The position numbers and the translations under genes are program-made. The notes beneath the pieces are model-generated. The model saw only the letters and a program-made list of their open reading frames with translations. It made no database searches and was not told the DNA's origin. 62,904 nucleotides of DNA, from assembly GCA_030278895.1 (NCBI GenBank), contig JARXKK010000004.1, forward strand, positions 1-62,904, in the 5' to 3' direction. This document shows positions 1 through 62,904 of the stretch, one piece after another; position 1 is the first letter of the stretch; the number at the start of each line of letters is the position of its first letter. Source of the stretch: Acidobacteriota bacterium (GTDB lineage Bacteria > Acidobacteriota > Thermoanaerobaculia > UBA5066).

Positions 1-286
1 CGATCTTGATGACGCTCGCGGCCTCGAATTCGTCCGCGGCGTTCAGCTCGAGGCGCCGGCCGCTCTCGACGTGGAGCGCGACGAGGCCCATGCGCGCCCC
101 GCTGCCCGCCGCGAGCTTGGCGACGCGGCGGGCGAGGGGCGTATTCGCGGGCAGCGTATGGAGCGAGGCGGGAATCGTCGTACAGGAAGAGATAGAAACG
201 AGAATGCTGCTGAGAAAGAGAGAGAGAAGAGAAAGAGAAGAAGAAGATTTTCTTAGAAGGGGAAGAGGGGAAGGGGCCGGCGGCAT
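1..286 (-). CDS. class A beta-lactamase-like serine hydrolase with a lipoprotein-type signal peptide (N-terminal part only; the gene runs off the window)
   Basis: Hand translation of the minus strand from ATG 286-284 gives MPPAPSPLPLLRKSSSLFSLLSLFLSSILVSISSC... (lipobox-like ISSC). It continues ...GARMGLVALHVESGRRLELNAADEFEAASVIKI, with an S-x-x-K (SVIK) as in class A beta-lactamases. It is absent from the ORF track because the window edge truncates it. Confidence 0.6.
   Translation of the reverse strand, partial: MPPAPSPLPLLRKSSSSLSLLSLFLSSILVSISSCTTIPASLHTLPANTPLARRVAKLAAGSGARMGLVALHVESGRRLELNAADEFEAASVIKI
243..268 (+). repeat. AT-box copy A (long form)
   Basis: GAAGATTTTCTTAGAAGGGGAAGAGG sits inside a purine tract (181-280). 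It encodes the signal-peptide start of the minus-strand beta-lactamase-like gene (..PLLRKSSS..). Confidence 0.8.
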
Positions 287-341
287 CTCACCGTTCTAAC
301 ATGCTCGAATCGAAAAGGAACAGCGCCTCGTCGCCCTCGAC

Positions 342-1427
342 GTGTTCCGCGGCCTGACGGTCGTGAGCATGGTCTTCGTCAACAACCCGGGGGACTGGGG
401 GCATCTTTACTGGCCGTTCGACCACGCCAAATGGCACGGTTGGACGCCGACGGACCTCATCTTCCCGTGGTTTCTCTTCATCGTGGGCGTGGCGGGCGTC
501 TTCTCGCTTGAGAAGCGGATGGCGTCGGGTGCGGATCGCGCGGGTCTCGCGCGTCACGCGTTCCGGCGCGGTATGACGATCGTCCTCGTCGGCTGGCTGA
601 TGGCGTTCTACCCGTTCGTGCCGTTTCTCGAACGCCTCGGGCGTCTCCGGATTCCCGGCGTGCTGCCGCGTATCGGGGTCACGTTCGTTCTCGGGACGTG
701 GATCGTTCTCGCCGTATGGAGAAAGCGCGTGCCGGGCGTCGCCGTCGCGGTCGTGGCTCTTCTCGCCCTCCACACGTGGATCCTCCTCGGCACGGGATTC
801 GACCTCACGCCGTCCGGCAACGTCCAGCGCGCCGTCGACCTTGCCGTGCTCCAGGGCCACCTGTGGAAGAACGCGCAGGGCTGGGACCCCGAGGGGATCG
901 TCTCGACGCTGACCGCGATCGCAACGATGCTCACGGGCACGCTGACGGGCTTCCTCCTGCGAGGCCCGGCGACCGTGAAGGAGAAGATCGCGAGGCTCCT
1001 CGTGTGGGGGGCCGTTGCAACCGGATGTGGCCTCCTCTGGGGCCGGTTCCTCCCGATCAACAAGAATCTCTGGACCGCGTCGTACGTCGTCTTCACGTCG
1101 GGCGCGGCCCTTCTCGCGATCGGCCTCTGTGTTTTCGTGGTCGACGTCCTCAACTGGAAGAGGCCCTTTGCCTTCTTCTCGACGTTCGGAACGAATCCGC
1201 TTCTCGTCTTCGTTCTCTCGGGCCTTCTCGCGAAGACGATGGGCCTCGTCAAGCTGACGGACGTGGCCGGGAAGGCGATCACGCTTCACACGTGGATTTA
1301 CCGCGGCGGCTTCTCGTGGATCGCGGACCCCACGCTGCGTTCGCACGCGTTCGCGCTCGGGACGATCCTCTTCTGGTGGGCGGTGCTGCGCGTCTTCGAA
1401 AAAAAGGGCTGGTTCTGGAAGCTCTGA
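342..1427 (+). CDS. HGSNAT-like membrane acyltransferase (DUF1624/DUF5009 type)
   Basis: Polytopic membrane protein starting FRGLTVVSMVFVNNPGDWGHLYWPFDHAKWHGWTPTDLIFPWFLF. The conserved RLVALDVFRG continues in frame upstream of the first canonical start (GTG 342). The real start is probably ATG 301 with a 1-nt indel (see findings). Confidence 0.7.
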   Translation: MFRGLTVVSMVFVNNPGDWGHLYWPFDHAKWHGWTPTDLIFPWFLFIVGVAGVFSLEKRMASGADRAGLARHAFRRGMTIVLVGWLMAFYPFVPFLERLGRLRIPGVLPRIGVTFVLGTWIVLAVWRKRVPGVAVAVVALLALHTWILLGTGFDLTPSGNVQRAVDLAVLQGHLWKNAQGWDPEGIVSTLTAIATMLTGTLTGFLLRGPATVKEKIARLLVWGAVATGCGLLWGRFLPINKNLWTASYVVFTSGAALLAIGLCVFVVDVLNWKRPFAFFSTFGTNPLLVFVLSGLLAKTMGLVKLTDVAGKAITLHTWIYRGGFSWIADPTLRSHAFALGTILFWWAVLRVFEKKGWFWKL

Positions 1428-1428
1428 G

Positions 1429-1854
1429 TCAGGACAGGGACTCGGGCATCAGAAGCGGGATCTCCTGGCGGCCGTGGCGGCGGTAGATGGCGAAGTCCGT
1501 GTCGAAGGTCAGAACGCAGGCATCCTCCCGAAGCTCGGAAATCCGGACGAGACAGGCATCCGCGAGGGACATCGGGACGTTGCCATAGCGCACCATCAGT
1601 TTGTTGACGGCACCGGCTTCCTTGCCGAGCGAGAACGTCGCGGCGATGAATCCACTCTCGACGAGCCCCATGACGGCTTCGGCGCCGCCGCGTTGACCGC
1701 GAAGAAGAAAACACGCTTCCGCGAGGACCGCTTCGCATGTCACGAACGGGCGAGGGGCGCTCTCGAAGACGCGCCGGGTCCAGTGGTGCAAGGCTTCCCG
1801 GCGGTCGACGAAAGCGACGAGAGGGCCCGTGTCGAGCGCGAGGAGCCGCATCAA
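1429..1854 (-). CDS. vapC: PIN-domain toxin (VapC family)
   Basis: 141 aa starting MRLLALDTGPLVAFVDRRE..., with acidic PIN residues (LDTG, TCEAV, TFDTDF). It has a 4-nt ATGA overlap with the upstream antitoxin. Confidence 0.8.
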   Translation of the reverse strand: MMRLLALDTGPLVAFVDRREALHHWTRRVFESAPRPFVTCEAVLAEACFLLRGQRGGAEAVMGLVESGFIAATFSLGKEAGAVNKLMVRYGNVPMSLADACLVRISELREDACVLTFDTDFAIYRRHGRQEIPLLMPESLS

Positions 1855-2093
1855 CGGCCGAAATCGTCGAGATGTCTTTTGTTCGTCGCAAGGTCGCCGG
1901 GTCCGCTCTCGACAGCTCCCGCGAAGCGGCGCGCACGCTTGCGGAAGAACTCCGTCGGGCGCGACCGCGCCGGAAGCAGGAACTCGTCGAGGGCGACGCG
2001 AACGAGCTGACTCTTCGTCCAGCGGCGCTCCCGGGCGGCGTGATCGAGCTTGGTGTCCAGAGCCGCCGACACTTTCAAGGAGATCGTTTTCAC
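1851..2093 (-). CDS. vapB: ribbon-helix-helix (CopG/VapB-type) antitoxin
   Basis: 80 aa starting MKTISLKVSAALDTKLDHAARERRWTKSQLVRVALDEFL. GTG start with a GAGGAG Shine-Dalgarno about 8 nt upstream. Overlaps the PIN gene. Confidence 0.75.
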   Translation of the reverse strand: MKTISLKVSAALDTKLDHAARERRWTKSQLVRVALDEFLLPARSRPTEFFRKRARRFAGAVESGPGDLATNKRHLDDFGR

Positions 2094-2105
2094 GGTATTA
2101 CTCCT

Positions 2106-3044
2106 CTACGACGCGGATAATACAGCCTGCGGCACGTTGCTCGCCATCCGGTGCGCCGCGTCTTCGGGGACGCCGATGGATACGAGCCGGGTCACGCAGT
2201 CGTCGAGGAGCGCCGTGGAGCCCGCGAGCGCCCCCGCCGCGTTGCGCGCGGCGCCGTTCTTCACGGTGAGCGTCTCGCCCCAGACGGCGTAGTCGCCGTC
2301 CGCGAGGCCCGCGGCGGGCATCGCGTCGCTGATGAGGGCCACGCGGCTCTCGCCCTTCGCCTTGAGGACGAGGCGCAGCATTTCCGGCGCGAGGTGCTGG
2401 AGGTCGGCGATGACGTCCACGCTGACGCCGTCCGTCGTCAGTCCCCATCCGATCGGGCCGATGTCGCGGTGGTGGAGCGGCTTCATCCCGTTCCCGAAGT
2501 GCGTCATGTGGCGCGCGCCCGCCGCGAACGCCGCGTCGAGAGTCGCCGCATCGGCCTCGGTGTGGCCGATCGAGACGAGGAAGTGTCGCTTTACGAATTC
2601 CCGGACGACCGCGATGCCGCCGGGGATCTCCGGCGCGAGAGTCGTCATCCCGCGCCCCGGCGCGCCCCCGGCGATCTCGAAGAAGGCGCCCATGGCACGA
2701 GGATCGGTCCCGTCGAGAAAGTCTTCGCGGTGGAGGGCGCCGCAGCGCGCCGCCGACACGAAGGGCCCTTCGAAGTGAATGCCGAGAGGCATCGCGCCGC
2801 GTCCGTCTCCCGGGCGGCGCGACCGGATCCAGGCGGAGAGCCGTGTCACGGCGCCGGCCATCGCAGGCAGCGGCAGGGGCACGAGCGTCGGCAGGAAGCC
2901 GGCGACGCCGCGCGCCGCGAGCCCGGCGGAGAGCCGGTCGAGGTCCTCGGGGGAGGCGGTCACGACATCCACGCCGAAAGCGCCGTGGATGTGGAGATCG
3001 ACGAACGAGGGCGTCGAAGAAGAAGTTCTTGCTCCCTCGCTCAC
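2106..3044 (-). CDS. nagA: N-acetylglucosamine-6-phosphate deacetylase-like amidohydrolase
   Basis: FVDLHIHGAFGVD metal-binding start and the later HFEGPF, HTEA and THFGNGM motifs are typical of NagA. Sits last in the kinase-murQ-nagA operon. Confidence 0.75.
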   Translation of the reverse strand: MSEGARTSSSTPSFVDLHIHGAFGVDVVTASPEDLDRLSAGLAARGVAGFLPTLVPLPLPAMAGAVTRLSAWIRSRRPGDGRGAMPLGIHFEGPFVSAARCGALHREDFLDGTDPRAMGAFFEIAGGAPGRGMTTLAPEIPGGIAVVREFVKRHFLVSIGHTEADAATLDAAFAAGARHMTHFGNGMKPLHHRDIGPIGWGLTTDGVSVDVIADLQHLAPEMLRLVLKAKGESRVALISDAMPAAGLADGDYAVWGETLTVKNGAARNAAGALAGSTALLDDCVTRLVSIGVPEDAAHRMASNVPQAVLSAS

Positions 3045-3898
3045 CCGGGGCCCTCCTCGGGACGCTGACTCAATGCTGCCGCCACGTTCGAATTCTTCTT
3101 AGAAAGGAATTCGGCGGCCGCCTCGCGCGAAAGTCCCCATTTCGCCGAGACGAGCGCGGTGGGGAGCCGCCAATTACACCTTCTAAGAAAATCTTCGGCT
3201 TTCTCTTCGGACATTCCCGCAAGTTGCGCCACGATCCTCTTTGCCCTCTTCCTCAGTTTTTCGTTCGTTGGCTGCATGGCGACCATTTCGTCCCGGTAGA
3301 CGAGGCCGCGCTTCGCCATGACGGCGGTCGAGAGCATGTTGAGCGCGATCTTCTGCGCGGTGCCGGCCTTCAGGCGGCTGGATTCCGCGAGGACTTCCTT
3401 TCCGGTATCGAGGAGGATGCCGATGTCGGCCAGCCTCTCGAGCGGCCCGTTCGGCCGGCAGACGATGGCGACGGTGAGTGCGCCCGCGCGCTTCGCCTCT
3501 TCCAGCGCGCCCATCACGTAGGGCGTCGCCCCGCTCGCGGCGATGCCGACGACGGCATCCCGTCCCGAGAGCCCTGCGAGGGCGAGGTCGCGGGCGCCCG
3601 CGCCGGCGTCGTCTTCCGCGCCTTCCACGGCCTCGAACATCGCCGCGCGCCCGCCCGCGAGGAGCGCCACGACGAGGGAGGGATCCGTACCGAACGTGGG
3701 CGGAAGCTCCGCGGCGTCCAGCGCGCCGAGGCGGCCGCTCGTTCCTGCCCCTGTGTAGAACCACCGCCCGCCTGCCTCGAGCCTCCCGGCGATCGCGTCG
3801 GCCGCGCGCGCGACCGCGGGAAGAGCGGCCGTGAGCGCGCCTTCGACCGCCTGATCGGCCTCGTGGAGACGCGTGACGAGCTCGAGCGAATCGGTCAT
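3041..3898 (-). CDS. murQ: N-acetylmuramic acid 6-phosphate etherase
   Basis: SIS-domain protein MTDSLELVTRLHEADQ...YTGAGTSGRLG...GIAASGATPYV...ESSRLKAGTAQK. The true ATG is at 3898-3896. The 603-aa track ORF is a run-on. It has ATGA overlaps on both sides. Confidence 0.85.
   Translation of the reverse strand: MTDSLELVTRLHEADQAVEGALTAALPAVARAADAIAGRLEAGGRWFYTGAGTSGRLGALDAAELPPTFGTDPSLVVALLAGGRAAMFEAVEGAEDDAGAGARDLALAGLSGRDAVVGIAASGATPYVMGALEEAKRAGALTVAIVCRPNGPLERLADIGILLDTGKEVLAESSRLKAGTAQKIALNMLSTAVMAKRGLVYRDEMVAMQPTNEKLRKRAKRIVAQLAGMSEEKAEDFLRRCNWRLPTALVSAKWGLSREAAAEFLSKKNSNVAAALSQRPEEGPG
3090..3112 (+). repeat. AT-box copy I
   Basis: GAATTCTTCTTAGAAAGGAATTC in the murQ 3' region (read as EFLSKKNS on the gene strand). 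Confidence 0.7.
3177..3196 (-). repeat. AT-box copy E
   Basis: The plus strand reads CACCTTCTAAGAAAATCTTC. murQ reads it as A-E-D-F-L-R-R-C using GAA GAT TTT CTT AGA AGG TGT. Confidence 0.85.
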
Positions 3899-4836
3899 GA
3901 GAATTTCCGGCCCGTTGCGAGAGCGAGGCGGATCGCACCCATTTCCGGCGGAAAAGGGGCGGGGCCGACGCGCGCGAGCGGGGCGACCTGCCGGATCGCC
4001 TCGACGAGGGGGTTCGTGACGAATGCGCCGGCCGCGAAAACGCCGCCTATCGTCGCGACCGGAAAGGACACGCTTTCGAGGCCGAGCTTTCTCACGACCG
4101 TCACGACGTCGAGCGCGAGGTCGCGTCCCGCTTCCGCGAGGATGCGCCGCGCCTCGGCATCGCCGCCGCGGGCCGCCGCGAGGACGACCGGAAAGTACGC
4201 CGCGACGTCGGCGGCGCCGCCCTCGGAGCGGTAGATTCGCTCGAGGAGCTCGGGGAGCGACGAGACGCCGCCCGTCGAGAAGAGAAGGTCCTTGATGGCG
4301 GTCGGCGGGCCGCGGCCGTCGATCTCGCGAACGACCGCGACGAGGCCCTCCCGGGCAATCGCATATCCGCCGCCTTCGTCGCTCAGGAGGGGTCCGAATC
4401 CGCCGGCGCGCGCCGTGGCTCCGCCCTCGCCCTGCCCGAAGGCGATGGCTCCCGTGCCCGCGATGACCACGACGGCTGGCGCGTCGACGCGGCCGGGAGC
4501 GGCGCCCGAAAGAGCGATCTGGGCGTCGCTCGTGAGGAGGACGCGGCTTCTCTCGAAGACCGCCTCGAGAGCGCTCAGGAGGGGTTGGCGGTCCCGGATC
4601 GAGTCGATGCCCGCAAGCCCGACTACGACGGTTTCGGGGGGAATATCCTCGAGATTTGCCGCGGCGAGCGCGTCGGATGCGGCTTCCCGGACGGACTCCA
4701 CCACGCGAGGGAGCGGGCGGGTGGCCGCGTTTGCGGGGCCGGACGCGCCGCGGCCCAGCGGCACGAGATCCTCCTGGGCGACGACGGCGCGTGTCCGGGT
4801 GCCCCCCCCGTCGATTCCGATGAAGAACGGCCCCAC
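3895..4836 (-). CDS. BadF/BadG/BcrA/BcrD-type ATPase, N-acetylglucosamine (or MurNAc) kinase-like
   Basis: MGPFFIGIDGGGTRTRAVV... is an ASKHA sugar-kinase N-terminus. GTG start. First gene of the amino-sugar operon. Confidence 0.75.
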   Translation of the reverse strand: MGPFFIGIDGGGTRTRAVVAQEDLVPLGRGASGPANAATRPLPRVVESVREAASDALAAANLEDIPPETVVVGLAGIDSIRDRQPLLSALEAVFERSRVLLTSDAQIALSGAAPGRVDAPAVVVIAGTGAIAFGQGEGGATARAGGFGPLLSDEGGGYAIAREGLVAVVREIDGRGPPTAIKDLLFSTGGVSSLPELLERIYRSEGGAADVAAYFPVVLAAARGGDAEARRILAEAGRDLALDVVTVVRKLGLESVSFPVATIGGVFAAGAFVTNPLVEAIRQVAPLARVGPAPFPPEMGAIRLALATGRKFS

Positions 4837-4911
4837 GGGGCCAGCTTAGCAAGGGCTACCAGATTCACCCGCATCAGTTGCGGGGCTCTCCGGGAGGGTT
4901 AGATTGATCCC

Positions 4912-6228
4912 ATGACCTTTGACGCCGACTGGAAAACCCGCTACGCCCGCAAGATCGCGACGGCCGAAGAAGCCGTGCGCGCCATCCTCCCCGGCCGCCG
5001 CATCCTCATCGGTTCCGGCGCCGGCGAACCGGGGCGCCTCGTCGAAGCCCTCGTGACGCACGCCACGCAGCTCCGCGGCAACGAAATCGTTCACCTCATG
5101 ACGCTCGGAGCCGCCCCGTACGTGGTGCCGGGTCTCGAGGACCGCTTCCGGCACATGGCGTTTTTCATCGGGTCGAACGTGAGGGGCGCCGTCCAGGAAG
5201 GACGCGCCGACTTCCTGCCCGTCTTCCTGTCCGAGATCCCGCAGCTCATCATGAGCGGGCGCCTCGGCGTACATGCGGCGCTCATCCAGGTGAGTCCGCC
5301 TGACCACCACGGATTCGTGAGTCTTGGCGTCTCCGTCGACATCGTGCGGGGCGCCGTCGACACGGCCGACATCGTCCTGGCCGAGGTCAATCCGAACATG
5401 CCCCGTACGCTCGGCGATTCCTTCCTGCACGTCGATCGCATCGCGCATCTCGTTCCCGTGGACGATCCGCTGCACGAGCTCACCCCCGAACCGCTCGACG
5501 AAGTCTGCCGGCAGATCGGGCATCACGCCGCCCAGCTCATCCAGGACGGGTCGACCCTGCAGATGGGAATCGGGCGCATCCCGGACGCGGTCATGAGCGG
5601 CCTCAGGGAACGCAGCGACCTCGGCATCCACACGGAGATGCTTTCCGACGGCGTCATGGCGCTCGCGAAGGCCGGCGTGATCACGGGCCGTAAGAAGACG
5701 CTCCTCCCGGGCAAGATCGTCACGTCCTTCATCATGGGGACGCGCGCGCTGTACGACTGGGTGGACGACAACCCCGTCGTCGAGATGCGACCCTCGAGCT
5801 TCACGAACGACACGTTCCAGATAGCCCGGAACGACAAGATGGTCGCGCTGAACTCGGCCCTTGCGGTCGACCTCACCGGCCAGGTCGCGGCCGACTCGAT
5901 CGGGGGACGCTTTTTCTCCGGCATCGGCGGCCAGGTGGACTTCATCCGGGGCGCCGCGCGCAGCAAAGGCGGAAAGCCGATCATCGCGCTCCCTTCGACC
6001 GCGAAGGGTGGCGCGATAAGCCGCATCGTCCCGGTGCTCGAGGAAGGCGCCGGCGTCGTGACGAGCCGCGGGGACATCCACTACGTCGTGACGGAGTACG
6101 GAGCGGCCGACCTCTGGGGCAAGAACATCCGCCAGAGAACGGAAGCCCTCATCGGGATCGCACACCCGGACTTTCGCGGCGACCTCCTGTCGAGCGCCAA
6201 GGCCCGGAAATACGTGTTCGCCGGCTGA
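4912..6228 (+). CDS. acetyl-CoA hydrolase/transferase family protein (4-hydroxybutyrate / succinyl-CoA:acetate CoA-transferase-like)
   Basis: 438 aa with family-typical N-terminus (TAEEAVRAILPGRRILIGSGAGEP) and C-terminal GGQVDF / HYVVTEYG motifs. Confidence 0.8.
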   Translation: MTFDADWKTRYARKIATAEEAVRAILPGRRILIGSGAGEPGRLVEALVTHATQLRGNEIVHLMTLGAAPYVVPGLEDRFRHMAFFIGSNVRGAVQEGRADFLPVFLSEIPQLIMSGRLGVHAALIQVSPPDHHGFVSLGVSVDIVRGAVDTADIVLAEVNPNMPRTLGDSFLHVDRIAHLVPVDDPLHELTPEPLDEVCRQIGHHAAQLIQDGSTLQMGIGRIPDAVMSGLRERSDLGIHTEMLSDGVMALAKAGVITGRKKTLLPGKIVTSFIMGTRALYDWVDDNPVVEMRPSSFTNDTFQIARNDKMVALNSALAVDLTGQVAADSIGGRFFSGIGGQVDFIRGAARSKGGKPIIALPSTAKGGAISRIVPVLEEGAGVVTSRGDIHYVVTEYGAADLWGKNIRQRTEALIGIAHPDFRGDLLSSAKARKYVFAG

Positions 6229-6247
6229 GCCGCGCTAACCTCGCGGT

Positions 6248-8107
6248 GTGCGCCGCCGGGGCCTTCCGCTTCTCCTGCTTCTCTGCACCGCCTTCGCCCT
6301 GAAGGCGGCCCTGCTCGCGCATTTCGACGCCCACCCGCTCCTCCAGCCCGCGGGGGACATGGACAGCGGCGTGTACGCCCGGCTGGCCTGGGACGTCGCG
6401 CACGGCGACGTGCTTCTCCGCGGACCGGGACCCGTACCTTATTTCGTCTCGCCGCTCTACATCTACTTCCTCGCCGCGGTCCATGCGCTCTCGGCGGGCT
6501 CGCTCTTCGCGGCGAAGGTCGTCCAGATCGCCCTCGGGACGGCGGCCGTCGGGCTCGTCTTGCTGACGGCGCGACGGCTCTTCGGCGAACGCGCCGCGCT
6601 CCCGGCGGGAATCCTCTTCGCGCTCACGGGTGTCGTGTCGTTCCACGAGATCCTCATTCTTCAGGCGGCTTTGGACCCGTTCCTCACCGCGCTCGCGATG
6701 TTCCTGCTGGCGGATGCGCTCACTCAGGGGAGTATTTCTTCGAAAGTGAATGGGGCGGTGGGCGCCGGGCGCTGGCTCGCCGCGGGTGGGGCGTTTGGTC
6801 TTCTCGCTCTCAACAGGCCCAATGCTCTCTTGTGCGTCGCGGCGGTTGCGGCAGCGCTTCTCCTCTTCACCTTCGAAGAAAATCTTCTCCGAAGGGTTGG
6901 TGTCGCTACGGCATTTCTCGCGGGCGCGGCGCTGACGATCGCGCCGGTCACTCTCCGAAACCTCGCGGTCTCTCACGAGTTCGTCCTGATCTCCTCGCAC
7001 GGCGGCCTGAACTTCCTCGTCGGCAACGGACCCGGCGCGAACGGGGTCTACCGCGCGCTCCCCGGGATCACGCCGGACATCGCCGGGCAGGCAGCCGACA
7101 CGAAGCGCGTCGCCGAGGCGGCCGAAGGGCGCGCGCTGTCCACACGGGAAGTTTCCTCGCACTTCGCGCGACAGGCCTGGGACTGGATCGAGCGAAACCC
7201 GGCGGACGCCACTCGTCTCTTTCTAAGAAAGATTCATCTTCTTCTTTCCGGCGACGAGGCACCTCTCAATTTCAGCTTCCCGTGGTACCGCGAAAAGAGC
7301 CTCGTGCTGCGGCTGCTGTGCGTCGGGCCCGGCCTCCTCGTGCCGCTCGCGGGCGCGGGATTCTTCCTCGCGCTCTTCGCGTCCGCGGGCGCGGCGCGCC
7401 GGACGCTCCTCGTCTGGTCCGTCTTCGTCCCCTCATACGTTTTCGCGGTCGCACTCTTCTTCGTCGCGACGCGCTACCGCCTCCCGCTCCTCGTGGCGCT
7501 CGCGCCGCTTGCCGGCGCCGCGGTCGCGCAGCTTCCGGAAGCCTTGCGGGCGAAAAGCGCCCGCCTCGGGATCGCCGCTGCTGCCGCCGCTGTCCTCGCG
7601 GCGGTCTCGCTCCGGCCGACGGGCCTCTGGGACGGCGCGGAGGACGAGGACATGCACTGGGCGCTCTACCTCGTCGAGAAGGGTGAAGCAGCAGAAGCCG
7701 CCCGCGTCGCCGAGGCCGCGGCGTCACGGCATCCCGATCCGGGGCTGATGTGGTTCCGGATGGGACAGGCATGGGCCGCGGCGAAGCGCATGGACGACGC
7801 GATCGCGGCGCTCGAGCGGGCCCGAGCGCTCGACCCGCATCCTCCCGCGACGGAGCCGGCGCTCGCGGCCGCGCACGAGAGCAGGGGCGTGGACCGGATC
7901 CTCGGGAACGACGCGCTCGCGGCCCTGCCCGACTTCGAGGCCGCCGTCGCGCTCTCGCCCGACGACGCGGGAATGCTCCTGAACCTCGCGGCCGTCCTCG
8001 CGGAGAAGGGCGATCGCGTGCGCGCCCGGGACCTGGCCCGGAAGTCCCTCGCGCTCCGGCCCGGCTACGGGAAGGCCGAGGCGCTGCTCCGGGCTCTCCC
8101 GAAATGA
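6248..8107 (+). CDS. GT39/ArnT-like membrane glycosyltransferase with C-terminal TPR repeats
   Basis: Multi-pass N-terminal domain followed by TPR-like repeats (MWFRMGQAWAAAKRMDDAIAALERARALDP..., LAEKGDRVRARDLARKSLALRPGY). Confidence 0.65.
   Translation: MRRRGLPLLLLLCTAFALKAALLAHFDAHPLLQPAGDMDSGVYARLAWDVAHGDVLLRGPGPVPYFVSPLYIYFLAAVHALSAGSLFAAKVVQIALGTAAVGLVLLTARRLFGERAALPAGILFALTGVVSFHEILILQAALDPFLTALAMFLLADALTQGSISSKVNGAVGAGRWLAAGGAFGLLALNRPNALLCVAAVAAALLLFTFEENLLRRVGVATAFLAGAALTIAPVTLRNLAVSHEFVLISSHGGLNFLVGNGPGANGVYRALPGITPDIAGQAADTKRVAEAAEGRALSTREVSSHFARQAWDWIERNPADATRLFLRKIHLLLSGDEAPLNFSFPWYREKSLVLRLLCVGPGLLVPLAGAGFFLALFASAGAARRTLLVWSVFVPSYVFAVALFFVATRYRLPLLVALAPLAGAAVAQLPEALRAKSARLGIAAAAAAVLAAVSLRPTGLWDGAEDEDMHWALYLVEKGEAAEAARVAEAAASRHPDPGLMWFRMGQAWAAAKRMDDAIAALERARALDPHPPATEPALAAAHESRGVDRILGNDALAALPDFEAAVALSPDDAGMLLNLAAVLAEKGDRVRARDLARKSLALRPGYGKAEALLRALPK
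6734..6755 (+). repeat. AT-box copy K (TTCGAA variant)
   Basis: ATTTCTTCGAAAGTGAATGGGG in the GT39 gene. The codon is TCG where the consensus would give an in-frame TAG. Confidence 0.7.
6863..6890 (-). repeat. AT-box copy J (TTCGAA variant)
   Basis: The plus strand reads CTCTTCACCTTCGAAGAAAATCTTCTCC in the GT39 gene. The codon is GAA where the consensus would give an in-frame TAA. Confidence 0.85.
7217..7244 (-). repeat. AT-box copy H
   Basis: The plus strand reads CTCTTTCTAAGAAAGATTCATCTTCTTC in the GT39 gene (read as LFLRKIHLLL). Confidence 0.7.
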
Positions 8108-8109
8108 AA

Positions 8110-8133
8110 CGGCCCGGCGTTGCCGCCGGGCCG
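8110..8133. terminator. GC-rich hairpin between convergent genes (bidirectional terminator candidate)
   Basis: CGGCCCGGCG-TTGC-CGCCGGGCCG is a perfect 10-bp stem with a 4-nt loop. It lies between the stop at 8107 and the convergent stop at 8159. Confidence 0.6.
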
Positions 8134-8158
8134 CGAGGGAAACCGACGAGGAACGCTC

Positions 8159-10927
8159 CTAGAAGCTGAAGAGCGCCGTGAGGAGGAACCGGCGCGCCGA
8201 CGTGTAGGACGTCGGGGTGCCGAAGTTCGGGTTCGGCGCCGTCGTTCCCTGAGGGCCGAGGGTTCGGGCCGGCGTGCCGTCTACGTAGTCGTCGAAGTAC
8301 AGAATGCGGTCCACACTGGAAATTGTCTGCGTATTGAAGACGTTCTGGACGCGTCCCTCGAGGCGGAGCCCCATGTCGCCTCCGAGCTTGAACGTGTAGC
8401 CGAGGAGCAGATCGAGGTTCGACCACGTCGGGAGGCGGCGCGAGCCTGCCGGCTCGAGGTAGCGGAGGAAGGAGCCGTTCGCGTCCATACCCGTGGCCTG
8501 CCAGGCGGTGCCGCTCTGCAAGCGGTAGAAGCCGCCGAGGGAGAAGCCGTAGGGAAGGTCGTAGCTCGCGAAGACCTTGAGGATGTGAGGGCGGTCCTGC
8601 CCGAGCGTACCGTTGCGGTTTGGCTCCGCGCTGTTGATGCCGGGGTTGTCCTCGAGGAGCGACGACGTGTTGAAGAGGCCGAGGCCGTACTCCTCGTCGA
8701 AGTTCCCGCGCAGCTCGCTGTACGTGTAGTTCACGTTCGCGTACCAGCCGTGGGAGTAGCGCTTCGTGAGATCGAGCGTGACGCCGCGGTAGTTTCGCGT
8801 CGCCCCGTCGATGTTCGCGGCCGCGAAGGAACCGAAGTAGTCGTCCGGATTTCTCGGCACGTCCTCGAAGGCGTCCTTGAGGGCGCGCTGCTGGTAGTAG
8901 ACCTCGAAGGAGAAGTCGCTTCCGAGGGGGGCGGCGTAGCCGAGGACGAACTCCTGATAGGAAGGCGGCTTGAGATCAGCGGGAATGACCTTGCCGCCCG
9001 AAGAGCCGCGGATCTGCTGCCCGAGGTAGGCGCCCGTCACCTTGTCGAACCAGGCCTGGTCCTGACGGATACGGAACGGCGCGAACGAGCGCGCGGTCGA
9101 CTTCTGGTCGAGGCTCATGTAGCGCCCGAAGCTGCCGTAGAACTTGTCGCCCGCGAGAATCTCGGCGTTGTAGGCGAGGCCGATGCGCGGCTGAAGCTCG
9201 TCCTTCCAGTCGAAGGACATGAAGTTGTAGCGGGTCTCTTCGGTGACGACGCTCGTCGCGCCTCCGCATACGACACCGGGCTGGCACACCTGCGCGAAGT
9301 CGTCCTTGTTCACGAGGACGCCGATCGTGGCCGTCAACCTCTTCCAGGTGATCTGGTCCTGGATGAACGCGGAGTACGTCCGCGCCTTGCTGTTCTGCTC
9401 CGGCTGCGTGGCGTAGTACCGGGCTCGGATCTGGCCGGACCGCGACGTTCCGCAGACGGAGGCCGGGCACGTCGAGCTGGAGATGAAGGCCCCCCAGCCA
9501 TTCGTCGCGCGGACGAGGTCGTAGGTGTCGTTCTCGTAGCCGCCGCCGACCTTGAGCTGGTTCTGGGTCTCACCCAAGTCGAAGAACCTGCTCGCGGTGA
9601 GCTTGATCTCGTCGCGCTTGTACGAATCGCCGAAGTTCGCGAACTCGTAGAAGCCCGCGTTGCCGCCGCTCCGGTTCGTGTTGTCGTAGAACGCGCCGTA
9701 GTTTCCGAGGTTCGCGGGGTCGATCGTCCTCGGCTGGCCCGTGAGCGTGTTCTGCGCCTGGAGTGTGTCGTTCTCGGTGAGGTGGACGTATTTCGCCTCG
9801 ACGTAACTGTCCTTGTTGACGAACCAGTTTCCGACGACGCTCGTGACGTAGTTCGTCGTGTCCGAGTTCCACGCCGCCTTCGGCGTGTCGAAGAGGGAGT
9901 CGAAGCCATTCGTGACCTTGTTCGGGAGCGCCCGGAACCCGGCGTTCAGGAGGAACGACGAGCCGAGATAGCCGGTCAGCTTTCCGAAGTAGTCCTGGTT
10001 CCTCGTCTTCGTGTCGGGGAGGGAGCCGTACTGGCTGCCCTGGCCCGTCGACGTCGCCGAGAAGTAGCGGCCGGAAGCGTATCCGAACAGCATGTCCTTG
10101 ACGATGGGGAAGCCGATGTTCGCCGCGCCCGTGTAACGGTCGGTCGTCTGGGTCGACGCGCCGGTGGCCGGGGCCGCGATGAAGGATGCGGGCTGCGCCT
10201 CGAAGCGCACGCCGCCGTGGATGTCGTTCGTGCCCGATTTCGTGACGGCGTTGACCATCGCGCCCGACGTGCGGCCGAACTCGGCGGAGATGCCGCCCTT
10301 CTTGATGTTGACGTCGGCGATGTCGAGCTCGTTCGTGTCGACCTGCAGGTAGCCGTATCCGGGGTTCGTGATGTTGACCCCGTCGACCATGTACTTGTTG
10401 TCCTGCCGCGTGCCGCCCGCGACGGAGACGTAGCCATTGCCCGCGGTGGCGGCGGCTCCCGGGATCAGGTTCAGGATGCCTTCGTACGTGCGTGCGAGAG
10501 GCAGCGATTTGATCTCGTTGTCGGTGAAGTTCGCGTTGACCTCGGCGCTCTTCTTGTCGACTTCGGCGGCGGTGGCCGTGACCGTCACCTCGGCCTTCGC
10601 CGACGGGACGAGTTTGAGGTCGACCTGCGCGTCCACGTCGACCTGGACCTGAACGGTGCTCGCGGCCTTGCCGAGCCCCTGAAGGCTTGCCTCGACCGTG
10701 TACTTGCCGGGGATCAGGACGGGAAAGTTGTAGGCGCCCTTGGCGGACGTTATCGCGGTGCGGCCGGCCGGATTCTGCGGCCCGAAGACCCTCACCATGG
10801 CGCCCGGGACTCCGAGGCCGCCGGAGTCGGTGACGGAGCCCGAGATCGATCCAGTCTCAGCCGCCCACGCCGCACTGGCGGTGACGAGGAGCACAAGCGT
10901 GAGAAACGTTCTAGAGATAAACCTCAT
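8159..10927 (-). CDS. TonB-dependent receptor-like outer-membrane protein with N-terminal carboxypeptidase-regulatory-like domain
   Basis: Signal peptide MRFISRTFLTLVLLVTASAAWA follows a GGAGGAGG Shine-Dalgarno (ATG 10927). Then SISGSVTD...GKYTV (CarboxypepD_reg), a plug region (NIKKGGISAEFGRTSGAMVNAVTKSGTN) and a C-terminal ...ALFSF. Confidence 0.85.
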   Translation of the reverse strand: MRFISRTFLTLVLLVTASAAWAAETGSISGSVTDSGGLGVPGAMVRVFGPQNPAGRTAITSAKGAYNFPVLIPGKYTVEASLQGLGKAASTVQVQVDVDAQVDLKLVPSAKAEVTVTATAAEVDKKSAEVNANFTDNEIKSLPLARTYEGILNLIPGAAATAGNGYVSVAGGTRQDNKYMVDGVNITNPGYGYLQVDTNELDIADVNIKKGGISAEFGRTSGAMVNAVTKSGTNDIHGGVRFEAQPASFIAAPATGASTQTTDRYTGAANIGFPIVKDMLFGYASGRYFSATSTGQGSQYGSLPDTKTRNQDYFGKLTGYLGSSFLLNAGFRALPNKVTNGFDSLFDTPKAAWNSDTTNYVTSVVGNWFVNKDSYVEAKYVHLTENDTLQAQNTLTGQPRTIDPANLGNYGAFYDNTNRSGGNAGFYEFANFGDSYKRDEIKLTASRFFDLGETQNQLKVGGGYENDTYDLVRATNGWGAFISSSTCPASVCGTSRSGQIRARYYATQPEQNSKARTYSAFIQDQITWKRLTATIGVLVNKDDFAQVCQPGVVCGGATSVVTEETRYNFMSFDWKDELQPRIGLAYNAEILAGDKFYGSFGRYMSLDQKSTARSFAPFRIRQDQAWFDKVTGAYLGQQIRGSSGGKVIPADLKPPSYQEFVLGYAAPLGSDFSFEVYYQQRALKDAFEDVPRNPDDYFGSFAAANIDGATRNYRGVTLDLTKRYSHGWYANVNYTYSELRGNFDEEYGLGLFNTSSLLEDNPGINSAEPNRNGTLGQDRPHILKVFASYDLPYGFSLGGFYRLQSGTAWQATGMDANGSFLRYLEPAGSRRLPTWSNLDLLLGYTFKLGGDMGLRLEGRVQNVFNTQTISSVDRILYFDDYVDGTPARTLGPQGTTAPNPNFGTPTSYTSARRFLLTALFSF

Positions 10928-11077
10928 TCCGAATCCTCCTCCTGAAATGAATGATGCGTGCGTACTAGCTCGCTTTTTTACCACGAAATGGCAGTCCTGA
11001 TCGAGTGTCCAGCGGCCATCCAATCCGTTGGAGAAACGGATTGAACCGGGCATCGCGGATAATCAAGCGGAAATTCC

Positions 11078-12517
11078 GTGAACGACTCCACGCGAATCCT
11101 CAACGGGACGTACGAACTGCTGGGCAAGGTGCGCGCGGGCGGCATGGGGGCCGTCTGGAAGGCGCGCCACGTGAAGCTCGGGACGACGTGCGTCGTGAAG
11201 CTGCTTCACGATTCGCTCATCGACGATCCCTCCGCGCAGGAGCGCTTCAAGCGCGAGGCCCAGACCGCGTTGAAAGTGCATCACCCGAACGTCGTGCGCT
11301 TCTTCGACTACGCGATGGAGGCCGACGGCACGGCGGTGCTCGTCATGGAGTACATCCCGGGAGTCGACGTTTCGGAGCTCATGAAGTCCACGGGGCGGCC
11401 GCCGCTGCCCGTGGCGCTCGAGATCGCGCGGCAGACGCTCGCGGCGCTCGGCGCCCTCCACGCGATGGGGATCGTCCATCGCGACGTCTCGCCGGACAAC
11501 CTCATGCTCACGGTCGACAAGGACGGCGCGCTCCTCGTGAAGCTCGTCGACCTCGGCCTCGCGAAGGAGATGGACCAGAAGAGCCTGACCGAGACCGGCA
11601 TGTTCATGGGCAAGCTCAAGTACGGCTCGCCCGAGCAGCTCGGCCCCGGCCGGAAGGCGGGGATCGACCTCAGGAGCGACATATACGGGCTCTCGGTCGT
11701 GCTCTATCAGATCCTGACCGGGACGCCGCCCTTCGAGGCGGACACGCCCGGCGGCTGGGTCTATGCGCACCTGTCCGAATCGCCGCGGCCGTTCGCCGAG
11801 ACCGATCCGCAGGAGCGCATTCCCGGGGACGTCCGCGCCGCCGTGATGCGCGGCCTCGAAAAGGACCGTGCCCTGCGGTTTCAGACCGCGGCGGAATACG
11901 CGAAGGCGCTCGAGCCTGCGCGAAAACGGCTCGGAGCCGCCGGTCTCGCAGAGACGATCGGCACGATCCGCACGCTCCGCGAGGCCCGGCACGCGCGCTC
12001 GCTCGAGAGCGGCCGCTTCGGGTCCCGCGGCCCGGGCGATGCGTCTTCGCATTCGGTGCACGGGACGCCGGGGTCCGCCCGGCGCCGTTGGTGGCGTGTC
12101 GCTGCCGGTGCGGCGGTGGCGGTGGTCCTCGTCTCGGTGCTCCTCCGGTCGCGGCGCGAGGATCCGCGACCGACGCAACCCGCGCCGTCCGGCGTACCCG
12201 GCATGCCCGTCTTGTCCGCGACGGCGGCAGGGGCGCCGGTGCCCGGCGTGGCGAAGGGCGGAATTTCGTTCGTCGCGCTCCCGAACGCCGACATTCGCGT
12301 CTTTGCCGCCGGGACGTCGGGAGAGGTTCCTCTCCCCGGGCGCACGACACCGCTCTACGTCGCGGTGGCGCCGGGTATCTACCGCGTCGAGCTGACGTTC
12401 CCGGGCTCGCGGGCGGCCTCCCGAGACGTGACCGTGGAGGCGGGGCGCTCGATCGCGGTGCACGTCGAGGATCCGAAGTTCGACGTGGAGAAGCTCGTGG
12501 CTGCCTATGTGCCGTAA
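11078..12517 (+). CDS. Ser/Thr protein kinase with a transmembrane segment and a C-terminal PEGA-like domain
   Basis: Hanks motifs are present: GAGGMGAVWKA, VVKLL, HRDVSPDNLM, DLGLAK, SPEQ. A TM helix (WWRVAAGAAVAVVLVSVLL) is followed by a PEGA-like beta domain (IRVFAAG...GIYRVELTFPG). Confidence 0.85.
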   Translation: MNDSTRILNGTYELLGKVRAGGMGAVWKARHVKLGTTCVVKLLHDSLIDDPSAQERFKREAQTALKVHHPNVVRFFDYAMEADGTAVLVMEYIPGVDVSELMKSTGRPPLPVALEIARQTLAALGALHAMGIVHRDVSPDNLMLTVDKDGALLVKLVDLGLAKEMDQKSLTETGMFMGKLKYGSPEQLGPGRKAGIDLRSDIYGLSVVLYQILTGTPPFEADTPGGWVYAHLSESPRPFAETDPQERIPGDVRAAVMRGLEKDRALRFQTAAEYAKALEPARKRLGAAGLAETIGTIRTLREARHARSLESGRFGSRGPGDASSHSVHGTPGSARRRWWRVAAGAAVAVVLVSVLLRSRREDPRPTQPAPSGVPGMPVLSATAAGAPVPGVAKGGISFVALPNADIRVFAAGTSGEVPLPGRTTPLYVAVAPGIYRVELTFPGSRAASRDVTVEAGRSIAVHVEDPKFDVEKLVAAYVP

Positions 12518-13382
12518 GCGGGCGCTCCTCTTTGTTTTTCTTCTGGCCTCCAGCCTCCTTGCCGCGCGGCTTCTCGCGCAGGATGCGGCGGATTCCTATC
12601 AGGCGGGGCTCGACGCCTTTCAACGGAAGGATTTCGGCGCGGCGGCGGACGCGTTCCGGCAGGCGGTCCGGCGGAAGCCGGGCGAGCAGCGGCGCCTTCA
12701 CATCAGCGGCACGTTCTTTCACGAGTACTACCTTCCGCACTTTTTCCTGGGGCTCTCGCTGAAGGAAATCGGAGACGCGCCGGGTGCGCGCGCGGAGCTG
12801 CTTCTTTCGAAGGGGCAGGGCCTCGTCTCGCAGCATCCGGCTTACGGCCCGCGCCTCAACGCCGCTCTTCTCGAGCTGGAGACGAAGGCGACCTCGTCGG
12901 CTCCGTTGCCCTCGAAGCCCGTCGCGATTCCGACGGCGACGGCGGCGGCGGCGACGGCGGCCACGCAGCGCCCGGACCCATCCACTCCACCCGGGCCCGC
13001 CGCCGGCGTGCCGCCCGTTCCCGCCGCGGCCGGGGCGCAAGCAGGGTTGCTTCTCGAAAAGGCTCCCGCGTCCGAGGCGCGCACCGTGCTTCGGAATGGC
13101 GTCCGATTGTTTTTTCGCGGCGATTACGACGGCGCGCTCAAGACGCTCTCGGGTCTTTCCGACGCGGGCAACGAGACGGCGCGTCTCTTCGCCGCCTACG
13201 CGATGGCGGGATCCGTTCTCGCGGGCGGGCGGGAGGCGGGCCCGGAGCTGCCGCGCGCCCGCGCGCTCTACGAAAGCCTTCCCGCTCGCGCGCGGCCGAA
13301 GAGCCCGTCGGGCGTATCCGCCCGAATTCTCGAAGCGCTCTCCGCTCCAGCCGCCGGCTCCGAGGCCGGACGCACCCCATGA
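12507..13382 (+). CDS. secreted TPR-like hypothetical protein
   Basis: Signal peptide (RALLFVFLLASSLLAARLLAQ) and helical-repeat-like text. Overlaps the kinase by 11 nt and the next gene by 4 nt. Confidence 0.5.
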   Translation: MCRKRALLFVFLLASSLLAARLLAQDAADSYQAGLDAFQRKDFGAAADAFRQAVRRKPGEQRRLHISGTFFHEYYLPHFFLGLSLKEIGDAPGARAELLLSKGQGLVSQHPAYGPRLNAALLELETKATSSAPLPSKPVAIPTATAAAATAATQRPDPSTPPGPAAGVPPVPAAAGAQAGLLLEKAPASEARTVLRNGVRLFFRGDYDGALKTLSGLSDAGNETARLFAAYAMAGSVLAGGREAGPELPRARALYESLPARARPKSPSGVSARILEALSAPAAGSEAGRTP

Positions 13383-14980
13383 ACGGGCGAATGAAGCGCG
13401 TGTTTCTCGGCGTCGCCCTTTTCGTGTTGGCGCAGCCGGCGTCCGCCCAGCGGAGGGTTCCGGGCGCTCCCGTCGACGAGGGCTACCTCCTCAATCTCCA
13501 GACGTTCAACTCCGCGCTCGGTATCGGCGCGCGTGCCATGGGAATGGGCGGCGCATTCGTGGCGGTCGCCGACGACGCGACGGCCGCGTCCTGGAATCCC
13601 GCCGGGCTCGCCTTTCTCATTCGTCCCGAGGTGAGTCTCGTGGCCGACCGGACGACGTCGTCGCTTGCGACGAGCGACTACGTCGACACAACCCCGAGTC
13701 CGGACTTTCCAGGTCAGACGCGCCGCGTACCGGGAACGGACGATGGAACGGGAAGCGGGCTGTCGTTCCTCTCGGTCGCCTACCCCTTGAAGACGCTCGG
13801 CCGGCGCGTGACTCTTCAGCTCTCGTACCAGCGCCAGGTGCGGGCTCTTTCTGCCGACCTCTACAGCCGCGGCGAGACGGGAGCCATCCCCGCCCCGGAC
13901 GCGCCCTTCGTTCCGGATTACGCGACGGAACGCGCGACGCGCGTCTCATCGAGCGGCGGCGTGGACAACCTTTCGTTCGGATTCGGCGCCGCCCTGTCCG
14001 AGACGGTCTTCGTCGGCGCGACGGTCAATTACTGGTTCGGCTCGCCGGCGGCGGAGCGGCATGTGGCCACCCGCATCGCTTCCATCGCGGGCCGCGGCGA
14101 CCCTAAGGTTTACACCGACATCGTGGAGACGACGTCCGAGACGCAGAGGATCTCTTCGCTTTCCGCGAACCTGGGAATCCTCTACCGGCCCGTCTCGTGG
14201 CTCACGCTCGGGGCCGTCTACCGGAGCGGTTGGGTGGGCGTCGCGAAGACGTCCTACGCGACGGTGCGGTCGGGAAGCGACAACGTTCTCTATGCACCGC
14301 CCGGGGGCGAGGCCGAGTACCGGACCCAGCGCGTGGACTGGGCGGGGCAGACCGAGGCCTCGGGTTCGCTCGCGTGGCCGGCGTCGTACGGCTTCGGAGC
14401 AGCCTTCCGTCCGGTGTCGACGCTCGTCCTCTCGTTCGACTTCACACGGCAGGAATGGAGTCGCGGCTCGATCGACCTGCCGCGCGTCCATCTTGCGTGC
14501 GTGAACGACGGCGTCACGCAGACCTGCCGGCCGAACGGAACACCGGGCTTCACCGATCCGGCCGCCGGGGCCGGCGAGTACGTGACCCACGTGCAATACC
14601 CGACCCAGCTCGACGCCACGAATCTCGCGCAGCGGGACCAGAGCTCCTTCAGGGCCGGCGCCGAATGGGTCCTGTTCCTCGGGAGCGTGACGGTTCCCCT
14701 GCGCGCGGGCGTCTATCGCGTGGATTCGATTTCCCCTTACTTCGAGGCCTCGACGACACAGCGGGCGACTCAGTTCGTCGTGCCGGACGCCGGCCGCGTG
14801 TCGCTGACGGGCTATACGCTGGGGTTCTCGGTGGGATTCGGGGGACTCGTCTTCGACGCCGCCTTCGTGCGCGACCGCTCGACGGACGACCGCGAGCAGA
14901 TCGACGACACGCCGCCGGACACCGGGCACCGCGTGCTCACGAACACACGCTTCCTCGCCGGGCTCACGTACCGGTTCTGA
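13379..14980 (+). CDS. outer-membrane beta-barrel protein (PorV/FadL-like)
   Basis: Signal peptide, then GARAMGMGGAFVAVADDATAASWNPAGLAF as in the PorV/UPF0164-type N-terminus. Alternating beta-strand pattern and C-terminal ...GLTYRF. Confidence 0.6.
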   Translation: MNGRMKRVFLGVALFVLAQPASAQRRVPGAPVDEGYLLNLQTFNSALGIGARAMGMGGAFVAVADDATAASWNPAGLAFLIRPEVSLVADRTTSSLATSDYVDTTPSPDFPGQTRRVPGTDDGTGSGLSFLSVAYPLKTLGRRVTLQLSYQRQVRALSADLYSRGETGAIPAPDAPFVPDYATERATRVSSSGGVDNLSFGFGAALSETVFVGATVNYWFGSPAAERHVATRIASIAGRGDPKVYTDIVETTSETQRISSLSANLGILYRPVSWLTLGAVYRSGWVGVAKTSYATVRSGSDNVLYAPPGGEAEYRTQRVDWAGQTEASGSLAWPASYGFGAAFRPVSTLVLSFDFTRQEWSRGSIDLPRVHLACVNDGVTQTCRPNGTPGFTDPAAGAGEYVTHVQYPTQLDATNLAQRDQSSFRAGAEWVLFLGSVTVPLRAGVYRVDSISPYFEASTTQRATQFVVPDAGRVSLTGYTLGFSVGFGGLVFDAAFVRDRSTDDREQIDDTPPDTGHRVLTNTRFLAGLTYRF

Positions 14981-14987
14981 CGCGCCG

Positions 14988-16346
14988 CTAGGCTGCCCTT
15001 CGCCCCACCGTCAGGTAGTACACGGGGATTCCCGCCGCGACGACGCCGAGGACGGCGAGGGTGCTCCAGCGGCTCTCGGGCTCGGCGATCGAGTTGCCGA
15101 GCAGGTAGAGGACCGAGGCGATGAAGACGAGCGGGAGAAATGGGTAGAGCGGCACGCGGAAGGAGGGCGCATAGCCGGGCTTCTTGCGCAGCCGGAAGAT
15201 CGACCCGACCGCGAGCGCGTAAAACGGCAGGAACGCCGTCACGAATACGTCCGCGAGCTGCTCGAAGCTGCGCGAGAGGACGAAGACGATTCCGAGGCCG
15301 GCCGTCATCAGGATGGAGACCCACGGCGTCCCGAATTTCGGGTGCACGGACGCGAGGGAGCGGAAGAAGAGCCGGTCGGCCGCCATCGCGAAGAAGACGC
15401 GCGGGCTCGTGAAGAGGACCGTGTTCAGCGTCCCGAACGTCGAGATCATGACCGTCACCGATACGAACACGGCGCCCGCCGTCCCGAGGACGACCTCGGC
15501 GGCGTCGGCCGCGACGAGCTTGGAGACGCGGATCTTCTCGATCGGAAGGACCGCGAGGTACGCGACGTTCGCGGCGAGATAGATCGCGACGACGAGGAGC
15601 GTCCCGCCGATCAGTGCGCGCGGGAGGTTCTTCCCGGGGTCCTTCACCTCGCCCGCGTTGTACGCGAGGTCGGCCCAGCCGTCGAAGGCCCAGAGAGTCG
15701 AGACGAGGGCGAGGCCGAAGGCGGCCATGGTGAAGCTCCCAGCGGGCGCGGCGGGCGTGAAGTAGCCGCCCGTCTTCGGGAGCCCGATGAAGAGAGCGAT
15801 GATGACGATGAAAACGAGCCCACCGTACTTCGCGAGGACGGTCACGTTGCTGACGTTCGCGGCGAGGCGGACGCCCACGACGTTGAAGCCCGCGGTCAGC
15901 GCGATCGCGAACGCCGCGAACCAGCGCACCGCCATGATCCTGTCGGGCGCCTGCGGGTTCTGGCCCGTCACACGGAAGAAGTACTCCGAGAATACGATCG
16001 CGATCGCGCCGAGGGACGCCGCGCGGATCATCGTGAATTGTCCCCAGCCGAAAAGGAATCCGGCGAGGCGGCCCCAGCCGTCGCGGCAGAAGACGTACAT
16101 GCCGCCGGTCTGGGGGAGCGCGCTTGCGATCTCGGCGAGCGTGAGCGCGCCGCAGAGCGCGAAGACGCCGCCCGCGGCCCATACGGCGAGCATGGGGAGC
16201 GGCCCGGGGAGCTTGTCCGCGATGCCGGCGGGGGAGCGGAAAATCCCGGATCCGATCGTCGAGCCGATGACGACGGCGACGGCGCTCCAGAAACCGATGC
16301 GGCGTGCGAGCGCCGGGGCGTCGCGACCGGAGGCGTCGTCTGGCAT
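14988..16346 (-). CDS. APC-family amino acid permease
   Basis: GFWSAVAVVIGSTIGSGIFRSPAGIA...LAEIASALPQTGGMYVF, with about 12 predicted TM segments. Confidence 0.85.
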   Translation of the reverse strand: MPDDASGRDAPALARRIGFWSAVAVVIGSTIGSGIFRSPAGIADKLPGPLPMLAVWAAGGVFALCGALTLAEIASALPQTGGMYVFCRDGWGRLAGFLFGWGQFTMIRAASLGAIAIVFSEYFFRVTGQNPQAPDRIMAVRWFAAFAIALTAGFNVVGVRLAANVSNVTVLAKYGGLVFIVIIALFIGLPKTGGYFTPAAPAGSFTMAAFGLALVSTLWAFDGWADLAYNAGEVKDPGKNLPRALIGGTLLVVAIYLAANVAYLAVLPIEKIRVSKLVAADAAEVVLGTAGAVFVSVTVMISTFGTLNTVLFTSPRVFFAMAADRLFFRSLASVHPKFGTPWVSILMTAGLGIVFVLSRSFEQLADVFVTAFLPFYALAVGSIFRLRKKPGYAPSFRVPLYPFLPLVFIASVLYLLGNSIAEPESRWSTLAVLGVVAAGIPVYYLTVGRRAA

Positions 16347-16369
16347 CCGCGAATGTTACCCGGAACGCG

Positions 16370-19344
<2,975 letters not shown>

Positions 19345-19347
19345 GGA

Positions 19348-19593
19348 GTGATGGAGAATGAGCGCATGAAGGATCCGGTCCAGCGCTACGCGAAAGGCCC
19401 TCTCTCCGTGACGTTCGACCCGCGCGTGTGCACCCACTCCGCCGTGTGCGTGCGCGGTCTTTACGACGTCTTCGACGTGTCGAAGAAGCCGTGGGTGAAT
19501 CTCGACGGCGCATCCGCCGAGCGGGTCGTCGAGCAGGTGAAGCGCTGCCCTTCGGGCGCGCTGCAGTTCACGGTCGAGGCTTCGAAGGGCTGA
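19348..19593 (+). CDS. YjdI-like small (4Fe-4S)-binding protein (divergent mono-cluster ferredoxin fold)
   Basis: VTFDPRVCTHSAVCVRGLYDVFDVSKKPWVNLDGASAERVVEQVKRCPSGALQF matches the YjdI/Fer4_19 pattern C-x4-C...CPSGAL. Confidence 0.65.
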   Translation: MMENERMKDPVQRYAKGPLSVTFDPRVCTHSAVCVRGLYDVFDVSKKPWVNLDGASAERVVEQVKRCPSGALQFTVEASKG

Positions 19594-20314
19594 CGCCAAG
19601 CCCGCGCCGGAGCGCGGCGAGCGCCCCGAGAAGAAGCATCACCTCGCGGGCGGTGGGCTTTCCACGGCGCAGGAACGACTCGATCTCGAAGATGACCTCT
19701 TTCGAGCGGCCCCGGCCCGGGTAACCGGCGGAGGAGAGAACTTCTTTGAAAGAGAGGAGAAGACGCCGGACTTCCTTCGAGCCGGCCATCTGCTCTTCGG
19801 GTTTTGGCGTTCCGCGGCTTCGCCGCGGTGCTTTGAAGGGTGAAAGAGGGGACAGAAAGGCCAGCGCGATCGCGACGGACTGCGCGAGATTGAGCGTCGG
19901 AAAGGCGTCGGCGGTCGCGATGCGGAGGCGGGCGTCGCACGCCCGGAGCTCTTCCGTCGTCAGTCCGCCGCGTTCCGGCCCGAACACGAGGGTGACGCGC
20001 CTTCCGGCGCGAAGAGCACCGGAGATTTCTTTGAAGGTGGTAGACGGCGGCAGTCCTCGCGAGACGCGGCCCCGCATCGCGCTCATGGCCACCAGCGTGT
20101 CGGTTCCGTCGAGAAGGTCGCTCCACGCCGGGAGGACACGCACCTTTCTAAGCAAATCCTCGGCTCCCGATGCGAAGGAGATTGCATCGGGGTGTGCCGG
20201 CTCGGTGCGCGGTCCGAGCAAAGAAATCTCCGCCCCGAAATTCTTCGCGGCGCGCGCCGCCGCCCCGATGTTGCCCGGGTTGTGCGTCCGGACGAGAACG
20301 ATGCGCAGGGCCAT
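19568..20314 (-). CDS. trmJ: tRNA (cytidine/uridine-2'-O)-methyltransferase, SpoU/TrmH class
   Basis: MALRIVLVRTHNPGNIGAAARAAKNFG...LVFGPERGGLTTEEL...LNLAQSVAIALA, collinear with TrmJ. True ATG at 20314-20312. Confidence 0.8.
   Translation of the reverse strand: MALRIVLVRTHNPGNIGAAARAAKNFGAEISLLGPRTEPAHPDAISFASGAEDLLRKVRVLPAWSDLLDGTDTLVAMSAMRGRVSRGLPPSTTFKEISGALRAGRRVTLVFGPERGGLTTEELRACDARLRIATADAFPTLNLAQSVAIALAFLSPLSPFKAPRRSRGTPKPEEQMAGSKEVRRLLLSFKEVLSSAGYPGRGRSKEVIFEIESFLRRGKPTAREVMLLLGALAALRRGLGVSPSKPRP
20141..20161 (-). repeat. AT-box copy N
   Basis: The plus strand reads CACCTTTCTAAGCAAATCCTC. trmJ reads it as E-D-L-L-R-K-V (GAT TTG CTT AGA AAG GTG). Confidence 0.7.
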
Positions 20315-20345
20315 GGCGAGGCGATCCTGGTCCAGAATGGCGCGT

Positions 20346-20549
20346 ATGGCAAAGCTGCGGTCGGAAGAAGAGCAGAAGGCGGTCGAGACGATCCTGTGGG
20401 CGCTCGGGCACCGCCTCACGCGCCTGAAGGACGAGTACACGATGAGGGTTCAGCGCGGCGAAGAGCCCGAAGGCGTGACGAAGGGCTTCGAGCTGGCCCT
20501 CCGTGAGATCAACGACATGCTCCCCCGGCGCAAGCGCTTCAAGGGTTAG
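20346..20549 (+). CDS. small helical hypothetical protein (67 aa)
   Basis: MAKLRSEEEQKAVETILWALGHRLTRLKDEYTMRVQRGEEPEGVTKGFELALREINDMLPRRKRFKG. It ends 10 nt before the next gene. The start could also be ATG 20313 or 20337. Confidence 0.35.
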   Translation: MAKLRSEEEQKAVETILWALGHRLTRLKDEYTMRVQRGEEPEGVTKGFELALREINDMLPRRKRFKG

Positions 20550-20559
20550 AGTGGGTTTT

Positions 20560-21810
20560 ATGCTGAAGCCCGTCGAGCTGGAAATCGAGCTCTTCTGCCT
20601 CGGGATGCGCATCGACGAGTCCTGCCACGTGGACGAGGACGGCCGCCGCATCTCGCGCACGCGCGCCGGCCTCGGCTCCGGCCTCGAGCTGCTGCTGCCG
20701 TCTCCCCGAAAGAAGATCTGGATCAACGTCCCGGTCGTCGAGCCCTTCGCGGCGCGATCGCCGTTCCTCCTCGTCAAGAGCGCGGCCGCCTACGCGGTCA
20801 CGGACACGCGCACGGGCGATCACTATCCCGTCGAGGTGCCGCCCGAACCAGAGTGGTACTCGTGGAAGACGAAGACCGGCGCGGAGATGAGCCGCATCGG
20901 CGTCCTGCAGGGCACGTACCTCGGGATCTACGTCTCGAACGCGTGCCTCTACTGGAATCTGCCCGCCTCCCCGGCCTGCGCGTTCTGCACGACGGGCCGC
21001 AACGTGGGTGAAGCCGAGGAATCCCGCAAAAAGGTCTCGGACGTCGTCGAGGTCGCGAAGGCCGCGCGCGACCACTCCGGCTCGATCTTCACGCACCTGA
21101 ACACGGGCTATCACTTCGAGGACATCGACAAGCACGAGTCGCTCCACGGCCTCCGGCAGTGCGAGCCTTTCGTGAAGGCGATTCGCGCCGAGGTCGGCGG
21201 ATTCATCGGCGTCCAGGCCGTGCCCGTCCCACGCCGCAAGTTCCAGGAGTACGACGACCTCATCGCGGCGGGAACGGACCACTTCTCCTTCTGCTACGAG
21301 TTCGAGGATGCCGAGACGTTCGCGCGGCTGTGTCCCGGGAAAGCGCAGACGGTGGGCCAGCACGCGTTCTTCGAGGCGATGGAGTACACCGCGGGCAGGC
21401 TCGGCGCCGGGAAGGTCTCGGGCGAGATCATCGCGGGGCCCGAGCCGATCGACGCGACGAAGCGCGCGATCGACCGCATCGTGAACGCGGGCGCGTTCCC
21501 GACGGTATGCATCTTCCGGCCGACACTCGGGAGCGCGATGGAGCACATCGACCCGCCGAAGCCGGACGAGATGAAGGAAGTCTTCGCGTACCTCTGGCGG
21601 GCGGTCACGCGCGTGGGCCTGCCCGTCGGGATACTGCCGGGCATCCAGGTCTCGCTCGTCGTGCAACCCGAGGAGGCCGCCGAGCTCGTGCCCGAGACGC
21701 TCGGATCGCGCCTCTACGAGACGAAGCTCGCCGCGCTGCGCGCGCTCGCGAGACCGTACGTCGCGTGGAAGCGCCGGCCCAAAAGACCCGTCCGTGAGGT
21801 AACGGCATGA
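20560..21810 (+). CDS. radical-SAM-like Fe-S enzyme with a non-canonical Cys motif (CX10CX2C)
   Basis: GIYVSNACLYWNLPASPACAFCTTGRNVG is the only Cys triad, and there is no CX3CX2C. From memory this resembles the MSMEG_0568-type radical SAM family. ATG 20560; 4-nt ATGA overlap with the globin gene. Confidence 0.45.
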   Translation: MLKPVELEIELFCLGMRIDESCHVDEDGRRISRTRAGLGSGLELLLPSPRKKIWINVPVVEPFAARSPFLLVKSAAAYAVTDTRTGDHYPVEVPPEPEWYSWKTKTGAEMSRIGVLQGTYLGIYVSNACLYWNLPASPACAFCTTGRNVGEAEESRKKVSDVVEVAKAARDHSGSIFTHLNTGYHFEDIDKHESLHGLRQCEPFVKAIRAEVGGFIGVQAVPVPRRKFQEYDDLIAAGTDHFSFCYEFEDAETFARLCPGKAQTVGQHAFFEAMEYTAGRLGAGKVSGEIIAGPEPIDATKRAIDRIVNAGAFPTVCIFRPTLGSAMEHIDPPKPDEMKEVFAYLWRAVTRVGLPVGILPGIQVSLVVQPEEAAELVPETLGSRLYETKLAALRALARPYVAWKRRPKRPVREVTA

Positions 21811-22223
21811 CCAGACAGCAGATCGCCCTCGTCCGAAAGAGCTTCGATCGCCTTCGCCCGTTGCCGAAGGGCGCGGGGCAGGATTTTTACGAGACGCTGT
21901 TCGCCCTGGATCCGTCGCTCCGCCCGCTGTTCTCCACGGACGTGGAGAACCAGGGAGCGATGTTCGTGGTGGCGCTGGGCCTCGCGCTGAAGGGCCTGGA
22001 TTCCGATGCCGACGTGGACTCGTCGCTCATGGAGCTCGGGCGCCGGCACGTGCTCTACGGGGCCAAGGACGTCCACTTCGACACGTTTCGCGAGGCGCTC
22101 CTCTGCATGTTTGCCCAGCGTCTCGGTGCGGATTTCACTCCCGAGACGGCGGAAGCCTGGCGCGCCGCCTTCGACCGCATCAGCGCCGTGATGAAAAAAG
22201 CGGCGTCCGAGACGCGCGGCTAG
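21807..22223 (+). CDS. single-domain globin (bacterial haemoglobin / sensor-globin-like)
   Basis: 138 aa with [16 protein letters not shown] (B/C helices) and [15 protein letters not shown] (proximal His region), collinear with Vitreoscilla-type globins. Confidence 0.75.
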
Positions 22224-24343
22224 TCGTCTCCCGCCCCACCTTCCAGCCCGTACTTCTCGATGCGCGAGTACAGCTGGGCCCGCGTGAGGCCGAGCAGCTT
22301 CGCGGCCTTGCTCTTGTTGAAGCGGGTTTTCCGCAGCGCTTCCTTCACGTAGTCGCGCTCGAGTGACTCGAGGTCCACGCCTTCGGGCGGCAGGAACGGA
22401 TTCGCCGCGGTGGCGGCGCCGGTTCCGGCACGCGGGGCGGCGCGCGCCGCGGGCGAATCCTGACGCGTGACACCGATCGGGAGATGGGCAGCCGTGATGA
22501 GGCCGCCATCCGAAAGGATGGCGGCGCGTTCGAGCGCGTTCCGGAGCTCGCGGACGTTGCCGGGCCACGGATACGCGAGAAGGAGGTCCTTCGCCTCGCG
22601 GGAAACTCCCGGCACGGACCGGCCGACCGCCGGGCCGAGCTCGGCGAGAAACATTTCGGTGAGGGGCAGGATGTCCTCGGGGCGCTCGCGCAGGGGCGGG
22701 AGGTGGATTCCGAAAACCGAGAGGCGGTAGAAAAGGTCCTCCCGGAACTCGCCCTTCTCGATGGCGCGGGCGAGGTCGCGATTCGTGGCCGCCACGATGC
22801 GCGCGTCGGTCTTGAGCACCTTCGTTCCGCCCAGCCGCTGAAACTCGCGCTCTTCCAGAACCCTGAGGAGCTTCGCCTGCACGGCCGGGCTCATCTCGCC
22901 CGTTTCGTCCAGGAAGAGCGTGCCTCCGGCGGCCTGCTCGATGCGGCCGGGCTTCGCGGCCGTCGCGCCCGTGAAGGCGCCCTTCTCGTATCCGAACAGC
23001 TCGGATTCGAGGAGCTGATCGGGCAGGGCCGCGCAATTGAGCGCGATGAACGCTCCCGCCGCCCGTGCCGAGCTCCGGTGAATGGCCCGCGCGACGACTT
23101 CTTTCCCGGTGCCCGATTCGCCCGTGAGGAGAACGGTCGTCTCCGTGGGAGCCACCTTCGCGGCCTGGACGAGAACGTCGCGCCAGCTCTTCGAGGTTCC
23201 GACGATTCGCCCGAAGCCGCCCCTGAGGGCGAGCTCCTCGGAGAGGGCCGCCACGCGCTTCTCGAGCTTCTCGGCCTCCGCCCGCGCCTCGCCGGCGCGG
23301 CGCGCCTCGCCTGCGAGGCGCTCGTGGGAGAGGGCGAGCGCGATCTGGTCGGCAACGTGCTGGGCGAGGGGAATGTCGCCCTCGCCATACGTTGCGGGCG
23401 TGCGCGAAAAGAAAAGGAGCCCGCCCGCGAACTGCCACTGGCCCTCGAAGAAGATCGGAACCCGGAGGAGCGAGCGGATCCCGTCCCCCGAGAGGTGTCG
23501 GCACTTGTCGGAGTCCGGATCGATCTCCTTGGCGACGTCGCGGACGATTTCGGTGGCCCAGTCGTCTCCTCGCGCGCGCTCGGCCGGCGAGAGCCGGATC
23601 GGCTCCCGGATCTCGGGAAACCCGGTGCCGGAAACGGCGTACACGCGCACGGCGTCGCGGCCCTCGTTGAGGAGCCCGAGGGCCATCCGGTCGTGCGGAA
23701 TGACGGGCTGCACGATTTCCGAGATCGCGTCGAAGACCTCGCGCACGTCGAGGGCGCGCGCGAGAACCGGGGAGAGCGCCTGGAGCGCCTCGTAGCGCCG
23801 GCGCCGGTCCTTTTCCTCGGCCGCGAGACGTGCGTGCGCCACGGCCATCGCGACGACGTCCGCAATCGGGTTCAGGAGGGCGAGGTCTTCGCCCCGGAAG
23901 GCGCGCGCCCCGCGGCTCAGGAGGGAGAGGTAGCCGATCGTCCCCGGGCCGGCATGGAGAGGCGCACGCAGCATCGCGCGGACACCGGAGCCCTCGAGCT
24001 CGCGGTCGCGTGGAAACCCCGCGTCGCACGAGGCGGCGACGTCGTCGATGACGCCGGCCTTCGTGAGCATTTCCCAGAGACCGGGCGAATATTCGGAGCG
24101 GGGCACCATTCGGGCGTAGGCGCGGCGCGTCTCGTCGGTGACTTCCGCGCCCCCGATCGAGTAGAGGGAGAAGCCGTCGCCCGCGTCGGTGAGCGTCACG
24201 GTCATCGCGTCGAACGTGAGGACGCGGCCGGCCGCCGTCGCGATCCGATGGAAGACCTCCGGAAGGTCCAGCGTCTCGCCCGCGACGCGGGCGATCTCGG
24301 ACAGGACCGACACGAGGGCGGGCGGGGCGACGGAAGTGGACAC
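22220..24343 (-). CDS. sigma54-dependent transcriptional activator with N-terminal GAF domains
   Basis: A GAF-rich N-terminal half, then an AAA+ core with [20 protein letters not shown], the GAFTGA loop ([12 protein letters not shown]) and [10 protein letters not shown], and a C-terminal Fis-type HTH ([24 protein letters not shown]). Confidence 0.9.
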
Positions 24344-24387
24344 GGGGCCGTCATTCTAGGCCCGCGGCTCGTCTACACTCGGGTGGA

Positions 24388-25824
24388 ATGCCGGTTCCCG
24401 CCACCGCCTCCGCCCTCGCCGCTGGGGTGCTCACCGGCCGCGTGCCCGATGTCGCGCGCGCGATTTCGTGGGCTGAAAGCGGCGACACCCGTTTTCCAGA
24501 GCTCCTCACGCGCATCTTTCCGCGCACGGGGCGCGCCCGCGTCACCGGGCTCACGGGCTCGCCCGGGGCGGGAAAGTCGACGCTCACGGCGGCCCTCGCG
24601 CGCCGCGCCCGTGCGCGGGGCCGGAGGGTCGGAATCGTCGCGGTCGACCCGTCGTCGCCATTCTCGGGCGGCGCGATCCTCGGCGACCGCATCCGGATGC
24701 AGGACCTCTACACGGACCCCGGCGTCCTCATTCGCTCGATGGCGACCCGCGGGCATCTCGGGGGCCTCGCACGAGCTTCGGCCGACGCCGTGGACGTCCT
24801 CGACGCGGCGGGGTTCGATGAAATTCTCGTCGAGACGGTCGGCGTCGGGCAGGACGAGGTGGAGGTCTTCCGCCTTGCCCAGTCGTGCGTCGTCGTCCTC
24901 ACGCCGGGAATGGGCGACGACATCCAGGCCATCAAGGCGGGTCTCATGGAGGTCGCCGACCTCTTCGTCGTGAACAAGGCGGACCGCGACGGCGCCGACC
25001 GCGTCGTGCAGGAGATCCTGCAGATGCTCGAGCTCGGAGAGCACGGCGCGTGGGTTCCGCCGATCATCAAGACAGTCGCGACGACGGGCGCGGGTCTCGA
25101 CGAGCTGGAGGCAAAGCTCGAAGAGCACCGGGAATTCCTGCTCGGACCCGAGGGCGGGCGGAGAAAGCGCGAGCGGACGAGGATGCGGATCGAGGGGCTC
25201 GTCAGAGAAGATTTTCTTAGAAGGGTAAAGAGCCTCGGGGGTGACCAGGGCGCGCTCGACGAAGCGGCAAGCCGCGTGGAAGCACGCCAGGAGGATCCGC
25301 TGGCCGCCGCCCGCGGCCTGCTCGGCCGTATCGACCACGGCGCCGCCGGAGCGGCCGAATCCCCCCCTTCACCTTCTAAGAAATCTTCGTCTTTTCCGAA
25401 ACCAGAGAATTCTCTTGTCTCTTGCATCTCCCATCTCGGCATCTCCGTCGCGTCCCTCGAAAAGGGCGGAGCCTTTTGGGATCTCCTCGGCCTCGTCGAG
25501 GAGCACCGCGAGGAGGTCGCGTCGCAGCAGGTCATGGCGTCGTTCCGGGCCGTGGGGGAGTCGCACCTCGAGCTCCTCGAATCCACGTCGCCCGACGGCC
25601 CGATCGCGAAGTCGATCGAAAAGCGCGGGCCCGGGGTCCATCACTTGTGTCTCGAGGTGACGGACGTGCGCGCCGCCCTCGCGCGGCTCAAGGCGGCGGG
25701 AGTCCGGCTCGTGAACGAGGAACCGTTCGACGGCGCGCACGATTGCCTCGTCGCGTTCGTCCACCCGTCCGCGACAGGCGGCATCCTCCTCGAATTGTCG
25801 GAGAAGAAGACGAAAGAGGGCTGA
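24388..25824 (+). CDS. meaB: MeaB/ArgK-type G3E GTPase fused to methylmalonyl-CoA epimerase (VOC/glyoxalase fold)
   Basis: The N-terminal ~310 aa carry LTGSPGAGKSTL, AVDPSSPFSGGAILGDRIRM, ETVGVGQDE and NKADRDG. A low-complexity linker (ESPPSPSKKSSSFPKPENS) follows. Then ISHLGISVASLE...GPGVHHLCLEVTDV...AFVHPSATGGILLELSE (MCE). Confidence 0.8.
   Translation: MPVPATASALAAGVLTGRVPDVARAISWAESGDTRFPELLTRIFPRTGRARVTGLTGSPGAGKSTLTAALARRARARGRRVGIVAVDPSSPFSGGAILGDRIRMQDLYTDPGVLIRSMATRGHLGGLARASADAVDVLDAAGFDEILVETVGVGQDEVEVFRLAQSCVVVLTPGMGDDIQAIKAGLMEVADLFVVNKADRDGADRVVQEILQMLELGEHGAWVPPIIKTVATTGAGLDELEAKLEEHREFLLGPEGGRRKRERTRMRIEGLVREDFLRRVKSLGGDQGALDEAASRVEARQEDPLAAARGLLGRIDHGAAGAAESPPSPSKKSSSFPKPENSLVSCISHLGISVASLEKGGAFWDLLGLVEEHREEVASQQVMASFRAVGESHLELLESTSPDGPIAKSIEKRGPGVHHLCLEVTDVRAALARLKAAGVRLVNEEPFDGAHDCLVAFVHPSATGGILLELSEKKTKEG
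25207..25232 (+). repeat. AT-box copy C
   Basis: GAAGATTTTCTTAGAAGGGTAAAGAG in meaB (R-E-D-F-L-R-R-V-K-S). Confidence 0.85.
25366..25397 (-). repeat. AT-box copy F
   Basis: The plus strand reads CCTTCACCTTCTAAGAAATCTTCGTCTTTTCC and forms the MeaB-epimerase linker (SPSKKSSSFP). Confidence 0.85.
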
Positions 25825-25833
25825 CCGGCCCGG

Positions 25834-25856
25834 TTATGTCGGTGCTATTATGTCGG
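25834..25856 (+). promoter_or_regulatory. direct repeat TTATGTCGG x2 at the start of the vapBC-2 operon (candidate antitoxin operator)
   Basis: TTATGTCGG occurs at 25834-25842 and 25848-25856, 14 bp apart, overlapping the first possible antitoxin start. Confidence 0.3.
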
Positions 25857-26116
25857 CCATGAAAGTTGGCGCATCCATGAAGCGCACGACCGTCATGCTT
25901 CCCGCCGATCTTCGGCGCCGCGCGTTCCGCCGCGCGAAGGAGCAGGGCGTGTCGTTCGGGGTGGTGGTTCGCGATTCGCTGGACGCGGCGCTACCCGCCC
26001 TGGAGGGTGTGACCGGGGACGACTCGCTGTTCGCGGACGGCGCCGTCTGGCTCGGCCGTGTCCCGCGAGCCCTCGCCCGCGAACACGACCGCTTCCTTTA
26101 CGACTCCGAGCCGTGA
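25850..26116 (+). CDS. vapB: ribbon-helix-helix antitoxin (VapB/CopG-like)
   Basis: ...MKRTTVMLPADLRRRAFRRAKEQGVSFGVVVRDSLD is an RHH N-terminus. Start is ambiguous (25850, 25859 or 25877). GTGA overlap with the PIN gene. Confidence 0.65.
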   Translation: MSAMKVGASMKRTTVMLPADLRRRAFRRAKEQGVSFGVVVRDSLDAALPALEGVTGDDSLFADGAVWLGRVPRALAREHDRFLYDSEP

Positions 26117-26544
26117 TCTTCGTCGACACGGGGGCGTTCCTGGCGCGATACGTCGAGGGCGACCAGTACCACCGGGCCGCTGTCCGCGCATGGAAACGGC
26201 TCGAGCGCTCCCCGGGGGCGCTCTTCACGTCCAGCTTCGTCGTGGACGAGACGCTCACGCTTCTCGGGCGGCGGACGACGTATGCGTTCGCGGCCGCGCG
26301 AGCGGATGCGCTCTATGCGTCGCGCGTGCTGACGATTCTCCGGCCGGACGCGGCGGACGAGTCGACCGCGCTCGATTTCTTCCGGAAGTTCGCCGACCAG
26401 AAAGTGAGCTTCACCGATTGCGTGTCGTTCGCGCTCATGCGCCGCCACAAGCTGAAGAGGGCCTTCGCGTTCGACCGCCACTTCGCGGGCGCGGGCTTCG
26501 AGGTCTGGCCGGCTCTTGGTTCCGACTCCCGGTCAGGGCGGTGA
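26113..26544 (+). CDS. vapC: PIN-domain toxin (VapC family)
   Basis: MIFVDTGAFLARYVEGDQYH...VVDETLTLL...SFTDCVSFALM...AFAFDRHF carries the four acidic PIN positions. Confidence 0.8.
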   Translation: MIFVDTGAFLARYVEGDQYHRAAVRAWKRLERSPGALFTSSFVVDETLTLLGRRTTYAFAAARADALYASRVLTILRPDAADESTALDFFRKFADQKVSFTDCVSFALMRRHKLKRAFAFDRHFAGAGFEVWPALGSDSRSGR

Positions 26545-27030
26545 GGCGTCGGGAGCCTCCAGCGCGGCGTATCAACTCAGAGCGCGACACCCTATCGGGA
26601 GTCGCCGGCAACCGCATGGTTCTTTGCACATATCGCTCAGAAAGACATCGCGATGGCGTTTCTACTCGCTCTCTGTTCGAGAGACGTTCTTCCGTGGAAC
26701 CAGCACTTGTTGCGCGCGGCGCTTGAGCGGCGGGAGAAAGAAGAGATGATCGTCGACTGTGCCAGTCTGAGACACAAAGGCCATTTTGTAGAAGTGTTCG
26801 GCGCCCTCGGCGTCTATGCACCTGCACCGATGCCCCAGGCTCGGTTGGGACGTACGTTCTCCATGGCCGCGGCGACTTCGCCGCCAAAGCCAAGAAAAGG
26901 ATCCCGGAAGGCACTGGAAGAAGCGCCACGCACTGTCGCTCCGCGCCCTCCGAGAAGGAGACCGGCCGATGCGAACGTGAGATGGGCTTCCCTCAGCACA
27001 GCGCGACACGGTATATAAAGGAAAAATGCC

Positions 27031-29412
27031 ATGCGATCACGTCTCCTACTCTGCCTAGTCATCTTTTGTCTTGCTTCTCCGGCTTTCGCTGAAGAATACG
27101 TGACAATCCGAAAAGTAACCGCCTCCCATTATGACGCTCTGAACTCATCCGAACTCGCGGCACTAGAGCAACACGGTATCGTGGTGAGAGAAGATTACGG
27201 GCCCTTCGCCTTGGGCACGAGAGCTACCACAACCGACGTCGCGGCGGCCAGCCGGGCTTCGGGGCTCCTCGTCATCAGCGAGCCTTCTTTCAATAAGCTC
27301 TCGGTTGGTGGCGTCGAGATCGATACCCGACCAGGCGCTCCTTCCGTGCCGGGCATAGCCCCGACACTTCGGCTCGCCGATTATCCGGTTGGCGGGGATG
27401 GGCTCTACCTCATTCAGCTCGCAGGACCTCCACGTCCAGCTTGGCTAAGTGAGCTTTCGTCGGCCGGACTCACTACCCTGCGATATGTGGAAACGAACGG
27501 CTACCTCGTGCGAGCCCCCGCGGGCCTTCGTGCGTTGAAGGAGCGGTTGTCATCGGTTGTAAAATTCATCGCGCCGTACGAACCGTTTGAAAAGCTGTCT
27601 CCTGAACTTCGTTCCGTCACGTCAGGTGAGGTGCAGATTTTGGTTGTGTGGGATTCGACCGAAACTCTCGCGTCGGCAGCTTCCAAGGTCCTCGCCCTCG
27701 ACCCGAGCGCTCGGTTAGTACCATCGAGTCGCGAATCATACGCGGTACTCAAGGCGAACCCCTCTCAGTTTGGAGCCCTCGCGGCCGATGCGCACGTGCT
27801 GTCGATGGAGATCCCTCATGAAGGAGGGCCCTCCGATGAGCGTACCGCGCAGATCGCCATCGGGAACATCAGCGGCGATGGCGCCTCGGGAACCGGATAC
27901 ATGGACGCTCTTGAGACCGCGTGCTCTTCGTGCTTCCACGACATGTCGTCGGAGGTGGTCGATGTCGTCGATTCGGGTCTTTACGCTCATCCCGACCTCA
28001 GTGGCGGAGTCCCGGGCCGTCTGACATACGCAAGCGCCTTCATGGGCGTCACAGGTGGTACCGTCGATCAGTACTTTCACGGCACCTTCGTGACCGGTTT
28101 GATCGCGGGCAATCCATTCCAAGCGAACGGCACCCACAATGCGGGAGACGGCGGTTTCGCCTGGGGGCTCGGCGTCGCGCCCACGGTGCACTTCATGAAC
28201 TCGCGGATCTTCGATAATCAGGGGCACTTTGTACGGGCGCCCACGCCAGCAGACGTCGATACGCTTTCGGCAAATGCGTTCAATCACGTCGCGATGGTAC
28301 AGAACAACAGTTGGAATGTCTGCGACACGACATACACGACACTCAGTCGCGCATACGACATTCATGTCCGCGACGCGCTCAATAGTCCAGCTCAATCCCG
28401 CAACCCTTTGAGTATCGTCTTCTCGAGCGGGAACATGGGTAATTGCGACCCGGCTTCGGCACCCGTGACTGCGCCGGCAAACGCCAAGAACGTCATTACG
28501 GTCGGCGCCTCGTCGTTCATGCGACCGGCACTCGTTGGAAATTGCGATACAACCCACGGTGTAAGGGACGTGTCCGACTTTAGCAGGCGTGGTATTGCTG
28601 CGGCCGCCGGGCGGTTCAAACCGGACCTCGTGGCGGCGTCAACGAGTTCGACATCTGCGGTGTCAAGTCCCTACGTTCCCGCCGGTTGCGGTGGTGCAAA
28701 CTTGATCGATGCGAACTACTACGCCGACAACGGCACGAGCTTCAGCGCACCTCTCGTAACAGGCGCGACGGTCTTGCTAAAAAGGCGGATTGGTGGCACG
28801 CCGTCGCCCGCTTTGACGAAGGCTGTCCTGCTGGGGTCGGCGGCGTCGATGAACGGAGGCGTCGACCAGTTCACATTGAACACGTTGGGGTGGGAGCCGG
28901 CAAGTCCGCAGGGATTTGGCCGACTGAACGTCCAGGCGATCGTGAGCGACGCGACCCCGGCGCGGTATGTGGACGAAGACACTTCTCCCGCGCCGATACG
29001 CCGGTTCACCGCTAGTGGTCAATATTACGAGCAGACTCTTAATATCGCCGACGTAAATCTCCCAGTGATCATTGTTCTCGCGTATTCGGATGCGCCGTCG
29101 ATGGAAAACTCTGTTGGGAACGCTGTCAACATCCTGAACATGGCGGTCTATAATGGCTCGGGTTGGAGCTGGAATGACGGAAATACCGGGTCCCAGTTTG
29201 CGCCCCCGTGCATTGGTGGCCTAACAGAGGGCTGCTATCTGCACGATACGGTCAACAACGTGAAATGGATCAAGATCGCACCAAACTCCGTTTACCCGTC
29301 CTTCACCATACAGGTCGTGGCTTCCTCACTCGCCGCGAAGGCGGTACCCGAACTTGACTCCGGCGCGAGCGTCAACCAGGACTGGGCGATGTATGTCTAC
29401 AATGCGTATTAG
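27031..29412 (+). CDS. secreted subtilisin-like serine protease (peptidase S8)
   Basis: Signal peptide MRSRLLLCLVIFCLASPAFA. Catalytic triad contexts are VVDVVDSGL (Asp), HGTFVTGLIAGN (His) and NGTSFSAPLVTGA (Ser). The gene is clearly AT-richer than its flanks. Confidence 0.85.
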   Translation: MRSRLLLCLVIFCLASPAFAEEYVTIRKVTASHYDALNSSELAALEQHGIVVREDYGPFALGTRATTTDVAAASRASGLLVISEPSFNKLSVGGVEIDTRPGAPSVPGIAPTLRLADYPVGGDGLYLIQLAGPPRPAWLSELSSAGLTTLRYVETNGYLVRAPAGLRALKERLSSVVKFIAPYEPFEKLSPELRSVTSGEVQILVVWDSTETLASAASKVLALDPSARLVPSSRESYAVLKANPSQFGALAADAHVLSMEIPHEGGPSDERTAQIAIGNISGDGASGTGYMDALETACSSCFHDMSSEVVDVVDSGLYAHPDLSGGVPGRLTYASAFMGVTGGTVDQYFHGTFVTGLIAGNPFQANGTHNAGDGGFAWGLGVAPTVHFMNSRIFDNQGHFVRAPTPADVDTLSANAFNHVAMVQNNSWNVCDTTYTTLSRAYDIHVRDALNSPAQSRNPLSIVFSSGNMGNCDPASAPVTAPANAKNVITVGASSFMRPALVGNCDTTHGVRDVSDFSRRGIAAAAGRFKPDLVAASTSSTSAVSSPYVPAGCGGANLIDANYYADNGTSFSAPLVTGATVLLKRRIGGTPSPALTKAVLLGSAASMNGGVDQFTLNTLGWEPASPQGFGRLNVQAIVSDATPARYVDEDTSPAPIRRFTASGQYYEQTLNIADVNLPVIIVLAYSDAPSMENSVGNAVNILNMAVYNGSGWSWNDGNTGSQFAPPCIGGLTEGCYLHDTVNNVKWIKIAPNSVYPSFTIQVVASSLAAKAVPELDSGASVNQDWAMYVYNAY

Positions 29413-30271
29413 CGTCTGCGTGTTCTTTGTTCTCTTTGCGGGAAGGGTTCTCGCTCGAGAAGTTGTCGTCCCCAATGTCGCAGCTCACAGCATCGGAATC
29501 GGCGGGGTGCTGTGGGGAACGGAACTGCGAGTCACGAACCTCACGGGAGCCGCCCACACCCTGACGGTAAAGGACTGGATCGGAACGCCGGGATGGGCGC
29601 CGTCGACGGTGATCGTGCCGCCTTTCGCGACGGTATCGGTCGGCGGATGGAGCGTATTCAACTTCAACCCCAACGTTGATTCGGTAGTCGAGGATCACCC
29701 GGAGCCGGTCTTCGGCGCGGCGGTACTGGACGTTGATGACGGGCTAACCGTTCAATCAGGGATACTTGCTGGCCCGAATCCTCCGATTATTCCGGGCGGT
29801 CCCGGAGGTGGACTCCGTTGCCCGGGATGGCTCGGGGGATACGTCTATCGGCTCAACACGGACGGCAACTGCAACCAGGGGAGCGGCCCGATCGCCGACG
29901 TCGTGGACGGTTTCTTTGCCGCCACTGATCAGGTCGATCTGCTCTGGCTCTCGACGGACGACGCCCGACGGACGAACATCACATTCATCAACCCGGACGT
30001 GACAGGGGCTACGATGTCCGTGCATCTCGTCAGCGCGAACGGCGTCGTGGCGCAGGACGTCAGTGTATTCGTACCTGCGCGCGGAATCGCACAGCTGACT
30101 GATGTGTTTCGGAACTCGGGAGCGCCTATAAAGGCTGCGAACGACACCATGGGGGCGAGCGCAGCGCGCGCCCGCGTCTCGTCGTTAACGCGATTCTTCG
30201 CGTTGGGATACGTCATCAGCAACGGCAACAACACGGTGGGGATCAGCCTGCCTCGCCGTGCGTCGCCGTGA
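29402..30271 (+). CDS. secreted hypothetical protein, partner of the S8 protease
   Basis: MRISVCVFFVLFAGRVLA signal peptide. Overlaps the protease stop by 11 nt. Its N-terminal beta-rich domain resembles that of the 56528-57898 protein. Confidence 0.55.
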   Translation: MRISVCVFFVLFAGRVLAREVVVPNVAAHSIGIGGVLWGTELRVTNLTGAAHTLTVKDWIGTPGWAPSTVIVPPFATVSVGGWSVFNFNPNVDSVVEDHPEPVFGAAVLDVDDGLTVQSGILAGPNPPIIPGGPGGGLRCPGWLGGYVYRLNTDGNCNQGSGPIADVVDGFFAATDQVDLLWLSTDDARRTNITFINPDVTGATMSVHLVSANGVVAQDVSVFVPARGIAQLTDVFRNSGAPIKAANDTMGASAARARVSSLTRFFALGYVISNGNNTVGISLPRRASP

Positions 30272-30332
30272 GGAGACTCGAGCGGCCTCCTTCGCGGGAT
30301 GGACCGACGGTATTTAGCAGAACGCGTAGGGA

Positions 30333-30668
30333 CTAGTTCGGGCTGCCGGAGTCGCCCGCGGGAAGGCGAGGCCCGAGAAAAGCGCGGGCGTCGCATCCCA
30401 CGATCTCGTAGAAGCGCTCGGAGTAGCTCGCGACGCTGCCGACGCGCGCGTCTTCGAAGAGCTTCTCGACGCGGTGCAGCGGCACGAAGAGCGTGGAGAC
30501 GCCCAGCTCGGCTTCGGCTCCCGGCCTCTGTTGCCGGGCCCAGTTGTCGAAGAGGTCGAGCTCGAGGCCGCGCAGCGTCACCCCGGCGGGCCCGAGCGCA
30601 AGGAGGACTCCCCAATACTTCTCCTTGGGCTGGACGAGATGCACGAGGACGAGAGTGCCGGCGTCCAT
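30333..30668 (-). CDS. small conserved-looking hypothetical protein (111 aa)
   Basis: Clean ORF with genome-typical codon usage, 7 nt downstream of the preceding same-strand gene. Confidence 0.45.
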   Translation of the reverse strand: MDAGTLVLVHLVQPKEKYWGVLLALGPAGVTLRGLELDLFDNWARQQRPGAEAELGVSTLFVPLHRVEKLFEDARVGSVASYSERFYEIVGCDARAFLGPRLPAGDSGSPN

Positions 30669-30675
30669 CGGCTCC

Positions 30676-31464
30676 TCAGAAGATGACGCGTGTCACGAAG
30701 TACTTCGCCGGGGTGATGCGCCCGTTGAGGAGCGCGTCGGCGTCGTCGGGCGTGACGTCGAAGCGCGCGGCCGATTCGCCGCTGGCGGTCGCGAGAACCA
30801 CTTCCACCTTCTCGAGCGGCTTGCCCGCCGCGCGGGACTCCTTCAGGCCGCGCGCCGAGGCCATGAGCGCGAGAAAGACCTGCTGCTCGCTGTCCGTCAC
30901 GGCTTGCACGCGCAGCGCGGAGGGGAGGTTCCCGAGCTTGACGCCCTTCACGTTGCTCCCGTCGAGCGCGCGCATGAAGGCATCGCTGACGACCGGGTCG
31001 AGGACGACCGGCGCCGCCTCGACGGCCCTGTCGGCCGTCGCGCGGGCGGGTCGGGTCTGCCGCTCGGTCACGAGCTCACCGACCCGCGGCTCGGAGCGGT
31101 CTGGATCCGGCTGCCGGCCATGCTTCTTGATGTACTCGGAAAGCGATGGCTTTTTCGCCTCGGGGTTCGGCAGCGTGCTGTTTCTTCCGTCCGGTTCGTC
31201 GAGCACGTAGGCGCCGCCGAGACCCTCCCGGTTCGCCTTCTCGCTGCGCGTTTGATCCCACTCGTCGAGCGCGAGCGTCTGGGACGTCCCGAGCGGAGTC
31301 AGGTAGACGAGGCGCTTGCCCACGATCGCGGGCTTCTCCCGCGCTTCGATCCGCGCTCCGTCCTTCGTGTAGATGACGTAGGTGGCCGCCGCCGGAAACG
31401 CCGAGAGCGTGGCGAGGGCGAGGGCGGCCACCGGCAGCAGGAATGCACGAGTGAATCGGGTCAT
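30676..31464 (-). CDS. secreted hypothetical protein
   Basis: MTRFTRAFLLPVAALALATLSAFPAAA signal peptide after a GGAGG Shine-Dalgarno (ATG 31464). The longer track ORF is a run-on. Confidence 0.5.
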   Translation of the reverse strand: MTRFTRAFLLPVAALALATLSAFPAAATYVIYTKDGARIEAREKPAIVGKRLVYLTPLGTSQTLALDEWDQTRSEKANREGLGGAYVLDEPDGRNSTLPNPEAKKPSLSEYIKKHGRQPDPDRSEPRVGELVTERQTRPARATADRAVEAAPVVLDPVVSDAFMRALDGSNVKGVKLGNLPSALRVQAVTDSEQQVFLALMASARGLKESRAAGKPLEKVEVVLATASGESAARFDVTPDDADALLNGRITPAKYFVTRVIF

Positions 31465-31554
31465 GCGGACCTCCGGGAGCCGCCGGCGAGGATGTGGCGG
31501 CAGAATGAAGTATAAACGTCGCCGGAAAGACAGCGTGAAAGAGCAGGCCGAATC

Positions 31555-32568
31555 GTGCTGATCGTCATGGACCGGAGCGCCTCGAGCGCGGACGTCGAAA
31601 GGGTCGTCACGGTGGCCGAGCGCCTCGGACTCAAGGCCCACCCGATCCCCGGCGCCCAGCGTACGGCGGTCGGAATCACGGGGAACAAGGGGGCCGCCTC
31701 TCCCGCTGCCTTCGAGTCGCTTCCGGGAGTGCTCGAGGTCATTCGCGTCTCGCATCCTTACAAACTGGTGTCGCGCGAATTCCACCCCGAAGACACGATC
31801 GTCTCGGTGGGGGGCGTTTTGGTGGGCGGCACGCGCGTCGTCGTCATCGCGGGCCCCTGCGCGGTCGAGTCGCTCGAACAGACTCTAACGATCGCGAAGG
31901 AAGTGAAGGCGCGCGGAGCTGACCTGCTGCGCGGCGGCGCTTACAAGCCGCGCACCTCGCCATATGCCTTTCAGGGCCTCGGCGAGGAGGGCCTGAGGAT
32001 TCTTGCCGCCGCGCGAGAGGCCACGGGGCTGCCCGTCGTCACGGAGGTTCTCGACACCGCGCACGTCGAAATCGTGGCCCATTACGCGGACTGCCTTCAG
32101 ATCGGCGCGCGCAACATGCAGAACTTCGAGCTCCTGAAGAAGGCCGGGAAGACGGGGAAGCCGATTCTTCTGAAGCGTGGCATGTCGGCCACCCTGGAAG
32201 AGTTCCTGCTCGCGGCCGAGTACATCCTCGCCGAAGCTAATCCGAACGTGATTCTCTGCGAGCGGGGCATTCGCACGTTCACCGACTTCACGCGAAACAC
32301 ACTGGACCTCTCGGTCGTTCCCGCGGTCGAGCGCCTTTCCCATCTGCCGATCGTCGTCGATCCCTCGCACGGCACGGGGCGCCGCGAGAAGGTCCTCCCC
32401 ATGTCGCGCGCGTCCATCGCCGCGGGCGCCGACGGCATCGCGGTCGAGGTCCATCACAAGCCTGCCGAGGCGCTGTCGGACGGGCCGCAGGCGCTCACGC
32501 CCGACATGTTCACGGAACTGATGGCGCACGTGCGGCCCATCGCGGCCGCGGTCGGGAGGACGATGTGA
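31555..32568 (+). CDS. 3-deoxy-7-phosphoheptulonate (DAHP) synthase, type I-beta with N-terminal ferredoxin-like regulatory domain
   Basis: Collinear with Thermotoga-type DAHPS: MLIVM..., PYKLVSREFHPEDT, AGPCAVES, LRGGAYKPRTSPYAFQGLG, IGARNMQNF, LLKRG, CERGIRTF, VDPSH. Confidence 0.9.
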   Translation: MLIVMDRSASSADVERVVTVAERLGLKAHPIPGAQRTAVGITGNKGAASPAAFESLPGVLEVIRVSHPYKLVSREFHPEDTIVSVGGVLVGGTRVVVIAGPCAVESLEQTLTIAKEVKARGADLLRGGAYKPRTSPYAFQGLGEEGLRILAAAREATGLPVVTEVLDTAHVEIVAHYADCLQIGARNMQNFELLKKAGKTGKPILLKRGMSATLEEFLLAAEYILAEANPNVILCERGIRTFTDFTRNTLDLSVVPAVERLSHLPIVVDPSHGTGRREKVLPMSRASIAAGADGIAVEVHHKPAEALSDGPQALTPDMFTELMAHVRPIAAAVGRTM

Positions 32569-33692
32569 GCGAAGCCGCTCACGGCGCCGTCCTCGTTCTC
32601 GAAGACGGCCGGTGTTTCCCCGGCCGGGCGGTGGGGGCGACGGGAACGACGTTCGGCGAAGTCGTCTTCAACACCGGCATGTCGGGTTATCAGGAGACTC
32701 TGACCGACCCGTCCTATCGCGGGCAGATCGTCGTGATGACCGCCGCGCACATCGGCAATTACGGTCTCAACGACACGGACGTCGAATCTTCGCGGATCCA
32801 GGTTGCGGGCTTCGCCGCGCGCCACTTTCCCGACCGGTTCTCGAACCAGCGGGGCCAGGCGACGATCGGCGAAGGACTGCGCGACGGCGGCGTCGTGGGA
32901 ATCGACGGCTTCGACGCGCGCGCCCTCGTACGGCATCTCCGGAGCCGCGGCGTCATGAGGGGGGCGATCTCGACGGAGACCGCGTCCGAAGCCGAAGTGG
33001 CCGCGCTCGTCGAGAAGGTCAAGGAGCAGCCCACGATGGCCGGAGCGGCGCTCGCCCTCGCGGTCTCGACGCCGAAGCCGTACGCGTTCCCGATGCCGCC
33101 GGGAATAGCCACGAAGGGGCGGGTCGCGGCGATCGACTACGGGATCAAGACGAACATCCTCCGGATGCTCGCGGCCCGCGGCCTCGCGCCGACGGTCTTC
33201 CCGGCGACGACTCCCGCGGCGGAGATCCTCGCGCTCGGGTTCGACGGCGTCTTCCTGTCGAACGGGCCTGGCGACCCGGATGCGCTGCCCGGGCCGGTCG
33301 CGAACGTGAAGGCGTTCGTGGAGTCAGGAAAGCCGGTTTTCGGGATCTGCCTCGGGCAGCAGCTCATCGGCCTCGCGCTCGGGGGCACGACCTACAAGCT
33401 CAAGTTCGGGCATCGCGGCGCGAACCACCCGGTGAAGAACACCCGGACGGGCCACGTGGCGATCACGTCGCAGAACCACGGCTTCTCGGTGGAGGCCGGC
33501 TCGCTGCCGAAGAACGTGGAAGCTACGCACGTAAGCCTCAACGACGGCACCTGCGAGGGCTTCCGGATGACGGACAAACCCGTCTTCGCGGTCCAGTACC
33601 ACCCGGAGTCGGCTCCCGGTCCGCACGACTCGGACGCGCTCTTCGACGAGTTCATCGGCCTCGTGACGAAAAATACAGGAGGAACATCATGA
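32565..33692 (+). CDS. carA: carbamoyl-phosphate synthase small (glutaminase) subunit
   Basis: LVLEDGRCFPG...FNTGMSGYQETLTDPSYRGQIV...GICLGQQL...HRGANHPV...QYHPE. Confidence 0.9.
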   Translation: MSEAAHGAVLVLEDGRCFPGRAVGATGTTFGEVVFNTGMSGYQETLTDPSYRGQIVVMTAAHIGNYGLNDTDVESSRIQVAGFAARHFPDRFSNQRGQATIGEGLRDGGVVGIDGFDARALVRHLRSRGVMRGAISTETASEAEVAALVEKVKEQPTMAGAALALAVSTPKPYAFPMPPGIATKGRVAAIDYGIKTNILRMLAARGLAPTVFPATTPAAEILALGFDGVFLSNGPGDPDALPGPVANVKAFVESGKPVFGICLGQQLIGLALGGTTYKLKFGHRGANHPVKNTRTGHVAITSQNHGFSVEAGSLPKNVEATHVSLNDGTCEGFRMTDKPVFAVQYHPESAPGPHDSDALFDEFIGLVTKNTGGTS

Positions 33693-34546
33693 GCGCTCGC
33701 GCGCGGACGACTCTCGCTGTTTTCGCGGCATTCGGGCTTCTCATCTCCCCGGCGGCTCTCGCCGCGGACGGCAAGACCGAGGGCAGCATCACGGTCAACG
33801 GCAAGACGACGAAGCTCACGCACGCGTACGCGCGCGCCGTGAAAGGTTTCTTCGACAAGACGAAGGAAGACGTCGAGGTCATCCTCACCGACGTGCCGCT
33901 CGAAGCCAAGGCGCTCGAGGACTCGTTCGAGCGCATGCACATGGCCGATGCCGGCAAGCTCCACGCGTTCGAGATCACGATCGGTGCCGACGGCAAGCCA
34001 ATCTCGACGGCGTTTCGGGACAACGGCTTCAAGAAGGCGAGCCCAAGCGGCCTTTCCAGCGAAGACGTCTTCACGAAAAAGGTCTTCGACGGCAAGACGG
34101 TAGACGCGCGCTACAAGAGCGCGAAGCAGGGGGAGTTCTTCGGGGAGACCTATTCGTTCGACGTCTCGTTCCGCGCCGACATCACGCGCGCGGCCAAGCC
34201 CGTGCCCCCGACCGCCGCCGAGACGGCGGCTGCCCAGAAGAGCCCTCAGGCGAAGGTGTACGCGGAATTCCTCAAGGCCGTGCAGAAGGAGGACCTCGGA
34301 GCGCTCCGGAAGCTCTTCACGAAGGAGCAGGCGAAGCACCTCGACGATCCGGACGCGAAGAAGATGGTCGGCTTCGTCAAGATGATGTCCGCGACGGAGA
34401 TCAAGGTCCTGAAGGTCGTCGAGAACGGCGACACGGCGGATCTCACCGTCTCGGGCAAGCAGGACGGAAATGCCGCGAACGGCGTCGTCCACATGGCGAA
34501 GGAAGGCGGTGCGTGGAAGGTGCAGAAGGAGGAGTGGTCGAACTGA
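33689..34546 (+). CDS. secreted hypothetical protein with NTF2/DUF4878-like C-terminus
   Basis: ATG 33689 after an AGGAGG Shine-Dalgarno, with an ATGA overlap with carA. Signal peptide MSARARTTLAVFAAFGLLISPAALA. Confidence 0.55.
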   Translation: MSARARTTLAVFAAFGLLISPAALAADGKTEGSITVNGKTTKLTHAYARAVKGFFDKTKEDVEVILTDVPLEAKALEDSFERMHMADAGKLHAFEITIGADGKPISTAFRDNGFKKASPSGLSSEDVFTKKVFDGKTVDARYKSAKQGEFFGETYSFDVSFRADITRAAKPVPPTAAETAAAQKSPQAKVYAEFLKAVQKEDLGALRKLFTKEQAKHLDDPDAKKMVGFVKMMSATEIKVLKVVENGDTADLTVSGKQDGNAANGVVHMAKEGGAWKVQKEEWSN

Positions 34547-34565
34547 CGCGTAAGATCCGGCGCCA

Positions 34566-35798
34566 ATGAACGTCCCCGCGTTCCTGGCGAAGCGGTTCCT
34601 GCTCGGCAGCCGGCGCGGGCTGCCGAAGACGGTCTCTCTTCTCGCCCTCTTCGGCATCGCGCTCGGGGCGGCGTCGCTCGTCGTCGCGATGGGGCTCATG
34701 TCGGGCTACCGGCACGATCTCGCCGAGAAGCTCGCCGGGACGAGCGCGGAAGTGATCGCCATGCCCCAGCCCGGCGCGAACGTACCGGATCAGCGCGCGG
34801 CGCTGCGCGCCCTTCCGAACGTGGCCGCCGTCGCCCGCACGGCGTTCGCGCCGGCGCTCCTCCTGTCGCCACGCGCGCCCGACGGCGTCGACGCTCTCGT
34901 CAAGGCGCTCGAGCTGCCCGACGGACTCACGACCACGCGTCTCCTCGGCGCCGTGCCCGGCCTCGCGAAGTCGTTCGGCGATCTCGAGGCGAAGGGCGCG
35001 ACGCCCGTTCTCCTCGGAGCCGGTCTTGCGAAGAGGCTCGGCGCCTCCGTGGGAGGGGCGATCGTCCTCGAGACGTCGTCCGCGGCGCTCGCGGCCGGGC
35101 TCTCCGCCGCGGCGCGCACGCCGCTGACGGTCGCCGCGGTCACGGAGACGGGCTTCTCCGAGGTGGACGACGGCTGGGCGGTGGTTCCGCTGGCCGTCTT
35201 CGAGCGGCTCGCGCCTCCGGGCGCCCGGCAGGGCATCTGGGAGATGAAGCTCGTGAAGGCGTCCGCCTCGACGGAGACCGTCGCCGCCGCGCGAAAGCTC
35301 CTCGGCGACGGCGCGACGGTGCTCGACTGGAAGGTCCTGAACCGCGATCTCTTCGAGGCGCTCGCCGTCCAGCAGACGCTCCTCTTCATCGTTCTGACGC
35401 TCATCGTGGCCGTGGCCGCGGGCACGGTCGTCTCGTCCCTCGTCGTTCTCCTCGCCGAGAAGACGCGGGACGTGGGTGTCCTCGCCGCGCTCGGCGCCTC
35501 ACCCGCTCTCGTGGCCCGCACGTTTCGCCTGTCGGGGATGCTGCTCGGCGGCAGCGGCCTCGTTCTCGGCGTCGTCTTCGGGCTCGTCGTGTGTTTTCTC
35601 CTGACGGCCTTCCGCGTCGTGCGCTTTCCGCCCGAGATCGCGAAGGTCTACTACCTCACGTGGATGCCGTTCCGGCCCGAGCCGCTCCACGTGCTCGGAA
35701 TCCTCGGCATCGGCCTCCTCCTCGTCCTCGGAGCGTCGCTGCTTCCCGCGCGCCGGGCGGCCCGCATGAATCCCTCCGAGGCCCTCCGGTACGAGTGA
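34566..35798 (+). CDS. LolC/LolE-type (FtsX-like) ABC transporter permease
   Basis: N-terminus FLAKRFLLGSRRG...LALFGIALGAASLVVAMGLMSGY, a large periplasmic loop, and C-terminal TM helices with ARRAARMNPSEALRYE. Confidence 0.8.
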   Translation: MNVPAFLAKRFLLGSRRGLPKTVSLLALFGIALGAASLVVAMGLMSGYRHDLAEKLAGTSAEVIAMPQPGANVPDQRAALRALPNVAAVARTAFAPALLLSPRAPDGVDALVKALELPDGLTTTRLLGAVPGLAKSFGDLEAKGATPVLLGAGLAKRLGASVGGAIVLETSSAALAAGLSAAARTPLTVAAVTETGFSEVDDGWAVVPLAVFERLAPPGARQGIWEMKLVKASASTETVAAARKLLGDGATVLDWKVLNRDLFEALAVQQTLLFIVLTLIVAVAAGTVVSSLVVLLAEKTRDVGVLAALGASPALVARTFRLSGMLLGGSGLVLGVVFGLVVCFLLTAFRVVRFPPEIAKVYYLTWMPFRPEPLHVLGILGIGLLLVLGASLLPARRAARMNPSEALRYE

Positions 35799-35819
35799 GG
35801 CCGGCGTAAACTGCGCGGT

Positions 35820-36749
35820 GTGAGCACACCTGCGGAGAGGCCGCTTCCTCTCGTCTTCCCGTTCCCCGGCCGCAGCGTGACGGTGGACCAGGTCGCGCTC
35901 GAGGAGCGCTCGGCCGCGCTCGGGAAACGCTCGCTCAAGAAGGCGACGAAGGTCGCCGGAATCCGCCTCGCGATCTCGATGTGCGACCTCACGACGCTGG
36001 AGGGCAAGGACTCGCCGGGGAAGATCCGGCAGATGTGCGCGAAGGCGGTCCGGCCCGATCCGGAGGATCTCTCGGTGCCGTCCGTGGCCGCGGTGTGCGT
36101 CTATCCGGATCTCGTCGGCATCGCCAAGCGCGCGCTTTCGGGCTCGACCGTGAAAGTCGCGAGCGTCGCCACGGCGTTCCCGTCCGGCCGCTCACCGCTG
36201 TCCCTGAAGATCACGGACGTCAGGCGCGCGGTTTCGGCGGGTGCGGACGAGATCGACATGGTGATCGACCGCGGCGCGTTCCTCGCGGGCGACCTCCGGA
36301 AGGTGTTCGACGAGATCGCGGCCGTCAAGGAAACCTGCGGCACGGCTCACCTCAAGGTCATCCTCGAGACGGGCGAGCTCGAGACTTACGACAACGTCCG
36401 CCGCGCCTCGGATCTCGCGATCGCGGCCGGCGCCGACTTCATCAAGACGTCCACCGGCAAGGTGGCGCCCGCGGCGACGCCGCCCGTGACGCTCTGCATG
36501 CTCGAGGCGATCCGCGACCACTGGTTCGCGACGGGCGTGAAGATCGGGATGAAGCCCGCGGGCGGCATCCGCACGAGCAAGCAGGCGCTCCACTACCTCG
36601 TGATCGTCAAGGAGACGCTCGGTTCGGACTGGCTCACGCCGGACCTCTTCCGGTTCGGGGCGTCGAGCCTCGTCAACGACTGCCTCATGCAGCTTCGGAA
36701 GGAAGAAACGGGGCGGTATCGCTCGGAAGAAGAATTCACGAAAGACTGA
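35820..36749 (+). CDS. deoC: deoxyribose-phosphate aldolase (long, DERA-like form)
   Basis: DLTTLEG, VCVYP, VATAFPSG, DMVI, KVILETGEL and FIKTSTGK (Schiff-base Lys context). Confidence 0.85.
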   Translation: MSTPAERPLPLVFPFPGRSVTVDQVALEERSAALGKRSLKKATKVAGIRLAISMCDLTTLEGKDSPGKIRQMCAKAVRPDPEDLSVPSVAAVCVYPDLVGIAKRALSGSTVKVASVATAFPSGRSPLSLKITDVRRAVSAGADEIDMVIDRGAFLAGDLRKVFDEIAAVKETCGTAHLKVILETGELETYDNVRRASDLAIAAGADFIKTSTGKVAPAATPPVTLCMLEAIRDHWFATGVKIGMKPAGGIRTSKQALHYLVIVKETLGSDWLTPDLFRFGASSLVNDCLMQLRKEETGRYRSEEEFTKD

Positions 36750-36763
36750 AGAGAAAGAGGGAA

Positions 36764-36790
36764 GAAGATTTTGCTTAGAAAGGGAAGAGG
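36764..36790 (+). repeat. AT-box copy B (long form)
   Basis: GAAGATTTTGCTTAGAAAGGGAAGAGG lies between deoC and the ALDH (or in the ALDH 5' end). A second degenerate tandem copy precedes it (36726-36755). Over about 55 nt it is closely similar to copy A. Confidence 0.8.
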
Positions 36791-38291
36791 AGAAGGCCCG
36801 CGGTCCATCGTGCGGCGCTCGCGCACGCTCGCGACGATTGAGCCCGACTTTCTCGGCAAGTGGGAGTACGCGCCCGCTCCGGAATCGACGTCTCATCTTT
36901 CCATTCGCAGCTCCTACGACCTCTTCATCGGTGGGAAGTGGGTCTCTCCGAAGTCCAAGAAATTCTTCTCGACCATCAATCCCGCCACCGAAGAGACTCT
37001 CGCCTCCGTCGCCGAGGCCGGAGCCGCGGACGTCGACGCCGCGGTCCGCGCGGCCGACCGCGCGTACGAGAAGTACTGGCGACGCATGCCGGGCAAGGAA
37101 CGCGGCAAGTACCTTTACCGCATCGCGCGCATGCTCCAGGAGAAGGCGCGCGAGTTCGCCGTCCTCGAGACGATGGACGGCGGGAAGCCCATCAAGGAGT
37201 CGCGCGACGTCGACGTGCCGCTCGCGGCGGCGCACTTCTTCTACTACGCGGGCTGGGCCGACAAGCTCGACTACGCGCTGCCGGGGCGCAAGGCGCGCCC
37301 GATCGGCGTCTGCGGGCAGGTCATCCCGTGGAACTTCCCGCTGCTCATGGCCGCGTGGAAGCTCGCCCCCGCGCTCGCGTGCGGGAACGTGTCGATCCTG
37401 AAGCCCGCCGAGACGACGCCGCTCACGGCGCTCCACCTCGCGCGCCTCTTCGAGGAGGCGGACTTCCCGCCCGGCGTCGTGAACGTGATCACGGGCGCGG
37501 GCGCGACGGGCGCGGCGCTCGTGACGCACCCGAAGGTGCGCAAGGTCGCCTTCACGGGCTCGACCGAGGTCGGCAAGAGGATCCAGAAGTCGGCGGCGGG
37601 GACGGGCAAGCGCCTCACGCTCGAGCTGGGCGGCAAGGCCGCGAACATCGTCTTCGCCGACGCGCCGCTCGATCAGGCCGTCGAGGGAATCATCAACGGG
37701 ATCTACTTCAACCAGGGTCACGTCTGCTGCGCGGGCTCGCGCCTCCTCGTCGAGGAGTCCGTCCACGACGTCCTCGTGAGGAAGCTCGCGCTCCGCATCC
37801 GGACGCTCCGCCTCGGCGACCCTCTCGACAAGAACACGGACGTCGGCGCGATCAACTCGAAGATGCAGCTCGAGAAGATCAAGGAGCTCGTCCAGTCCGG
37901 CGTCGACGAGGGAGCCGTCCTGACGCAGTCGGGCTGCGTCCTGCCTTCGAAGGGCTTCTGGTTCCCGCCGTCGTTTTTCACGAACGTCGCGCAGAGCTTC
38001 CGGATCGCGAACGAGGAGATCTTCGGACCCGTCCTCGCCGTGCAGACGTTCCGCACGCCGGACGAGGCGGTCGAGAAGGCGAACAACACGATGTACGGCC
38101 TCTCGGCCGGCGTCTGGACGGACAAGGGCTCGAAGATCTTCAAGATCTCTCAGAAGCTGCGCGCGGGCGTCGTCTGGGCGAACACGTACAACAAGTTCGA
38201 CCCGACTTCGCCGTTCGGCGGCTACAAGGAGTCCGGCTTCGGCCGCGAAGGCGGGCGGCACGGGCTCGCGGCGTACCTCGAAGCGGAGTAG
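36771..38291 (+). CDS. NAD(P)-dependent aldehyde dehydrogenase
   Basis: YDLFIGGKW, YYAGWADK, PWNFPLLMAAWKLAPALACGN, FTGSTEVG, LELGGK, NQGHVCCAGSR and EEIFGPV. The start may be TTG 36771 or GTG 36810. Confidence 0.9.
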   Translation: MLRKGRGEGPRSIVRRSRTLATIEPDFLGKWEYAPAPESTSHLSIRSSYDLFIGGKWVSPKSKKFFSTINPATEETLASVAEAGAADVDAAVRAADRAYEKYWRRMPGKERGKYLYRIARMLQEKAREFAVLETMDGGKPIKESRDVDVPLAAAHFFYYAGWADKLDYALPGRKARPIGVCGQVIPWNFPLLMAAWKLAPALACGNVSILKPAETTPLTALHLARLFEEADFPPGVVNVITGAGATGAALVTHPKVRKVAFTGSTEVGKRIQKSAAGTGKRLTLELGGKAANIVFADAPLDQAVEGIINGIYFNQGHVCCAGSRLLVEESVHDVLVRKLALRIRTLRLGDPLDKNTDVGAINSKMQLEKIKELVQSGVDEGAVLTQSGCVLPSKGFWFPPSFFTNVAQSFRIANEEIFGPVLAVQTFRTPDEAVEKANNTMYGLSAGVWTDKGSKIFKISQKLRAGVVWANTYNKFDPTSPFGGYKESGFGREGGRHGLAAYLEAE

Positions 38292-38306
38292 CCGCGCTCC
38301 CGCCCT

Positions 38307-39725
38307 TCAGAGGTCGTAGTAGAGCTCGATCTCGTAGGGGTGCGGGCGGTTGCGGACTTCGCGGTCCTCCTCCCGCTTCTTCTGGACCCAGCGAGGGATC
38401 AGGTCCACCGGGAAGACGCCGTCCTTCGTGAGGAAGTCGTGGTCCTTTTCGAGCGCGTCGAGCGACTCGTCGAGCGCCGTCGGTAGCGCGCGGATCTTCG
38501 CCCTTCGCTCGGGGGGAAGCGCCGCGACGTCGCCGTCGACCGGCCCGAAGCCGAGCGCGGTCGGGTCCATCTTCTTCTCGATGCCGTCGAGCCCGGCGAG
38601 GAGCTGCGCGGCCATCGCGAGATACGGATTGCACGTGGCGTCCGGCGGGCGGAACTCGAAGCGCGCGCTCTCGGGGCGGTTCGCGTACTTCGGGATCCGG
38701 ATCGCCGCGCTCCGGTTCCCGAGCGAGTAGATCGCCGTGACCGGCGCCTCGAAGCCCGGGACGAGCCTGCGGTACGAGTTCGTCGAGGGGTTCGTGAGCG
38801 CCATGACGGCCGCGCCGTGGTGGAGGAGACCGCCGATCGCGAAACGCCCGGTTTCGCTCACGCAGCCGTAACCCGCGGAGTCGAAGTAGACGTTCCGCTC
38901 CCCGTCGAGGACGAGCTGGTGGCAATGCATCCCGCTCCCCGCCTCGCCATAGAGCGGCTTCGGCATGAACGTGGCCGTGAGCCCCATCTTCTTCGCCGCG
39001 CGCCGGACGACGTACTTGACCATGAGCACCGCGTCGCAGGCGTCGAGGAGCCCCAGGAGCGGGATCTCGATCTCGCACTGACCGGGGCCGCCCACCTCGT
39101 GGTGGTGGTACTTCACGGGGACGCCCACGGATTCGAGGATGCGCGAGATCTTCGTCCGCGCGTCGTCGAGGTGGTCCTGCGGCGGCAGCGCGTGATAGCC
39201 GCCGTGCCGCGGGATCGTGAACCCGGAGCCCAGCTCGTGGCTCCGCCAGTCGGCCTCGGAGGACTCGACGCGGTAGCTCGCCACGTTGACACCGTTCTCG
39301 TAGGCGACGCCGTCGAAGAGGTAGAACTCGAACTCCGGCCCCCAGAGGCTGCGGGTCCCGACGCCGCTCGCGCGGAGCCGCTCCTCGGCGCGCGTCGCGA
39401 TCGTCCGCGGGTCGAAGAGGACCGGCGACCGGTCGTCTGCCTCGAGGATCCGGCAGAGAAAGCTGAGCGTCTTCTCCTCGGGAAACGGATCGAGGAAGGC
39501 CGTCGCGAGGTCAGGCACGAGGACGAGGTCGCCGGACTTGACGGACCTGAGGCCCACGGACGAGCCGTCAAACCCGACGCCGTCTTCCATCAGCTCGGGC
39601 GTGAATCGCTCGGCGGGAAGCGTCACGTGCCGCCAGCGGCCCGCGAGGTCGCAGAACTTCAGGTCGACCATCGTGACGCCGTGCTGGCGGACGTACCCGG
39701 CCGCCTCGTCGAATTGCTGAAACAT
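38307..39725 (-). CDS. glnA: glutamine synthetase, type I
   Basis: VDLKFCDL, FDGSS, GPEFEFYLF, KYHHHEVG..GQCEI, MPKPLYGEAGSGMHCH and NSYRRLVPGFEAP. A GGAGG Shine-Dalgarno precedes the ATG. Confidence 0.9.
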   Translation of the reverse strand: MFQQFDEAAGYVRQHGVTMVDLKFCDLAGRWRHVTLPAERFTPELMEDGVGFDGSSVGLRSVKSGDLVLVPDLATAFLDPFPEEKTLSFLCRILEADDRSPVLFDPRTIATRAEERLRASGVGTRSLWGPEFEFYLFDGVAYENGVNVASYRVESSEADWRSHELGSGFTIPRHGGYHALPPQDHLDDARTKISRILESVGVPVKYHHHEVGGPGQCEIEIPLLGLLDACDAVLMVKYVVRRAAKKMGLTATFMPKPLYGEAGSGMHCHQLVLDGERNVYFDSAGYGCVSETGRFAIGGLLHHGAAVMALTNPSTNSYRRLVPGFEAPVTAIYSLGNRSAAIRIPKYANRPESARFEFRPPDATCNPYLAMAAQLLAGLDGIEKKMDPTALGFGPVDGDVAALPPERRAKIRALPTALDESLDALEKDHDFLTKDGVFPVDLIPRWVQKKREEDREVRNRPHPYEIELYYDL

Positions 39726-39792
39726 CGAGGTCCTCCGCCCCGACGTTAGGCCTGCCCCTACCGGGTGGCCATGGGCCGTATGAACCAGTGCG

Positions 39793-42495
39793 TCACTTCA
39801 GATGCTCTCCCGTTGCCGGCCAGTTCAGGACCACCACGGCCGGCTGTTCCTGCCGTTCGTCGGCGGTCGCGAGCACCAGAAAACGATTTCCGTCCGGGGC
39901 CGGGATGTACTGGGACCGGTTGTCGGAGATCCCGTTGGCGGGCACGCGGATCGGAAAGAGTGACTTCGGCGCTCCCACCTGCGCGTCTTCGCCCCCCAGG
40001 GACAGCTCGACGGACATGAGCTTGCGGTCGTTCGAGAGGAAATAAAGCTCTTTCCCGTCCGCGCGCCAGAGAGCCTGGTCGCCGCCGTCTTTCGAGATCT
40101 GCCACTTCCCCCCCGAAGGCGGAAACCTCTGCACATAGACCTCCGCGCGGCCCGTCTCGTCCGAGGAGTAAGCGAAGAACTTCCCGTCCGGCGACGAAGA
40201 GGCATGAGCGGCCGCCGCCTGAGGCACGGCCAGGAGAAGCTGAGCCTTCCGTTCGCCCGAGAGCGGAAGCCTCCAGAGCTCGGGGCGGCCGACACTGCTC
40301 ATCGTCTCGAAGACCAGCCACGCCCCGTCCGGGGAAATGAAGTCGCCGTAGTTGTCGAGGGTCGTGGCGAGGAGCGATTCGTCCCCTCCCGTTCCGTCGA
40401 GGGGCCGGCGGAAGAGGCCCATTCGGCTCGCGCGGTTCGATGAGAAATAGAGGTTCTTTCCGTCCGGCGACGCCATCCCGGTGTTGTTGGCCTTGGGCCC
40501 GAACGTGAGCCGCGTCCACGTGCCGCGCGTCAGGTCGACCTGCCAGAGGTCCTGAAGTTCGGTCCGCGGGTCCGCCACGGTGATGCCGAGGCGTTGCCCG
40601 CCCGCGAACCAGAACGGTTCCGACAGGATGGCGGCGTCCCCGACGGTTCCGAGCGGCTTGCCTGAACGGTCGAACCAGGTAAGTTTCTGGCGGGGGTTCG
40701 CACGACGCCTGTAGACGAGGGCGCCGTCGGCCGCCGCAGAGAAGGCCGCAAGGCCCGTCCACCCGCTCTCGCCCTCGACGGCGATTCCGTCGATGACGAG
40801 TCCGGGCTCGCCGGACAATTTGCGCCGTCCCGCGTCGAACGGCTGCGCATAGAGCGCACTCTCGCGGACGTAGAGGAGGCGGCCCGCGTCGTACTCCGCC
40901 TTCCCGCGGGTCGAGACGACGAAGGCGTCGTCTCCCGAGTCGAGAGAAGCCACGCGCGTGCCGAGGCGGGCCGGGTCGTCGCTTAAGCAGAGGTAGAGAA
41001 AATGGTTCCCGTCGGGCAGGATCTTCGGCCAGCGGTGCGTGTAGTCCTTCGGACCGAACTTCGTCACGGGTGCCGGGACCCCGCCCGAGGCGCTCACGCG
41101 ATGGAGCGGCAAGCGGGTTCCGGGCGCGAAGACGATGACGCCCCGGGGGAGCCACGTGCCGCCCCGCCCGTCGGTGATCGGGCAGATCGTCTGGGGCGGG
41201 CCACCAGCCACGCTGATGCGCGCAAGACGGTCGCCCGTGAAGTATGCGATGGCGGTGCCGTCCGGCGACCAGAAGGGAAAACGCGCGCCTTCCGTTCCGG
41301 GCAGGAGCTGGACGGCGACGGAATCGAACGAGCGCACGTAGAGCCGCTCGATGTCCTTCTCGTCGGTTGCGACGAACGCAAGCCGCCGGCCGTCGGGCGA
41401 GAGCGCCACCGAGCTGCCGAACGACGCCCCCTCGGGGACGCGCACCTCGAACTGGACGACGGGCGCGCGCGGGGCGCGAGCGCGCATCGCGAGGGCCCCC
41501 GCCGCGGCCGCGCACGCGGCCGCGATCGCCCAGGGGAGAAAGAGGGAGAGGAGATTCTTGCGACTTACAGTGGGGCTTGGCGACGCGGGATTTTCTTCGA
41601 AAGGCAATGGGCCGGAGGAGCTCGACGAGAGGGCGGCGCTCGATTCTTCCAGCTCGAGCCTTGCATCTGCGATGTCGTGGAGGCGCTGCTTGGCGTCCCG
41701 CACCAGACACCTTCTAAGAATCTTTCTTACGGCGGTGGGCGTTTGCTCCGGCAGCGCCGCCCAGTCCGGCTCGCCCCGGAGAATCGCCGCGAGCGTGTCG
41801 CTGACCGTCTCGCCTTCGAATGCTTTCTTTCCCGTCAGCATCTCGAAGAGGACGCATCCGAACGCCCAGACGTCCGTGCGCTTGTCGACCGGCTTTCCCC
41901 GTGCCTGCTCGGGCGACATGTACGCCGCCGTCCCGAGGATCATTCCCGCCGCGGTGCCCCGAGCCGTCAGCGTCGGCGAATACGAGATCGAGGGGGAGGA
42001 GGCGCCCGCCTCGTTCTCGAAGATCTTCGCGAGGCCGAAGTCGAGGAGCTTCACCCGGCCCTCGTGCGTCACCCTGACGTTCGCGGGCTTGAGGTCGCGG
42101 TGGACGATGCCCTTCTCGTGCGCCGCCTCCAGCGCCTCGGCGATCTGACGGGCCAGGAAGAGGGATTCTTCGAGTGGAAGAGGGCCGGAAGAGATTTTCT
42201 GCGCAAGGTCTTCACCTTCGACCAGCTCCATGACGAGGAGGTGTCTCCCCCCACTTTCTTCGAAGGAATAGATCGCGGCGATTCCGGGATGATTGAGCGC
42301 TGCGAGTAATCGTGCTTCCCTCTCGAATCGCGTTCTTCTCTCTTCCCCTTCGAAGAACTCTTCCGGCAGTACCTTGATCGCGACCTCTCTCGCGAGGCGC
42401 GGGTCTTTCGCCCGATACACCTCTCCCATCCCGCCCGCACCGAGCGCGGAGAGGATTTCGTAAGGTCCGACGCGCGTGCCTGAGGCCAGCGTCAC
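39793..42495 (-). CDS. Ser/Thr protein kinase with TM segment and C-terminal TolB-like (PD40) beta-propeller (K1)
   Basis: GAGGMGEVYRAKD, AIKVL, HRDLKPANV, DFGLAK and SPEQ, then PD40-type repeats (SPDG..LAF...). The GTG start at 42495 overlaps the K2 stop (GTGA). Confidence 0.85.
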   Translation of the reverse strand: MTLASGTRVGPYEILSALGAGGMGEVYRAKDPRLAREVAIKVLPEEFFEGEERRTRFEREARLLAALNHPGIAAIYSFEESGGRHLLVMELVEGEDLAQKISSGPLPLEESLFLARQIAEALEAAHEKGIVHRDLKPANVRVTHEGRVKLLDFGLAKIFENEAGASSPSISYSPTLTARGTAAGMILGTAAYMSPEQARGKPVDKRTDVWAFGCVLFEMLTGKKAFEGETVSDTLAAILRGEPDWAALPEQTPTAVRKILRRCLVRDAKQRLHDIADARLELEESSAALSSSSSGPLPFEENPASPSPTVSRKNLLSLFLPWAIAAACAAAAGALAMRARAPRAPVVQFEVRVPEGASFGSSVALSPDGRRLAFVATDEKDIERLYVRSFDSVAVQLLPGTEGARFPFWSPDGTAIAYFTGDRLARISVAGGPPQTICPITDGRGGTWLPRGVIVFAPGTRLPLHRVSASGGVPAPVTKFGPKDYTHRWPKILPDGNHFLYLCLSDDPARLGTRVASLDSGDDAFVVSTRGKAEYDAGRLLYVRESALYAQPFDAGRRKLSGEPGLVIDGIAVEGESGWTGLAAFSAAADGALVYRRRANPRQKLTWFDRSGKPLGTVGDAAILSEPFWFAGGQRLGITVADPRTELQDLWQVDLTRGTWTRLTFGPKANNTGMASPDGKNLYFSSNRASRMGLFRRPLDGTGGDESLLATTLDNYGDFISPDGAWLVFETMSSVGRPELWRLPLSGERKAQLLLAVPQAAAAHASSSPDGKFFAYSSDETGRAEVYVQRFPPSGGKWQISKDGGDQALWRADGKELYFLSNDRKLMSVELSLGGEDAQVGAPKSLFPIRVPANGISDNRSQYIPAPDGNRFLVLATADERQEQPAVVVLNWPATGEHLK
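41589..41611 (+). repeat. AT-box copy P (TTCGAA variant)
   Basis: GATTTTCTTCGAAAGGCAATGGG in K1 (gene strand reads PLPFEENP). The TTCGAA change avoids an in-frame TAA. Confidence 0.75.
41708..41728 (-). repeat. AT-box copy G
   Basis: The plus strand reads CACCTTCTAAGAATCTTTCTT. K1 reads it as R-K-I-L-R-R-C (AGA AAG ATT CTT AGA AGG TGT). Confidence 0.8.
42163..42184 (+). repeat. AT-box copy O (GC-adapted)
   Basis: GGATTCTTCGAGTGGAAGAGGG in the K1 kinase domain. Two further degenerate copies follow at 42188-42223. Confidence 0.5.
42252..42271 (+). repeat. AT-box copy L1 (TTCGAA variant)
   Basis: CACTTTCTTCGAAGGAATAG in K1 (gene strand reads YSFEES). The change avoids an in-frame TAA. Confidence 0.7.
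42338..42364 (-). repeat. AT-box copy L2
   Basis: The plus strand reads CTCTCTTCCCCTTCGAAGAACTCTTCC in K1 (gene strand reads EEFFEGEER). Confidence 0.7.
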
Positions 42496-45119
42496 CTGAA
42501 TGTGCCCACCCAGATGTCGCTCTCGGTCACGTTTCGGAGGAAGTAGAGGGAGCGTCCGTCGCGCGAGAGCGCAATGCGCTGGACCGTGCCTTCCGCCGCC
42601 GGGAGGACGAGACGCGACTGGCGGGCCGCGAGGTCGAGGACGCGGATGCCGTCGGGCGTCGTCAGGACGGCACGTCGCCCGTCCGGCGCAAACCTGGCGA
42701 CGTACGCACGGACGCCGAGTCCTTCGCATGCATTTTTCGAGGGCGTGCAGAGGCGCGCCTCGAGGGCCAGCTCGCCTCCGGGACCCGCGGCGAGAAGGCG
42801 CGCGCCGTCGAACGACCAGCTCCAGGCCCAGCGCGACTCGAGATCGGCGACCGGAGCGCTCACCGAGAGAGAGCCGCCGGTACCCGTGACGAGCGGAAAC
42901 ACCGCCACGCGCGCGTCGAACGAGGCCGCGGCGAAGAAACGCCCGTCCGGGGAAAGAGCGGGGTAGAGGTAGAACATGGACTTCGGCGGCGTGAGCCGAG
43001 AGAGGCCGCTGCCGTCGACCGCGATCGAGTAGCCGCCGTAGTCCCCGTCCCGGTTCGAGTAGAAGGCGAGACGCTTGCCGTCCGCCGTGAAGGCTGGCCC
43101 GCGGTTTCGGAACTCGTCGTGGGTGAGCCGGCGGAGCTTCTGGCCATCCGTGGAGACGAGGCAGAGGTCCTCGAGTCGTCCCACCGTGCGCGTCGCGAGC
43201 GTGGTTCCGTCAGGTGAGATCTCGAGGTCCTCGAAGGCGGTGGAGCTTCGCCTGAGGACGACCGGCGGCCCGATGGGATTGAGCGTGCCGGGATCGAGCG
43301 CGAGCTTCTCGATCGTCATGAGTTCGGCGGGAGAGGTGAAGGCGATCCGCTTCCCGTTCCGCGACCCGCGGAACGAGCCGGGGAAGGTCCCGGCCCACGT
43401 GATCGGCACCGTCACGGGCTCGGGCGCGCCCCGCGTGGCGCCCGTAGCCTCGTCTATAGGGACGCGCCAGAGATTGAAACTTCCGCCGCGGTCGCTCCCG
43501 AAGTAGAGGAACGCCCCGTCGGCGGACCAGAACGGGCTGAAGTCCACCGCGGTGTCGTTCGTCACCGGGACGGGCTTCTCGCCCTCCTTGAGGCCCGCGA
43601 GCGGCACCGTCCAGATGTCGCGCTGCGCCGTATCGCCGACGAGGCCCCAGAACGCGACGCGCTTCCCGTGCGGGGAAACGGCGGGCTCGACCGCGTCCGG
43701 GCCATAAAGCATCCGCTTCTTCCCGGTTGCGACCTCGACGGCCCAGATCTTCGCGCGCGTGCCGCGCGCGAGCGGTGACAGCGCAGCCTCCTCCGCGTAG
43801 ACGATCTCCTTGCCGTCGGGCGTGAAGTCGGGGCCGTAGCCCGTGTCCGTCACGCGGCGCACGGACTCGCCGAGCGGGCCCATGACGAAGATGCCGCCGC
43901 CGTCCTTGCCCGAACGGAACGCGATGAGCGAGCCGTCCGGCGAGTAGACGGGGTCGAACCGGTCGTCCTCCGGGGAATCCGCCGAGAGGTCGATGGGCTT
44001 GTCGCTGCCGACGCGCTGGACGATGACGTGCCGGCGCCCCGAGACGGCCTTCATGTAGGCGACGGTCTCGCCGTCGGGCGAGAGAGCCGGCGACCGCTCG
44101 ATGCCGGGATCCGACGAGAGCCGCTCGAAGAGCAGGGTCGGCGGCGGCGCGGACGTGCGGCCGTGCCGCCCCGCGAAGAATCCTGCGACGAGGAGCGCGG
44201 TTGCGGCCGCGGCCAGGAGCGCGCGCCGCTTCACGAGGCGCGAGGGTGCGACGCCCGGCGCGACGGCGGCGCGCGCGGCGGAGTCCGCCGAGAGGCTCTC
44301 GAGCGCGAATGCGAGGTCGCCCGCGGACTGGAAGCGCTGCTCGGGGCTCTTCTCGAGGCAGCGGCGCACGATGCGCTCGAGGCCGGGCGGGACGCTCTGG
44401 TTCGTGACGGAGAGGTCGGCGGGTTCCTCGCGGAGGATCGCCGTGATGACGTCCGCGCTGGAATCTCCCCCGAATGCCTTCTTCCCCGAGAGCATCTCGT
44501 AAAGGACGGCGCCGAACGCGAAGAGGTCGCTGCGTTGGTCGGCGGGCCGGCCCCGCACCTGCTCGGGGGCCATGTAACCCATCGTCCCGAGGACCATGCC
44601 CGGCTCCGTGCCGCGCGCCGCGGTCGGCAGGTTCGAGCCGGAGCTCGCGGCCGAATCTTCCGTGAGCTTCGCGAGACCGAAGTCGAGGATCTTGATGCGC
44701 CCGTCCTTCGTGACGAAGAGGTTTTCGGGCTTCAGGTCGCGGTGCACGATGCCCTTTTCGTGAGCGGCCGAGAGTCCGCGCGCGATCTGGATCGACCAGT
44801 CGACCGCCTTGCGGAGCGGGAGCTTCCCTGCGGCGATCGCCTGACGCAGCGTCTCGCCCTCGAGCAGCTCCATGACGAGGATGTGACGGGCCGCGGAGGA
44901 GGAAGGCAAAGAGGGGATTTCTTCGAAGGAATAGATGGCGGCAATTCCCGGATGATTGAGGCTCGCAAGGAGGCGAGCTTCCCTCTCGAACCGCTGCCTT
45001 CTCTCTTCACCTTCAAAGAATTCTTCCGGCAGTACCTTGATCGCGACCTCTCTCGCGAGGCGCGGGTCTTTCGCCCGGTAGACCTCTCCCATCCCGCCCG
45101 CGCCGAGGGCAGAGATCAC
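42492..45119 (-). CDS. Ser/Thr protein kinase with TM segment and C-terminal TolB-like beta-propeller (K2)
   Basis: Same architecture as K1. The conserved N-terminus LAIATGTRLGPYEV continues in frame up to 45158, where only a CTG aligns with the K1 GTG start. 45119 is the first canonical start. Confidence 0.8.
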   Translation of the reverse strand: MISALGAGGMGEVYRAKDPRLAREVAIKVLPEEFFEGEERRQRFEREARLLASLNHPGIAAIYSFEEIPSLPSSSAARHILVMELLEGETLRQAIAAGKLPLRKAVDWSIQIARGLSAAHEKGIVHRDLKPENLFVTKDGRIKILDFGLAKLTEDSAASSGSNLPTAARGTEPGMVLGTMGYMAPEQVRGRPADQRSDLFAFGAVLYEMLSGKKAFGGDSSADVITAILREEPADLSVTNQSVPPGLERIVRRCLEKSPEQRFQSAGDLAFALESLSADSAARAAVAPGVAPSRLVKRRALLAAAATALLVAGFFAGRHGRTSAPPPTLLFERLSSDPGIERSPALSPDGETVAYMKAVSGRRHVIVQRVGSDKPIDLSADSPEDDRFDPVYSPDGSLIAFRSGKDGGGIFVMGPLGESVRRVTDTGYGPDFTPDGKEIVYAEEAALSPLARGTRAKIWAVEVATGKKRMLYGPDAVEPAVSPHGKRVAFWGLVGDTAQRDIWTVPLAGLKEGEKPVPVTNDTAVDFSPFWSADGAFLYFGSDRGGSFNLWRVPIDEATGATRGAPEPVTVPITWAGTFPGSFRGSRNGKRIAFTSPAELMTIEKLALDPGTLNPIGPPVVLRRSSTAFEDLEISPDGTTLATRTVGRLEDLCLVSTDGQKLRRLTHDEFRNRGPAFTADGKRLAFYSNRDGDYGGYSIAVDGSGLSRLTPPKSMFYLYPALSPDGRFFAAASFDARVAVFPLVTGTGGSLSVSAPVADLESRWAWSWSFDGARLLAAGPGGELALEARLCTPSKNACEGLGVRAYVARFAPDGRRAVLTTPDGIRVLDLAARQSRLVLPAAEGTVQRIALSRDGRSLYFLRNVTESDIWVGTFR
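44916..44934 (+). repeat. AT-box copy M1 (TTCGAA variant)
   Basis: GATTTCTTCGAAGGAATAG in K2 (gene strand reads YSFEEI). The change avoids an in-frame TAA. Confidence 0.7.
45001..45027 (-). repeat. AT-box copy M2
   Basis: The plus strand reads CTCTCTTCACCTTCAAAGAATTCTTCC in K2 (gene strand reads EEFFEGEER). Confidence 0.7.
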
Positions 45120-45300
45120 CTCATAAGGGCCGAGCCGGGTTCCCGTTGCGATGGCCAGAGCGGGAAGTCTAGCGCCGGAAACGCGTGCCGGGTGAACGCC
45201 CGATGTAAGACGTTCCGCGGGTCCTCGAAGAGATTTCGGTGCGCACCGCGTTTTTCATGCATTCCGCGGGAACAATCGACGAACTTTCGCTTCTCCACCT

Positions 45301-45315
45301 TGGCACGTCTCGTGC
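45301..45315 (+). promoter_or_regulatory. sigma54-type promoter candidate (-24 TGGCAC / -12 GTGC)
   Basis: TGGCACGTCTCGTGC has the GG and GC dinucleotides at the canonical TGGCACG-N4-TTGC spacing. It lies 24 nt upstream of ATG 45339 and just before the GGAGGGGG Shine-Dalgarno. Confidence 0.45.
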
Positions 45316-45338
45316 TCCAGTTCCCGGAGGGGGACCCT

Positions 45339-45416
45339 ATGGAAACTATCCTTATCATCGTGGTCGTGGTACTTCTCTTGGGCGGCGGCGGCTTTTACTG
45401 GCGCGGCAGACGCTGA
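45339..45416 (+). CDS. 25-aa hydrophobic peptide (single TM helix, basic tail)
   Basis: METILIIVVVVLLLGGGGFYWRGRR after a strong Shine-Dalgarno (GGAGGGGG, 5-nt spacer). Sits upstream of the HAD-UbiA gene. Confidence 0.45.
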   Translation: METILIIVVVVLLLGGGGFYWRGRR

Positions 45417-45472
45417 TCGCTCGTAGGTTCACGGCCGCCGTGGCCAACATGGTCCGGGCTTAGAATGTTTTC

Positions 45473-46966
45473 TTGATCGGCACGACAGAGGGTCTGGAGA
45501 GAGCGGACGCTTCGAGAGCCGGCGTTCCACTCTGTGTCGATCTCGACGGGACGTTGATTCGGAGCGATCTCCTTTTCGAGGGTCTCGCGGGCCTCGCGAA
45601 AGAGGGATTCGGGCCTCTCCTCCAGGCCTCGCTCTGGCTCTCGAAGGGCAAGGCGGGCTTCAAGAGGGAGCTCGCGAAGAGCGTCGCCTTCGAGCCGTCG
45701 ACGCTTCCCTACGAATTGCGTCTCCTGGAATTCCTTCGGAGGGAGAAGGCCAAGGGGCGGCGTCTCGTCCTCGTGACGGCATCGGACCGCATCTGGGCGG
45801 AGAGAGTGGCGGCGCACCTCGAGATCTTCGACGAGGTCATGGGGAGCGACGGCACGACGAACCTCGGCGGCGTGGCCAAGGCTCGGGCGCTCGTCGAGCG
45901 GTTCGGCGAGCGGGGATTCGACTACGCCGGCAACGGGCCGGCGGACAGGCCCGTCTGGAAGAAGGCGCGACGGGCGATCGCCGTGAATGCCCCGCCGGCG
46001 GTCGAGTCGGGCCTCCGCCGGGACGGAAATCTCGCCGACCTCTTCCCGCGGCCTTCGCTGAAGCTGAAGACGATCGTCGCCGCCGTCCGCGCGCGCCAGT
46101 GGGTCAAGAACCTCCTCGTCTTCATTCCGATCGTCACGGCGCACAAGCTGCAGGACGCGGGGATCCTCGCGGCCGGCGCGCTGGCGTTCGTTGCGATCTC
46201 GCTTTGCGCGTCCAGCATCTATCTTCTCAACGATCTCTTCGATCTGGATTCCGACCGCCGGCATCCCGAGAAGTGGCGCCGGCCCCTCGCGAGCGGGACC
46301 CTGGCGATTCCCGCGGCGATCGTCCTGTCTCTCCTCCTGATGGCGGCGGGCCTCGCGATCTCCCTGAGGCTTCCGGCGGATGCCGTGAAGCTCATCGGCG
46401 TCTATCTCGTCGTGACGACGGCGTATTCCCTCTTTCTGAAGCGCCGCGTGCTCGTCGACGTCTTCACGCTGTCGCTTCTCTACACGCTCCGCGTCCTCCT
46501 CGGCGGCGCCGCGACGGGCCTCCTTCTCTCGCCGTGGTTTCTCGCCTTTTCGGTGTTCACGTTCCTGAGTCTCGCGTTTTGCAAGAGGGCCTCCGAGCTG
46601 GTGCGGCTCAAGAAGTCCGAGATGATGGAGGCTCCGGGCCGGGCGTATTTCACGTGGGATCACCTCACTGTGCAGTCCTGCGGCATCACGAGCGGTTATC
46701 TGGCCGCCATCGTCCTCGCGCTTTACCTGCAGAGCGACACCGTGAGACGCCTCTATGCAAGCCCGGCGTGGCTGTGGATGATCGTGCCCGTCTTTCTCTA
46801 CTGGATCAGCCGGATCTGGATCCTCGTCAACCGGGGCGAGATGGACGAAGACCCGGTCCTCTTCGCCACGAAAGACCGCGTCACCTGGCTGACGGCGGTC
46901 GTCAGCGCGGCCATCCTCGCCCTCGCCACATACGGTTCGATCCATCTGCCGGGCGTCCAGCCGTAG
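45473..46966 (+). CDS. HAD-like phosphatase fused to UbiA-family prenyl/phosphoribosyl transferase (decaprenyl-phosphate phosphoribosyltransferase-like)
   Basis: N-terminus has CVDLDGTLI (HAD motif I) and LVTASD. The C-terminal polytopic domain has the UbiA motif YLLNDLFDLDSDRRHP. TTG start. Confidence 0.75.
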   Translation: MIGTTEGLERADASRAGVPLCVDLDGTLIRSDLLFEGLAGLAKEGFGPLLQASLWLSKGKAGFKRELAKSVAFEPSTLPYELRLLEFLRREKAKGRRLVLVTASDRIWAERVAAHLEIFDEVMGSDGTTNLGGVAKARALVERFGERGFDYAGNGPADRPVWKKARRAIAVNAPPAVESGLRRDGNLADLFPRPSLKLKTIVAAVRARQWVKNLLVFIPIVTAHKLQDAGILAAGALAFVAISLCASSIYLLNDLFDLDSDRRHPEKWRRPLASGTLAIPAAIVLSLLLMAAGLAISLRLPADAVKLIGVYLVVTTAYSLFLKRRVLVDVFTLSLLYTLRVLLGGAATGLLLSPWFLAFSVFTFLSLAFCKRASELVRLKKSEMMEAPGRAYFTWDHLTVQSCGITSGYLAAIVLALYLQSDTVRRLYASPAWLWMIVPVFLYWISRIWILVNRGEMDEDPVLFATKDRVTWLTAVVSAAILALATYGSIHLPGVQP

Positions 46967-46975
46967 AATCGGATC

Positions 46976-47851
46976 GTGAAGAGACTCGAAGTCCGGAAAA
47001 CGTACAAGCTCCTCGTCGGCGGCGCGTTCGTGCGCACGGAGTCCGGGCGCGCGTACCCCGCGACGGGGGAGCGCGGCGCCTTTCTCGCGCACGTTCCCCT
47101 GGGATCGCGCAAGGACGTGCGCGACGCCGTGAAGGCGGCGCGCGGCGCATTCGCTCTCTGGGCGGGACGGACGGCCTACAACCGGGGTCAGATCCTCTAT
47201 CGCGCCGCCGAAATGCTGGAGGAGCGGTCGGCGGAGTTCGTCGACGCGATCCGGCGGTCCACGGGCGCCGGGGCGGCGCCGGCCAGGCGCGAGGTCGCGA
47301 CAGCCGTCGACCGGCTCGTCCACTTCGCGGGCTGGGCCGACAAGCTCGGTGCGGTGCTCGGCACGGTGAACCCGGTGGCCGCGCCCTACTTTAATTTCTC
47401 GGCACCCGAACCGACGGGAGTCGTCGGCGTGATCTCCCCCGAATCGCCGTCGCTGCTGCCGCTCGTGTCCCGCGTCGCGGCCGCCATGGTCTCCGGGAAC
47501 ACGGTCGTCGTGATCGGCCCGGAGAAGACGCCGATTCCGGCGCTCCTCTTCGGAGAGGTGGTGGGCACGAGCGACGTTCCCTCCGGCGTCGTGAACATCC
47601 TCTCCGGAAAGAAGAGCGAGCTCGTGCCGGCGCTCGCGACGCACCGCGACGTGGACGCGATCGACGAGGGCTCCGGAGACGCGAAGCTGGGGGCGCTCGT
47701 CGAAACCGAGGCGGCGGACCGCGTGCGCCGGATCTCCCGCCCGAAGGCCGTCTCCGCCTCGGACTGGTTCCTTCCGGCAAAGTCCGAAGGTCTCGCCGCG
47801 CTCGAGCCGTTCCTCGAGATCAAGACGACGTGGCACCCGGCCGGGGTTTGA
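46976..47851 (+). CDS. aldehyde-dehydrogenase-like protein lacking the catalytic domain
   Basis: ALDH N-terminal/NAD-binding text (YKLLVGGAFV, HFAGWADK, GVISPESPSLLPLVSRVAAAMVSGNTVV, GVVNILSG). At 291 aa it stops before the ELGG and catalytic-Cys regions and keeps only a tail resembling an ALDH C-terminus (EIKTTW). Confidence 0.6.
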   Translation: MKRLEVRKTYKLLVGGAFVRTESGRAYPATGERGAFLAHVPLGSRKDVRDAVKAARGAFALWAGRTAYNRGQILYRAAEMLEERSAEFVDAIRRSTGAGAAPARREVATAVDRLVHFAGWADKLGAVLGTVNPVAAPYFNFSAPEPTGVVGVISPESPSLLPLVSRVAAAMVSGNTVVVIGPEKTPIPALLFGEVVGTSDVPSGVVNILSGKKSELVPALATHRDVDAIDEGSGDAKLGALVETEAADRVRRISRPKAVSASDWFLPAKSEGLAALEPFLEIKTTWHPAGV

Positions 47852-47865
47852 AGCCGCGGCCCTTT

Positions 47866-48546
47866 TTGAAGCCACTCTTCTTTTTCGACCTCGACGACAC
47901 CCTCGTCGACCATCACGCGGCCGAGGAGGGCGCGCAGCGCGAGACGCATGCGGCGCACGGCGCGCTCTTCGGTGGAATCGCGTTTTCCGACTGGCTTGCC
48001 GCCTATCGCCGGAACAACCTGCGCCTCTGGCACGAGTACGGGATCGGGACGATCGACCGCCCGACGCTCACGGCGCGCCGCTTCGCGTTGCCGCTCGCCG
48101 ACCTGGGCCTCGACGCCGCGCACGGCGTCGCCGTGGGAGCTTCGTACTGGGACGCATACAGCCGCAACTGGCGCCTCATCGAGGGCGCCGAGGACGCGCT
48201 GGAGCACGCTTCGCAAGTGGGAGTCGTCGGGATCCTGTCGAACGGGTTCCGCGAGACGCAGCGGGCCAAGATCGAGAGGTTCGGCCTCGACCGATGGGCG
48301 CGCCACGTGATTCTCTCCGAGGACGTCGGCGCGATGAAGCCGTCACGCATCATCTTCGACGCGGCGGCGACGGCCGCGGGCGGAGGCGAGCGCCGCCGTC
48401 TCTACGTCGGGGACTCCTTCGCGACGGACGTCGTGGGCGCGAAAGCCGCGGGCTGGTTTCCGATCCTGTTCGACCGCCACGGCAAGGGCGCGCCCGAGCC
48501 CGTCGTCTTCGTGACGCGGCTCTCCGACCTCAAGCCTCTCTTTTGA
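47866..48546 (+). CDS. HAD-superfamily hydrolase
   Basis: LFFFDLDDTLVDH (motif I), ILSNG (motif II) and YVGDSFATDVVGAKAAG (motif IV). The TTG 47866 start is preferred over the track start 47830. Confidence 0.7.
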   Translation: MKPLFFFDLDDTLVDHHAAEEGAQRETHAAHGALFGGIAFSDWLAAYRRNNLRLWHEYGIGTIDRPTLTARRFALPLADLGLDAAHGVAVGASYWDAYSRNWRLIEGAEDALEHASQVGVVGILSNGFRETQRAKIERFGLDRWARHVILSEDVGAMKPSRIIFDAAATAAGGGERRRLYVGDSFATDVVGAKAAGWFPILFDRHGKGAPEPVVFVTRLSDLKPLF

Positions 48547-48565
48547 TCAGCTGATCAGCTGATCA
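48544..48565. repeat. perfect 22-bp palindrome (TGATCAGC)x2+TGATCA containing both convergent stop codons
   Basis: TGATCAGCTGATCAGCTGATCA. Its first TGA is the HAD stop and its last TCA is the kinase-receiver stop. A fourth GATC follows at 48572-48575. Confidence 0.9.
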
Positions 48566-50089
48566 GCGAATGATCCCGCTCTTCCCGGGCGCAGAAGGCG
48601 GCGTCATGGCCGAGGGGAGCGTCTTTTTCATCGCGGCGAGGACGGGCTCGTTGCCCGCGGGCGGCTGGAAACCGTGGTGCGTGAAGATGTGCCAGAGCCT
48701 GCCGACGACGGCCTCGGAATTGAGCGGCTTCGCGAGGACGTCGGTCGCGCCCGTCTGGATCGCGAACGCGAAATGACTGCGGTCGAGGCGAGCCGAGGTG
48801 AGGACGACGGGCAGCGCGTTCGACGAGGCCTGGGCCTTGATCACGCGCGTGACGTCGAAACCGTCCATGCCCGGAAGCGCCACGTCCATGAGGACGAGGT
48901 CGACCGTGTCCTGCAGCAGCCGCGAGAGAGCCTCGGGCCCGTCCTTGGCCTCGAACGCGCGGCAGCCGTGCCGTCCGAGGACATCGGCGAGGCGCTTGCG
49001 CTCCTTTGCGTCGCCGTCGACGACGAGAACGACGGGCGGACGGTTCTTGATCTCGGCGGCGGGCGGCGCGCTCGCGCCGACGGGGAGAGCGCTCGGTGGG
49101 ATCGCGGGCGTCGCCATCGCTCCGAGCTCGGGATGCGTTCCGCGGCTCGCGGGCGCCTCGAGGGGAGCGCCCGGCGTGCTCGGTGGCATGGCGGTCTGCG
49201 CCTGAACGCTCACGTGCGGCCCCGCAGCCGCCGGCACCTGCCCGGACTCGAAAGGGCGGAGCATGGCGAGCTCGGCCTCGAGATCGGCCGCCGAGGCGAA
49301 ACGCGAGGCGGGTTCCTTCGCGAGCGCCTTGTAGACGATCGCGATGAGCTCGGAAGAGACGCCCGTCTCGTGGCGCAGGTCGTCGGGCGGCGGTTCCGAA
49401 ACGTGCTTCATCGCGATCACGAGCGGCGACTCGCCGTCGTAGGGCACCTTGCCGGTCAGGAGCTCGTACGCCATGACGCCGATCGAGTAGACGTCGCTGC
49501 GCGCGTCCGTGGGCCTCCCGAGAGCCTGCTCCGGCGACATGTAATGCGGCGTTCCGACCATGACGCTGTCGAGCGTCAGCTGCTCGTTCGTCTTCCCGCG
49601 CGCGAGGCCGAAGTCGAGAATGGCGACGGCCCCGTTCTCCTCGAGCATCACGTTCTGCGACTTGAGATCGCGATGGATGATGCCGAGCTTGTGCGCCGCT
49701 TCGGTCCCGAGGGCGATCTGCCGGAGAATCGAGATCGCGCGCCCCTGCGGGAGCTTCCCCTCGAGCTGGATGACCGTGCGCAGGTCGTGACCCGGCACGT
49801 ACTCCATCGTGATGTAGGGGAAGTCGTTGCTCATCCCGAAGTCGTGAATGCGCGCGACGTTCGGGTGCTTGATCTTGCGGTTGAGGTTGATCTCGCGCTT
49901 GAACCGCTGCAGAAGCTGCTGGTCGTCGGTCTCCCAGTCGGGTGAGAGAACCTTGATGGCGACGACGTCGTCGAGGTCCAGATCCTGCGCCTTGAAGACG
50001 ATTCCCATGCCGCCGCGCCCGACGGTTTCCTGCCATCGGTAGCGGGTCAGACCCTCGAAGAAGCGCAGGCGAAGACGTTCAAGGTTCAT
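48563..50089 (-). CDS. Ser/Thr protein kinase fused to a C-terminal response-regulator receiver domain
   Basis: GRGGMGIVFKA, AIKVL, HRDLKSQNVM, DFGLA and SPEQ, then a Pro/Ala linker. The receiver reads VVLVVDGDAKERKRL...DLVLMDVALPGMDGF...LTS...AKP. ATG at 50089. Confidence 0.8.
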   Translation of the reverse strand: MNLERLRLRFFEGLTRYRWQETVGRGGMGIVFKAQDLDLDDVVAIKVLSPDWETDDQQLLQRFKREINLNRKIKHPNVARIHDFGMSNDFPYITMEYVPGHDLRTVIQLEGKLPQGRAISILRQIALGTEAAHKLGIIHRDLKSQNVMLEENGAVAILDFGLARGKTNEQLTLDSVMVGTPHYMSPEQALGRPTDARSDVYSIGVMAYELLTGKVPYDGESPLVIAMKHVSEPPPDDLRHETGVSSELIAIVYKALAKEPASRFASAADLEAELAMLRPFESGQVPAAAGPHVSVQAQTAMPPSTPGAPLEAPASRGTHPELGAMATPAIPPSALPVGASAPPAAEIKNRPPVVLVVDGDAKERKRLADVLGRHGCRAFEAKDGPEALSRLLQDTVDLVLMDVALPGMDGFDVTRVIKAQASSNALPVVLTSARLDRSHFAFAIQTGATDVLAKPLNSEAVVGRLWHIFTHHGFQPPAGNEPVLAAMKKTLPSAMTPPSAPGKSGIIR

Positions 50090-50239
50090 GCGTTCGTGCC
50101 CGATCGGCGGACTCCTGCGTAGGGTAGCAACTTCGGAGCCGATCCGTGCGGCCTCCGGCCCGGGGCCGCGGATTCCTGGCCCCAAGTAATCTTTTCGCCG
50201 TTCCATTGCGTCCGATTCTCATCTCCGGAGGGTTCGAGC

Positions 50240-52150
50240 ATGAAACCGACCCGTCGCCGATTCCTGGCAGTCCTCGCGTTCCTGGCGGCCATTCTGCCCG
50301 GAAGAGGCTTCGCCGGCTCCGATTGCCCGTTAACGGCTTCCCACGCCGATCCCGACGGGAGGGAGCGGCGCGCGAGCGTGTCCCGCGTCACACGCGCGTT
50401 TGCCGTGTCGCACCCCGCGGGCGGAGCCTCCTCAGCGGAGCTCACGGGGGTCGTCACCCACGTCCGCCGCGTCTTCGTGAATTACGTCGACGAGGAGATC
50501 TTCGGGGCGATGGACGCCGCGAAGGTGACGCCCGCCGCGCCGTCCTCGGACGCCGAGTTCCTCCGCCGCGCCACGCTCGACCTGACAGGCCGCATTCCCG
50601 ACGCGGCGACCGTGGGGGCGTTCCTCGCTGACCCTTCGGCCGACAAGCGCAGCCGCATGGTCGACACGCTTCTCGCGTCAGACGCATTCGTCGACCGATG
50701 GACCTTCTATTACGACGAACTGTTCCAGAACACGGCGGTTGCGTCGAGCGGCCGGCTCTACTCTCAGGGCCGCAACGCGTTTCACGCGTATTTCCAGGAC
50801 GCCGTGCGCTCGCACAAGCCGTGGGACGTCATGGCAAGAGAGATCATCGGCGCGGCGGGTCTCAACACGACTGTCGGGCAGGCGAACTACGTCGTGCGCC
50901 AGCTCCAGTCGAACGGCCCGATCCAGGACTCGTTCGACAACCTCGCGGCCTCGACGGCCACGGTCTTCCTTGGAACGAACGCCGTCTTCTGCACCTCCTG
51001 CCACAACGGAGGCGGACACCTCGACTCGATCAACCTCTGGGGCTCTACGGTCAAGCGTCAGGACTTCTGGGGGATGTCGGCGTTCTATTCCCGCGTGACG
51101 TCGCCTCGTTCCGGCACGACCGGCGCCGATTATTACTACACGGTGGGCGAGCGCGCGAGCGGCAACTATCTCCTGAACACGACGACGGGCAACAAGACGG
51201 ATCGCACGAGCGCGTATTACACGACGACTCCCGCGGGGATGACGTCCGTGAACCCGGCCTACCTCAAGACGCCGCTGAATCCCGCGGGTGGGGCGCCGGC
51301 CGGCGGAGAGGGCTTCCGGCAAGCGCTCGGGCGCCTCGTGACGACGGACCCGCAGTTCGCGCGGGCCGCCGTGAACTATCTCTGGAAGGAGATGTTCGCG
51401 CTCGGCATCGTCGAGCCGGCGGACGCGTTCGATCCGCTCCGCCAGGATCTCGCCAGCCCTCCGCCCGGCACCTGGACGATCCAGCCGACGCATCCGAACC
51501 TTCTGACGCGACTCGCCGCGGACTACGCCGCCCATGGTTACGACCTGCGATACATCCTCGGCGTCATGGCGAAGTCCGGCGCCTATCAGCTTTCATCCTC
51601 CTACCCGGGCCCGTGGAGCGAGGCGAACACGCCGTACTTCGCGCGCCACTTCGCGCGCCGCCTCCCCGCCGAGACGCTGTTCGACGCGATCACGCGCGCG
51701 ACGGGCATCGGCGCCAGCATCCCCGTGAGCGGCGGCGTGCCGAGCGTGTCGTACGCGATGCAGCTGCCGGACGTTTCGGAGCCGAGCGGGCGCACGACGA
51801 TCGGAAACTTTCTGAACGCGTTCCTCCGGGGCGACCGGGACGGGGACGCGCGCTCGAACGAGTTCTCGATCTCGCAGGGACTTCTCATGCTGAACGACAC
51901 CACGATCACGAGCCGCATCAAGTCGACGGCGTCGGGGTCCGCCGTCCAGAAGCTCGTCGCACAGAACGGTGCGCCGGCGGAGATCGTGGCCTCGCTGTAT
52001 CTCTCCACACTTTCCCGGAACCCGTCCGCGGCGGAGCTTGCGACGGGAGTCGGCCTCTTCTCGTCGACGCCCGGCGAGACGAAAGCGCAGATCGTCGAAG
52101 ACCTCCAGTTCGCGCTTCTCAACAAGATCGACTTCTCCTACAACTACTGA
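50240..52150 (+). CDS. DUF1549/DUF1553 (PSCyt2/PSD1) family secreted protein
   Basis: FLRRATLDLTGRIPDAATVGAFLADPSADKRSRMVDTLLASDAFVDRW (DUF1549 signature), a CTSCH motif, and a DUF1553-like C-terminal half. Confidence 0.75.
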   Translation: MKPTRRRFLAVLAFLAAILPGRGFAGSDCPLTASHADPDGRERRASVSRVTRAFAVSHPAGGASSAELTGVVTHVRRVFVNYVDEEIFGAMDAAKVTPAAPSSDAEFLRRATLDLTGRIPDAATVGAFLADPSADKRSRMVDTLLASDAFVDRWTFYYDELFQNTAVASSGRLYSQGRNAFHAYFQDAVRSHKPWDVMAREIIGAAGLNTTVGQANYVVRQLQSNGPIQDSFDNLAASTATVFLGTNAVFCTSCHNGGGHLDSINLWGSTVKRQDFWGMSAFYSRVTSPRSGTTGADYYYTVGERASGNYLLNTTTGNKTDRTSAYYTTTPAGMTSVNPAYLKTPLNPAGGAPAGGEGFRQALGRLVTTDPQFARAAVNYLWKEMFALGIVEPADAFDPLRQDLASPPPGTWTIQPTHPNLLTRLAADYAAHGYDLRYILGVMAKSGAYQLSSSYPGPWSEANTPYFARHFARRLPAETLFDAITRATGIGASIPVSGGVPSVSYAMQLPDVSEPSGRTTIGNFLNAFLRGDRDGDARSNEFSISQGLLMLNDTTITSRIKSTASGSAVQKLVAQNGAPAEIVASLYLSTLSRNPSAAELATGVGLFSSTPGETKAQIVEDLQFALLNKIDFSYNY

Positions 52151-52157
52151 GGCCGCC

Positions 52158-53561
52158 ATGAAAACGCTTCTTCCGAGCCTTCCCGCATCGGGTCATACGC
52201 CCTACAACGGTCTGGAGCTCTCGCGGCGGGGCTTCCTGCAGGTAGGAGCGGGCGGGCTCGTGGCCTCGTGGTTTCTGAGCACCCCGGTTTCCGCGTGGGC
52301 GGCAACGACGGCGCAGGTCACGCCCCGCGCCTCCGCGCGCAACGTCATCTTCGTTTTTCTCCCGGGCGCTCCGAGCCAGGTCGACACGTGGGACCTCAAG
52401 GAAGGGGCCTGGACGCCGCCCGACTTCGCGCCCGCGAGCTTCGGCGGCGGCCTGCGTTTCCCGGCGGGGCTCCTCCCGAACGTCTCCGCGCACCTCTCGG
52501 ACATCGCGATCCTGAGATCCGTGAAGGCCTCGGCGCTCGTTCACGGCCTCGGCCAGACCTGGCTCCAGATCGCGCGCAATCCGACAGGCGCGACGGGCTC
52601 GGAGGCGCCGAACATGGGATCGATCGCCGCTCTCGAGCTCGACCCGCAGCGGGGCCCGAACGACGTCCTGCCGGCTTTTCTGTCTCTCAACACGCAGGCG
52701 GGCCTCTCGGGCGCCGGCTACTTCCCGTCCACGTACTCGCCCTTCGTCGTGCAGCCGACGACGACCGGCCTCCCGAGCCTCACGCATCCGGACGGTACCG
52801 CGCGCCTTCAAACCCGCTGGAACGACCTTCAGCAGCTCGATGCCACGCTCCGGACCGGCCAGCCGCTCGGCAAGGACGCCGCGGATGCGGTGAACTTCTA
52901 CAACCAGGCCAAGGTCCTCATCGACACTCCGGCCGTGAACGACCTCTTCAAGTATTCGGACGCGGACGCGCTGCGCTACGGCAACTCGTCCTTCGGGAAC
53001 TCGTGCCTCGTGGCGAAGCAGGTCCTCGCGGGGGCGCGCGGCGCGCGCTTCGTCATGGTGTCGCTCGGCGGCTGGGACATGCACAGCGCCATCTACACGA
53101 AGACGGCGCCGACGAACCTCTACACGCAGATGGGCCAGCTCGACCCGGCGCTCGCGAGCCTGATCGCCGACCTCAAGGCCGCGCCCGGAAAGACGCCGGG
53201 CAAGACTCTGTTCGACGAGACGCTGGTCGTCGTGGCGGGGGAGTTCGGGCGGACGGTCGGGGCGCTCAACGGTCAGGCGGGGCGTGACCACTTCGCGATC
53301 AACAGCGCCCTCTTCGCGGGGGGCGGCGTGAAGGGAGGCCAGGTCATCGGTGCGACCGACGCCACGGGCGGCACCGTCACGGACTCGGGCGTCTCGGGTA
53401 GGACCGATCTGCGCGCCGAGGACATCGCCTGCACGGTCTACTCTGCGCTCGGCATCGACTGGACGATCGAGCGCCACGACGACCCCCTTGGCCGCGGCTT
53501 CGAGTACGTCCCGTACGCGAAGGACGGCGTTTACGCGCCGATCGATCGGCTGTTCGGATGA
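52158..53561 (+). CDS. DUF1501 family protein (sulfatase/phosphatase-like fold, Tat-type signal)
   Basis: SRRGFLQVGAGG..., FVFLPGAPSQVDTWD, GGWDMH, GEFGRT and GRDH. ATG 52158 lies 7 nt after the preceding stop. Confidence 0.8.
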   Translation: MKTLLPSLPASGHTPYNGLELSRRGFLQVGAGGLVASWFLSTPVSAWAATTAQVTPRASARNVIFVFLPGAPSQVDTWDLKEGAWTPPDFAPASFGGGLRFPAGLLPNVSAHLSDIAILRSVKASALVHGLGQTWLQIARNPTGATGSEAPNMGSIAALELDPQRGPNDVLPAFLSLNTQAGLSGAGYFPSTYSPFVVQPTTTGLPSLTHPDGTARLQTRWNDLQQLDATLRTGQPLGKDAADAVNFYNQAKVLIDTPAVNDLFKYSDADALRYGNSSFGNSCLVAKQVLAGARGARFVMVSLGGWDMHSAIYTKTAPTNLYTQMGQLDPALASLIADLKAAPGKTPGKTLFDETLVVVAGEFGRTVGALNGQAGRDHFAINSALFAGGGVKGGQVIGATDATGGTVTDSGVSGRTDLRAEDIACTVYSALGIDWTIERHDDPLGRGFEYVPYAKDGVYAPIDRLFG

Positions 53562-53617
53562 GGGGCCTCTTGTTTCCTGAGACGGTGTCGCACGGGAAGC
53601 GATAGAATTTCTTGCGA

Positions 53618-55030
53618 ATGAGGAAGAACCTGTTGGCGGCCGCGCTATTTGTTGCCGTGGCCTCTGCTCCGTCCGGGCGGGCCGTGGAGCTCGCCGCGGC
53701 CCACGCGATCGCGCCCGTACCCGCGACCGCCGGGCTTCCCGGTCCGGTTTCCCGCGTCACGTTCCACGAGCAGGTGGAGCGCGTCCTCCAGAAGAATTGC
53801 CAGACCTGCCATCACGAGGGCGGGATCGCGCCGTTTCCTCTCGTGTCGTATGCGGACGCGTACGAGCACCGGGTCAAGATGCAGATCGTCACGGGCAATC
53901 GCACGATGCCTCCCTGGAAGCCCGACTCCCAGTGCGGGGCGGCGCTCCAGGGAAACCCGCGGCTCTCGGACGGTGACGTCGCCGTATTTCTCGAGTGGCT
54001 GCGCCACGGCTCGCCGGAAGGCGATGCGACGCGTGCTCCCGCTCCGCTGGCCTTCGACGACGGCTGGAAGCTCGGCGCGCCCGACCTCCAGCTCGGCATG
54101 ACGCAGCCGTTCCAGCCCGACTTCGCGACCGGCGACGTCTATCGCTGCTTTCGCCTCCCGACGGGCCTCAACGGACAGCGCTACCTGTCGGGGATCGAGG
54201 TGGCGCCCGGGAACCGCTCGATGGTTCATCACGTCCTCCTCTTTGCCGACACGACGGGCGCGACCGCCGCGCTCGACGGCAAGGACGGCCAGCCGGGCTA
54301 TCCGTGCTTCGGCGGCCCCGGATTCAACGCGGTGTCTCCCCTCGGAGCCTGGGTGCCCGGCTATCGGCCCGCGCTCCTTTCGGACGGCATCGGCATCGAC
54401 CTGCCGAAGAACGCCACGCTCGTCATGCAGGTCCATTACAGCGCGCGCACCGGGGGAGTCGCGCCCGACCAGACGCACGTCGCGCTCCACTTCGCGAAGG
54501 GGCCCGTGCAGAAGCGCCTCCTGACGCTGCCCCTCGTGAACCAGACGTTCCGCCTCCCCGCGGGACAGGCGAACATTCCCGTGTCGGCGTCCTTCGCGGC
54601 GATCCCTTACGACGTGACGCTTCGGAACATCGCGCCTCACATGCACCTTCTCGGCCGCACCATGAGCGTCACGCTGACGCCGCCGGGCGGAACCGCGGCC
54701 TGCCTCGTGAACGTCCCGGACTGGGATTTCCGCTGGCAGGGCTTCTACGCCTTCGTGACGCCGGTGAAGGTCAGCCCGTTCTCACGGATGGACGTTCAGG
54801 CCTCGTACGACAACTCCGCGGACAATTCGAACAATCCGAACAAGCCGCCGAAGGACGTGACGTGGGGCGAGAACACGAGCGACGAAATGTGCCTGTGCTA
54901 CGTGAGCTTCACGATCGACAGCGAGAACCTGACGGGCGCGGCCGGCCTCGCGCCGACGAGTCTCGAAACGTTCGAGCCATTCTGGGAGATGCGGACGGCG
55001 GCGGCGGCCGCTCCTTCGCGGGACCGCTGA
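53618..55030 (+). CDS. PHM/DBH-like type II copper monooxygenase with N-terminal CxxCH (haem c) module
   Basis: CQTCHHEGGIAPFPL. The CuH-like site is MVHHVLLF plus QVHY. The CuM-like site is APHMHLLG plus TSDEMCLCYVSF, matching the H-x-H ... EMC pattern of peptidylglycine monooxygenase. Confidence 0.7.
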   Translation: MRKNLLAAALFVAVASAPSGRAVELAAAHAIAPVPATAGLPGPVSRVTFHEQVERVLQKNCQTCHHEGGIAPFPLVSYADAYEHRVKMQIVTGNRTMPPWKPDSQCGAALQGNPRLSDGDVAVFLEWLRHGSPEGDATRAPAPLAFDDGWKLGAPDLQLGMTQPFQPDFATGDVYRCFRLPTGLNGQRYLSGIEVAPGNRSMVHHVLLFADTTGATAALDGKDGQPGYPCFGGPGFNAVSPLGAWVPGYRPALLSDGIGIDLPKNATLVMQVHYSARTGGVAPDQTHVALHFAKGPVQKRLLTLPLVNQTFRLPAGQANIPVSASFAAIPYDVTLRNIAPHMHLLGRTMSVTLTPPGGTAACLVNVPDWDFRWQGFYAFVTPVKVSPFSRMDVQASYDNSADNSNNPNKPPKDVTWGENTSDEMCLCYVSFTIDSENLTGAAGLAPTSLETFEPFWEMRTAAAAAPSRDR

Positions 55031-55572
55031 AGAGCCTCGCCGCCGCCGCGATTCTCGCGCTGGCGGCCCTTCGCGGCGCACCCTCCACGGCGGAAACGCA
55101 GAGCGACCCTCCGCTCGCATTCTCGCTCCCCGATGCGGGCGGGAAGACGGTCTCGGCCTCCGATCTGCGTGGTGCCACGGCCGTCGTCTTCTTCTTCCGC
55201 GGCTTCTGGTGCGCGTACTGCGTGGAGCAGCTCGTGCGGCTCGAGAAGCTGAAGGAGGGCGATCTCGCGGGAATTCCCGTCGTCGCCATCTCCCCGGACG
55301 GGCCGTCGGCCATCCGGAAGGGTCTGATCTCGGTGAAGAAGGATCGAGGCGTCGTGCTCACGCATCGCTTTCTCGCGGACGAGGATGTCGTCTTCAAGGA
55401 CCGTTACGCCCTCGGCTCGTCGGGGGCCGCGCGTCCGCCCGCCATGCTCCTTCTCGACGGCGCCGGTCGCACCGTGTGGCGGTTCGGCGAGAGCCACTAC
55501 GAAAAGAGCGCTTTCGAGCCGTCCCTGAAGGAAGCGCTCGCCCGCCTCCCGAAGGAACCGCCGGCTCCGTGA
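55027..55572 (+). CDS. thioredoxin-fold redoxin (AhpC/TSA-like), secreted
   Basis: (L/M)KSLAAAAILALAALRGAP signal-like N-terminus, then VVFFFRGFWCAYCVEQL. No ATG/GTG/TTG is available. The only plausible start is CTG 55027, overlapping the upstream stop (CTGA). Confidence 0.6.
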   Translation: MKSLAAAAILALAALRGAPSTAETQSDPPLAFSLPDAGGKTVSASDLRGATAVVFFFRGFWCAYCVEQLVRLEKLKEGDLAGIPVVAISPDGPSAIRKGLISVKKDRGVVLTHRFLADEDVVFKDRYALGSSGAARPPAMLLLDGAGRTVWRFGESHYEKSAFEPSLKEALARLPKEPPAP

Positions 55573-56498
55573 CGATCCGCCGGCCGATGCTCGCGACGCG
55601 CGTGGACGCGGCGTTCACGCGCGCGGGCTGGGTCTTCGAACCGAAGTACGACGGCTGGCGCGTCCTGGCCCGCCGCGCCGGCGGCCGCGTGACCCTCTCG
55701 TCGAGGAACGGCGTGGACCTGACGAAGGGCGAGCCCGGCATCGCCGCGGCGCTCGCGTCCCTTCCCGGGGGCGACTTCGTCGTGGACGGTGAGCTCGTCG
55801 TTCTCGGCAAGGGAGGCGTGCCGGAGTTCTCGCTGCTCCAGAAGCGGGGGGAGGCTGGAGCCCGGCCCGCGAGCCTCATCCTCTTCGACTGCCTCGAAAG
55901 AGACGGCGCGAGTCTCGTGGCGGAGTCGCTTACCGCGCGGCGCACCGCCCTCGAGGCTCTCGTTTCTCGCCGCCCGAAGAAACCGCTCGCACTCTCGGAG
56001 CGCCTCGGGCCGGATGGCGAGGCGGCATTCCGGCGCGCGCAGGCGGAGGGCTGGGAAGGCGTCGTCGGCAAGGACCTTTCCTCGCGCTACGAGGAAGGGC
56101 GCCGGTCGCTGCGGTGGCTGAAGGTGAAGGCCCGTCGCCAGGCCGAGTTCGTGATCGGCGGCTTCACGATGCCGAAGAGCTCGCGCCTTCACTTCGGGGC
56201 GCTCCTCGTCGGGCTGTTCGACGGGAAGATGCTCCGCTTCTGCGGCGCCGTCGGGACCGGCTTCTCGGAAGAAACGCTCTTCCGTCTGCTCGAAGAGCTT
56301 CAGCCGCTTCTCCGCGAGACGTGTCCTTTCCCGGCGATTCCGAAAGAAGCGAAAGACCCGGTCTGGGTCGAACCGCGCCTCGTCGCGCAGGTCGCTTACG
56401 CGGAGTGGACGGCCGACGAGCGGCTCCGGCAGCCGGCCTTTCTCGGACTTCGGCGCGACAAGAAGGCGAAGGAATGCCGGTGGAGTGAAAGAGAATAG
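55569..56498 (+). CDS. ATP-dependent DNA ligase (stand-alone LigD-ligase/LigC-like)
   Basis: FEPKYDGWR (motif I Lys), SRNG, FVVDGELV, LILFDCL, EGVVGK and WLKVK. GTG 55569 overlaps the redoxin stop (GTGA). ATG 55587 is an alternative start. Confidence 0.8.
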   Translation: MTIRRPMLATRVDAAFTRAGWVFEPKYDGWRVLARRAGGRVTLSSRNGVDLTKGEPGIAAALASLPGGDFVVDGELVVLGKGGVPEFSLLQKRGEAGARPASLILFDCLERDGASLVAESLTARRTALEALVSRRPKKPLALSERLGPDGEAAFRRAQAEGWEGVVGKDLSSRYEEGRRSLRWLKVKARRQAEFVIGGFTMPKSSRLHFGALLVGLFDGKMLRFCGAVGTGFSEETLFRLLEELQPLLRETCPFPAIPKEAKDPVWVEPRLVAQVAYAEWTADERLRQPAFLGLRRDKKAKECRWSERE

Positions 56499-56500
56499 AG

Positions 56501-56529
56501 AATATTTTTCTTAGAAGGTGAAGAGGATC
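56501..56529 (+). repeat. AT-box copy D (long form, intergenic)
   Basis: AATATTTTTCTTAGAAGGTGAAGAGGATC fills the 29-nt gap between the convergent ligase stop (56498) and the PKD-protein stop (56528). Confidence 0.85.
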
Positions 56530-57898
56530 AGGGCACGATCGTGAGGACTCCGGTCATGTTGTCGTGCTTGACTCTTACGGGCGCACAGTCAATCTTCGTG
56601 CAGGCGTACGTCCAGCTTCCGACCATGCTGGTTGTCGGCGTGAAATTAACGATGCACGGCACCTGCACTGGGATTTGATCGCACTGCGTGATGCCCAGGA
56701 CCGCGAGACCACCGATCCCATGAGTTAGGTTCTCGGAGGGGTCGGCCCTGAACGTGAGCGTGTATTGCTGGCCCACCTTCAGTGACACCGGACTGGGCTG
56801 CCAGTCCCAGTTCGTACTGCCATGCGAGGAACCGGTAATGGTGATTGCGGTCGGCCCCCCGGCCACGACGACGACGTCCTTCACGGCCGCGGACGTGCCG
56901 CTGGCGTTCGCCACGAAATGCGTCGTCCTGTAAGTCGCCGCCGCGCCGTAGGTGTGCTGCACGGTCGCGCCGGACGTCGCCGCCTGGCCGTCGCCGAACG
57001 CCCACAGCTGGGTCGTCGGTGAGTTCGAGGAGGTGTCGGTGAACGTGACGGGCTGTCCGGTCGTGGGGTTGGCGGACACGGTGTAGGTCGCGACGGGCAC
57101 GGGCGCCGAGACGTTCGGCTCGGCCGTCATCACGATCGCGAACGGGTCCCCCGACTTGTTGTTGATGACGGACGCGAACGCGAGGACTGGCTGGTCGCTG
57201 ATGAACTCCAGCCAGAGGTTCGTGTCGGTGATCGTGTTCGGGCTCGGGAGCCACGCCGAGAGCGTGCCGATCTGCTTGAAGCCGTTCGCCGGGAGCGGAT
57301 CGAGCGTGATCCTGGCGACGAGAGTTCCGTCGCCCCTGCGCAGGCTCGTCGTCACGTTCGCGTCGGCGGTGCCGGGATTCATGAAGACGACGTTCGAGCG
57401 GTAGCCCGAGCCGCCGTCCGCGCTCGCGGCGAGCTGAACGAGCGTCCCTGCTTTCAGGGCCTGGCCGACGTCGATCCCGGGCAGCCACTGGCCCGACGTG
57501 GACCCGTTGCCGCACGAATTCACGTTGTTGACGCCGGAGGAGACGATGATCGGCGCCGGCGTCTGGAATCGAATCGGACCGAAGACGCCCTTCGCCTGCA
57601 GGAAGAGCGTCGCGAGGACGTTGTCGAAGGCGAGCTGACCGCGCGCGGGCACGGTTACGAATCCGGGCGCGGGCGCCGCGACGGTCTGCCCGTTCGCCTG
57701 GTTGTAGAACACCGGCGTCACGTTCACGGGCGCGTTCGTCGGGTTGAAGACGCGGACGTCGGAGTGGAATTCGGCGGAGTTCTGGCCGGCCGAGAACGCC
57801 GACGACGGGATGACGACGTCGGCGGTGCCCGCGCCCGAGGCGAGGACGGTGACGGCCAGAAGAAACCGAGCGGCGATGCGAATTCTCACAACGGGCAT
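56528..57898 (-). CDS. secreted protein: N-terminal beta domain, PKD domain and C-terminal cupredoxin-like domain
   Basis: Signal peptide, a PKD-like segment (FTDTSSNSPTTQLWAFGDGQAATSGATVQHTYGAAATY), and a C-terminus with H...C...H..M spacing (THGIGG...CAPVRVKHDNM). Confidence 0.6.
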   Translation of the reverse strand: MPVVRIRIAARFLLAVTVLASGAGTADVVIPSSAFSAGQNSAEFHSDVRVFNPTNAPVNVTPVFYNQANGQTVAAPAPGFVTVPARGQLAFDNVLATLFLQAKGVFGPIRFQTPAPIIVSSGVNNVNSCGNGSTSGQWLPGIDVGQALKAGTLVQLAASADGGSGYRSNVVFMNPGTADANVTTSLRRGDGTLVARITLDPLPANGFKQIGTLSAWLPSPNTITDTNLWLEFISDQPVLAFASVINNKSGDPFAIVMTAEPNVSAPVPVATYTVSANPTTGQPVTFTDTSSNSPTTQLWAFGDGQAATSGATVQHTYGAAATYRTTHFVANASGTSAAVKDVVVVAGGPTAITITGSSHGSTNWDWQPSPVSLKVGQQYTLTFRADPSENLTHGIGGLAVLGITQCDQIPVQVPCIVNFTPTTSMVGSWTYACTKIDCAPVRVKHDNMTGVLTIVP

Positions 57899-58038
57899 GA
57901 GGACCTCACTGAAGTATTGATGAACGCAACCCTCGGGCCGTTGCGGGCGTCCCCTCGGAGTGACGACTGCGCGGAGTTTCCCACGAGGGTTCGACGCGGT
58001 GGAAATGCGAAAGATGACGTTGCCGTTACACTTCCCGC

Positions 58039-58971
<933 letters not shown>

Positions 58972-59008
58972 GTGCGATCACTTCTCAACGAGTTTCCCTG
59001 AACACAAT

Positions 59009-59033
59009 GGGCGCCGCCGCTGGCGGGGCGCCC
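59009..59033 (+). terminator. GC-rich hairpin downstream of fcl (weak terminator candidate)
   Basis: GGGCGCCGCC-GCT-GGCGGGGCGCCC is an imperfect stem with no T-tract. Confidence 0.3.
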
Positions 59034-59073
59034 CAAAACCCATCGACGTGCGGGAATTCCGCGGGAGTACAGG

Positions 59074-61065
59074 ATGAAGCATTGCCCGAGGCGCTCTTTC
59101 CTTCTGGCGCTCCTCTTCGCGTCGCCCCTGGCGGCACAGAGCCTTCCCCAGACCCTGTTCTTCCCGATTGCTCCTTGCCGGGTCGCCGATACGCGTAACG
59201 CGGCGGGCGCCTTCGGGGCGCCGGCCCTCGCCGCGGGCTCGACGCGCACGTACACGCTCGTCGGCGCCTGCGGCATACCGGCGTCGGCGCGGTCCGTGAA
59301 CTTGAACATCGCCGTCGTCACGCCCCAGGCGGCGGGCTCCCTCGCCATCTTCCCCGGCGGGGCGGCTCCAGGCAACGCCTCCGCAATCAATTACAGGGCA
59401 GGAAAGACGCGCGCAAACAACTTCGTCGCGCGCCTTGGGTCGGGCGGCGACATCGACGTTTACTGCCAGCAAGCGACCGGGACGACGGACTTTCTCATCG
59501 ACGTGTCGGGCTACTTCGAGGACGTCTCCGGGATGTCCGCCTCGACGGCCGCCGCCTTTGCGAGCATCACGACGTTCGGGGCGAGCCCCTCGATCACCGC
59601 CCACATTCGCGACATCGGCATGAACGCTTTTCTCGACGAGCAGTTTGCCGCGCCGAATTCGACGTACATTCCGACGGCACTGTTTCCGAACAGCCAGCAG
59701 GGCTCCTGCATCGGCAACTGCCCCCGCGACAACTACACGATGTACCCGCTCCAGTGGCAGTTCTTCTACAACGCGCTCTACCATCCGGACCAGCTCCGGC
59801 AGCGCGTGGCGTGGGCGCTCCACAAGATCATCCCGATCAACGGCCAGGACATCGGCCAGCCGAGCCGGATGGTCCCGTACCTGAACATGCTCGTGAACAA
59901 CGCGTTCGGGAGCTACAGGGACATCCTCTATCAGGTCACGCTGCTTCCGCCGATGGGCCAGTACCTCAACATGAATACGTCCACGCTGCAGCTCCCGAAC
60001 GAGAACTACGGGCGGGAGATCCTGCAGCTCTTCTCGATCGGCCTCGTGAAGCTGAACCTCGACGGGACGCCGCAGCTGGACGGCGGCGGAAACACGATTC
60101 CGACTTACGACCAGGCCGCGATCACCGAATTCGCGCGCGTCTTCACCGGCTGGCGATTTTCGAACCAGGTCGTCGCGGGCACGGATGACTACATCACCCC
60201 GATGGTGCTGGTCGCGGCGAACCACGACAAGGGCGCAAAGACCCTCCCGGACGGGACGACGAAGCTTCCCTGTCAGGGCCCCGTCGCCCCGTGCAGCACG
60301 CTCCAGACCGGCGACAAGGACCTCAACGACACCATCGACTGGGTGTTCAACCACCCGAACGTGGGGCCGTACATCGGCGGCGCGCTCATCCGCAACCTCG
60401 TGACGTCGAACCCGAGTCCCGCGTACGTCGCGCGCGTCGCAGCGAAGTTCAACGACAACGGCTCGGGTGCGCGCGGCGATCTCGGCGCGGTCGTCCGGGC
60501 GATCGTGACCGACCCCGAGGCGCTCGCGGGTGGGGCGAACCCGAACTTCGGCGCGCTGCGGGAGCCCGCGTTTTTCGCGATCGCGCTTCTTCGAGGCCTC
60601 GGCGCCCGCGCGGCGAACGGCAGCGGCCAGTCGGATGGGGTTCTCTCACCGCAAATCGCGCAACTGGGTCAGACCGTTTTCCTGCCCGACACGGTGTTCA
60701 GCTATTACCCGGCGGACTACCTGGCGCCGGGCACGGCGCTCTACGGACCGGAGTTCGGCATCCTCTCGGCCTCCACATCGCTCCGCCGCGCGAACCTCGT
60801 GAACACGCTCGCGTACGCGACGATTCCCGTCGGAGCGAACAACCCGTCCGGGACGTCCCTGGACCTCAGCGGGATCCAGTCCCTCTCGGGCAATCCGGCC
60901 GCCATGGTGGAGGAGCTCAACCAGCGGCTCTGTCACGGCCTCCTCTCCCCGGGCGTGAAGGCCGCCATCGTCACCGCCGTGAACACCGCCGCGACCCCGA
61001 AGGCCATGGCGCAACAGGCGACGTATCTCGTCGCGACGTCCTCCCAATTCCAGGTGGAGAGGTAA
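59074..61065 (+). CDS. DUF1800 family protein with an extra N-terminal beta-rich domain
   Basis: DQLRQRVAWALHKI, YLNMLVNNAFGSYRDIL, NENYGREILQLFSIG and ITEFARVFTGW are DUF1800 signatures. Confidence 0.75.
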   Translation: MKHCPRRSFLLALLFASPLAAQSLPQTLFFPIAPCRVADTRNAAGAFGAPALAAGSTRTYTLVGACGIPASARSVNLNIAVVTPQAAGSLAIFPGGAAPGNASAINYRAGKTRANNFVARLGSGGDIDVYCQQATGTTDFLIDVSGYFEDVSGMSASTAAAFASITTFGASPSITAHIRDIGMNAFLDEQFAAPNSTYIPTALFPNSQQGSCIGNCPRDNYTMYPLQWQFFYNALYHPDQLRQRVAWALHKIIPINGQDIGQPSRMVPYLNMLVNNAFGSYRDILYQVTLLPPMGQYLNMNTSTLQLPNENYGREILQLFSIGLVKLNLDGTPQLDGGGNTIPTYDQAAITEFARVFTGWRFSNQVVAGTDDYITPMVLVAANHDKGAKTLPDGTTKLPCQGPVAPCSTLQTGDKDLNDTIDWVFNHPNVGPYIGGALIRNLVTSNPSPAYVARVAAKFNDNGSGARGDLGAVVRAIVTDPEALAGGANPNFGALREPAFFAIALLRGLGARAANGSGQSDGVLSPQIAQLGQTVFLPDTVFSYYPADYLAPGTALYGPEFGILSASTSLRRANLVNTLAYATIPVGANNPSGTSLDLSGIQSLSGNPAAMVEELNQRLCHGLLSPGVKAAIVTAVNTAATPKAMAQQATYLVATSSQFQVER

Positions 61066-61067
61066 CC

Positions 61068-62489
61068 ATGACGACTCGCAGAGACTTCGTTCGCATCTCG
61101 GCGTGCGGCGCCATCGGCATGGCCGCCGTCTCGGAAAGCCTCGAGCGGCTCGGGCTCATCTCGAATACGGCGCAGGCGGCGCCGTCCGACTACCGGGCGC
61201 TCGTCTGCATCTTCCTCTTCGGCGGGAACGACTCGAACAACATGGTCATTCCGACGTACGGGTCGGGTTACACGGCCTACTCCTCGGCCCGCCAGAGCAG
61301 CCTCGCGATCGCTCAGGGCGCGCTCGCGGCCACGGCGATCACGCCGAACAGCATGGGTCTTCAGTTCGCTCTTCACCCGGCGATGACCGGGCTGAAAGGC
61401 CTCTGGGACTCCAACAAGCTCGCCGTGGTCGCGAACGTCGGGCCGCTCACCGACATCACGACCAAGACCCTCTACAACACGAACGCCGCCTTCCGTCCGT
61501 ACCAGCTCTTCTCCCACAGCGACCAGCAGTCCAGCTGGATGGCGCGGCGCTCGGACATTCGGACGAACCTCGGCTGGGGCGGTCTCACGGCCGACGACCA
61601 GGTGTCGCTGAACGGCGCGTCGGCATACCCGCCCGTGACGTCGCTCGCCGGGAACAACCAGTTCAACCTCGGGCAGGTCACGAAACCGCTCGGTGCGGCC
61701 CCCGCGCCGACGGCGCTGAACTCGATCCTCGCCCTGAACGGCTTCACGGCCTCGGCGGTCGACGCGGCCCGCCTCACGGCCTTCAATTCGCTCCGGACGT
61801 TCGACGCCGGCGTCCCGCTCGTGAACGCGACGAGCGGCGTCACGCAGGCCGCGATGAACATCAGCGCGGCGCTCAAGGTGGACCCGGTCGTCGGGGCATT
61901 TCCGAACACGAACATCGGCAACCAGCTCAAGCAGGTCGCGAAGATCATCAAGCTCAACCAGACGGCTCCGGAGCTCGGCTTGAACCGCCAGATCTTCTTC
62001 TGCTCAATGGGCGGCTTCGACACCCATCAGGACGAGCTCGCGGCGCACACGAACCTCTATGGGCAGCTCTCGGCCGCGATGAGCGCGTTCTACACGGAGA
62101 CGAACGTGCAGGGGCTCGCGGGGCGCGTGACGACGTTCACGGAATCGGATTTTGGAAGGACTCTTGCGCCCTCGGGAACGGGCGCGTCCGTCGGATCGGA
62201 CCACGCCTGGGGCAGCCACCAGCTCGTCATGGGCGGGGCCGTGGTCGGCCACGATTTCTACGGCGTCAACGGGCCCAACGGAAGCGTCTTCCCGGACCAC
62301 ACGCTCGGCGCGGCCAACCCGCTCGATACCGACGGCCGCGGCCGATTCATCCCGACGTGTGCCGTCGATCAGTACGCCGCGACGCTCGCGCAGTGGTTCG
62401 GAGTCTCGCCCGTGAACGCGACCGCGATCTTCCCGAACCTCACCAAGTTCACGACGCCGAGCCTCGGCTTCATGCTTCCGGCTTTCTAG
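61068..62489 (+). CDS. DUF1501 family protein with twin-arginine signal
   Basis: MTTRRDFVRISACGAIGMAA, LFGGNDSNNM, GGFDTH, SDFGRT and GSDHAWG. ATG lies 2 nt after the DUF1800 stop. Confidence 0.8.
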   Translation: MTTRRDFVRISACGAIGMAAVSESLERLGLISNTAQAAPSDYRALVCIFLFGGNDSNNMVIPTYGSGYTAYSSARQSSLAIAQGALAATAITPNSMGLQFALHPAMTGLKGLWDSNKLAVVANVGPLTDITTKTLYNTNAAFRPYQLFSHSDQQSSWMARRSDIRTNLGWGGLTADDQVSLNGASAYPPVTSLAGNNQFNLGQVTKPLGAAPAPTALNSILALNGFTASAVDAARLTAFNSLRTFDAGVPLVNATSGVTQAAMNISAALKVDPVVGAFPNTNIGNQLKQVAKIIKLNQTAPELGLNRQIFFCSMGGFDTHQDELAAHTNLYGQLSAAMSAFYTETNVQGLAGRVTTFTESDFGRTLAPSGTGASVGSDHAWGSHQLVMGGAVVGHDFYGVNGPNGSVFPDHTLGAANPLDTDGRGRFIPTCAVDQYAATLAQWFGVSPVNATAIFPNLTKFTTPSLGFMLPAF

Positions 62490-62904
62490 GAGGGGCGCGA
62501 GAAGCCCTGTCCGGAGGGGACGTCCGCAAAGCGCTCCAGCGCGGCCTGCCATTCCTGGCGGGTCGCGCGAAAGCTCCGCTCGCATGCGCGCATCCGGATC
62601 TTCATCTCGCGGACGGCCTCGGACGGTGGGCGTTGCCCGGCGCGCCTCGCGGCCTTCAGCTCGCTGTGCCGTGTGTAGGCCTCCTTCCAGAGGCGAAGGG
62701 TCTCGTCCATGCTCTGTCGCGCGTGCTCGGCGCGGGCGCGCAGGTCGTCCGCCATCCCCGAAGGAATCCGCGCGAGGCGCTCCTCCGTGGCCGCCGCGGC
62801 GATCTTCAGCTTCGCGTTCTCGATGATCGGAGGCGGCGTGACGCGCAGATTTCGCGCGAGGCGCGTGGCCCGGAACGACTGAATGAGCCACTTGTTCGGG
62901 TCCC
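62486..62904 (-). CDS. hypothetical helical protein (C-terminal part; the gene continues beyond the window)
   Basis: The frame stays open from the window edge (..DPNKWLIQSFRATRLARNLRVTPPPIIENAKLKIAAAATEERLARIPSGMADDL...) to the stop at 62486. The 89-aa track ORF is only its tail. Confidence 0.4.
   Translation of the reverse strand, partial: DPNKWLIQSFRATRLARNLRVTPPPIIENAKLKIAAAATEERLARIPSGMADDLRARAEHARQSMDETLRLWKEAYTRHSELKAARRAGQRPPSEAVREMKIRMRACERSFRATRQEWQAALERFADVPSGQGFSRPS

Follow-up and report, generated by a model that had tools for sequence, protein, structure and literature searches.

Head-to-head pairs of a 28-bp sequence word overlie genes and spacers in a lineage of uncultured Acidobacteriota

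The first 62,904 nucleotides of contig JARXKK010000004.1 from an Acidobacteriota bacterium (the window hereafter) carry an AT-rich word in a genome of 68% GC, repeated over genes of unrelated function. How does such a word come to be written over coding sequence, and what might read it? The original prediction, made from this DNA alone, saw in it a genome-wide DNA-level word comparable to an uptake sequence, a binding site for a protein or a recombinase site.

A 28-nt position weight matrix (PWM) derived from 210 copies describes the motif, termed arm below, as an asymmetric double-stranded-DNA signal of about 28 bp with consensus GAAGATTTTCTT[A>C,T]GAAGGTGAAGAGGG. The core TTCTnAGAA is palindromic while the flanks are asymmetric, purine-rich on the outside and G-rich on the inside. 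The form TTCT[AT]AGAA occurs eight times in the window. The PWM finds 20 matches in the window at 14 bits or more, 13 of these at 25 bits or more, and none between 8 and 14 bits. This empty range separates the copies cleanly from the background, and no copy is expected by chance in the window. The scan agrees with the 18 strong copies of the original prediction. From its 11 weaker or GC-adapted versions only 19736-19762 stands (19.8 bits), the other ten scoring at most 4.4 bits. The 25-mer first proposed for the motif, with up to three mismatches, has two matches in the window versus none in 100 shuffles. Information content reaches 31 bits per arm against 12.6 bits needed, an excess that fits either drive or a large bivalent reader, and arm conservation fades outwards without a sharp boundary. 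The motif matched no Rfam family, and a search of the literature by sequence and by topic gave no match; as predicted, it seems to have no earlier description.

Table 1. Arms found by the PWM in the window, with their gene context and place in convergent units
Positions	Strand	Score (bits)	Context	Read as	Unit
242..269	+	47.8	intergenic, upstream of ORF 300-1427; preceded by a GA-only tract		
3088..3115	+	20.9	inside murQ (- strand gene)	AEFLSKKN	left, 3100/3185, d=85
3170..3197	-	39.1	inside murQ	AEDFLRRC	right, 3100/3185
6728..6755	+	35.2, TTCTTCGAA variant	PMT_2/TPR glycosyltransferase ORF 6239-8107	ISSKVN	left, 6740/6876, d=136
6861..6888	-	46.2	ORF 6239-8107		right, 6740/6876
7210..7237	-	27.2	ORF 6239-8107	LFLRKIHLL	single
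19734..19761	+	19.8 (weak)	SpoU-methylase (TrmJ-like) ORF 19568-20449 (- strand)		single
20019..20046	+	14.0 (weak)	SpoU-methylase ORF		left, 20031/20150, d=119
20135..20162	-	14.6 (weak)			right, 20031/20150
25206..25233	+	38.1	MeaB C-terminal helix	REDFLRRV	left, 25218/25378, d=160
25363..25390	-	39.0	linker from MeaB to epimerase domain, ORF 24220-25824		right, 25218/25378
36764..36791	+	29.3	intergenic, DeoC-type aldolase (ends 36749) / aldehyde dehydrogenase		
41585..41612	+	25.4	Ser/Thr kinase-PD40 gene 39793-42480 (- strand)		left, 41597/41716, d=119
41701..41728	-	24.9		KILRRC	right, 41597/41716
42248..42275	+	15.6	kinase domain of gene 39793-42480		left, 42260/42353, d=93
42338..42365	-	31.0	directly after VAIKVLP	EEFFEGEER	right, 42260/42353
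44911..44938	+	27.0	paralogous kinase 42492-45119 (- strand)		left, 44923/45016, d=93
45001..45028	-	29.5		EEFFEGEER	right, 44923/45016
56500..56527	+	41.5	29-nt spacer of converging genes		single

About 16 of the 20 window copies are found inside CDSs supported by Pfam or PDB, in differing frames and on both strands (Table 1). Their carriers are murQ, the PMT_2/TPR glycosyltransferase, the SpoU methylase, MeaB and two Ser/Thr kinases, in line with the predicted overlay on unrelated proteins. Three copies, at 254, 36776 and 56512, are intergenic, the last one filling the whole spacer from the gene for an ATP-dependent DNA ligase (ends 56498) to that for a PKD-domain protein (ends 56528). Fourteen of the 20 copies form seven convergent pairs. 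The arm at 44911..44938 has the same position within its kinase as its counterpart in the neighbouring paralogue. An overlapping "+" match at 6877-6904 (14.6 bits) is probably a by-product of arm 6861..6888. The partner of arm 242..269 is decayed (around position 298, -0.6 bits), and the orthologous locus L029 has the full pair with d=82; position 36957 (4.4 bits, d=181) is a possible decayed partner of arm 36764..36791. The left arm of the glycosyltransferase unit is also present in orthologues L117, L118, L121 and L124, where the right arm is weak or absent; the latter is present in L134.

Overall, 156 of 314 arms (50%) are inside CDSs delimited with a home-made codon-bias gene caller, in DNA that is about 91% coding, and arms are enriched 5-8-fold in intergenic DNA. 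The same caller cut kinase genes short at arms. CDS arms are oriented independently of the gene strand (79 same-strand, 77 antisense) and use all six reading frames, unequally. The central A gives way to C or T at precisely those copies in which it would create an in-frame TAG or TAA. Shuffling synonymous codons within genes leaves on average 3.2 matches (maximum 7) versus 17 observed, and 0.74 strong matches (maximum 3) versus 10, which upholds the proposal that the word is spelled with rare codons. The alignment of MurQ to 4s12 is gap-free through the arms, as is that of MeaB to 3md0, in which REDFLRRV stands opposite "vrdavldrv". Arm 7225 (7210..7237) differs from its orthologues, which have CTCTTCGCGAAGAAGGTCCGCTTC (FAKKVRF) at this position, by about 12 substitutions and no indel. 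Small indels are seen at arm borders in the glycosyltransferase, a membrane protein. In genes as in spacers, arms come about by substitution and are then retained.

Neighbouring arms at most 250 nt apart are convergent in 90 cases, tandem in 14 and divergent in none. The working unit is composed of two head-to-head arms with their GGTGAAGAGGG ends inward, separated by at least about 70 bp of any interior. Pair spacing has a sharp onset at 69-77 nt (about 70), lies mostly between 70 and 160 nt and ranges up to 225 nt. Convergent pairs account for 64% of arms in sequence that was not seeded by the motif. The seven pairs in the window, the head-to-head rule and the minimum spacing of about 70 nt had been overlooked in the original prediction. 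Interiors are related between orthologous units only. Identity between the two arms is 0.645 within units versus 0.664 when partners are permuted between units (z = -2.1), and this lack of covariation indicates that each arm is read as sequence and not as a hairpin. Helical phasing of the spacing is marginal at best (power about 3.4 at 10.5-11 bp, 62 units). Pair geometry together with the minimum spacing narrows the choice of mechanism.

An exact 20-mer of the motif is found in at least 114 stretches of GTDB genomes; about 90% of the matches listed belong to Thermoanaerobaculia/Acidobacteriota, with more than 25 MAGs of these taxa among them. Neither chance frequency, excluded by shuffles, PWM and codon nulls, nor confinement to this contig explains the word. 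These bacteria form an abundant, uncultured lineage of soil and sediment represented only by MAGs. Over 135 kb that had not been seeded with the motif, there is an arm every 3.1 kb and a unit about every 5 kb, and the two arm orientations are balanced (23:21). The spaces between convergent genes show a slight enrichment in copies. Orthologues with as little as 69% amino-acid identity still carry both murQ arms at the same codons, arm 3170..3197 being kept in all orthologues (69-90%). One intergenic arm is invariant across five MAGs while the surrounding sequence varies. Retention at orthologous positions is 85-100%, a figure inflated by redundant loci and by the required PWM match, as are the identity statistics. 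The motif has no copies in IMG/VR viral contigs beyond two chance matches in low-GC contigs. Its lineage-wide occurrence, strand independence and conserved positions bear out the prediction of a DNA-level word.

We privilege the explanation that the units are paired sites for a sequence-specific DNA-binding protein, with a probability of roughly 60%. Such a protein would bind each arm independently; the palindromic core suggests a dimeric reader. Co-operation of two arm-bound complexes through a small loop of DNA would account for both the orientation rule and the minimum spacing. No candidate gene for the reader was identified in the window. The purpose that we favour for the sites, though only tentatively, is that of a lineage-specific "self" transfer signal spread by molecular drive, either a paired DNA-uptake signal or a pac-like or GTA-like packaging signal. 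Transfer and recombination would be more frequent for alleles with better units, and the loop-closing pair would be a possible handle for uptake or wrapping of folded DNA. Drive of this kind would account for a 31-bit word laid over essential proteins despite its cost in rare codons and amino acids.

The motif has an uptake-like profile, since uptake sequences too occur in both orientations, are under-represented but common in CDSs, show frame bias and form dyad pairs (PMC2817400). The USS of Pasteurellaceae and the DUS of Neisseria resemble it further as lineage-specific words of hundreds to thousands of copies, equal in both orientations, with effects on the encoded peptides and positions conserved in relatives. 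They differ in having a 9-12-nt core acting singly, whereas the motif spans 28 bp with 31 bits, occurs about once per 3 kb, places some two thirds of its arms in strict 70-160 bp head-to-head pairs, genes included, and belongs to a host lineage outside the two known families. Known uptake sequences also have a density of about one per kb and need no pairs of this geometry, which speaks against a transfer signal, as does the marginal phasing, tight protein-closed loops being expected to show a clear one. Host-level selection for an architectural function would moreover yield the same conservation pattern. In terminase pac regions, which are sometimes intragenic, two protein-binding boxes serve to loop or wrap some 100-200 bp of DNA, but such regions occur once per phage. 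The dRS3 inverted repeats of Neisseria NIME bracket variable segments of 50-150 bp in intergenic arrays. The paired protein-binding boxes of the former and the short conserved inverted repeats around variable segments of the latter recall the units; however, neither system overlies hundreds of housekeeping genes.

A close rival to the transfer signal, itself doubtful, is that the pairs serve a chromosomal architectural or synaptic protein under host-level selection. The options here range over a nucleoid-organising factor, a supercoil-domain or gyrase-type site, a head-to-head clamp or helicase loader, and a transposase or recombinase that has been domesticated. The complexes on the two arms would then close a loop of 70-160 bp, or wrap it, at intervals of roughly 5 kb. 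The strict head-to-head rule with its lower limit of about 70 bp, the independent reading of the arms as sequence and the palindromic core within asymmetric flanks suit such a protein. So do the strong conservation in genes and spacers, the density of units and the absence from viral contigs bar the two chance matches. To our knowledge, however, no nucleoid protein has about a thousand sites of 31 bits, and selection on each site would have to exceed the rare-codon and amino-acid cost in many proteins. The spacing lacks clear helical phasing, and the window has no candidate gene for this role either. Among genome-wide words, HIP1 (GCGATCGC) of cyanobacteria, Chi and KOPS are 5-8-mers acting as single sites, the last two skewed with the replichore; we know of no function assigned to HIP1. 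Like the motif they are over-represented over coding sequence and conserved at orthologous positions, but none has a paired architecture.

It is unlikely that the arms are the terminal inverted repeats of a MITE, REPIN or REP-like family, moved by a transposase or RAYT from another locus, whose coding copies would be tolerated insertions. Transposase ends need an inward geometry and a minimum size of about 100 bp such as those of the units, and the 5-8-fold intergenic enrichment, the long hairpins formed by many intergenic units, the border indels in the glycosyltransferase and an information excess typical of common descent would all suit such a family. Its interiors would be shared, though, and those of non-orthologous units are unrelated; positions are moreover stable across species, and arm conservation lacks a sharp outer boundary. 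REPs and REPINs are described as dispersed 25-35-nt repeats in inverted doublets, persistent, vertically inherited and mostly intergenic (PMC3337134, PMC3116915). The motif shares with REP/REPIN-RAYT systems the dispersion of short repeats in inverted doublets, but REPINs are extragenic, replicate as whole doublets, have a family-specific spacer and form hairpins. The units do not fit this class, as half of the arms are in CDSs (156/314), spacing is broad (69-225 nt), interiors are unrelated and arms show neither covariation nor compensatory change; no transposase or RAYT gene is present in the window. Between arm pairs 0.6-3 kb apart, about 1.1 Mb of lineage sequence has no transposase either; the genes found there are ordinary ones that code for YceI, an acyltransferase, an OPT transporter, a PilT-like ATPase and a glycosyltransferase. 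MITEs, including the in-frame Rickettsia palindromic elements, are insertions with a shared interior. They have in common with the units inward terminal inverted repeats, a minimum of about 100 bp and an occasional intragenic position, but the units enclose native gene sequence and their arms arose by substitution. The coding units of murQ and MeaB and arm 7225 are not insertions, and small border indels occur in one membrane protein.

A hairpin in RNA or single-stranded DNA that functions by pairing of the arms, as a bidirectional terminator, an RNase III or processing site or an mRNA stabiliser, is improbable. Head-to-head arms are complementary by construction and intergenic units do fold (z = -4.4 to -9.6), some interiors contain terminator-like GC hairpins, and the slight enrichment between convergent genes would suit terminators. 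Yet partners are no more complementary than arms of different units, pairing would enclose a loop of some 40 nt or more, and two of the four coding units folded have no significant structure (z = +0.75 and +0.34). What is conserved is the sequence itself, beyond pairing. Intrinsic terminators and structured RNAs do not match the units, with arm centres at least 69 nt apart, a terminator scan without excess, no Rfam match and no covariation.

Least probable of these readings is a set of invertons, in which a site-specific recombinase would act on the arms and flip the segment between them, recoding or switching hundreds of genes. The minimum spacing resembles that needed for recombinase synapsis. 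Close pairs are nearly all inverted rather than direct, the asymmetric site with a palindromic centre is like those of recombinases, and intragenic invertons occur in other bacteria (bioRxiv 10.1101/2023.03.11.532203). However, interiors have the same orientation in every scorable orthologous comparison (about 25), and a recombinase would be indifferent to head-to-head or tail-to-tail sites, the latter being absent. Synteny, which hundreds of identical sites would be expected to scramble, is conserved, and the window codes for no recombinase. Inversion is unsupported; the DNA-level word of the original prediction stands. An integron attC array does not fit, the units being dispersed over both strands, within housekeeping genes as well as in the spaces separating them, with no integrase in the window.

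The motif marks these MAGs cleanly as a taxon for the purpose of binning, probably causes breaks in assemblies, and calls for caution in analyses of codon usage, selection and gene calling in these genomes. Genome-wide words that override codon choice and amino-acid sequence are rare. Behind each of USS/DUS, Chi, KOPS and HIP1 lies a basic process, brought to light already or still hidden; examples are DNA uptake, repair and chromosome segregation. The information of the motif is far above what its copy number needs, and its strict geometry is unmatched among described dispersed signals. We put at about even odds that each chromosome carries at least some 500 protein-closed mini-loops, built on two head-to-head 28-bp sites each, that would be either the first paired, loop-first uptake or packaging signal (and the first outside Proteobacteria) or chromatin anchors of Acidobacteriota. 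The reader, once found, would expose how Acidobacteriota recognise self in horizontal transfer or a new sequence-directed organisation of the nucleoid.

The 62.9-kb window (~68% GC) carries an ordinary bacterial chromosomal gene set, which includes murQ, glnA and carA, together with genes for a gyrB/parE-type topoisomerase subunit, DAHP synthase, MeaB, several Ser/Thr kinases with PD40 repeats, a TonB-type receptor, a sigma-54 activator and DUF1501/DUF1800 proteins. Genes for a transposase or a recombinase are absent. The 25-mer of the original prediction gives 2 matches with up to 3 mismatches in the window against 0 in dinucleotide shuffles, and the core TTCT[AT]AGAA occurs 8 times. A 28-nt PWM, for which 210 copies in the window and in related loci were the training set, yields 20 matches in the window at ≥14 bits, 13 of them at ≥25 bits, and none in the 8-14 bit range. 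Seventeen matches lie inside ORFs with Pfam or PDB homology support and 3 are intergenic; one of the seventeen, 6889+ (copies, hereafter arms, are designated by centre position and strand), overlaps arm 6876- and is probably a by-product. Synonymous-codon shuffling within genes leaves 3.2 matches (maximum 7) against 17 observed, and 0.74 strong matches (maximum 3) against 10. The two kinds of shuffles rule out chance or composition as the cause of the motif. Of the 11 'weaker versions' that the prediction also listed, only one scores as a copy by the PWM. Individual features of the window and of related loci (L-numbers) are collected in the table.

Features of the window and of related loci
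Location	Feature	Observation
205-250	Pure GA tract, ~45 nt (GAGAAAGAGAGAGAGAAGAGAAAGAGAAGAAGAAGA)	Leads into the arm at 254
300-1427	ORF without Pfam hit	Plausibly coding N-terminus 'RLVALDVFRGL' (297-345) upstream of the first in-frame start, GTG at 342; ATG at 301 out of frame; suggests frameshift, sequencing error or unusual start
24220-25824	ORF, one frame, no intervening stop	MeaB (Pfam residues 79-337) and glyoxalase-fold methylmalonyl-CoA epimerase domain (residues 405-513); linker contains arm 25378-; either true fusion or lost stop
26000-30000	Arm-free stretch, GC 0.60-0.62 vs ~0.68	793-aa subtilase (S8) ORF at 27031-29412 and ORFs without Pfam hits; may be acquired DNA
39793-45119	Two tandem paralogous Ser/Thr kinase-PD40 genes	Each with an arm pair (centre-to-centre spacing 93) at the same place, around 'RFEREARLLASLNHPGIA'; same arrangement in L082
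42163-42491, 44883-45119	Kinase gene calls	Both genes cut short by the codon-bias caller exactly at arm starts
56499-56527	29-nt spacer between converging ATP-dependent DNA ligase and PKD-domain genes	Entire spacer is one strong partnerless arm
L057, 2346-7451	Three tandem ~700 aa genes, one strand, paralogue-like	Separated by units with similar interiors
L102, 102-2201	Two arms 2.1 kb apart	Enclose genes for a PilT/T2SSE-type ATPase and a 2Fe-2S protein

Alignments show that the coding copies are written over gene sequence and are not insertions. MurQ aligns without gaps to 4s12 (N-acetylmuramic-acid-6-phosphate etherase) across both arms, which are spanned by the stretch 'aedflrrcnwrlptalvsakwglsreaaaeflskknsnvaaal', and MeaB aligns, also gap-free, to 3md0 with 'lvredflrrv' opposite 'lvrdavldrv' at the arm. 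At position 7225 the window has CTCTTTCTAAGAAAGATTCATCTTCTTCTT (FLRKIHLLL) where orthologues have CTCTTCGCGAAGAAGGTCCGCTTCGTCCTC (FAKKVRFVL), a difference of ~12 substitutions and zero indels; a membrane glycosyltransferase rich in loops does have small indels where arms border on other sequence. The ORF list had raised the suspicion that the copies are really intergenic and the ORFs mis-called; alignments to Pfam families and PDB structures refute this for murQ, MeaB, the kinases and the glycosyltransferase. Coding arms are distributed along gene bodies and use all six frames (KIFLEGEE 44, PSKKIF 42, FTFEE 28, EDFLRR 25, ISSKV 10, LLRK 7), with 79 copies on the gene strand and 77 antisense, equally common. 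The motif is thus superimposed on unrelated genes in different frames and both orientations, as had been proposed from the window. Of the intergenic copies, 70% have A as the central base; where A would create an in-frame TAG it is present in 0 of 10 copies, and where it would create TAA in 2 of 28, C or T standing there instead. This avoidance of stops is the mark of a DNA-level signal that has to accommodate the genetic code. Genes in related loci were called with a simple codon-bias caller trained on the window; since it truncates the two kinase genes (see table), arms can mislead start-site and gene-boundary prediction in these genomes.

Arms are arranged in pairs of strict geometry. Among 314 arms in 860 kb, neighbours within 250 nt comprise 90 convergent and 14 tandem cases and not a single divergent one; the GGTGAAGAGGG ends of a pair always point inward and the GAAGATTTT ends outward. 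Arm flanks are, as a general feature, purine-rich outside (to ~-24) and G-rich inside. Such a head-to-head pair with the sequence it encloses is called a unit. Collapsing orthologues leaves 62 independent units, whose centre-to-centre spacing has an abrupt onset at 69 nt: 14 lie at 69-77 nt and the others extend to ~160 nt, with a tail to 225 nt. The window holds seven pairs, and its unpaired arms comprise two with decayed partners and three true singles. Intergenic arms occur whether the neighbouring genes are tandem, divergent or convergent, and are modestly over-represented between convergent ones. The interior of an intragenic unit is native coding sequence, and only orthologues or tandem paralogues have interiors that are related; the L057 units are the sole case of related interiors inside one genome. 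The shared unit position in the kinase paralogues and L082 means that this unit is older than the duplication or was copied along with it.

The motif is lineage-wide, and the original prediction of a genome-wide word holds up in related genomes. The exact degenerate 20-mer TTTTCTTMGAAGGKGAAGAG is found in at least 114 stretches of GTDB species-representative genomes; among the matches listed, ~90% come from Thermoanaerobaculia- or Acidobacteriota-labelled MAGs, more than 25 in number, the remainder being single chance matches in low-GC genomes. IMG/VR viral contigs give only two matches, both chance ones in low-GC contigs. A contig-specific artefact or chimera is refuted by the presence of the motif at orthologous codons in independent MAGs and in metagenomes from many studies. 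The murQ orthologues from metagenomes (69-90% amino-acid identity) retain both arms at the same codons, answering the question of copies in orthologues; a homologue at 43% identity from a 50% GC contig has no arms. Lineage sequence examined amounts to ~1.1 Mb. Because genome loci were chosen by exact consensus match, density and arm strength were taken where possible from DNA not seeded by the motif (135 kb), which has one arm per 3.1 kb, an orientation ratio of 23:21 and 64% of arms in pairs. Arms are retained at 85-100% of orthologous positions with flanks 70-95% identical, and conservation is higher in arms (0.83) than in enclosed or flanking DNA (0.75); redundancy of the loci and, for conservation, the requirement that both members be PWM matches inflate these figures. 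One intergenic arm is invariant over 25 nt across five MAGs, next to variable spacer DNA with indels.

The arms share a specific sequence irrespective of strand, are strongly conserved, evolve independently of one another and keep to a rigid geometry in pairs. Each would be bound on duplex DNA by a sequence-specific protein, for which the TTCTnAGAA dyad suggests a dimer, and two facing complexes may co-operate across the intervening DNA. Duplex DNA tolerates loops or wraps down to a length of roughly 70 bp, which would explain the orientation rule and the sharp lower limit of spacing. Protein-closed DNA loops often show helical phasing; because phasing in the 62 units is marginal at best and not significant, co-operation across a loop is something that we infer.

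The information content of an arm, ~31 bits against 12.6 sufficient for its frequency, and the imposition of the motif on essential proteins, which pay for it in rare codons and altered amino acids, are easier to explain by an advantage in DNA transmission than by a tiny benefit to the host at each site. Molecular drive of this kind has been proposed for uptake sequences (USS/DUS), to which the motif is closest in population signature. Their hallmarks are occurrence in both orientations, under-representation in coding sequence with frequent presence there, frame bias, dyad pairs and a lack of copies in genes that have no homologues in relatives (PMC2817400); the motif matches the first four. 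These hallmarks and the drive argument lead us to favour, weakly and with a probability of about 0.3, a paired 'self' transfer signal serving uptake or a pac-like or GTA-like packaging, in which the two arms would hold a folded stretch of DNA. Sites of a chromosomal architectural or synaptic protein, possibly a domesticated transposase, explain the geometry equally well and are nearly as likely.

A family of mobile repeats is improbable. Transposon ends are the closest known elements in geometry, but half of the arms lie inside genes, units differ in their interiors, arms arise by substitution and positions are stable between species, unlike REPINs or MITEs; a MITE family with a common interior is refuted by the unrelated interiors. 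No autonomous element or transposase is found between distant arm pairs in ~1.1 Mb of the lineage, and empty-site alignments (L009/L016 and L070/L025) are ambiguous, with no clean excision visible. The ATPase gene between the L102 arms is probably there by coincidence; it would become relevant if the signal proves linked to type IV pili or DNA uptake. An RNA or single-stranded DNA hairpin is less probable still: intergenic units can fold into long stems, but loops are large and the two arms of a unit resemble each other no more than arms permuted between units do (0.645 vs 0.664, z = -2.1), so base-pairing is not what selection preserves. Units show no excess of terminators, no promoter or terminator consensus and no matching Rfam family. 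An inverton, suspected from a GC3 of 0.95 on the antisense frame of the MeaB unit interior, is the least credible, since that interior aligns to MeaB homologues in its sense frame with no orthologue inverted, interior orientation is the same in every comparable pair of orthologous loci, and a recombinase would not forbid the tail-to-tail pairs that are absent here. An attC array is dismissed by the scattering of units in housekeeping genes. Whatever probability remains belongs to something not yet imagined.

Resemblances to the IS5 terminal repeat (GGAAGGTG...), the CodY box, Noc and parS sites, dif_SL, hix and the anti-Shine-Dalgarno sequence served as leads only, and none of these elements is known to fit over the conserved core. 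A literature search by sequence and topic found no earlier description, and for every family considered there is at least one defining feature, among those tested, that the motif lacks, in agreement with the initial view that it is not a described element. The features compared are those visible in sequence; for USS/DUS the decisive one is preferential uptake by cells. It is best filed with the dispersed genomic signal words, among which its length, its obligatory head-to-head pairing at 70-160 bp, the location of pairs inside genes and the host lineage are new.

Follow-up and report, generated by a model that had tools for sequence, protein, structure and literature searches.

Inverted AT-box pairs within genes of an Acidobacteriota bacterium belong to a bipartite cis-element of the class Thermoanaerobaculia

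Introduction

A stretch of DNA from an Acidobacteriota bacterium (GCA_030278895.1 JARXKK010000004.1:1-62904), here called the window and 62,904 nucleotides in length, contains short AT-rich boxes arranged as inverted pairs inside genes. The question is what such pairs are. The original prediction described six of them, proposed that they bound invertible segments flipped by a recombinase, and offered long-range stems in mRNA or single-stranded DNA as an alternative. These proposals are considered below for the window and for a comparison set of 105 related loci (855 kb), taken as 8-kb slices of genomes.

Boxes and pairs in the window

All six of the predicted pairs are present (Table 1), and each has the proposed layout, with the purine-strand copy to the left of the pyrimidine-strand copy. 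Measured centre to centre between the 9-bp palindromic cores TTCT(T)AGAA, the predicted spacings of 85 bp in murQ, 160 bp in meaB and 119 bp in K1 are confirmed, while those of 133, 90 and 90 bp are corrected to 136 bp in GT39, 93 bp in K1 and 93 bp in K2. The six pairs represent five independent loci, since a single kinase segment, present as paralogous copies, accounts for both K1b and K2. Beyond these, the window possesses a seventh, weaker pair in a SpoU methylase gene and four solo boxes. The 18 boxes amount to about one per 3.5 kb, and 14 of them are intragenic. All seven pairs fall within called genes, with the flanked segment wholly intragenic. The boxes are absent from a lower-GC stretch at 26-30 kb of the window.

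This abundance is far above chance. Five copies of the box 18-mer with no more than three mismatches are seen in the window, compared to 0.01 expected. Random placement of 18 boxes is expected to yield 0.20 convergent pairs at 170 bp or less, and at least seven such pairs were obtained in none of 200,000 simulations.

Table 1. AT-boxes of the window, with positions counted from its first nucleotide
Feature	Position	Strand	Remarks
murQ pair, left arm	3089..3106	+	Degenerate, core TTCTTAGAAAGG; encodes ..EFLSKKN..; 3' arm of the minus-strand mRNA
murQ pair, right arm	3179..3196	-	Exact 18-mer; encodes ..EDFLRR..
GT39 (PMT_2) pair, left arm	6729..6746	+	C variant TTCTTCGAA, in a frame that would read TAG with the A variant
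GT39 pair, right arm	6870..6887	-	1 mismatch; C/G variant, in a frame where TAA would otherwise arise
Solo box within GT39	7219..7236	-	Lacks a left partner in the adjacent 300 nt (up to 3 core mismatches allowed)
SpoU-methylase pair (seventh, weak), left arm	20021..20037	+	
SpoU-methylase pair, right arm	20144..20161	-	3 mismatches
meaB pair, left arm	25207..25224	+	Exact 18-mer; encodes EDFLRR; same-position exact copy in L003, L072, L082, L113 and L114 (loci fetched via the motif itself)
meaB pair, right arm	25372..25388	-	T-run 1 base shorter; encodes PSKK; linker separating the MeaB and methylmalonyl-CoA epimerase domains
K1a pair, left arm	41586..41603	+	C variant
K1a pair, right arm	41710..41726	-	Encodes kinase subdomain XI segment ..KILRRCL..
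K1b pair, left arm	42249..42266	+	C variant; encodes ..SFEE..
K1b pair, right arm	42347..42363	-	Encodes ..EEFFEGEE..
K2 pair, left arm	44912..44929	+	Paralogue of the K1b left arm
K2 pair, right arm	45010..45026	-	Variant TTCTTTGAA
Solo box, intergenic	243..260	+	Exact; polypurine tract upstream; full pair (spacing 82-87) at the orthologous site in L060, hence a unit whose right arm was lost
Solo box after DeoC-family gene	36764..36782	+	Polypurine tract; 15 nt past the stop codon
Solo box between convergent DNA-ligase and PKD-domain genes	56501..56518	+	Occupies the 29-nt gap

A bipartite element of the lineage

The six pairs are local examples of a two-armed cis-element that occurs throughout the class Thermoanaerobaculia, a group of soil bacteria. 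About 30 Thermoanaerobaculia/Acidobacteriota MAGs carry the exact 18-mer, GAAGATTTTCTTAGAAGG, and nearly all of its more than 112 exact sites come from MAGs of this kind. The original prediction had called for a genome-wide check of pair orientation and spacing, and the convergent pairing rule holds in the 105 related loci. Close pairs at 35-400 bp comprise 109 convergent and only 4 divergent arrangements, and the centre-to-centre spacing has a mode of 74-80 bp and a range of 36-296 bp, with no helical (10.5-bp) phasing. A partner is found within 400 nt of 77% of the good boxes in the 855 kb. Of 115 good boxes, 89 have a partner on the inner side and 4 (3.5%) have one on the outer side.

Each arm consists of a purine-rich block of about 25-45 nt around the box, in the order polypurine tract, GAAGATTTTCTT(A/C)GAAGG and (T/G)GAAGAGGGG. 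The AAGG ends of both arms point inward and enclose an arbitrary, usually GC-rich interior of 20-280 nt. Interiors are unrelated across non-orthologous loci, and the sole clusters among them are orthologues, paralogues and overlapping neighbours. The extended anatomy of the arms is identical in genic and non-genic copies. Units are syntenic between species at about 80% identity, and an ascertainment-free comparison indicates that conservation of the box relative to its flanks is modest, 84% versus 81% overall and 75% versus 67% at third codon positions.

Copies within genes and at gene ends

Both arms lie in one called gene in 42 of 85 pairs. Sequence alignment indicates that the arms of these copies overlay native residues rather than insert. 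Residues 4-276 of MurQ align without gaps to residues 26-298 of 4s12, the C-terminus of MeaB aligns without gaps to 3md0, HisA aligns to solved homologues with a 3-residue difference only, and the interiors of K1b and K2 are kinase subdomains. For MurQ, MeaB, K1b and K2, this bears out the earlier view that the interiors are native coding DNA and not MITE insertions. A possible exception is HisD, where the region that holds the unit is about 46 residues longer than in solved homologues. The box is translated in several frames and in both orientations, and the C variant is used where the A variant would make a stop. Intragenic pairs are distributed evenly along genes without 3' bias, and their hosts include the conserved core-metabolism genes pheT, hisA, hisD, mnmA and hemD.

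Non-genic units are found 5-30 nt past stop codons, and several genes terminate at a TAG or TGA within the left arm. By gap type, units number 8 in 47 convergent gaps, 26 in 253 tandem gaps and 5 in 96 divergent gaps. The arm adjoining the upstream stop is the better preserved or surviving one in 27 cases, versus 12 for the other arm. Canonical hairpin-plus-T-run terminators in the window are not above chance, with 15 seen and 12.1 expected.

Predicted structure and covariation

Canonical units are predicted to form long hairpins on both strands. For five of the seven window pairs, box-to-box pairing appears in the predicted RNA ensemble with a mean probability of 0.56-0.71. Moreover, spacing as broad and unphased as this is easier to reconcile with a hairpin loop than with a rigid protein bridge. 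The 3' arm, CCUUCUAAGAAAAUCUUC plus a pyrimidine tract, is G-poor, yet it is not a U-tract. Sense-strand mismatches include a weak excess of G-U (116) over A-C (86). The long-range stems originally offered as the alternative remain viable and are tentatively the preferred reading, but covariation support for them is absent. In a partner-shuffle test, true partner arms were no more complementary to each other than shuffled partners. The central base of the box varies, and of the 33 pairs that show a C or G variant there, 20 are C-T, 12 are A-G and just 1 is a compensated C-G. Compensatory changes are few in orthologue sets. Since partner arms show no compensatory covariation, each arm fits the global consensus instead. 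The arms lack the base pairs kept by compensatory substitution of an Rfam-type structured RNA, no Rfam match was obtained, and the interiors are no more structured than shuffled sequences (z ~ -0.5). Further points against a hairpin are the even spread of the intragenic pairs, which ribosomes in translation would melt, the lack of a U-tract in the right arm and the modest conservation of the boxes.

Alternative explanations

The proposal that a master site-specific recombinase flips the interiors, so that hundreds of micro-invertons form a regulon recoding or truncating host proteins, is now very unlikely. Intragenic invertons are bounded by short inverted repeats tens to hundreds of bp apart, and flipping recodes the gene or adds a stop (Chanin et al., PMC10028968). 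In Bacteroides they are known down to 57 bp with 11-nt repeats (PMC10028968). The AT-box pairs share the short inverted repeats around a segment inside a gene, and unrelated interiors between conserved inverted repeats are the architecture of an invertase regulon. In addition, the translation made by hand for flipped murQ was reproduced exactly, and the frame stays open there and in GT39 and K2, three of the six window pairs. However, all 41 cross-species assembly comparisons show the interior in the same orientation relative to its flanks, and so do two further meaB orthologues from metagenomes. Flipped frames are open for only 15 of 42 intragenic pairs (36%), compared to 55% of random segments of the same length. 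Half of the units are short, symmetric, promoter-less segments past stop codons (about 100 bp), where a flip changes nothing, and the host genes are those of conserved core metabolism. Strict inward polarity is unnecessary for inversion, and a single consensus is common to all sites in about 30 species, unlike in known intragenic invertons. In agreement with the original prediction, which saw no recombinase gene in the window, Pfam revealed no recombinase, integrase or transposase domain in its called genes, about 10 ORFs of which have no Pfam match at all. Even less probable is that the units descend from miniature mobile elements (MITE, REPIN or RPE-like) now in decay, with former terminal inverted repeats as arms and with diverged interiors. 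Doublets with a preferred spacing and solo remnants do recall REPINs and their singlets (PMC3116915), the box at 243, solo in the window, has a complete pair as its counterpart in L060, and the HisD unit coincides with extra residues. Against this, MurQ, MeaB and HisA have no insertion at their pairs, interiors are unrelated among loci, target-site duplications and sharp ends are absent, and syntenic units are retained across species. REPs, moreover, are nearly all extragenic, with 14 of 1,067 overlapping genes (PMC3116915), and no transposase was found between long-range pairs or in the ORFs examined.

A serious rival, if a somewhat unlikely one, is a bipartite site acting in duplex DNA, where a sequence-specific protein would bind each arm and two copies would form a symmetric complex. 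Candidates include nucleoid-associated, domesticated transposase-like or topoisomerase-positioning proteins, and the element would be required at some chromosomal density and settle wherever the sequence permits. This agrees with arms that each fit the global consensus, with the same arm anatomy inside and outside genes, and with the even spread of intragenic pairs. The 3' intergenic enrichment and the depletion at divergent promoters could then reflect tolerance rather than function, and five units are indeed present in divergent intergenic regions. On the other hand, the unphased 36-296 bp spacing sits uneasily with a protein bridge or wrap of defined size, and a purely symmetric DNA site would ignore the direction of transcription, while the stop-proximal arm is preferentially kept. 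Arms of 45-50 nt whose outer part needs purine-richness only would be an unusual protein site, and no candidate protein was identified. It is improbable that the box is instead a drive motif like DUS/USS or HIP1, accumulating genome-wide, codons included, because box-bearing DNA is favoured in uptake, recombination or repair, with inverted pairs doubling as terminators. The lineage-specific over-representation on both strands, the density in the window, the overlay on coding sequence in several frames and the gap at 26-30 kb would all suit such a motif, and the many degenerate or solo copies and modest conservation are what a balance of drive and decay predicts. Nevertheless, a single DUS suffices and DUS pairs lie no more than 21 nt apart, whereas most boxes here have a convergent partner at a preferred distance and the divergent arrangement is almost absent, genes included. 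An arm of 25-45 nt also far exceeds known uptake signals.

Comparison with known systems

The Tuberculosis Rho-independent terminator (TRIT) of Mycobacterium has 147 copies, overlaps stop codons and is lineage-restricted, and because it is palindromic it is bidirectional (Gardner et al. 2011, PMC3152330). The AT-box element similarly belongs to a high-GC lineage with few canonical terminators and is a conserved, palindromic and bidirectional sequence/structure motif confined to one lineage. Its non-genic units are also tightly associated with gene ends and overlap the last codons. In contrast to TRIT, described at gene termini, about half of the AT-box pairs and all six window pairs are well inside reading frames, only the two arms are conserved around an arbitrary interior of variable length (36-296 bp centre to centre), and the terminator role is putative. 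As with REP/BIME and REPINs, inverted doublets are over-represented and have a preferred spacing (Bertels and Rainey 2011, PMC3116915), hairpins are predicted in ssDNA or mRNA, positions are 3' extragenic, and, as with REPINs, singlets resemble decayed doublets. REPs, however, are themselves palindromes and essentially extragenic, while the AT-box is only weakly palindromic in its 9-bp core. REPIN copies have a common spacer because they are replicated as units (PMC3116915), whereas AT-box interiors are unique to each locus and the copies overlay codons without insertion. Unlike REPINs with their RAYT transposases, AT-box units had no RAYT nearby among the ORFs examined in the 8-kb slices.

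Like the AT-box, DUS of Neisseria and USS of Pasteurellaceae are lineage-specific and occur on both strands at kilobase density, whether the DNA is coding or not. Their inverted pairs serve as terminators, a putative role of the AT-box pairs. Whereas a single DUS is sufficient, pairs are nearly obligate for the AT-box. They have strict polarity and a spacing of about 76 bp, and they occur within genes as well. HIP1 (GCGATCGC) of cyanobacteria is superimposed on coding sequence. It is a hyper-abundant, lineage-wide motif of unresolved function (PMC5861425), an 8-bp perfect palindrome that is methyltransferase-linked and acts as single sites. The arms of the AT-box are, by comparison, long and asymmetric, and they work as spaced convergent pairs. 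Overall, the obligate convergent geometry and mod-3 spacing are unmatched by REP, TRIT, DUS/USS, HIP1 or invertons.

A possible mechanism and its significance

The reading tentatively preferred here is a sequence-conserved, hairpin-type transcript element, nearest to mycobacterial TRIT and REP/BIME and read by some factor. It would work in single-stranded nucleic acid, most probably the transcript. In RNA of 68% GC, the AU-rich arms would find few other partners and would pair mutually, closing the interior as a hairpin. On either strand, its 5' arm would be rich in purines and its 3' arm a pyrimidine sequence poor in G. Directly 3' of stop codons, the preferred site, this hairpin may act in both directions as a 3'-end, terminator or stabiliser structure, a role also proposed for TRIT and REP/BIME. 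Because the arm sequence is invariant and compensatory change is lacking, base pairing alone would be insufficient, and a sequence-specific factor probably reads the arms. The intragenic copies, the six window pairs included, would be the same element made by substitution on permissive codons, and thus neither insertions nor DNA switches. Within genes, it is a candidate conditional terminator or processing site, exposed when ribosomes are missing.

It is also possible, if doubtful, that the arms are the recognition sites of a dedicated, sequence-specific Thermoanaerobaculia system acting on RNA or DNA. The special case in which that system is a master recombinase with a regulon of hundreds of micro-invertons is highly improbable. 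If such a dedicated system exists, it would impose sites with two arms and strict polarity at intervals of a few kb, even in conserved core-metabolism genes, where codons would be rewritten to rare AT-rich ones. The element would then represent a new kind of genome-wide punctuation.

Distribution and Anatomy of the AT-Box

Within the window, whose GC content is 65-70%, the core of the AT-box (TTCTTAGAA or TTCTTCGAA) occurs in 14 copies. The complete 18-mer, GAAGATTTTCTTAGAAGG, is present in three exact copies, and five copies with at most three mismatches were observed, compared with 0.01 expected from dinucleotide shuffles. When four edits and a variable T-run are allowed, 18 boxes are recognized, or about one per 3.5 kb, and these form seven convergent pairs and four solos, which are boxes without a partner. 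Inspection of the window sequence recovered all six pairs of the original prediction in their places, and the seventh lies in the SpoU methylase gene (Table). For 18 boxes placed randomly, 0.20 convergent pairs within 170 bp are expected, and seven or more were obtained in none of 200,000 trials. Of the four Ser/Thr kinase genes of the window, two possess pairs, namely the tandem paralogues K1 and K2, whose kinase is accompanied by PD40 repeats. The K1b and K2 pairs occupy the same kinase segment in these paralogous copies, and the K1 and K2 arms coincide with the EEF..E and SFEE segments of the family, where the codons are rare.

Table. Coordinates of the features discussed, with core centre-to-centre spacing and the state of the reading frame when the interior is flipped at the core centres.
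Feature	Sequence	Coordinates	Spacing (bp)	Flipped frame
Pair in murQ	Window		85	Open
Pair in GT39	Window		136	Open
Pair in SpoU methylase gene	Window	20021-20037 / 20144-20161		
Pair in meaB	Window		160	Gains stops
Pair K1a	Window		119	Gains stops
Pair K1b	Window		93	Gains stops
Pair in K2	Window		93	Open
Intergenic solo box	Window	243-260		
Complete pair corresponding to the solo	L060	3649-3753		
Non-genic unit	L059	7375-7449		
Non-genic unit	L015	2864-2941		
Pair in HisA gene	L033		76	
Unit in HisD gene	L090	7774-7873		
Two tandem right-type boxes	L113	790-900		
Ser/Thr kinase gene	Window	11078-12517		
Ser/Thr kinase gene	Window	39793-42495		
Ser/Thr kinase gene	Window	42492-45119		
Ser/Thr kinase gene	Window	48563-50089		
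MeaB-epimerase fused frame	Window	24388-25824		
Segment of ~700 bp	Window	1433-2127		
PIN-domain (VapC-like) gene	Window	1429-1851(-)		
GC hairpin with T-rich tail	Window	8109-8134		
Lower-GC stretch	Window	25877-30271		
Second PIN gene	Window	26113-26544		
S8 subtilase ORF	Window	27031-29412		

An exact 18-mer scan of one genome per species matched at least 112 stretches, nearly all of them from about 30 Thermoanaerobaculia/Acidobacteriota MAGs of independent studies; a few chance matches in low-GC genomes are among the matches listed. Several of the box-bearing MAGs are syntenic with the window at about 80-82% nucleotide identity, which places the source of the window in the class Thermoanaerobaculia. 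In the alignment of 107 instances, the parts of the full arm are, in order, a GAAGAG-like polypurine tract of 20-30 nt, the 18-mer and (T/G)GAAGAGGGG, after which the sequence is GC-rich. The purine richness flanks the box on both sides in genic and non-genic copies alike, and in each full arm the purine-rich block is broken by TTTTCTT. Furthermore, GAAGATTTTCTTAGAAG reads as a mirror repeat of 17 nt, apart from one mismatch, and contains the 9-bp palindrome TTCTTAGAA; a triplex-type DNA structure is conceivable. Since the 18-mer comes close to mirror symmetry, a reversed-sequence control for motif counts is invalid, and the controls used for motif and pairing were dinucleotide shuffles and a comparison of the inner side of each box (toward the interior between facing arms) with the outer side. 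At Rfam gathering thresholds, neither the window nor any of six loci gave a match, and a literature search for the motif sequence or for inverted repeats of Thermoanaerobaculia found no relevant description.

Pairing statistics were obtained from 855 kb of high-GC loci. Neighbouring boxes no more than 400 bp apart were convergent in 85 cases, divergent in four and tandem in 17, and a core-based detector found 109 convergent and four divergent pairs, which bears out the non-random orientation that the original prediction had proposed to check. On the inner side, 89 of 115 good boxes had a partner core with at most two mismatches no more than 400 nt away, and on the outer side four had one. The divergent arrangement is nearly missing, though it is equally an inverted repeat. 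The centre-to-centre spacing ranges from 36 to 296 bp with a peak at 74-80 bp, and no helical (~10.5 bp) periodicity was found in it. Of 46 dereplicated clusters of non-genic units, 27 have a spacing of 2 mod 3, and the other two classes comprise 10 and 9; intragenic pairs have no mod-3 preference.

Position Relative to Genes

Genes were called with a simple codon-usage ORF picker, with ten confirmed by Pfam, and "intragenic" is approximate for the loci. By these calls, both arms fall in a single gene in 42 of the 85 pairs, and 27 pairs are wholly intergenic, which at a coding density of 90% corresponds to a roughly nine-fold intergenic enrichment per base. The intergenic units are located 5-30 nt past a stop codon, and in several genes the stop codon is a TAG or TGA that belongs to the left arm. 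Counted per gap, units are most frequent between convergent genes and least frequent between divergent ones, and intragenic pairs are spread evenly along the gene length. No association of units with tRNA or rRNA was found. Two further readings of the non-genic units were rejected: small ORFs, because the units have no codon-position GC bias and the through-frame has stops, and a three-frame stop signal, because one frame stays open at the preferred class of spacing.

Other features of the window were also observed. Between the convergent genes for GT39 and an outer-membrane protein, a strong GC hairpin of 11 pairs with a T-rich tail forms a terminator candidate of the ordinary kind and has no AT-boxes. 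A segment containing a PIN-domain gene has no counterpart in L020 and L060, loci that are otherwise collinear with the window; it probably represents a toxin-antitoxin module that some species acquired or others lost. A lower-GC stretch (0.60-0.62), also without AT-boxes, may be acquired DNA; it includes a second PIN gene, upstream of which lies a small ORF, as well as an S8 subtilase ORF rejected by the codon-usage model.

Arms Inside Reading Frames and Their Conservation

The original prediction described the DNA between the paired arms as native coding sequence and the pairs as not being MITE insertions, and comparison with solved structures agrees. MurQ residues 4-276 align with residues 26-298 of 4s12 without gaps, as does the MeaB C-terminus with 3md0, and the interiors of K1b and K2 are kinase subdomains II-IV. 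The pair in HisA covers a conserved barrel segment, with only a 3-residue difference from a solved homologue. A canonical unit near the N-terminus of HisD, in a region with about 46 residues more than solved homologues, may represent in-frame insertion instead of overlay, the one such case seen. The boxes are translated in several frames and both orientations (EDFLRR, PSKK, FFEG, SFEE, ISSK), and the central A is swapped exactly where TAG or TAA would arise, in five of six TTCTTCGAA copies and in the T variant of K2, TTCTTTGAA. The different reading frames and the stop-avoiding central base indicate that the motif is a nucleotide-level feature placed in rare codons. The GC3 of the genome is about 88%, and the box codons TTT CTT AGA AGG are rare, AT-rich and within conserved enzymes.

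In the window, the MeaB GTPase and methylmalonyl-CoA epimerase (Glyoxalase_4) form one fused reading frame, which continues unbroken in L003 and L072, two orthologous loci, and the right meaB arm encodes part of the linker between them. In L113, a metagenome meaB orthologue, two tandem right-type boxes are found in this linker, so the number of arms is variable at one locus.

Pairs are kept at orthologous positions in six species for meaB, three for murQ, four for hisA and two for spoU. At third codon positions, the identity of boxes is 95% and that of flanks 62%, a difference exaggerated by the use of the exact motif to retrieve the loci. With all anchor sites excluded, the values are 84% vs. 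81% overall and 75% vs. 67% at third positions, an estimate biased in the opposite direction. The true value is between these third-position estimates, and the AT-box element is maintained, with turnover. An intergenic box that is solo in the window and L020 belongs to a complete pair in L060. Compared with L060, the window has lost the right arm and most of the interior sequence, a direct case of decay from pair to solo. Solos therefore look like decayed pairs.

Interpretation

Foremost, the original prediction proposed the pairs as candidate intragenic invertons flipped by a recombinase. Two of its observations were reproduced, in that the murQ frame stays open upon flipping and no recombinase domain was found in the window genes. 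Intragenic invertons as short as 57 bp have been published (PMC10028968), so size alone is no bar to inversion. However, the orientation of the interior relative to its flanks was the same in 41 of 41 orthologous comparisons, intergenic units included, and a search of metagenomes for meaB junctions, whether native or flipped, returned two further orthologues only, both native. Moreover, after flipping at the core centres an open frame remains for 15 of 42 pairs, compared with 55% of random segments of the same length. Inversion is unsupported rather than disproved, and it appears very improbable. Descent from decayed mobile elements is rated lowest of all; the interiors are unrelated between different loci, which indicates that they did not arise by copying of a mobile unit, and no transposase was found between long-range convergent boxes.

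Another suggestion of the original prediction, a stem, is backed by predicted folding and not by covariation. Canonical units are predicted to form long hairpins on either strand, box pairs with box in the predicted RNA ensemble for five of seven window pairs, and the flexible, unphased spacing also counts for a stem. The arm adjoining an upstream stop is preferentially preserved (27 vs. 12). In contrast, complementarity between partner arms is no higher than with shuffled partners. The central A/C variants meet in 20 C-T, 12 A-G and one C-G pairings, so that compensation almost never occurs, and orthologue sets contain few compensatory changes. The interiors have no excess of stability or structure over shuffles, and the G-U vs. 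A-C asymmetry is weak. Given the shuffle-level complementarity and scarce compensation, both arms track a global consensus, and a sequence-specific reader is therefore required whether or not the arms pair. The reading ranked first, although tentatively, is a hairpin-type transcript element whose arms would be read by a postulated factor. A putative bipartite protein site at the DNA level, which best accounts for the missing covariation and the even intragenic spread, is possible but less probable. A drive like that of uptake signals would suit the overlay on codons but fits poorly with obligate spaced pairs, and it is considered unlikely. The remaining weight falls on none of these explanations.

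The closest described analogue of the AT-box element is the TRIT motif of Mycobacterium, which is sequence-conserved, palindromic, bidirectional and lineage-restricted and overlaps stop codons; its authors suspect an RNA-duplex-binding factor (PMC3152330). REP/BIME elements and REPINs have the doublet logic in common with AT-box pairs but, unlike them, are extragenic and replicated (PMC3116915). In practice, the 18-mer is a sharp marker of Thermoanaerobaculia contigs in metagenome binning, and inverton finders based on inverted repeats are prone to report the element as a false positive. If the hairpin-type reading is true, a whole class of Acidobacteriota would carry hundreds of two-armed, sequence-specific elements per genome, a figure extrapolated from the ~1 box per 3.5 kb of the window, and the element would have the strength to impose stretches of rare AT-rich codons on conserved enzymes. 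After TRIT, this would also be a second, independent case of gene-end hairpins with a conserved sequence in a lineage of high GC content where canonical terminators are few. Such a case would point to a trans-acting factor and raise the question of the role of the hairpin inside reading frames.

Follow-up and report, generated by a model that had tools for sequence, protein, structure and literature searches.

An asymmetric DNA word arranged in head-to-head doublets in chromosomes of Thermoanaerobaculia

We find that the chromosome of a member of the Thermoanaerobaculia (Acidobacteriota) carries an interspersed DNA word, present at ~0.3 copies per kb in the 62.9-kb stretch analyzed here (the window). 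The word has ~24 bases and is asymmetric, with a purine-rich tract followed by ATT-TTCTT[A>C>T]GAA-GGTGAAGAGGG, and it is AT-rich in a genome of 68% GC. Its copies are typically arranged as doublets, that is, two inverted copies with the GGTGAAGAG side inward and their cores 76 to 185 bp apart. We show that the word is constrained as DNA whatever peptide results, and that genes adapt to it by using rare codons and conservative residues. Our best guess, to which we give about an even chance, is that the doublets are pairs of candidate sites to which a sequence-specific protein would bind.

Distribution of the word

A 24-nt matrix scan of the window returned 22 matches (19 strong copies), against 0.45 in shuffled sequences. 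Searching for the 9-mer with up to one mismatch gave 27 matches against 3.0 expected. All 15 copies named in a preliminary description of this DNA were recovered at the same positions and in the same reading frames; four further strong copies are new here. The strong copies, together with two tentative partner arms recognized by eye below the matrix threshold, are as follows.

244–267, plus strand: copy, core TTCTTAGAA at 250–258; intergenic, upstream of the gene at 300–1427
284–302, minus strand: tentative degenerate partner arm of the copy at 250, catctcaccgTTCTAAcat; by eye, below threshold; core to core ~44 nt
3090–3113, plus strand: doublet 1, left arm, core 3096–3104; MurQ gene 3041–3898 (minus strand); EFLSKKN, stop out of frame
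3172–3195, minus strand: doublet 1, right arm, core 3181–3189; MurQ gene; EDFLRR through TTT CTT AGA AGG
6730–6753, plus strand: doublet 2, left arm, core TTCTTCGAA at 6736–6744; PMT_2/TPR membrane protein gene 6248–8107 (plus strand); stop frame, TCG
6863–6886, minus strand: doublet 2, right arm, core TTCGAAGAA at 6872–6880; gene 6248–8107 (plus strand); stop frame, GAA
7212–7235, minus strand: apparently solo copy, core 7221–7229; gene 6248–8107 (plus strand); CTA AGA, stop out of frame
19736–19759, plus strand: copy, core TTCTTTGAA at 19742–19750; C-terminal part of the SpoU methylase gene; stop frame, TTC AAA GAA; not listed earlier
20021–20044, plus strand: doublet 3, left arm, core TTCTTTGAA at 20027–20035; SpoU gene; stop frame, TTC AAA GAA; not listed earlier
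20137–20160, minus strand: doublet 3, right arm, core TTCTAAGCA at 20146–20154; SpoU gene; EDLLRK
25208–25231, plus strand: doublet 4, left arm, core 25214–25222; linker of the MeaB-glyoxalase fusion gene 24397–25824 (plus strand); EDFLRR
25365–25388, minus strand: doublet 4, right arm, core 25374–25382; MeaB-glyoxalase fusion gene; PSKK
36766–36789, plus strand: copy, core TGCTTAGAA at 36772–36780; intergenic, upstream of an aldehyde dehydrogenase gene
41587–41610, plus strand: doublet 5, left arm, core TTCTTCGAA at 41593–41601; kinase gene 39793–42513 (minus strand); stop frame, GAA (PFEEN)
41703–41726, minus strand: doublet 5, right arm, core 41712–41720; over the conserved kinase motif KILRRCL, codons ATT CTT AGA AGG TGT
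42250–42273, plus strand: doublet 6, left arm, core 42256–42264; kinase gene 39793–42513 (minus strand); stop frame, GAA (YSFEES)
42340–42363, minus strand: doublet 6, right arm, core TTCGAAGAA at 42349–42357; harmless frame yet C/G; EEFFEGEE directly after VAIK; not listed earlier
44913–44936, plus strand: doublet 7, left arm, core 44919–44927; paralogous kinase gene 42492–45119 (minus strand); stop frame, GAA
45003–45026, minus strand: doublet 7, right arm, core TTCAAAGAA at 45012–45020; harmless frame, T/A (TTC TTT GAA); not listed earlier
56502–56525, plus strand: copy, core 56508–56516; fills the ~30-bp gap between convergent genes
56570–56598, minus strand: tentative ghost partner of the copy at 56508, in the PKD-domain gene; by eye, below threshold; spacing ~80 nt

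The SpoU methylase gene (19568–20341, minus strand) was identified by Pfam with E = 7e-25. The copy at 56508 is flanked by convergent genes for an ATP-dependent DNA ligase (end at 56498) and a PKD-domain protein (end at 56528). The ghost partner retains the arm's outer portions (ctcttac...aatcttcg) but has lost the core. A TAA within the tentative arm at 284–302 bounds the downstream reading frame.

The word is found on both strands and is common to at least 23 related Thermoanaerobaculia/Acidobacteriota species known from metagenome-assembled genomes (MAGs). Genes contain 16 of the 19 window copies and, across the clade, 111 of 189 cores; perfect seeds served to find the related loci, and genes beyond the window were called by us from codon likelihoods. 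Copies are spread evenly along genes, and intergenic copies occur in every kind of intergenic region. The word occurs in all six reading frames, and 41% of the clade cores lie between genes; peptide-driven convergence as its origin is therefore rejected. An exact-pattern search of genome contigs returned mostly Thermoanaerobaculia/Acidobacteriota MAGs; matches in other taxa were lone, partnerless, and at chance level. Viral contigs gave only low-GC chance matches without doublets, and a phage origin was rejected. Within the window, a low-GC and probably acquired stretch at 26–30 kb is devoid of copies. A literature search on the word and on Thermoanaerobaculia repeats found nothing relevant and no published description.

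Codon constraint and the stop triplet

The preliminary description suggested that the nucleotide word is primary and its coding secondary, and both codon usage and conservation bear this out. Motif codons have a GC3 of 0.42, compared with 0.88 in the remainder of the same genes. TCT, which makes up 4.9% of TCN codons, is used by 12 of the 25 copies in its frame (P = 5e-10), and TTA, only 0.3% of leucine codons, by 16 of 29. The xLxRRCL peptide of the kinases is written AGA AGG TGT here and with the GC-rich CGC CGG TGC in a related kinase (L105). Furthermore, copies are retained at orthologous sites in species that are 76 to 90% identical, including sites between genes: the intergenic copy at 250 matches its ortholog (L081) at 24/24 positions. 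One MurQ arm is identical between species whose third codon positions are 66% identical. Over 25 orthologous comparisons, identity is 0.80 in the motif versus 0.72 in the flanks (P = 0.005).

How the word came to lie in genes appears to differ by site. The MurQ doublet occupies native codons and aligns without gaps to solved MurQ structures (PDB 4s12 and 4lzj), and the kinases that carry the word align colinearly with a window kinase that lacks it. These arms, which involve no insertion, do not support the earlier proposal that the word was copied in and then minimally repaired by a T-to-G change. Insertion-like states are seen in DnaE2 and in locus L089 relative to L084.

The repair proposal had been drawn from a split between frames. 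Five copies whose frame would place a stop codon carry a changed triplet: TCG at 6740–6742 and GAA at 6875–6877 in the plus-strand gene 6248–8107, and GAA on the minus strand of the kinase genes at 41596–41598, 42259–42261, and 44922–44924. Ten copies that keep TAA/TAG (250, 3096, 3181, 7221, 20146, 25214, 25374, 36772, 41712, and 56508) are out of frame or intergenic. These observations are correct. The rule built on them, five of five against ten of ten, does not survive the full set of 19, in which the four overlooked copies break the split. The stop-frame copies at 19742 and 20027 have a T-to-A change (TTC AAA GAA) instead of the supposedly exact T-to-G, so that the seven stop-frame copies comprise five with C/G and two with T/A. 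Those at 42349 (TTC TTC GAA) and 45012 (TTC TTT GAA) are without the stop triplet in harmless frames. Tabulated by frame, the triplet is kept in 0 of 7 stop-frame copies and in 10 of the 12 others in the window (Fisher's exact test, P = 7e-4). The frame dependence thus stands, but less cleanly than claimed, and part of the contrast is trivial, as no functional gene can retain an in-frame stop.

The related MAG species (at least 23) clarify the status of this base. An A at the center is found in 0 of 43 stop-frame copies, 37 of 68 copies in other frames, and 43 of 78 intergenic copies. Since 45% of the harmless-frame and intergenic copies are also without the stop base, TTCGAA is an ordinary variant of the word and not a mark of repair. 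Where no stop threatens, C/G is a common variant (27/78 intergenic and 18/68 harmless-frame copies), and stop frames also accept T/A; the changed base is accordingly the word's least informative position rather than a repair scar. At core position 6, A is preferred, C is common, and T is tolerated, and genes use a base other than A where A would give an in-frame TAG or TAA. What had been described as a repaired stop codon is the least constrained base taking the letter that the frame permits. Stop avoidance of this kind is expected behavior and is, by itself, unremarkable.

Doublets and their possible basis

Neighboring copies are strongly oriented, with 67 convergent pairs against 6 to 8 in each other orientation, and for 77% of strong copies a convergent partner lies no more than 250 bp away. 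Different doublets enclose unrelated DNA, even in one genome, and within genes this DNA is ordinary native coding sequence. Interiors are not hypervariable: their identity (0.74) does not differ significantly from that of the outer flanks (0.78). Partner arms resemble each other only through the common word, with identity at background beyond position +19. Every combination of left and right arm is able to pair (mean ~−54 kcal/mol), and true partners show no better duplex complementarity than swapped ones (P ~ 0.6). The 5′ and 3′ arms do not differ in their balance of A>G and G>A changes (odds ratio 1.04, P = 0.90), and solo copies show no strand bias relative to transcription. From these comparisons we infer that each arm is conserved independently and that partners do not compensate each other's deviations. 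A hairpin or cruciform element was rejected on the arm identities beyond the word, the equal energies of swapped and true duplexes, and the missing wobble asymmetry.

A protein-binding mechanism appears most likely because the arms are independent, with no compensation, wobble, or strand bias, yet keep a strict orientation and a minimum spacing. Each arm would be a candidate site at which one sequence-specific protein binds duplex DNA, and two bound arms might act jointly by bridging or synapsing the short loop, in the manner of transposon ends, REP/BIME pairs, or recombinase sites. Copies would arise and persist through selection, or through transmission drive, toward a better match, by point substitution in constrained genes and by small insertions in loops and spacers. 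Arm spacing has no 10.5-bp phasing (the best period, 12.1 nt, is not significant over the ~60 periods scanned), which counts against this explanation because a rigid protein bridge might predict phasing. A Pfam scan of ~50 window genes found no transposase, recombinase, or obvious binding-protein candidate, and no RAYT (Y1 transposase).

The word might instead form the terminal inverted repeats of a non-autonomous MITE- or REPIN-like element, which lands in frame and survives only if its stop is mutated away, as the copied-in-and-repaired proposal would have it. We regard this as unlikely, despite an inverted-terminal architecture in which doublets far outnumber singlets. Several sites do vary in length: the DnaE2 motif sites are in-frame extra segments (in L001 a doublet of ~170 nt, in L113 one arm), L089 has a doublet where L084 has a solo copy, interiors of 44 and 185 nt occur at one site, and 8 of 21 indels of at least 25 nt between syntenic orthologs touch a copy. 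Such indels and alternating states also count against paired binding sites, since they smack of mobility or instability rather than of a static site. However, interiors are unrelated, the MurQ and kinase arms and interiors are native and colinear without any gain in length, copies persist at orthologous sites between the 76 to 90% identical species, and C/G variants are equally common outside genes. No autonomous partner was seen between distant arm pairs or elsewhere in the window; the genes between distant arms are native (PMT-like, DnaE2, and others), and an autonomous element there was rejected.

Known elements of this kind share some of these traits. The palindromic elements of Rickettsia and in-frame MITEs (reviewed in PMC10969869) are also inverted-end repeats translated in frame within protein genes, as are the real extra segments in the DnaE2 loops, but the Rickettsia elements are insertions with family-specific interiors, unlike the unrelated interiors here and the insertion-free MurQ and kinase copies. 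A MITE would combine terminal inverted repeats, which are present, with a homologous interior, which is not. The REP/REPIN-RAYT system and BIMEs (PMC3116915) resemble the word in their excess of inverted doublets over singlets, in long vertical persistence at orthologous sites, in hundreds of copies per lineage, and in singlets that look like decayed doublets. REPINs, however, lie outside genes and fold into hairpins with paired spacers (PMC3116915), whereas 16 of the 19 window copies lie in genes, spacing is variable, doublets enclose native gene interiors, pairing is not partner-specific, and no RAYT was seen among the ~50 window genes scanned.

Relation to other genomic words and implications

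A word spread by biased transmission, like the uptake signals of Pasteurellaceae (USS) and Neisseriaceae (DUS), is an unlikely explanation with several points in its favor. If the uptake or recombination machinery favored the word, mutations toward it would pile up everywhere, genes included. As with USS and DUS (PMC2817400), the word is clade-specific, numbers hundreds to thousands of copies over the two strands, is written into coding sequence by substitution so that it shapes frames and peptides, and is missing from the probably acquired DNA at 26–30 kb. In contrast, the obligatory convergent doublet, with its spacing of at least 76 bp, has no counterpart in the single sites or tight terminator pairs of USS and DUS, and USS sit in frames favored by preferred codons (PMC2817400), while the word described here forces rare ones. 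No competence gene was noticed in the window, a point of little weight.

The word also recalls HIP1 (GCGATCGC) of cyanobacteria (PMC5861425, PMC4390886), which is similarly hyper-abundant, occupies several gene frames, and is conserved beyond codon needs, under the common logic of DNA word first and coding second. HIP1, whose function is still obscure despite long study, is an 8-base perfect palindrome linked to methyltransferases, whereas the present word has at least ~24 bases, is asymmetric and AT-rich, and occurs in doublets.

It is very unlikely that the doublet acts in RNA, with arms forming a long stem in crossing transcripts (an RNase III site, stabilizer, or terminator). Free pairing of all arm combinations, the identical hairpin that a convergent arrangement yields from both strands, and GC-rich hairpins within some intergenic interiors would suit such a role. 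Against it, sequence and not pairing alone is conserved across species, partner-specific compensation and wobble-type asymmetry between 5′ and 3′ arms are missing, and copies lie evenly along genes and in all types of intergenic region. In addition, no Rfam family, other known RNA family, or tRNA was matched. Terminator-like sites were at the level of shuffled sequence and away from copies, and promoter-like sites numbered zero; both a terminator and a promoter reading of the word were rejected.

The lower limit of spacing lies near the minimum tolerated by Cre and similar recombinases. Invertons within and between genes, in which a recombinase flips the 76 to 185 bp between asymmetric, inverted sites, have intragenic precedents (PMC10028968) but are highly improbable here, given that flipping adds stops in 20 of 35 in-gene doublets (housekeeping genes such as MurQ included), that partner center bases differ in 3 of 7 window doublets, that one scan of metagenome contigs for an inverted kinase junction returned only an unrelated tgt gene, and that the window has no recombinase gene.

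Candidate protein-binding sites thus remain our preferred reading of the doublets. We tentatively raise the broader possibility, itself rather doubtful, that a whole bacterial class has remodeled its chromosome, including the conserved cores of enzymes such as MurQ, IspE-like kinases, and Ser/Thr kinases, for about a thousand head-to-head doublets of one 24- to 45-nt word serving a putative DNA-binding machine, perhaps a transposase or recombinase that has been domesticated, perhaps a novel nucleoid or self-marking system. If true, this would be a genome-wide signal of an undescribed kind, in which an asymmetric site occurs exclusively as convergent pairs and is written into coding sequence by substitution. 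The word offers a clean, quantifiable case in which a DNA-level signal overrides codon usage, and even residue choice, in conserved genes of a poorly known, largely uncultured class. It is a lineage marker usable for binning Thermoanaerobaculia contigs, and a caution for gene callers, since stop triplets and islands of rare codons come back wherever the word does. Should the doublets be protein-binding sites, the protein that reads them would expose a new genome-wide system of chromosome architecture, self-recognition, recombination, or transmission drive.

The word and its convergent doublets

The window has a GC content of 65-71%, and the 9-mer TTCTAAGAA occurs in it 27 times with at most one mismatch, against 3.0 expected. 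Alignment of the copies yields an asymmetric word of ~24 nt, (G)AAGATT-TTCTT[A/C/T]GAA-GGTGAAGAG. A position matrix built from the aligned copies finds 22 matches in the window, 19 of them strong (0.45 in shuffles), and all 15 copies of the preliminary description are present.

Copies are typically paired. Across the window plus 543 kb of high-GC loci, neighbors no more than 400 bp apart form 67 convergent pairs, their GGTGAAGAG sides facing inward, and 6-8 pairs in each other arrangement. Cores (the central nine bases) are mostly spaced 76-185 bp apart, the distribution cutting off sharply near 76 at its lower end. When the partner threshold is relaxed, 77% of strong copies are paired; by eye, ghost partners can be made out for three of the window's five apparent solos, at ~44 nt, ~80 nt, and ~76 nt, the last being weaker (6/9 core bases). 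Doublet interiors in the window are mutually unrelated, except in two paralogous kinases.

Doublets in the window (core starts of the two arms)
3096/3181
6736/6872
20027/20146
25214/25374
41593/41712
42256/42349
44919/45012

We also observe a second box, (GT)CCGAAGAG, in the upstream flank of ~12% of arms (19/161), 8-28 nt outside the core and ~tenfold over background (e.g., window 3196-3215, minus strand; L084 2190-2216 and L066 2946-2975 on other contigs). It apparently delimits, on the outer side, a longer element measuring ~45 nt.

An exact-pattern scan with TTCTTNGAAGGNGAAGAG, using one genome per species, returned at least 118 stretches. Among the matches listed, most are MAGs labeled Thermoanaerobaculia or Acidobacteriota, representing at least 23 species-level genomes, while those from other taxa are isolated copies lacking a partner. 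Related loci were ascertained via perfect seeds. One of them, L081, from Thermoanaerobaculia MAG Co_metawrap_1695, shares synteny and 82% identity with window 3-5906; thus, the window is natural chromosomal DNA of Thermoanaerobaculia. Among viral contigs, the only matches were low-GC and attributable to chance, and no published mention of the word was found in the literature. We describe an asymmetric word that is clade-wide, constrained at the DNA level, and used in convergent doublets.

Reading frame, codons, and the center base

Window genes were called by codon likelihood and then checked with Pfam. Gene calls beyond the window are our own; in their favor, copies within them never place a stop in frame. 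The preliminary description held that copies whose TAA/TAG would fall in frame always carry a T-to-G change, and that all others keep the triplet (5/5 against 10/10). Its frames agree with the called genes and the split holds for the copies listed, but four overlooked copies loosen the rule: the change is not always T-to-G, nor is the triplet kept in every harmless frame.

Overlooked copies (core starts)
19742 and 20027, stop frame of a SpoU methylase gene, minus strand: TTC AAA GAA (T-to-A)
42349, harmless frame: TTC TTC GAA (stop triplet lost)
45012, harmless frame: TTC TTT GAA (stop triplet lost)

With these included, the frame dependence proposed earlier persists in the window, the stop triplet being kept in 0/7 stop-frame copies and 10/12 others (Fisher's exact test, p = 7e-4). 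No gene truncated by a copy was seen.

Center base (core position 6, on the TAG-carrying strand) in 189 cores clade-wide
Two stop frames (n = 43): A 0, C 31, T 11, G 1
Other four frames (n = 68): A 37, C 18, T 6, G 7
Intergenic (n = 78): A 43, C 27, T 8, G 0

Frame dependence is strong among these cores (p = 7e-13), but it is imposed by the requirement that reading frames stay open. More informatively, copies are not depleted in stop frames (43/111 coding cores). A is already absent from 45% of unconstrained copies; thus, position 6 is simply the weakest of the word, with a preference of A > C > T. In a single case, in L066, the word's TAG was found to act as a gene's own stop codon.

The earlier proposal that the DNA word is primary and coding secondary is borne out by rare codons, overprinting of native codons, and orthologous conservation. 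Codons inside the word have a GC3 of 0.42 (0.88 in the remainder of the same genes) and a mean relative synonymous frequency of 0.33 (0.54 in the rest). TCT accounts for 4.9% of TCN codons but appears in 12/25 copies read TCN AAG (p = 5e-10); TTA, at 0.3% of Leu codons, appears in 16/29 copies of its frame; and AGA is preferred to CGA in 6/7. MurQ (3041..3898, minus strand) aligns without gaps to the solved MurQ structures 4s12 and 4lzj across its whole doublet, and both arms therefore lie on native codons (EDFLRR, EFLSKKN). Its L081 ortholog retains GAAGATTTTCTTAGAAGG base for base, at a third-codon-position identity of just 66%. Kinase arms lie on VAIKVLPEEFFEGEE, IYSFEES, and KILRRCL, in genes colinear with a motif-free kinase of the same window. 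The xLxRRCL peptide is written AAG ATT CTT AGA AGG TGT CTG in the window kinase and GAG CTG ATG CGC CGG TGC CTC in the related L105 kinase. Over 25 orthologous comparisons, identity is 0.80 in the word and 0.72 in its surroundings (p = 0.005), and intergenic copy 250 is identical at 24/24 positions in L081.

Gene neighborhoods in the window

Four Ser/Thr kinase genes lie within 63 kb. Those at 39793..42513(-) and 42492..45119(-), paralogs in tandem, both have a PD40 beta-propeller tail, and two conserved doublets are common to them; those at 11078..12517(+) and 48563..50206(-) lack the word, and one of them is fused to a response-regulator receiver. Gene 24397..25824(+) joins a MeaB GTPase to a glyoxalase-fold (methylmalonyl-CoA epimerase-like) domain, and doublet 25214/25374 falls exactly in the linker. 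A pathway for MurNAc/GlcNAc recycling is probably encoded by the minus-strand operon at 2106-4845, whose genes (BadF/BcrAD-type ATPase, MurQ etherase, amidohydrolase) overlap in their stop/start signals (ATGA 3895-3898, GTGA 3041-3044). At 284-345, the TAA in a degenerate arm directly precedes the open frame of gene 300..1427; the first ATG/GTG/TTG of that frame is GTG 342, although conserved-looking N-terminal residues (RLVALDVFRG) are already encoded ahead of it. A stand-alone ATP-dependent DNA ligase (LigD-like ligase domain; 55557..56498(+)) ends 10 nt ahead of copy 56508, with no Ku gene seen nearby. The 11 kb at 25,400-36,700 hold no copy; the low-GC part (26,000-30,000; GC 0.60-0.62), where a PIN-domain protein (26113..26544) and an S8 subtilase (27031..29412) are encoded, resembles acquired DNA in which copies have yet to arise.

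Turnover and possible function

Between syntenic orthologs, 8 of the 21 indels of at least 25 nt touch a copy. L089 has a doublet where L084 has one arm and the far outer flank, and spacing at one site is 185 nt in L030 and 44 nt in L085. In DnaE2, a ~170-nt in-frame segment with a doublet in L001 corresponds to a single arm in L113. Copy-associated indels and doublet/solo alternation thus indicate that arms can also come or go with extra DNA in tolerant places. Hypervariable interiors were not found (identity 0.74 versus 0.78, not significant).

The DnaE2-type polymerase genes of these two MAGs, ~92% identical, show in-frame block differences exactly at two word copies (L001 300-560 and 2690-2830; L113 1000-1100 and 3300-3360). 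These blocks give hypervariable surface loops.

Architecture and indels agree with a REPIN/MITE-like mobile element, which native interiors do not fit. An uptake-signal-like drive would match the overprinting, but neither doublets nor rare codons. For an RNA hairpin, covariation gives no support: agreement between left and right arms is limited to the shared word, with identity at background past position +19, and duplex energies are the same for true and swapped partners (-54.2 versus -54.5 kcal/mol; permutation p about 0.6), also for outer and inner flanks separately. If RNA pairing tolerated G-U, the balance of A>G versus G>A departures should differ between 5' and 3' arms; no such difference was found in 35 in-gene doublets (odds ratio 1.04, p = 0.90). 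Together, these results make hairpins unlikely. Relative to transcription, solo copies favor neither strand; within genes, copies are evenly distributed, and they also occur in every kind of intergenic region. Scans for Rfam families, tRNAs, and promoters/terminators were all negative. The two arms are conserved independently of each other, and an RNA signature is absent. Invertons, in which the segment between arms flips, would create stops in 20/35 doublets, and a scan of metagenome contigs for one flipped kinase junction found none. One match to the chimeric junction pattern (L119 9332-9357, …GVGSPEDFFEGIERGIDMFDCV…, on an unrelated contig of lower GC) is a chance hit in a tRNA-guanine transglycosylase gene. 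Arm spacing shows no 10.5-bp phasing.

We propose that each arm is a putative duplex binding site of one protein and that the two arms may work jointly. Arms would be built by selection or transmission drive toward a better match, with substitutions creating them in genes and small insertions doing so elsewhere.
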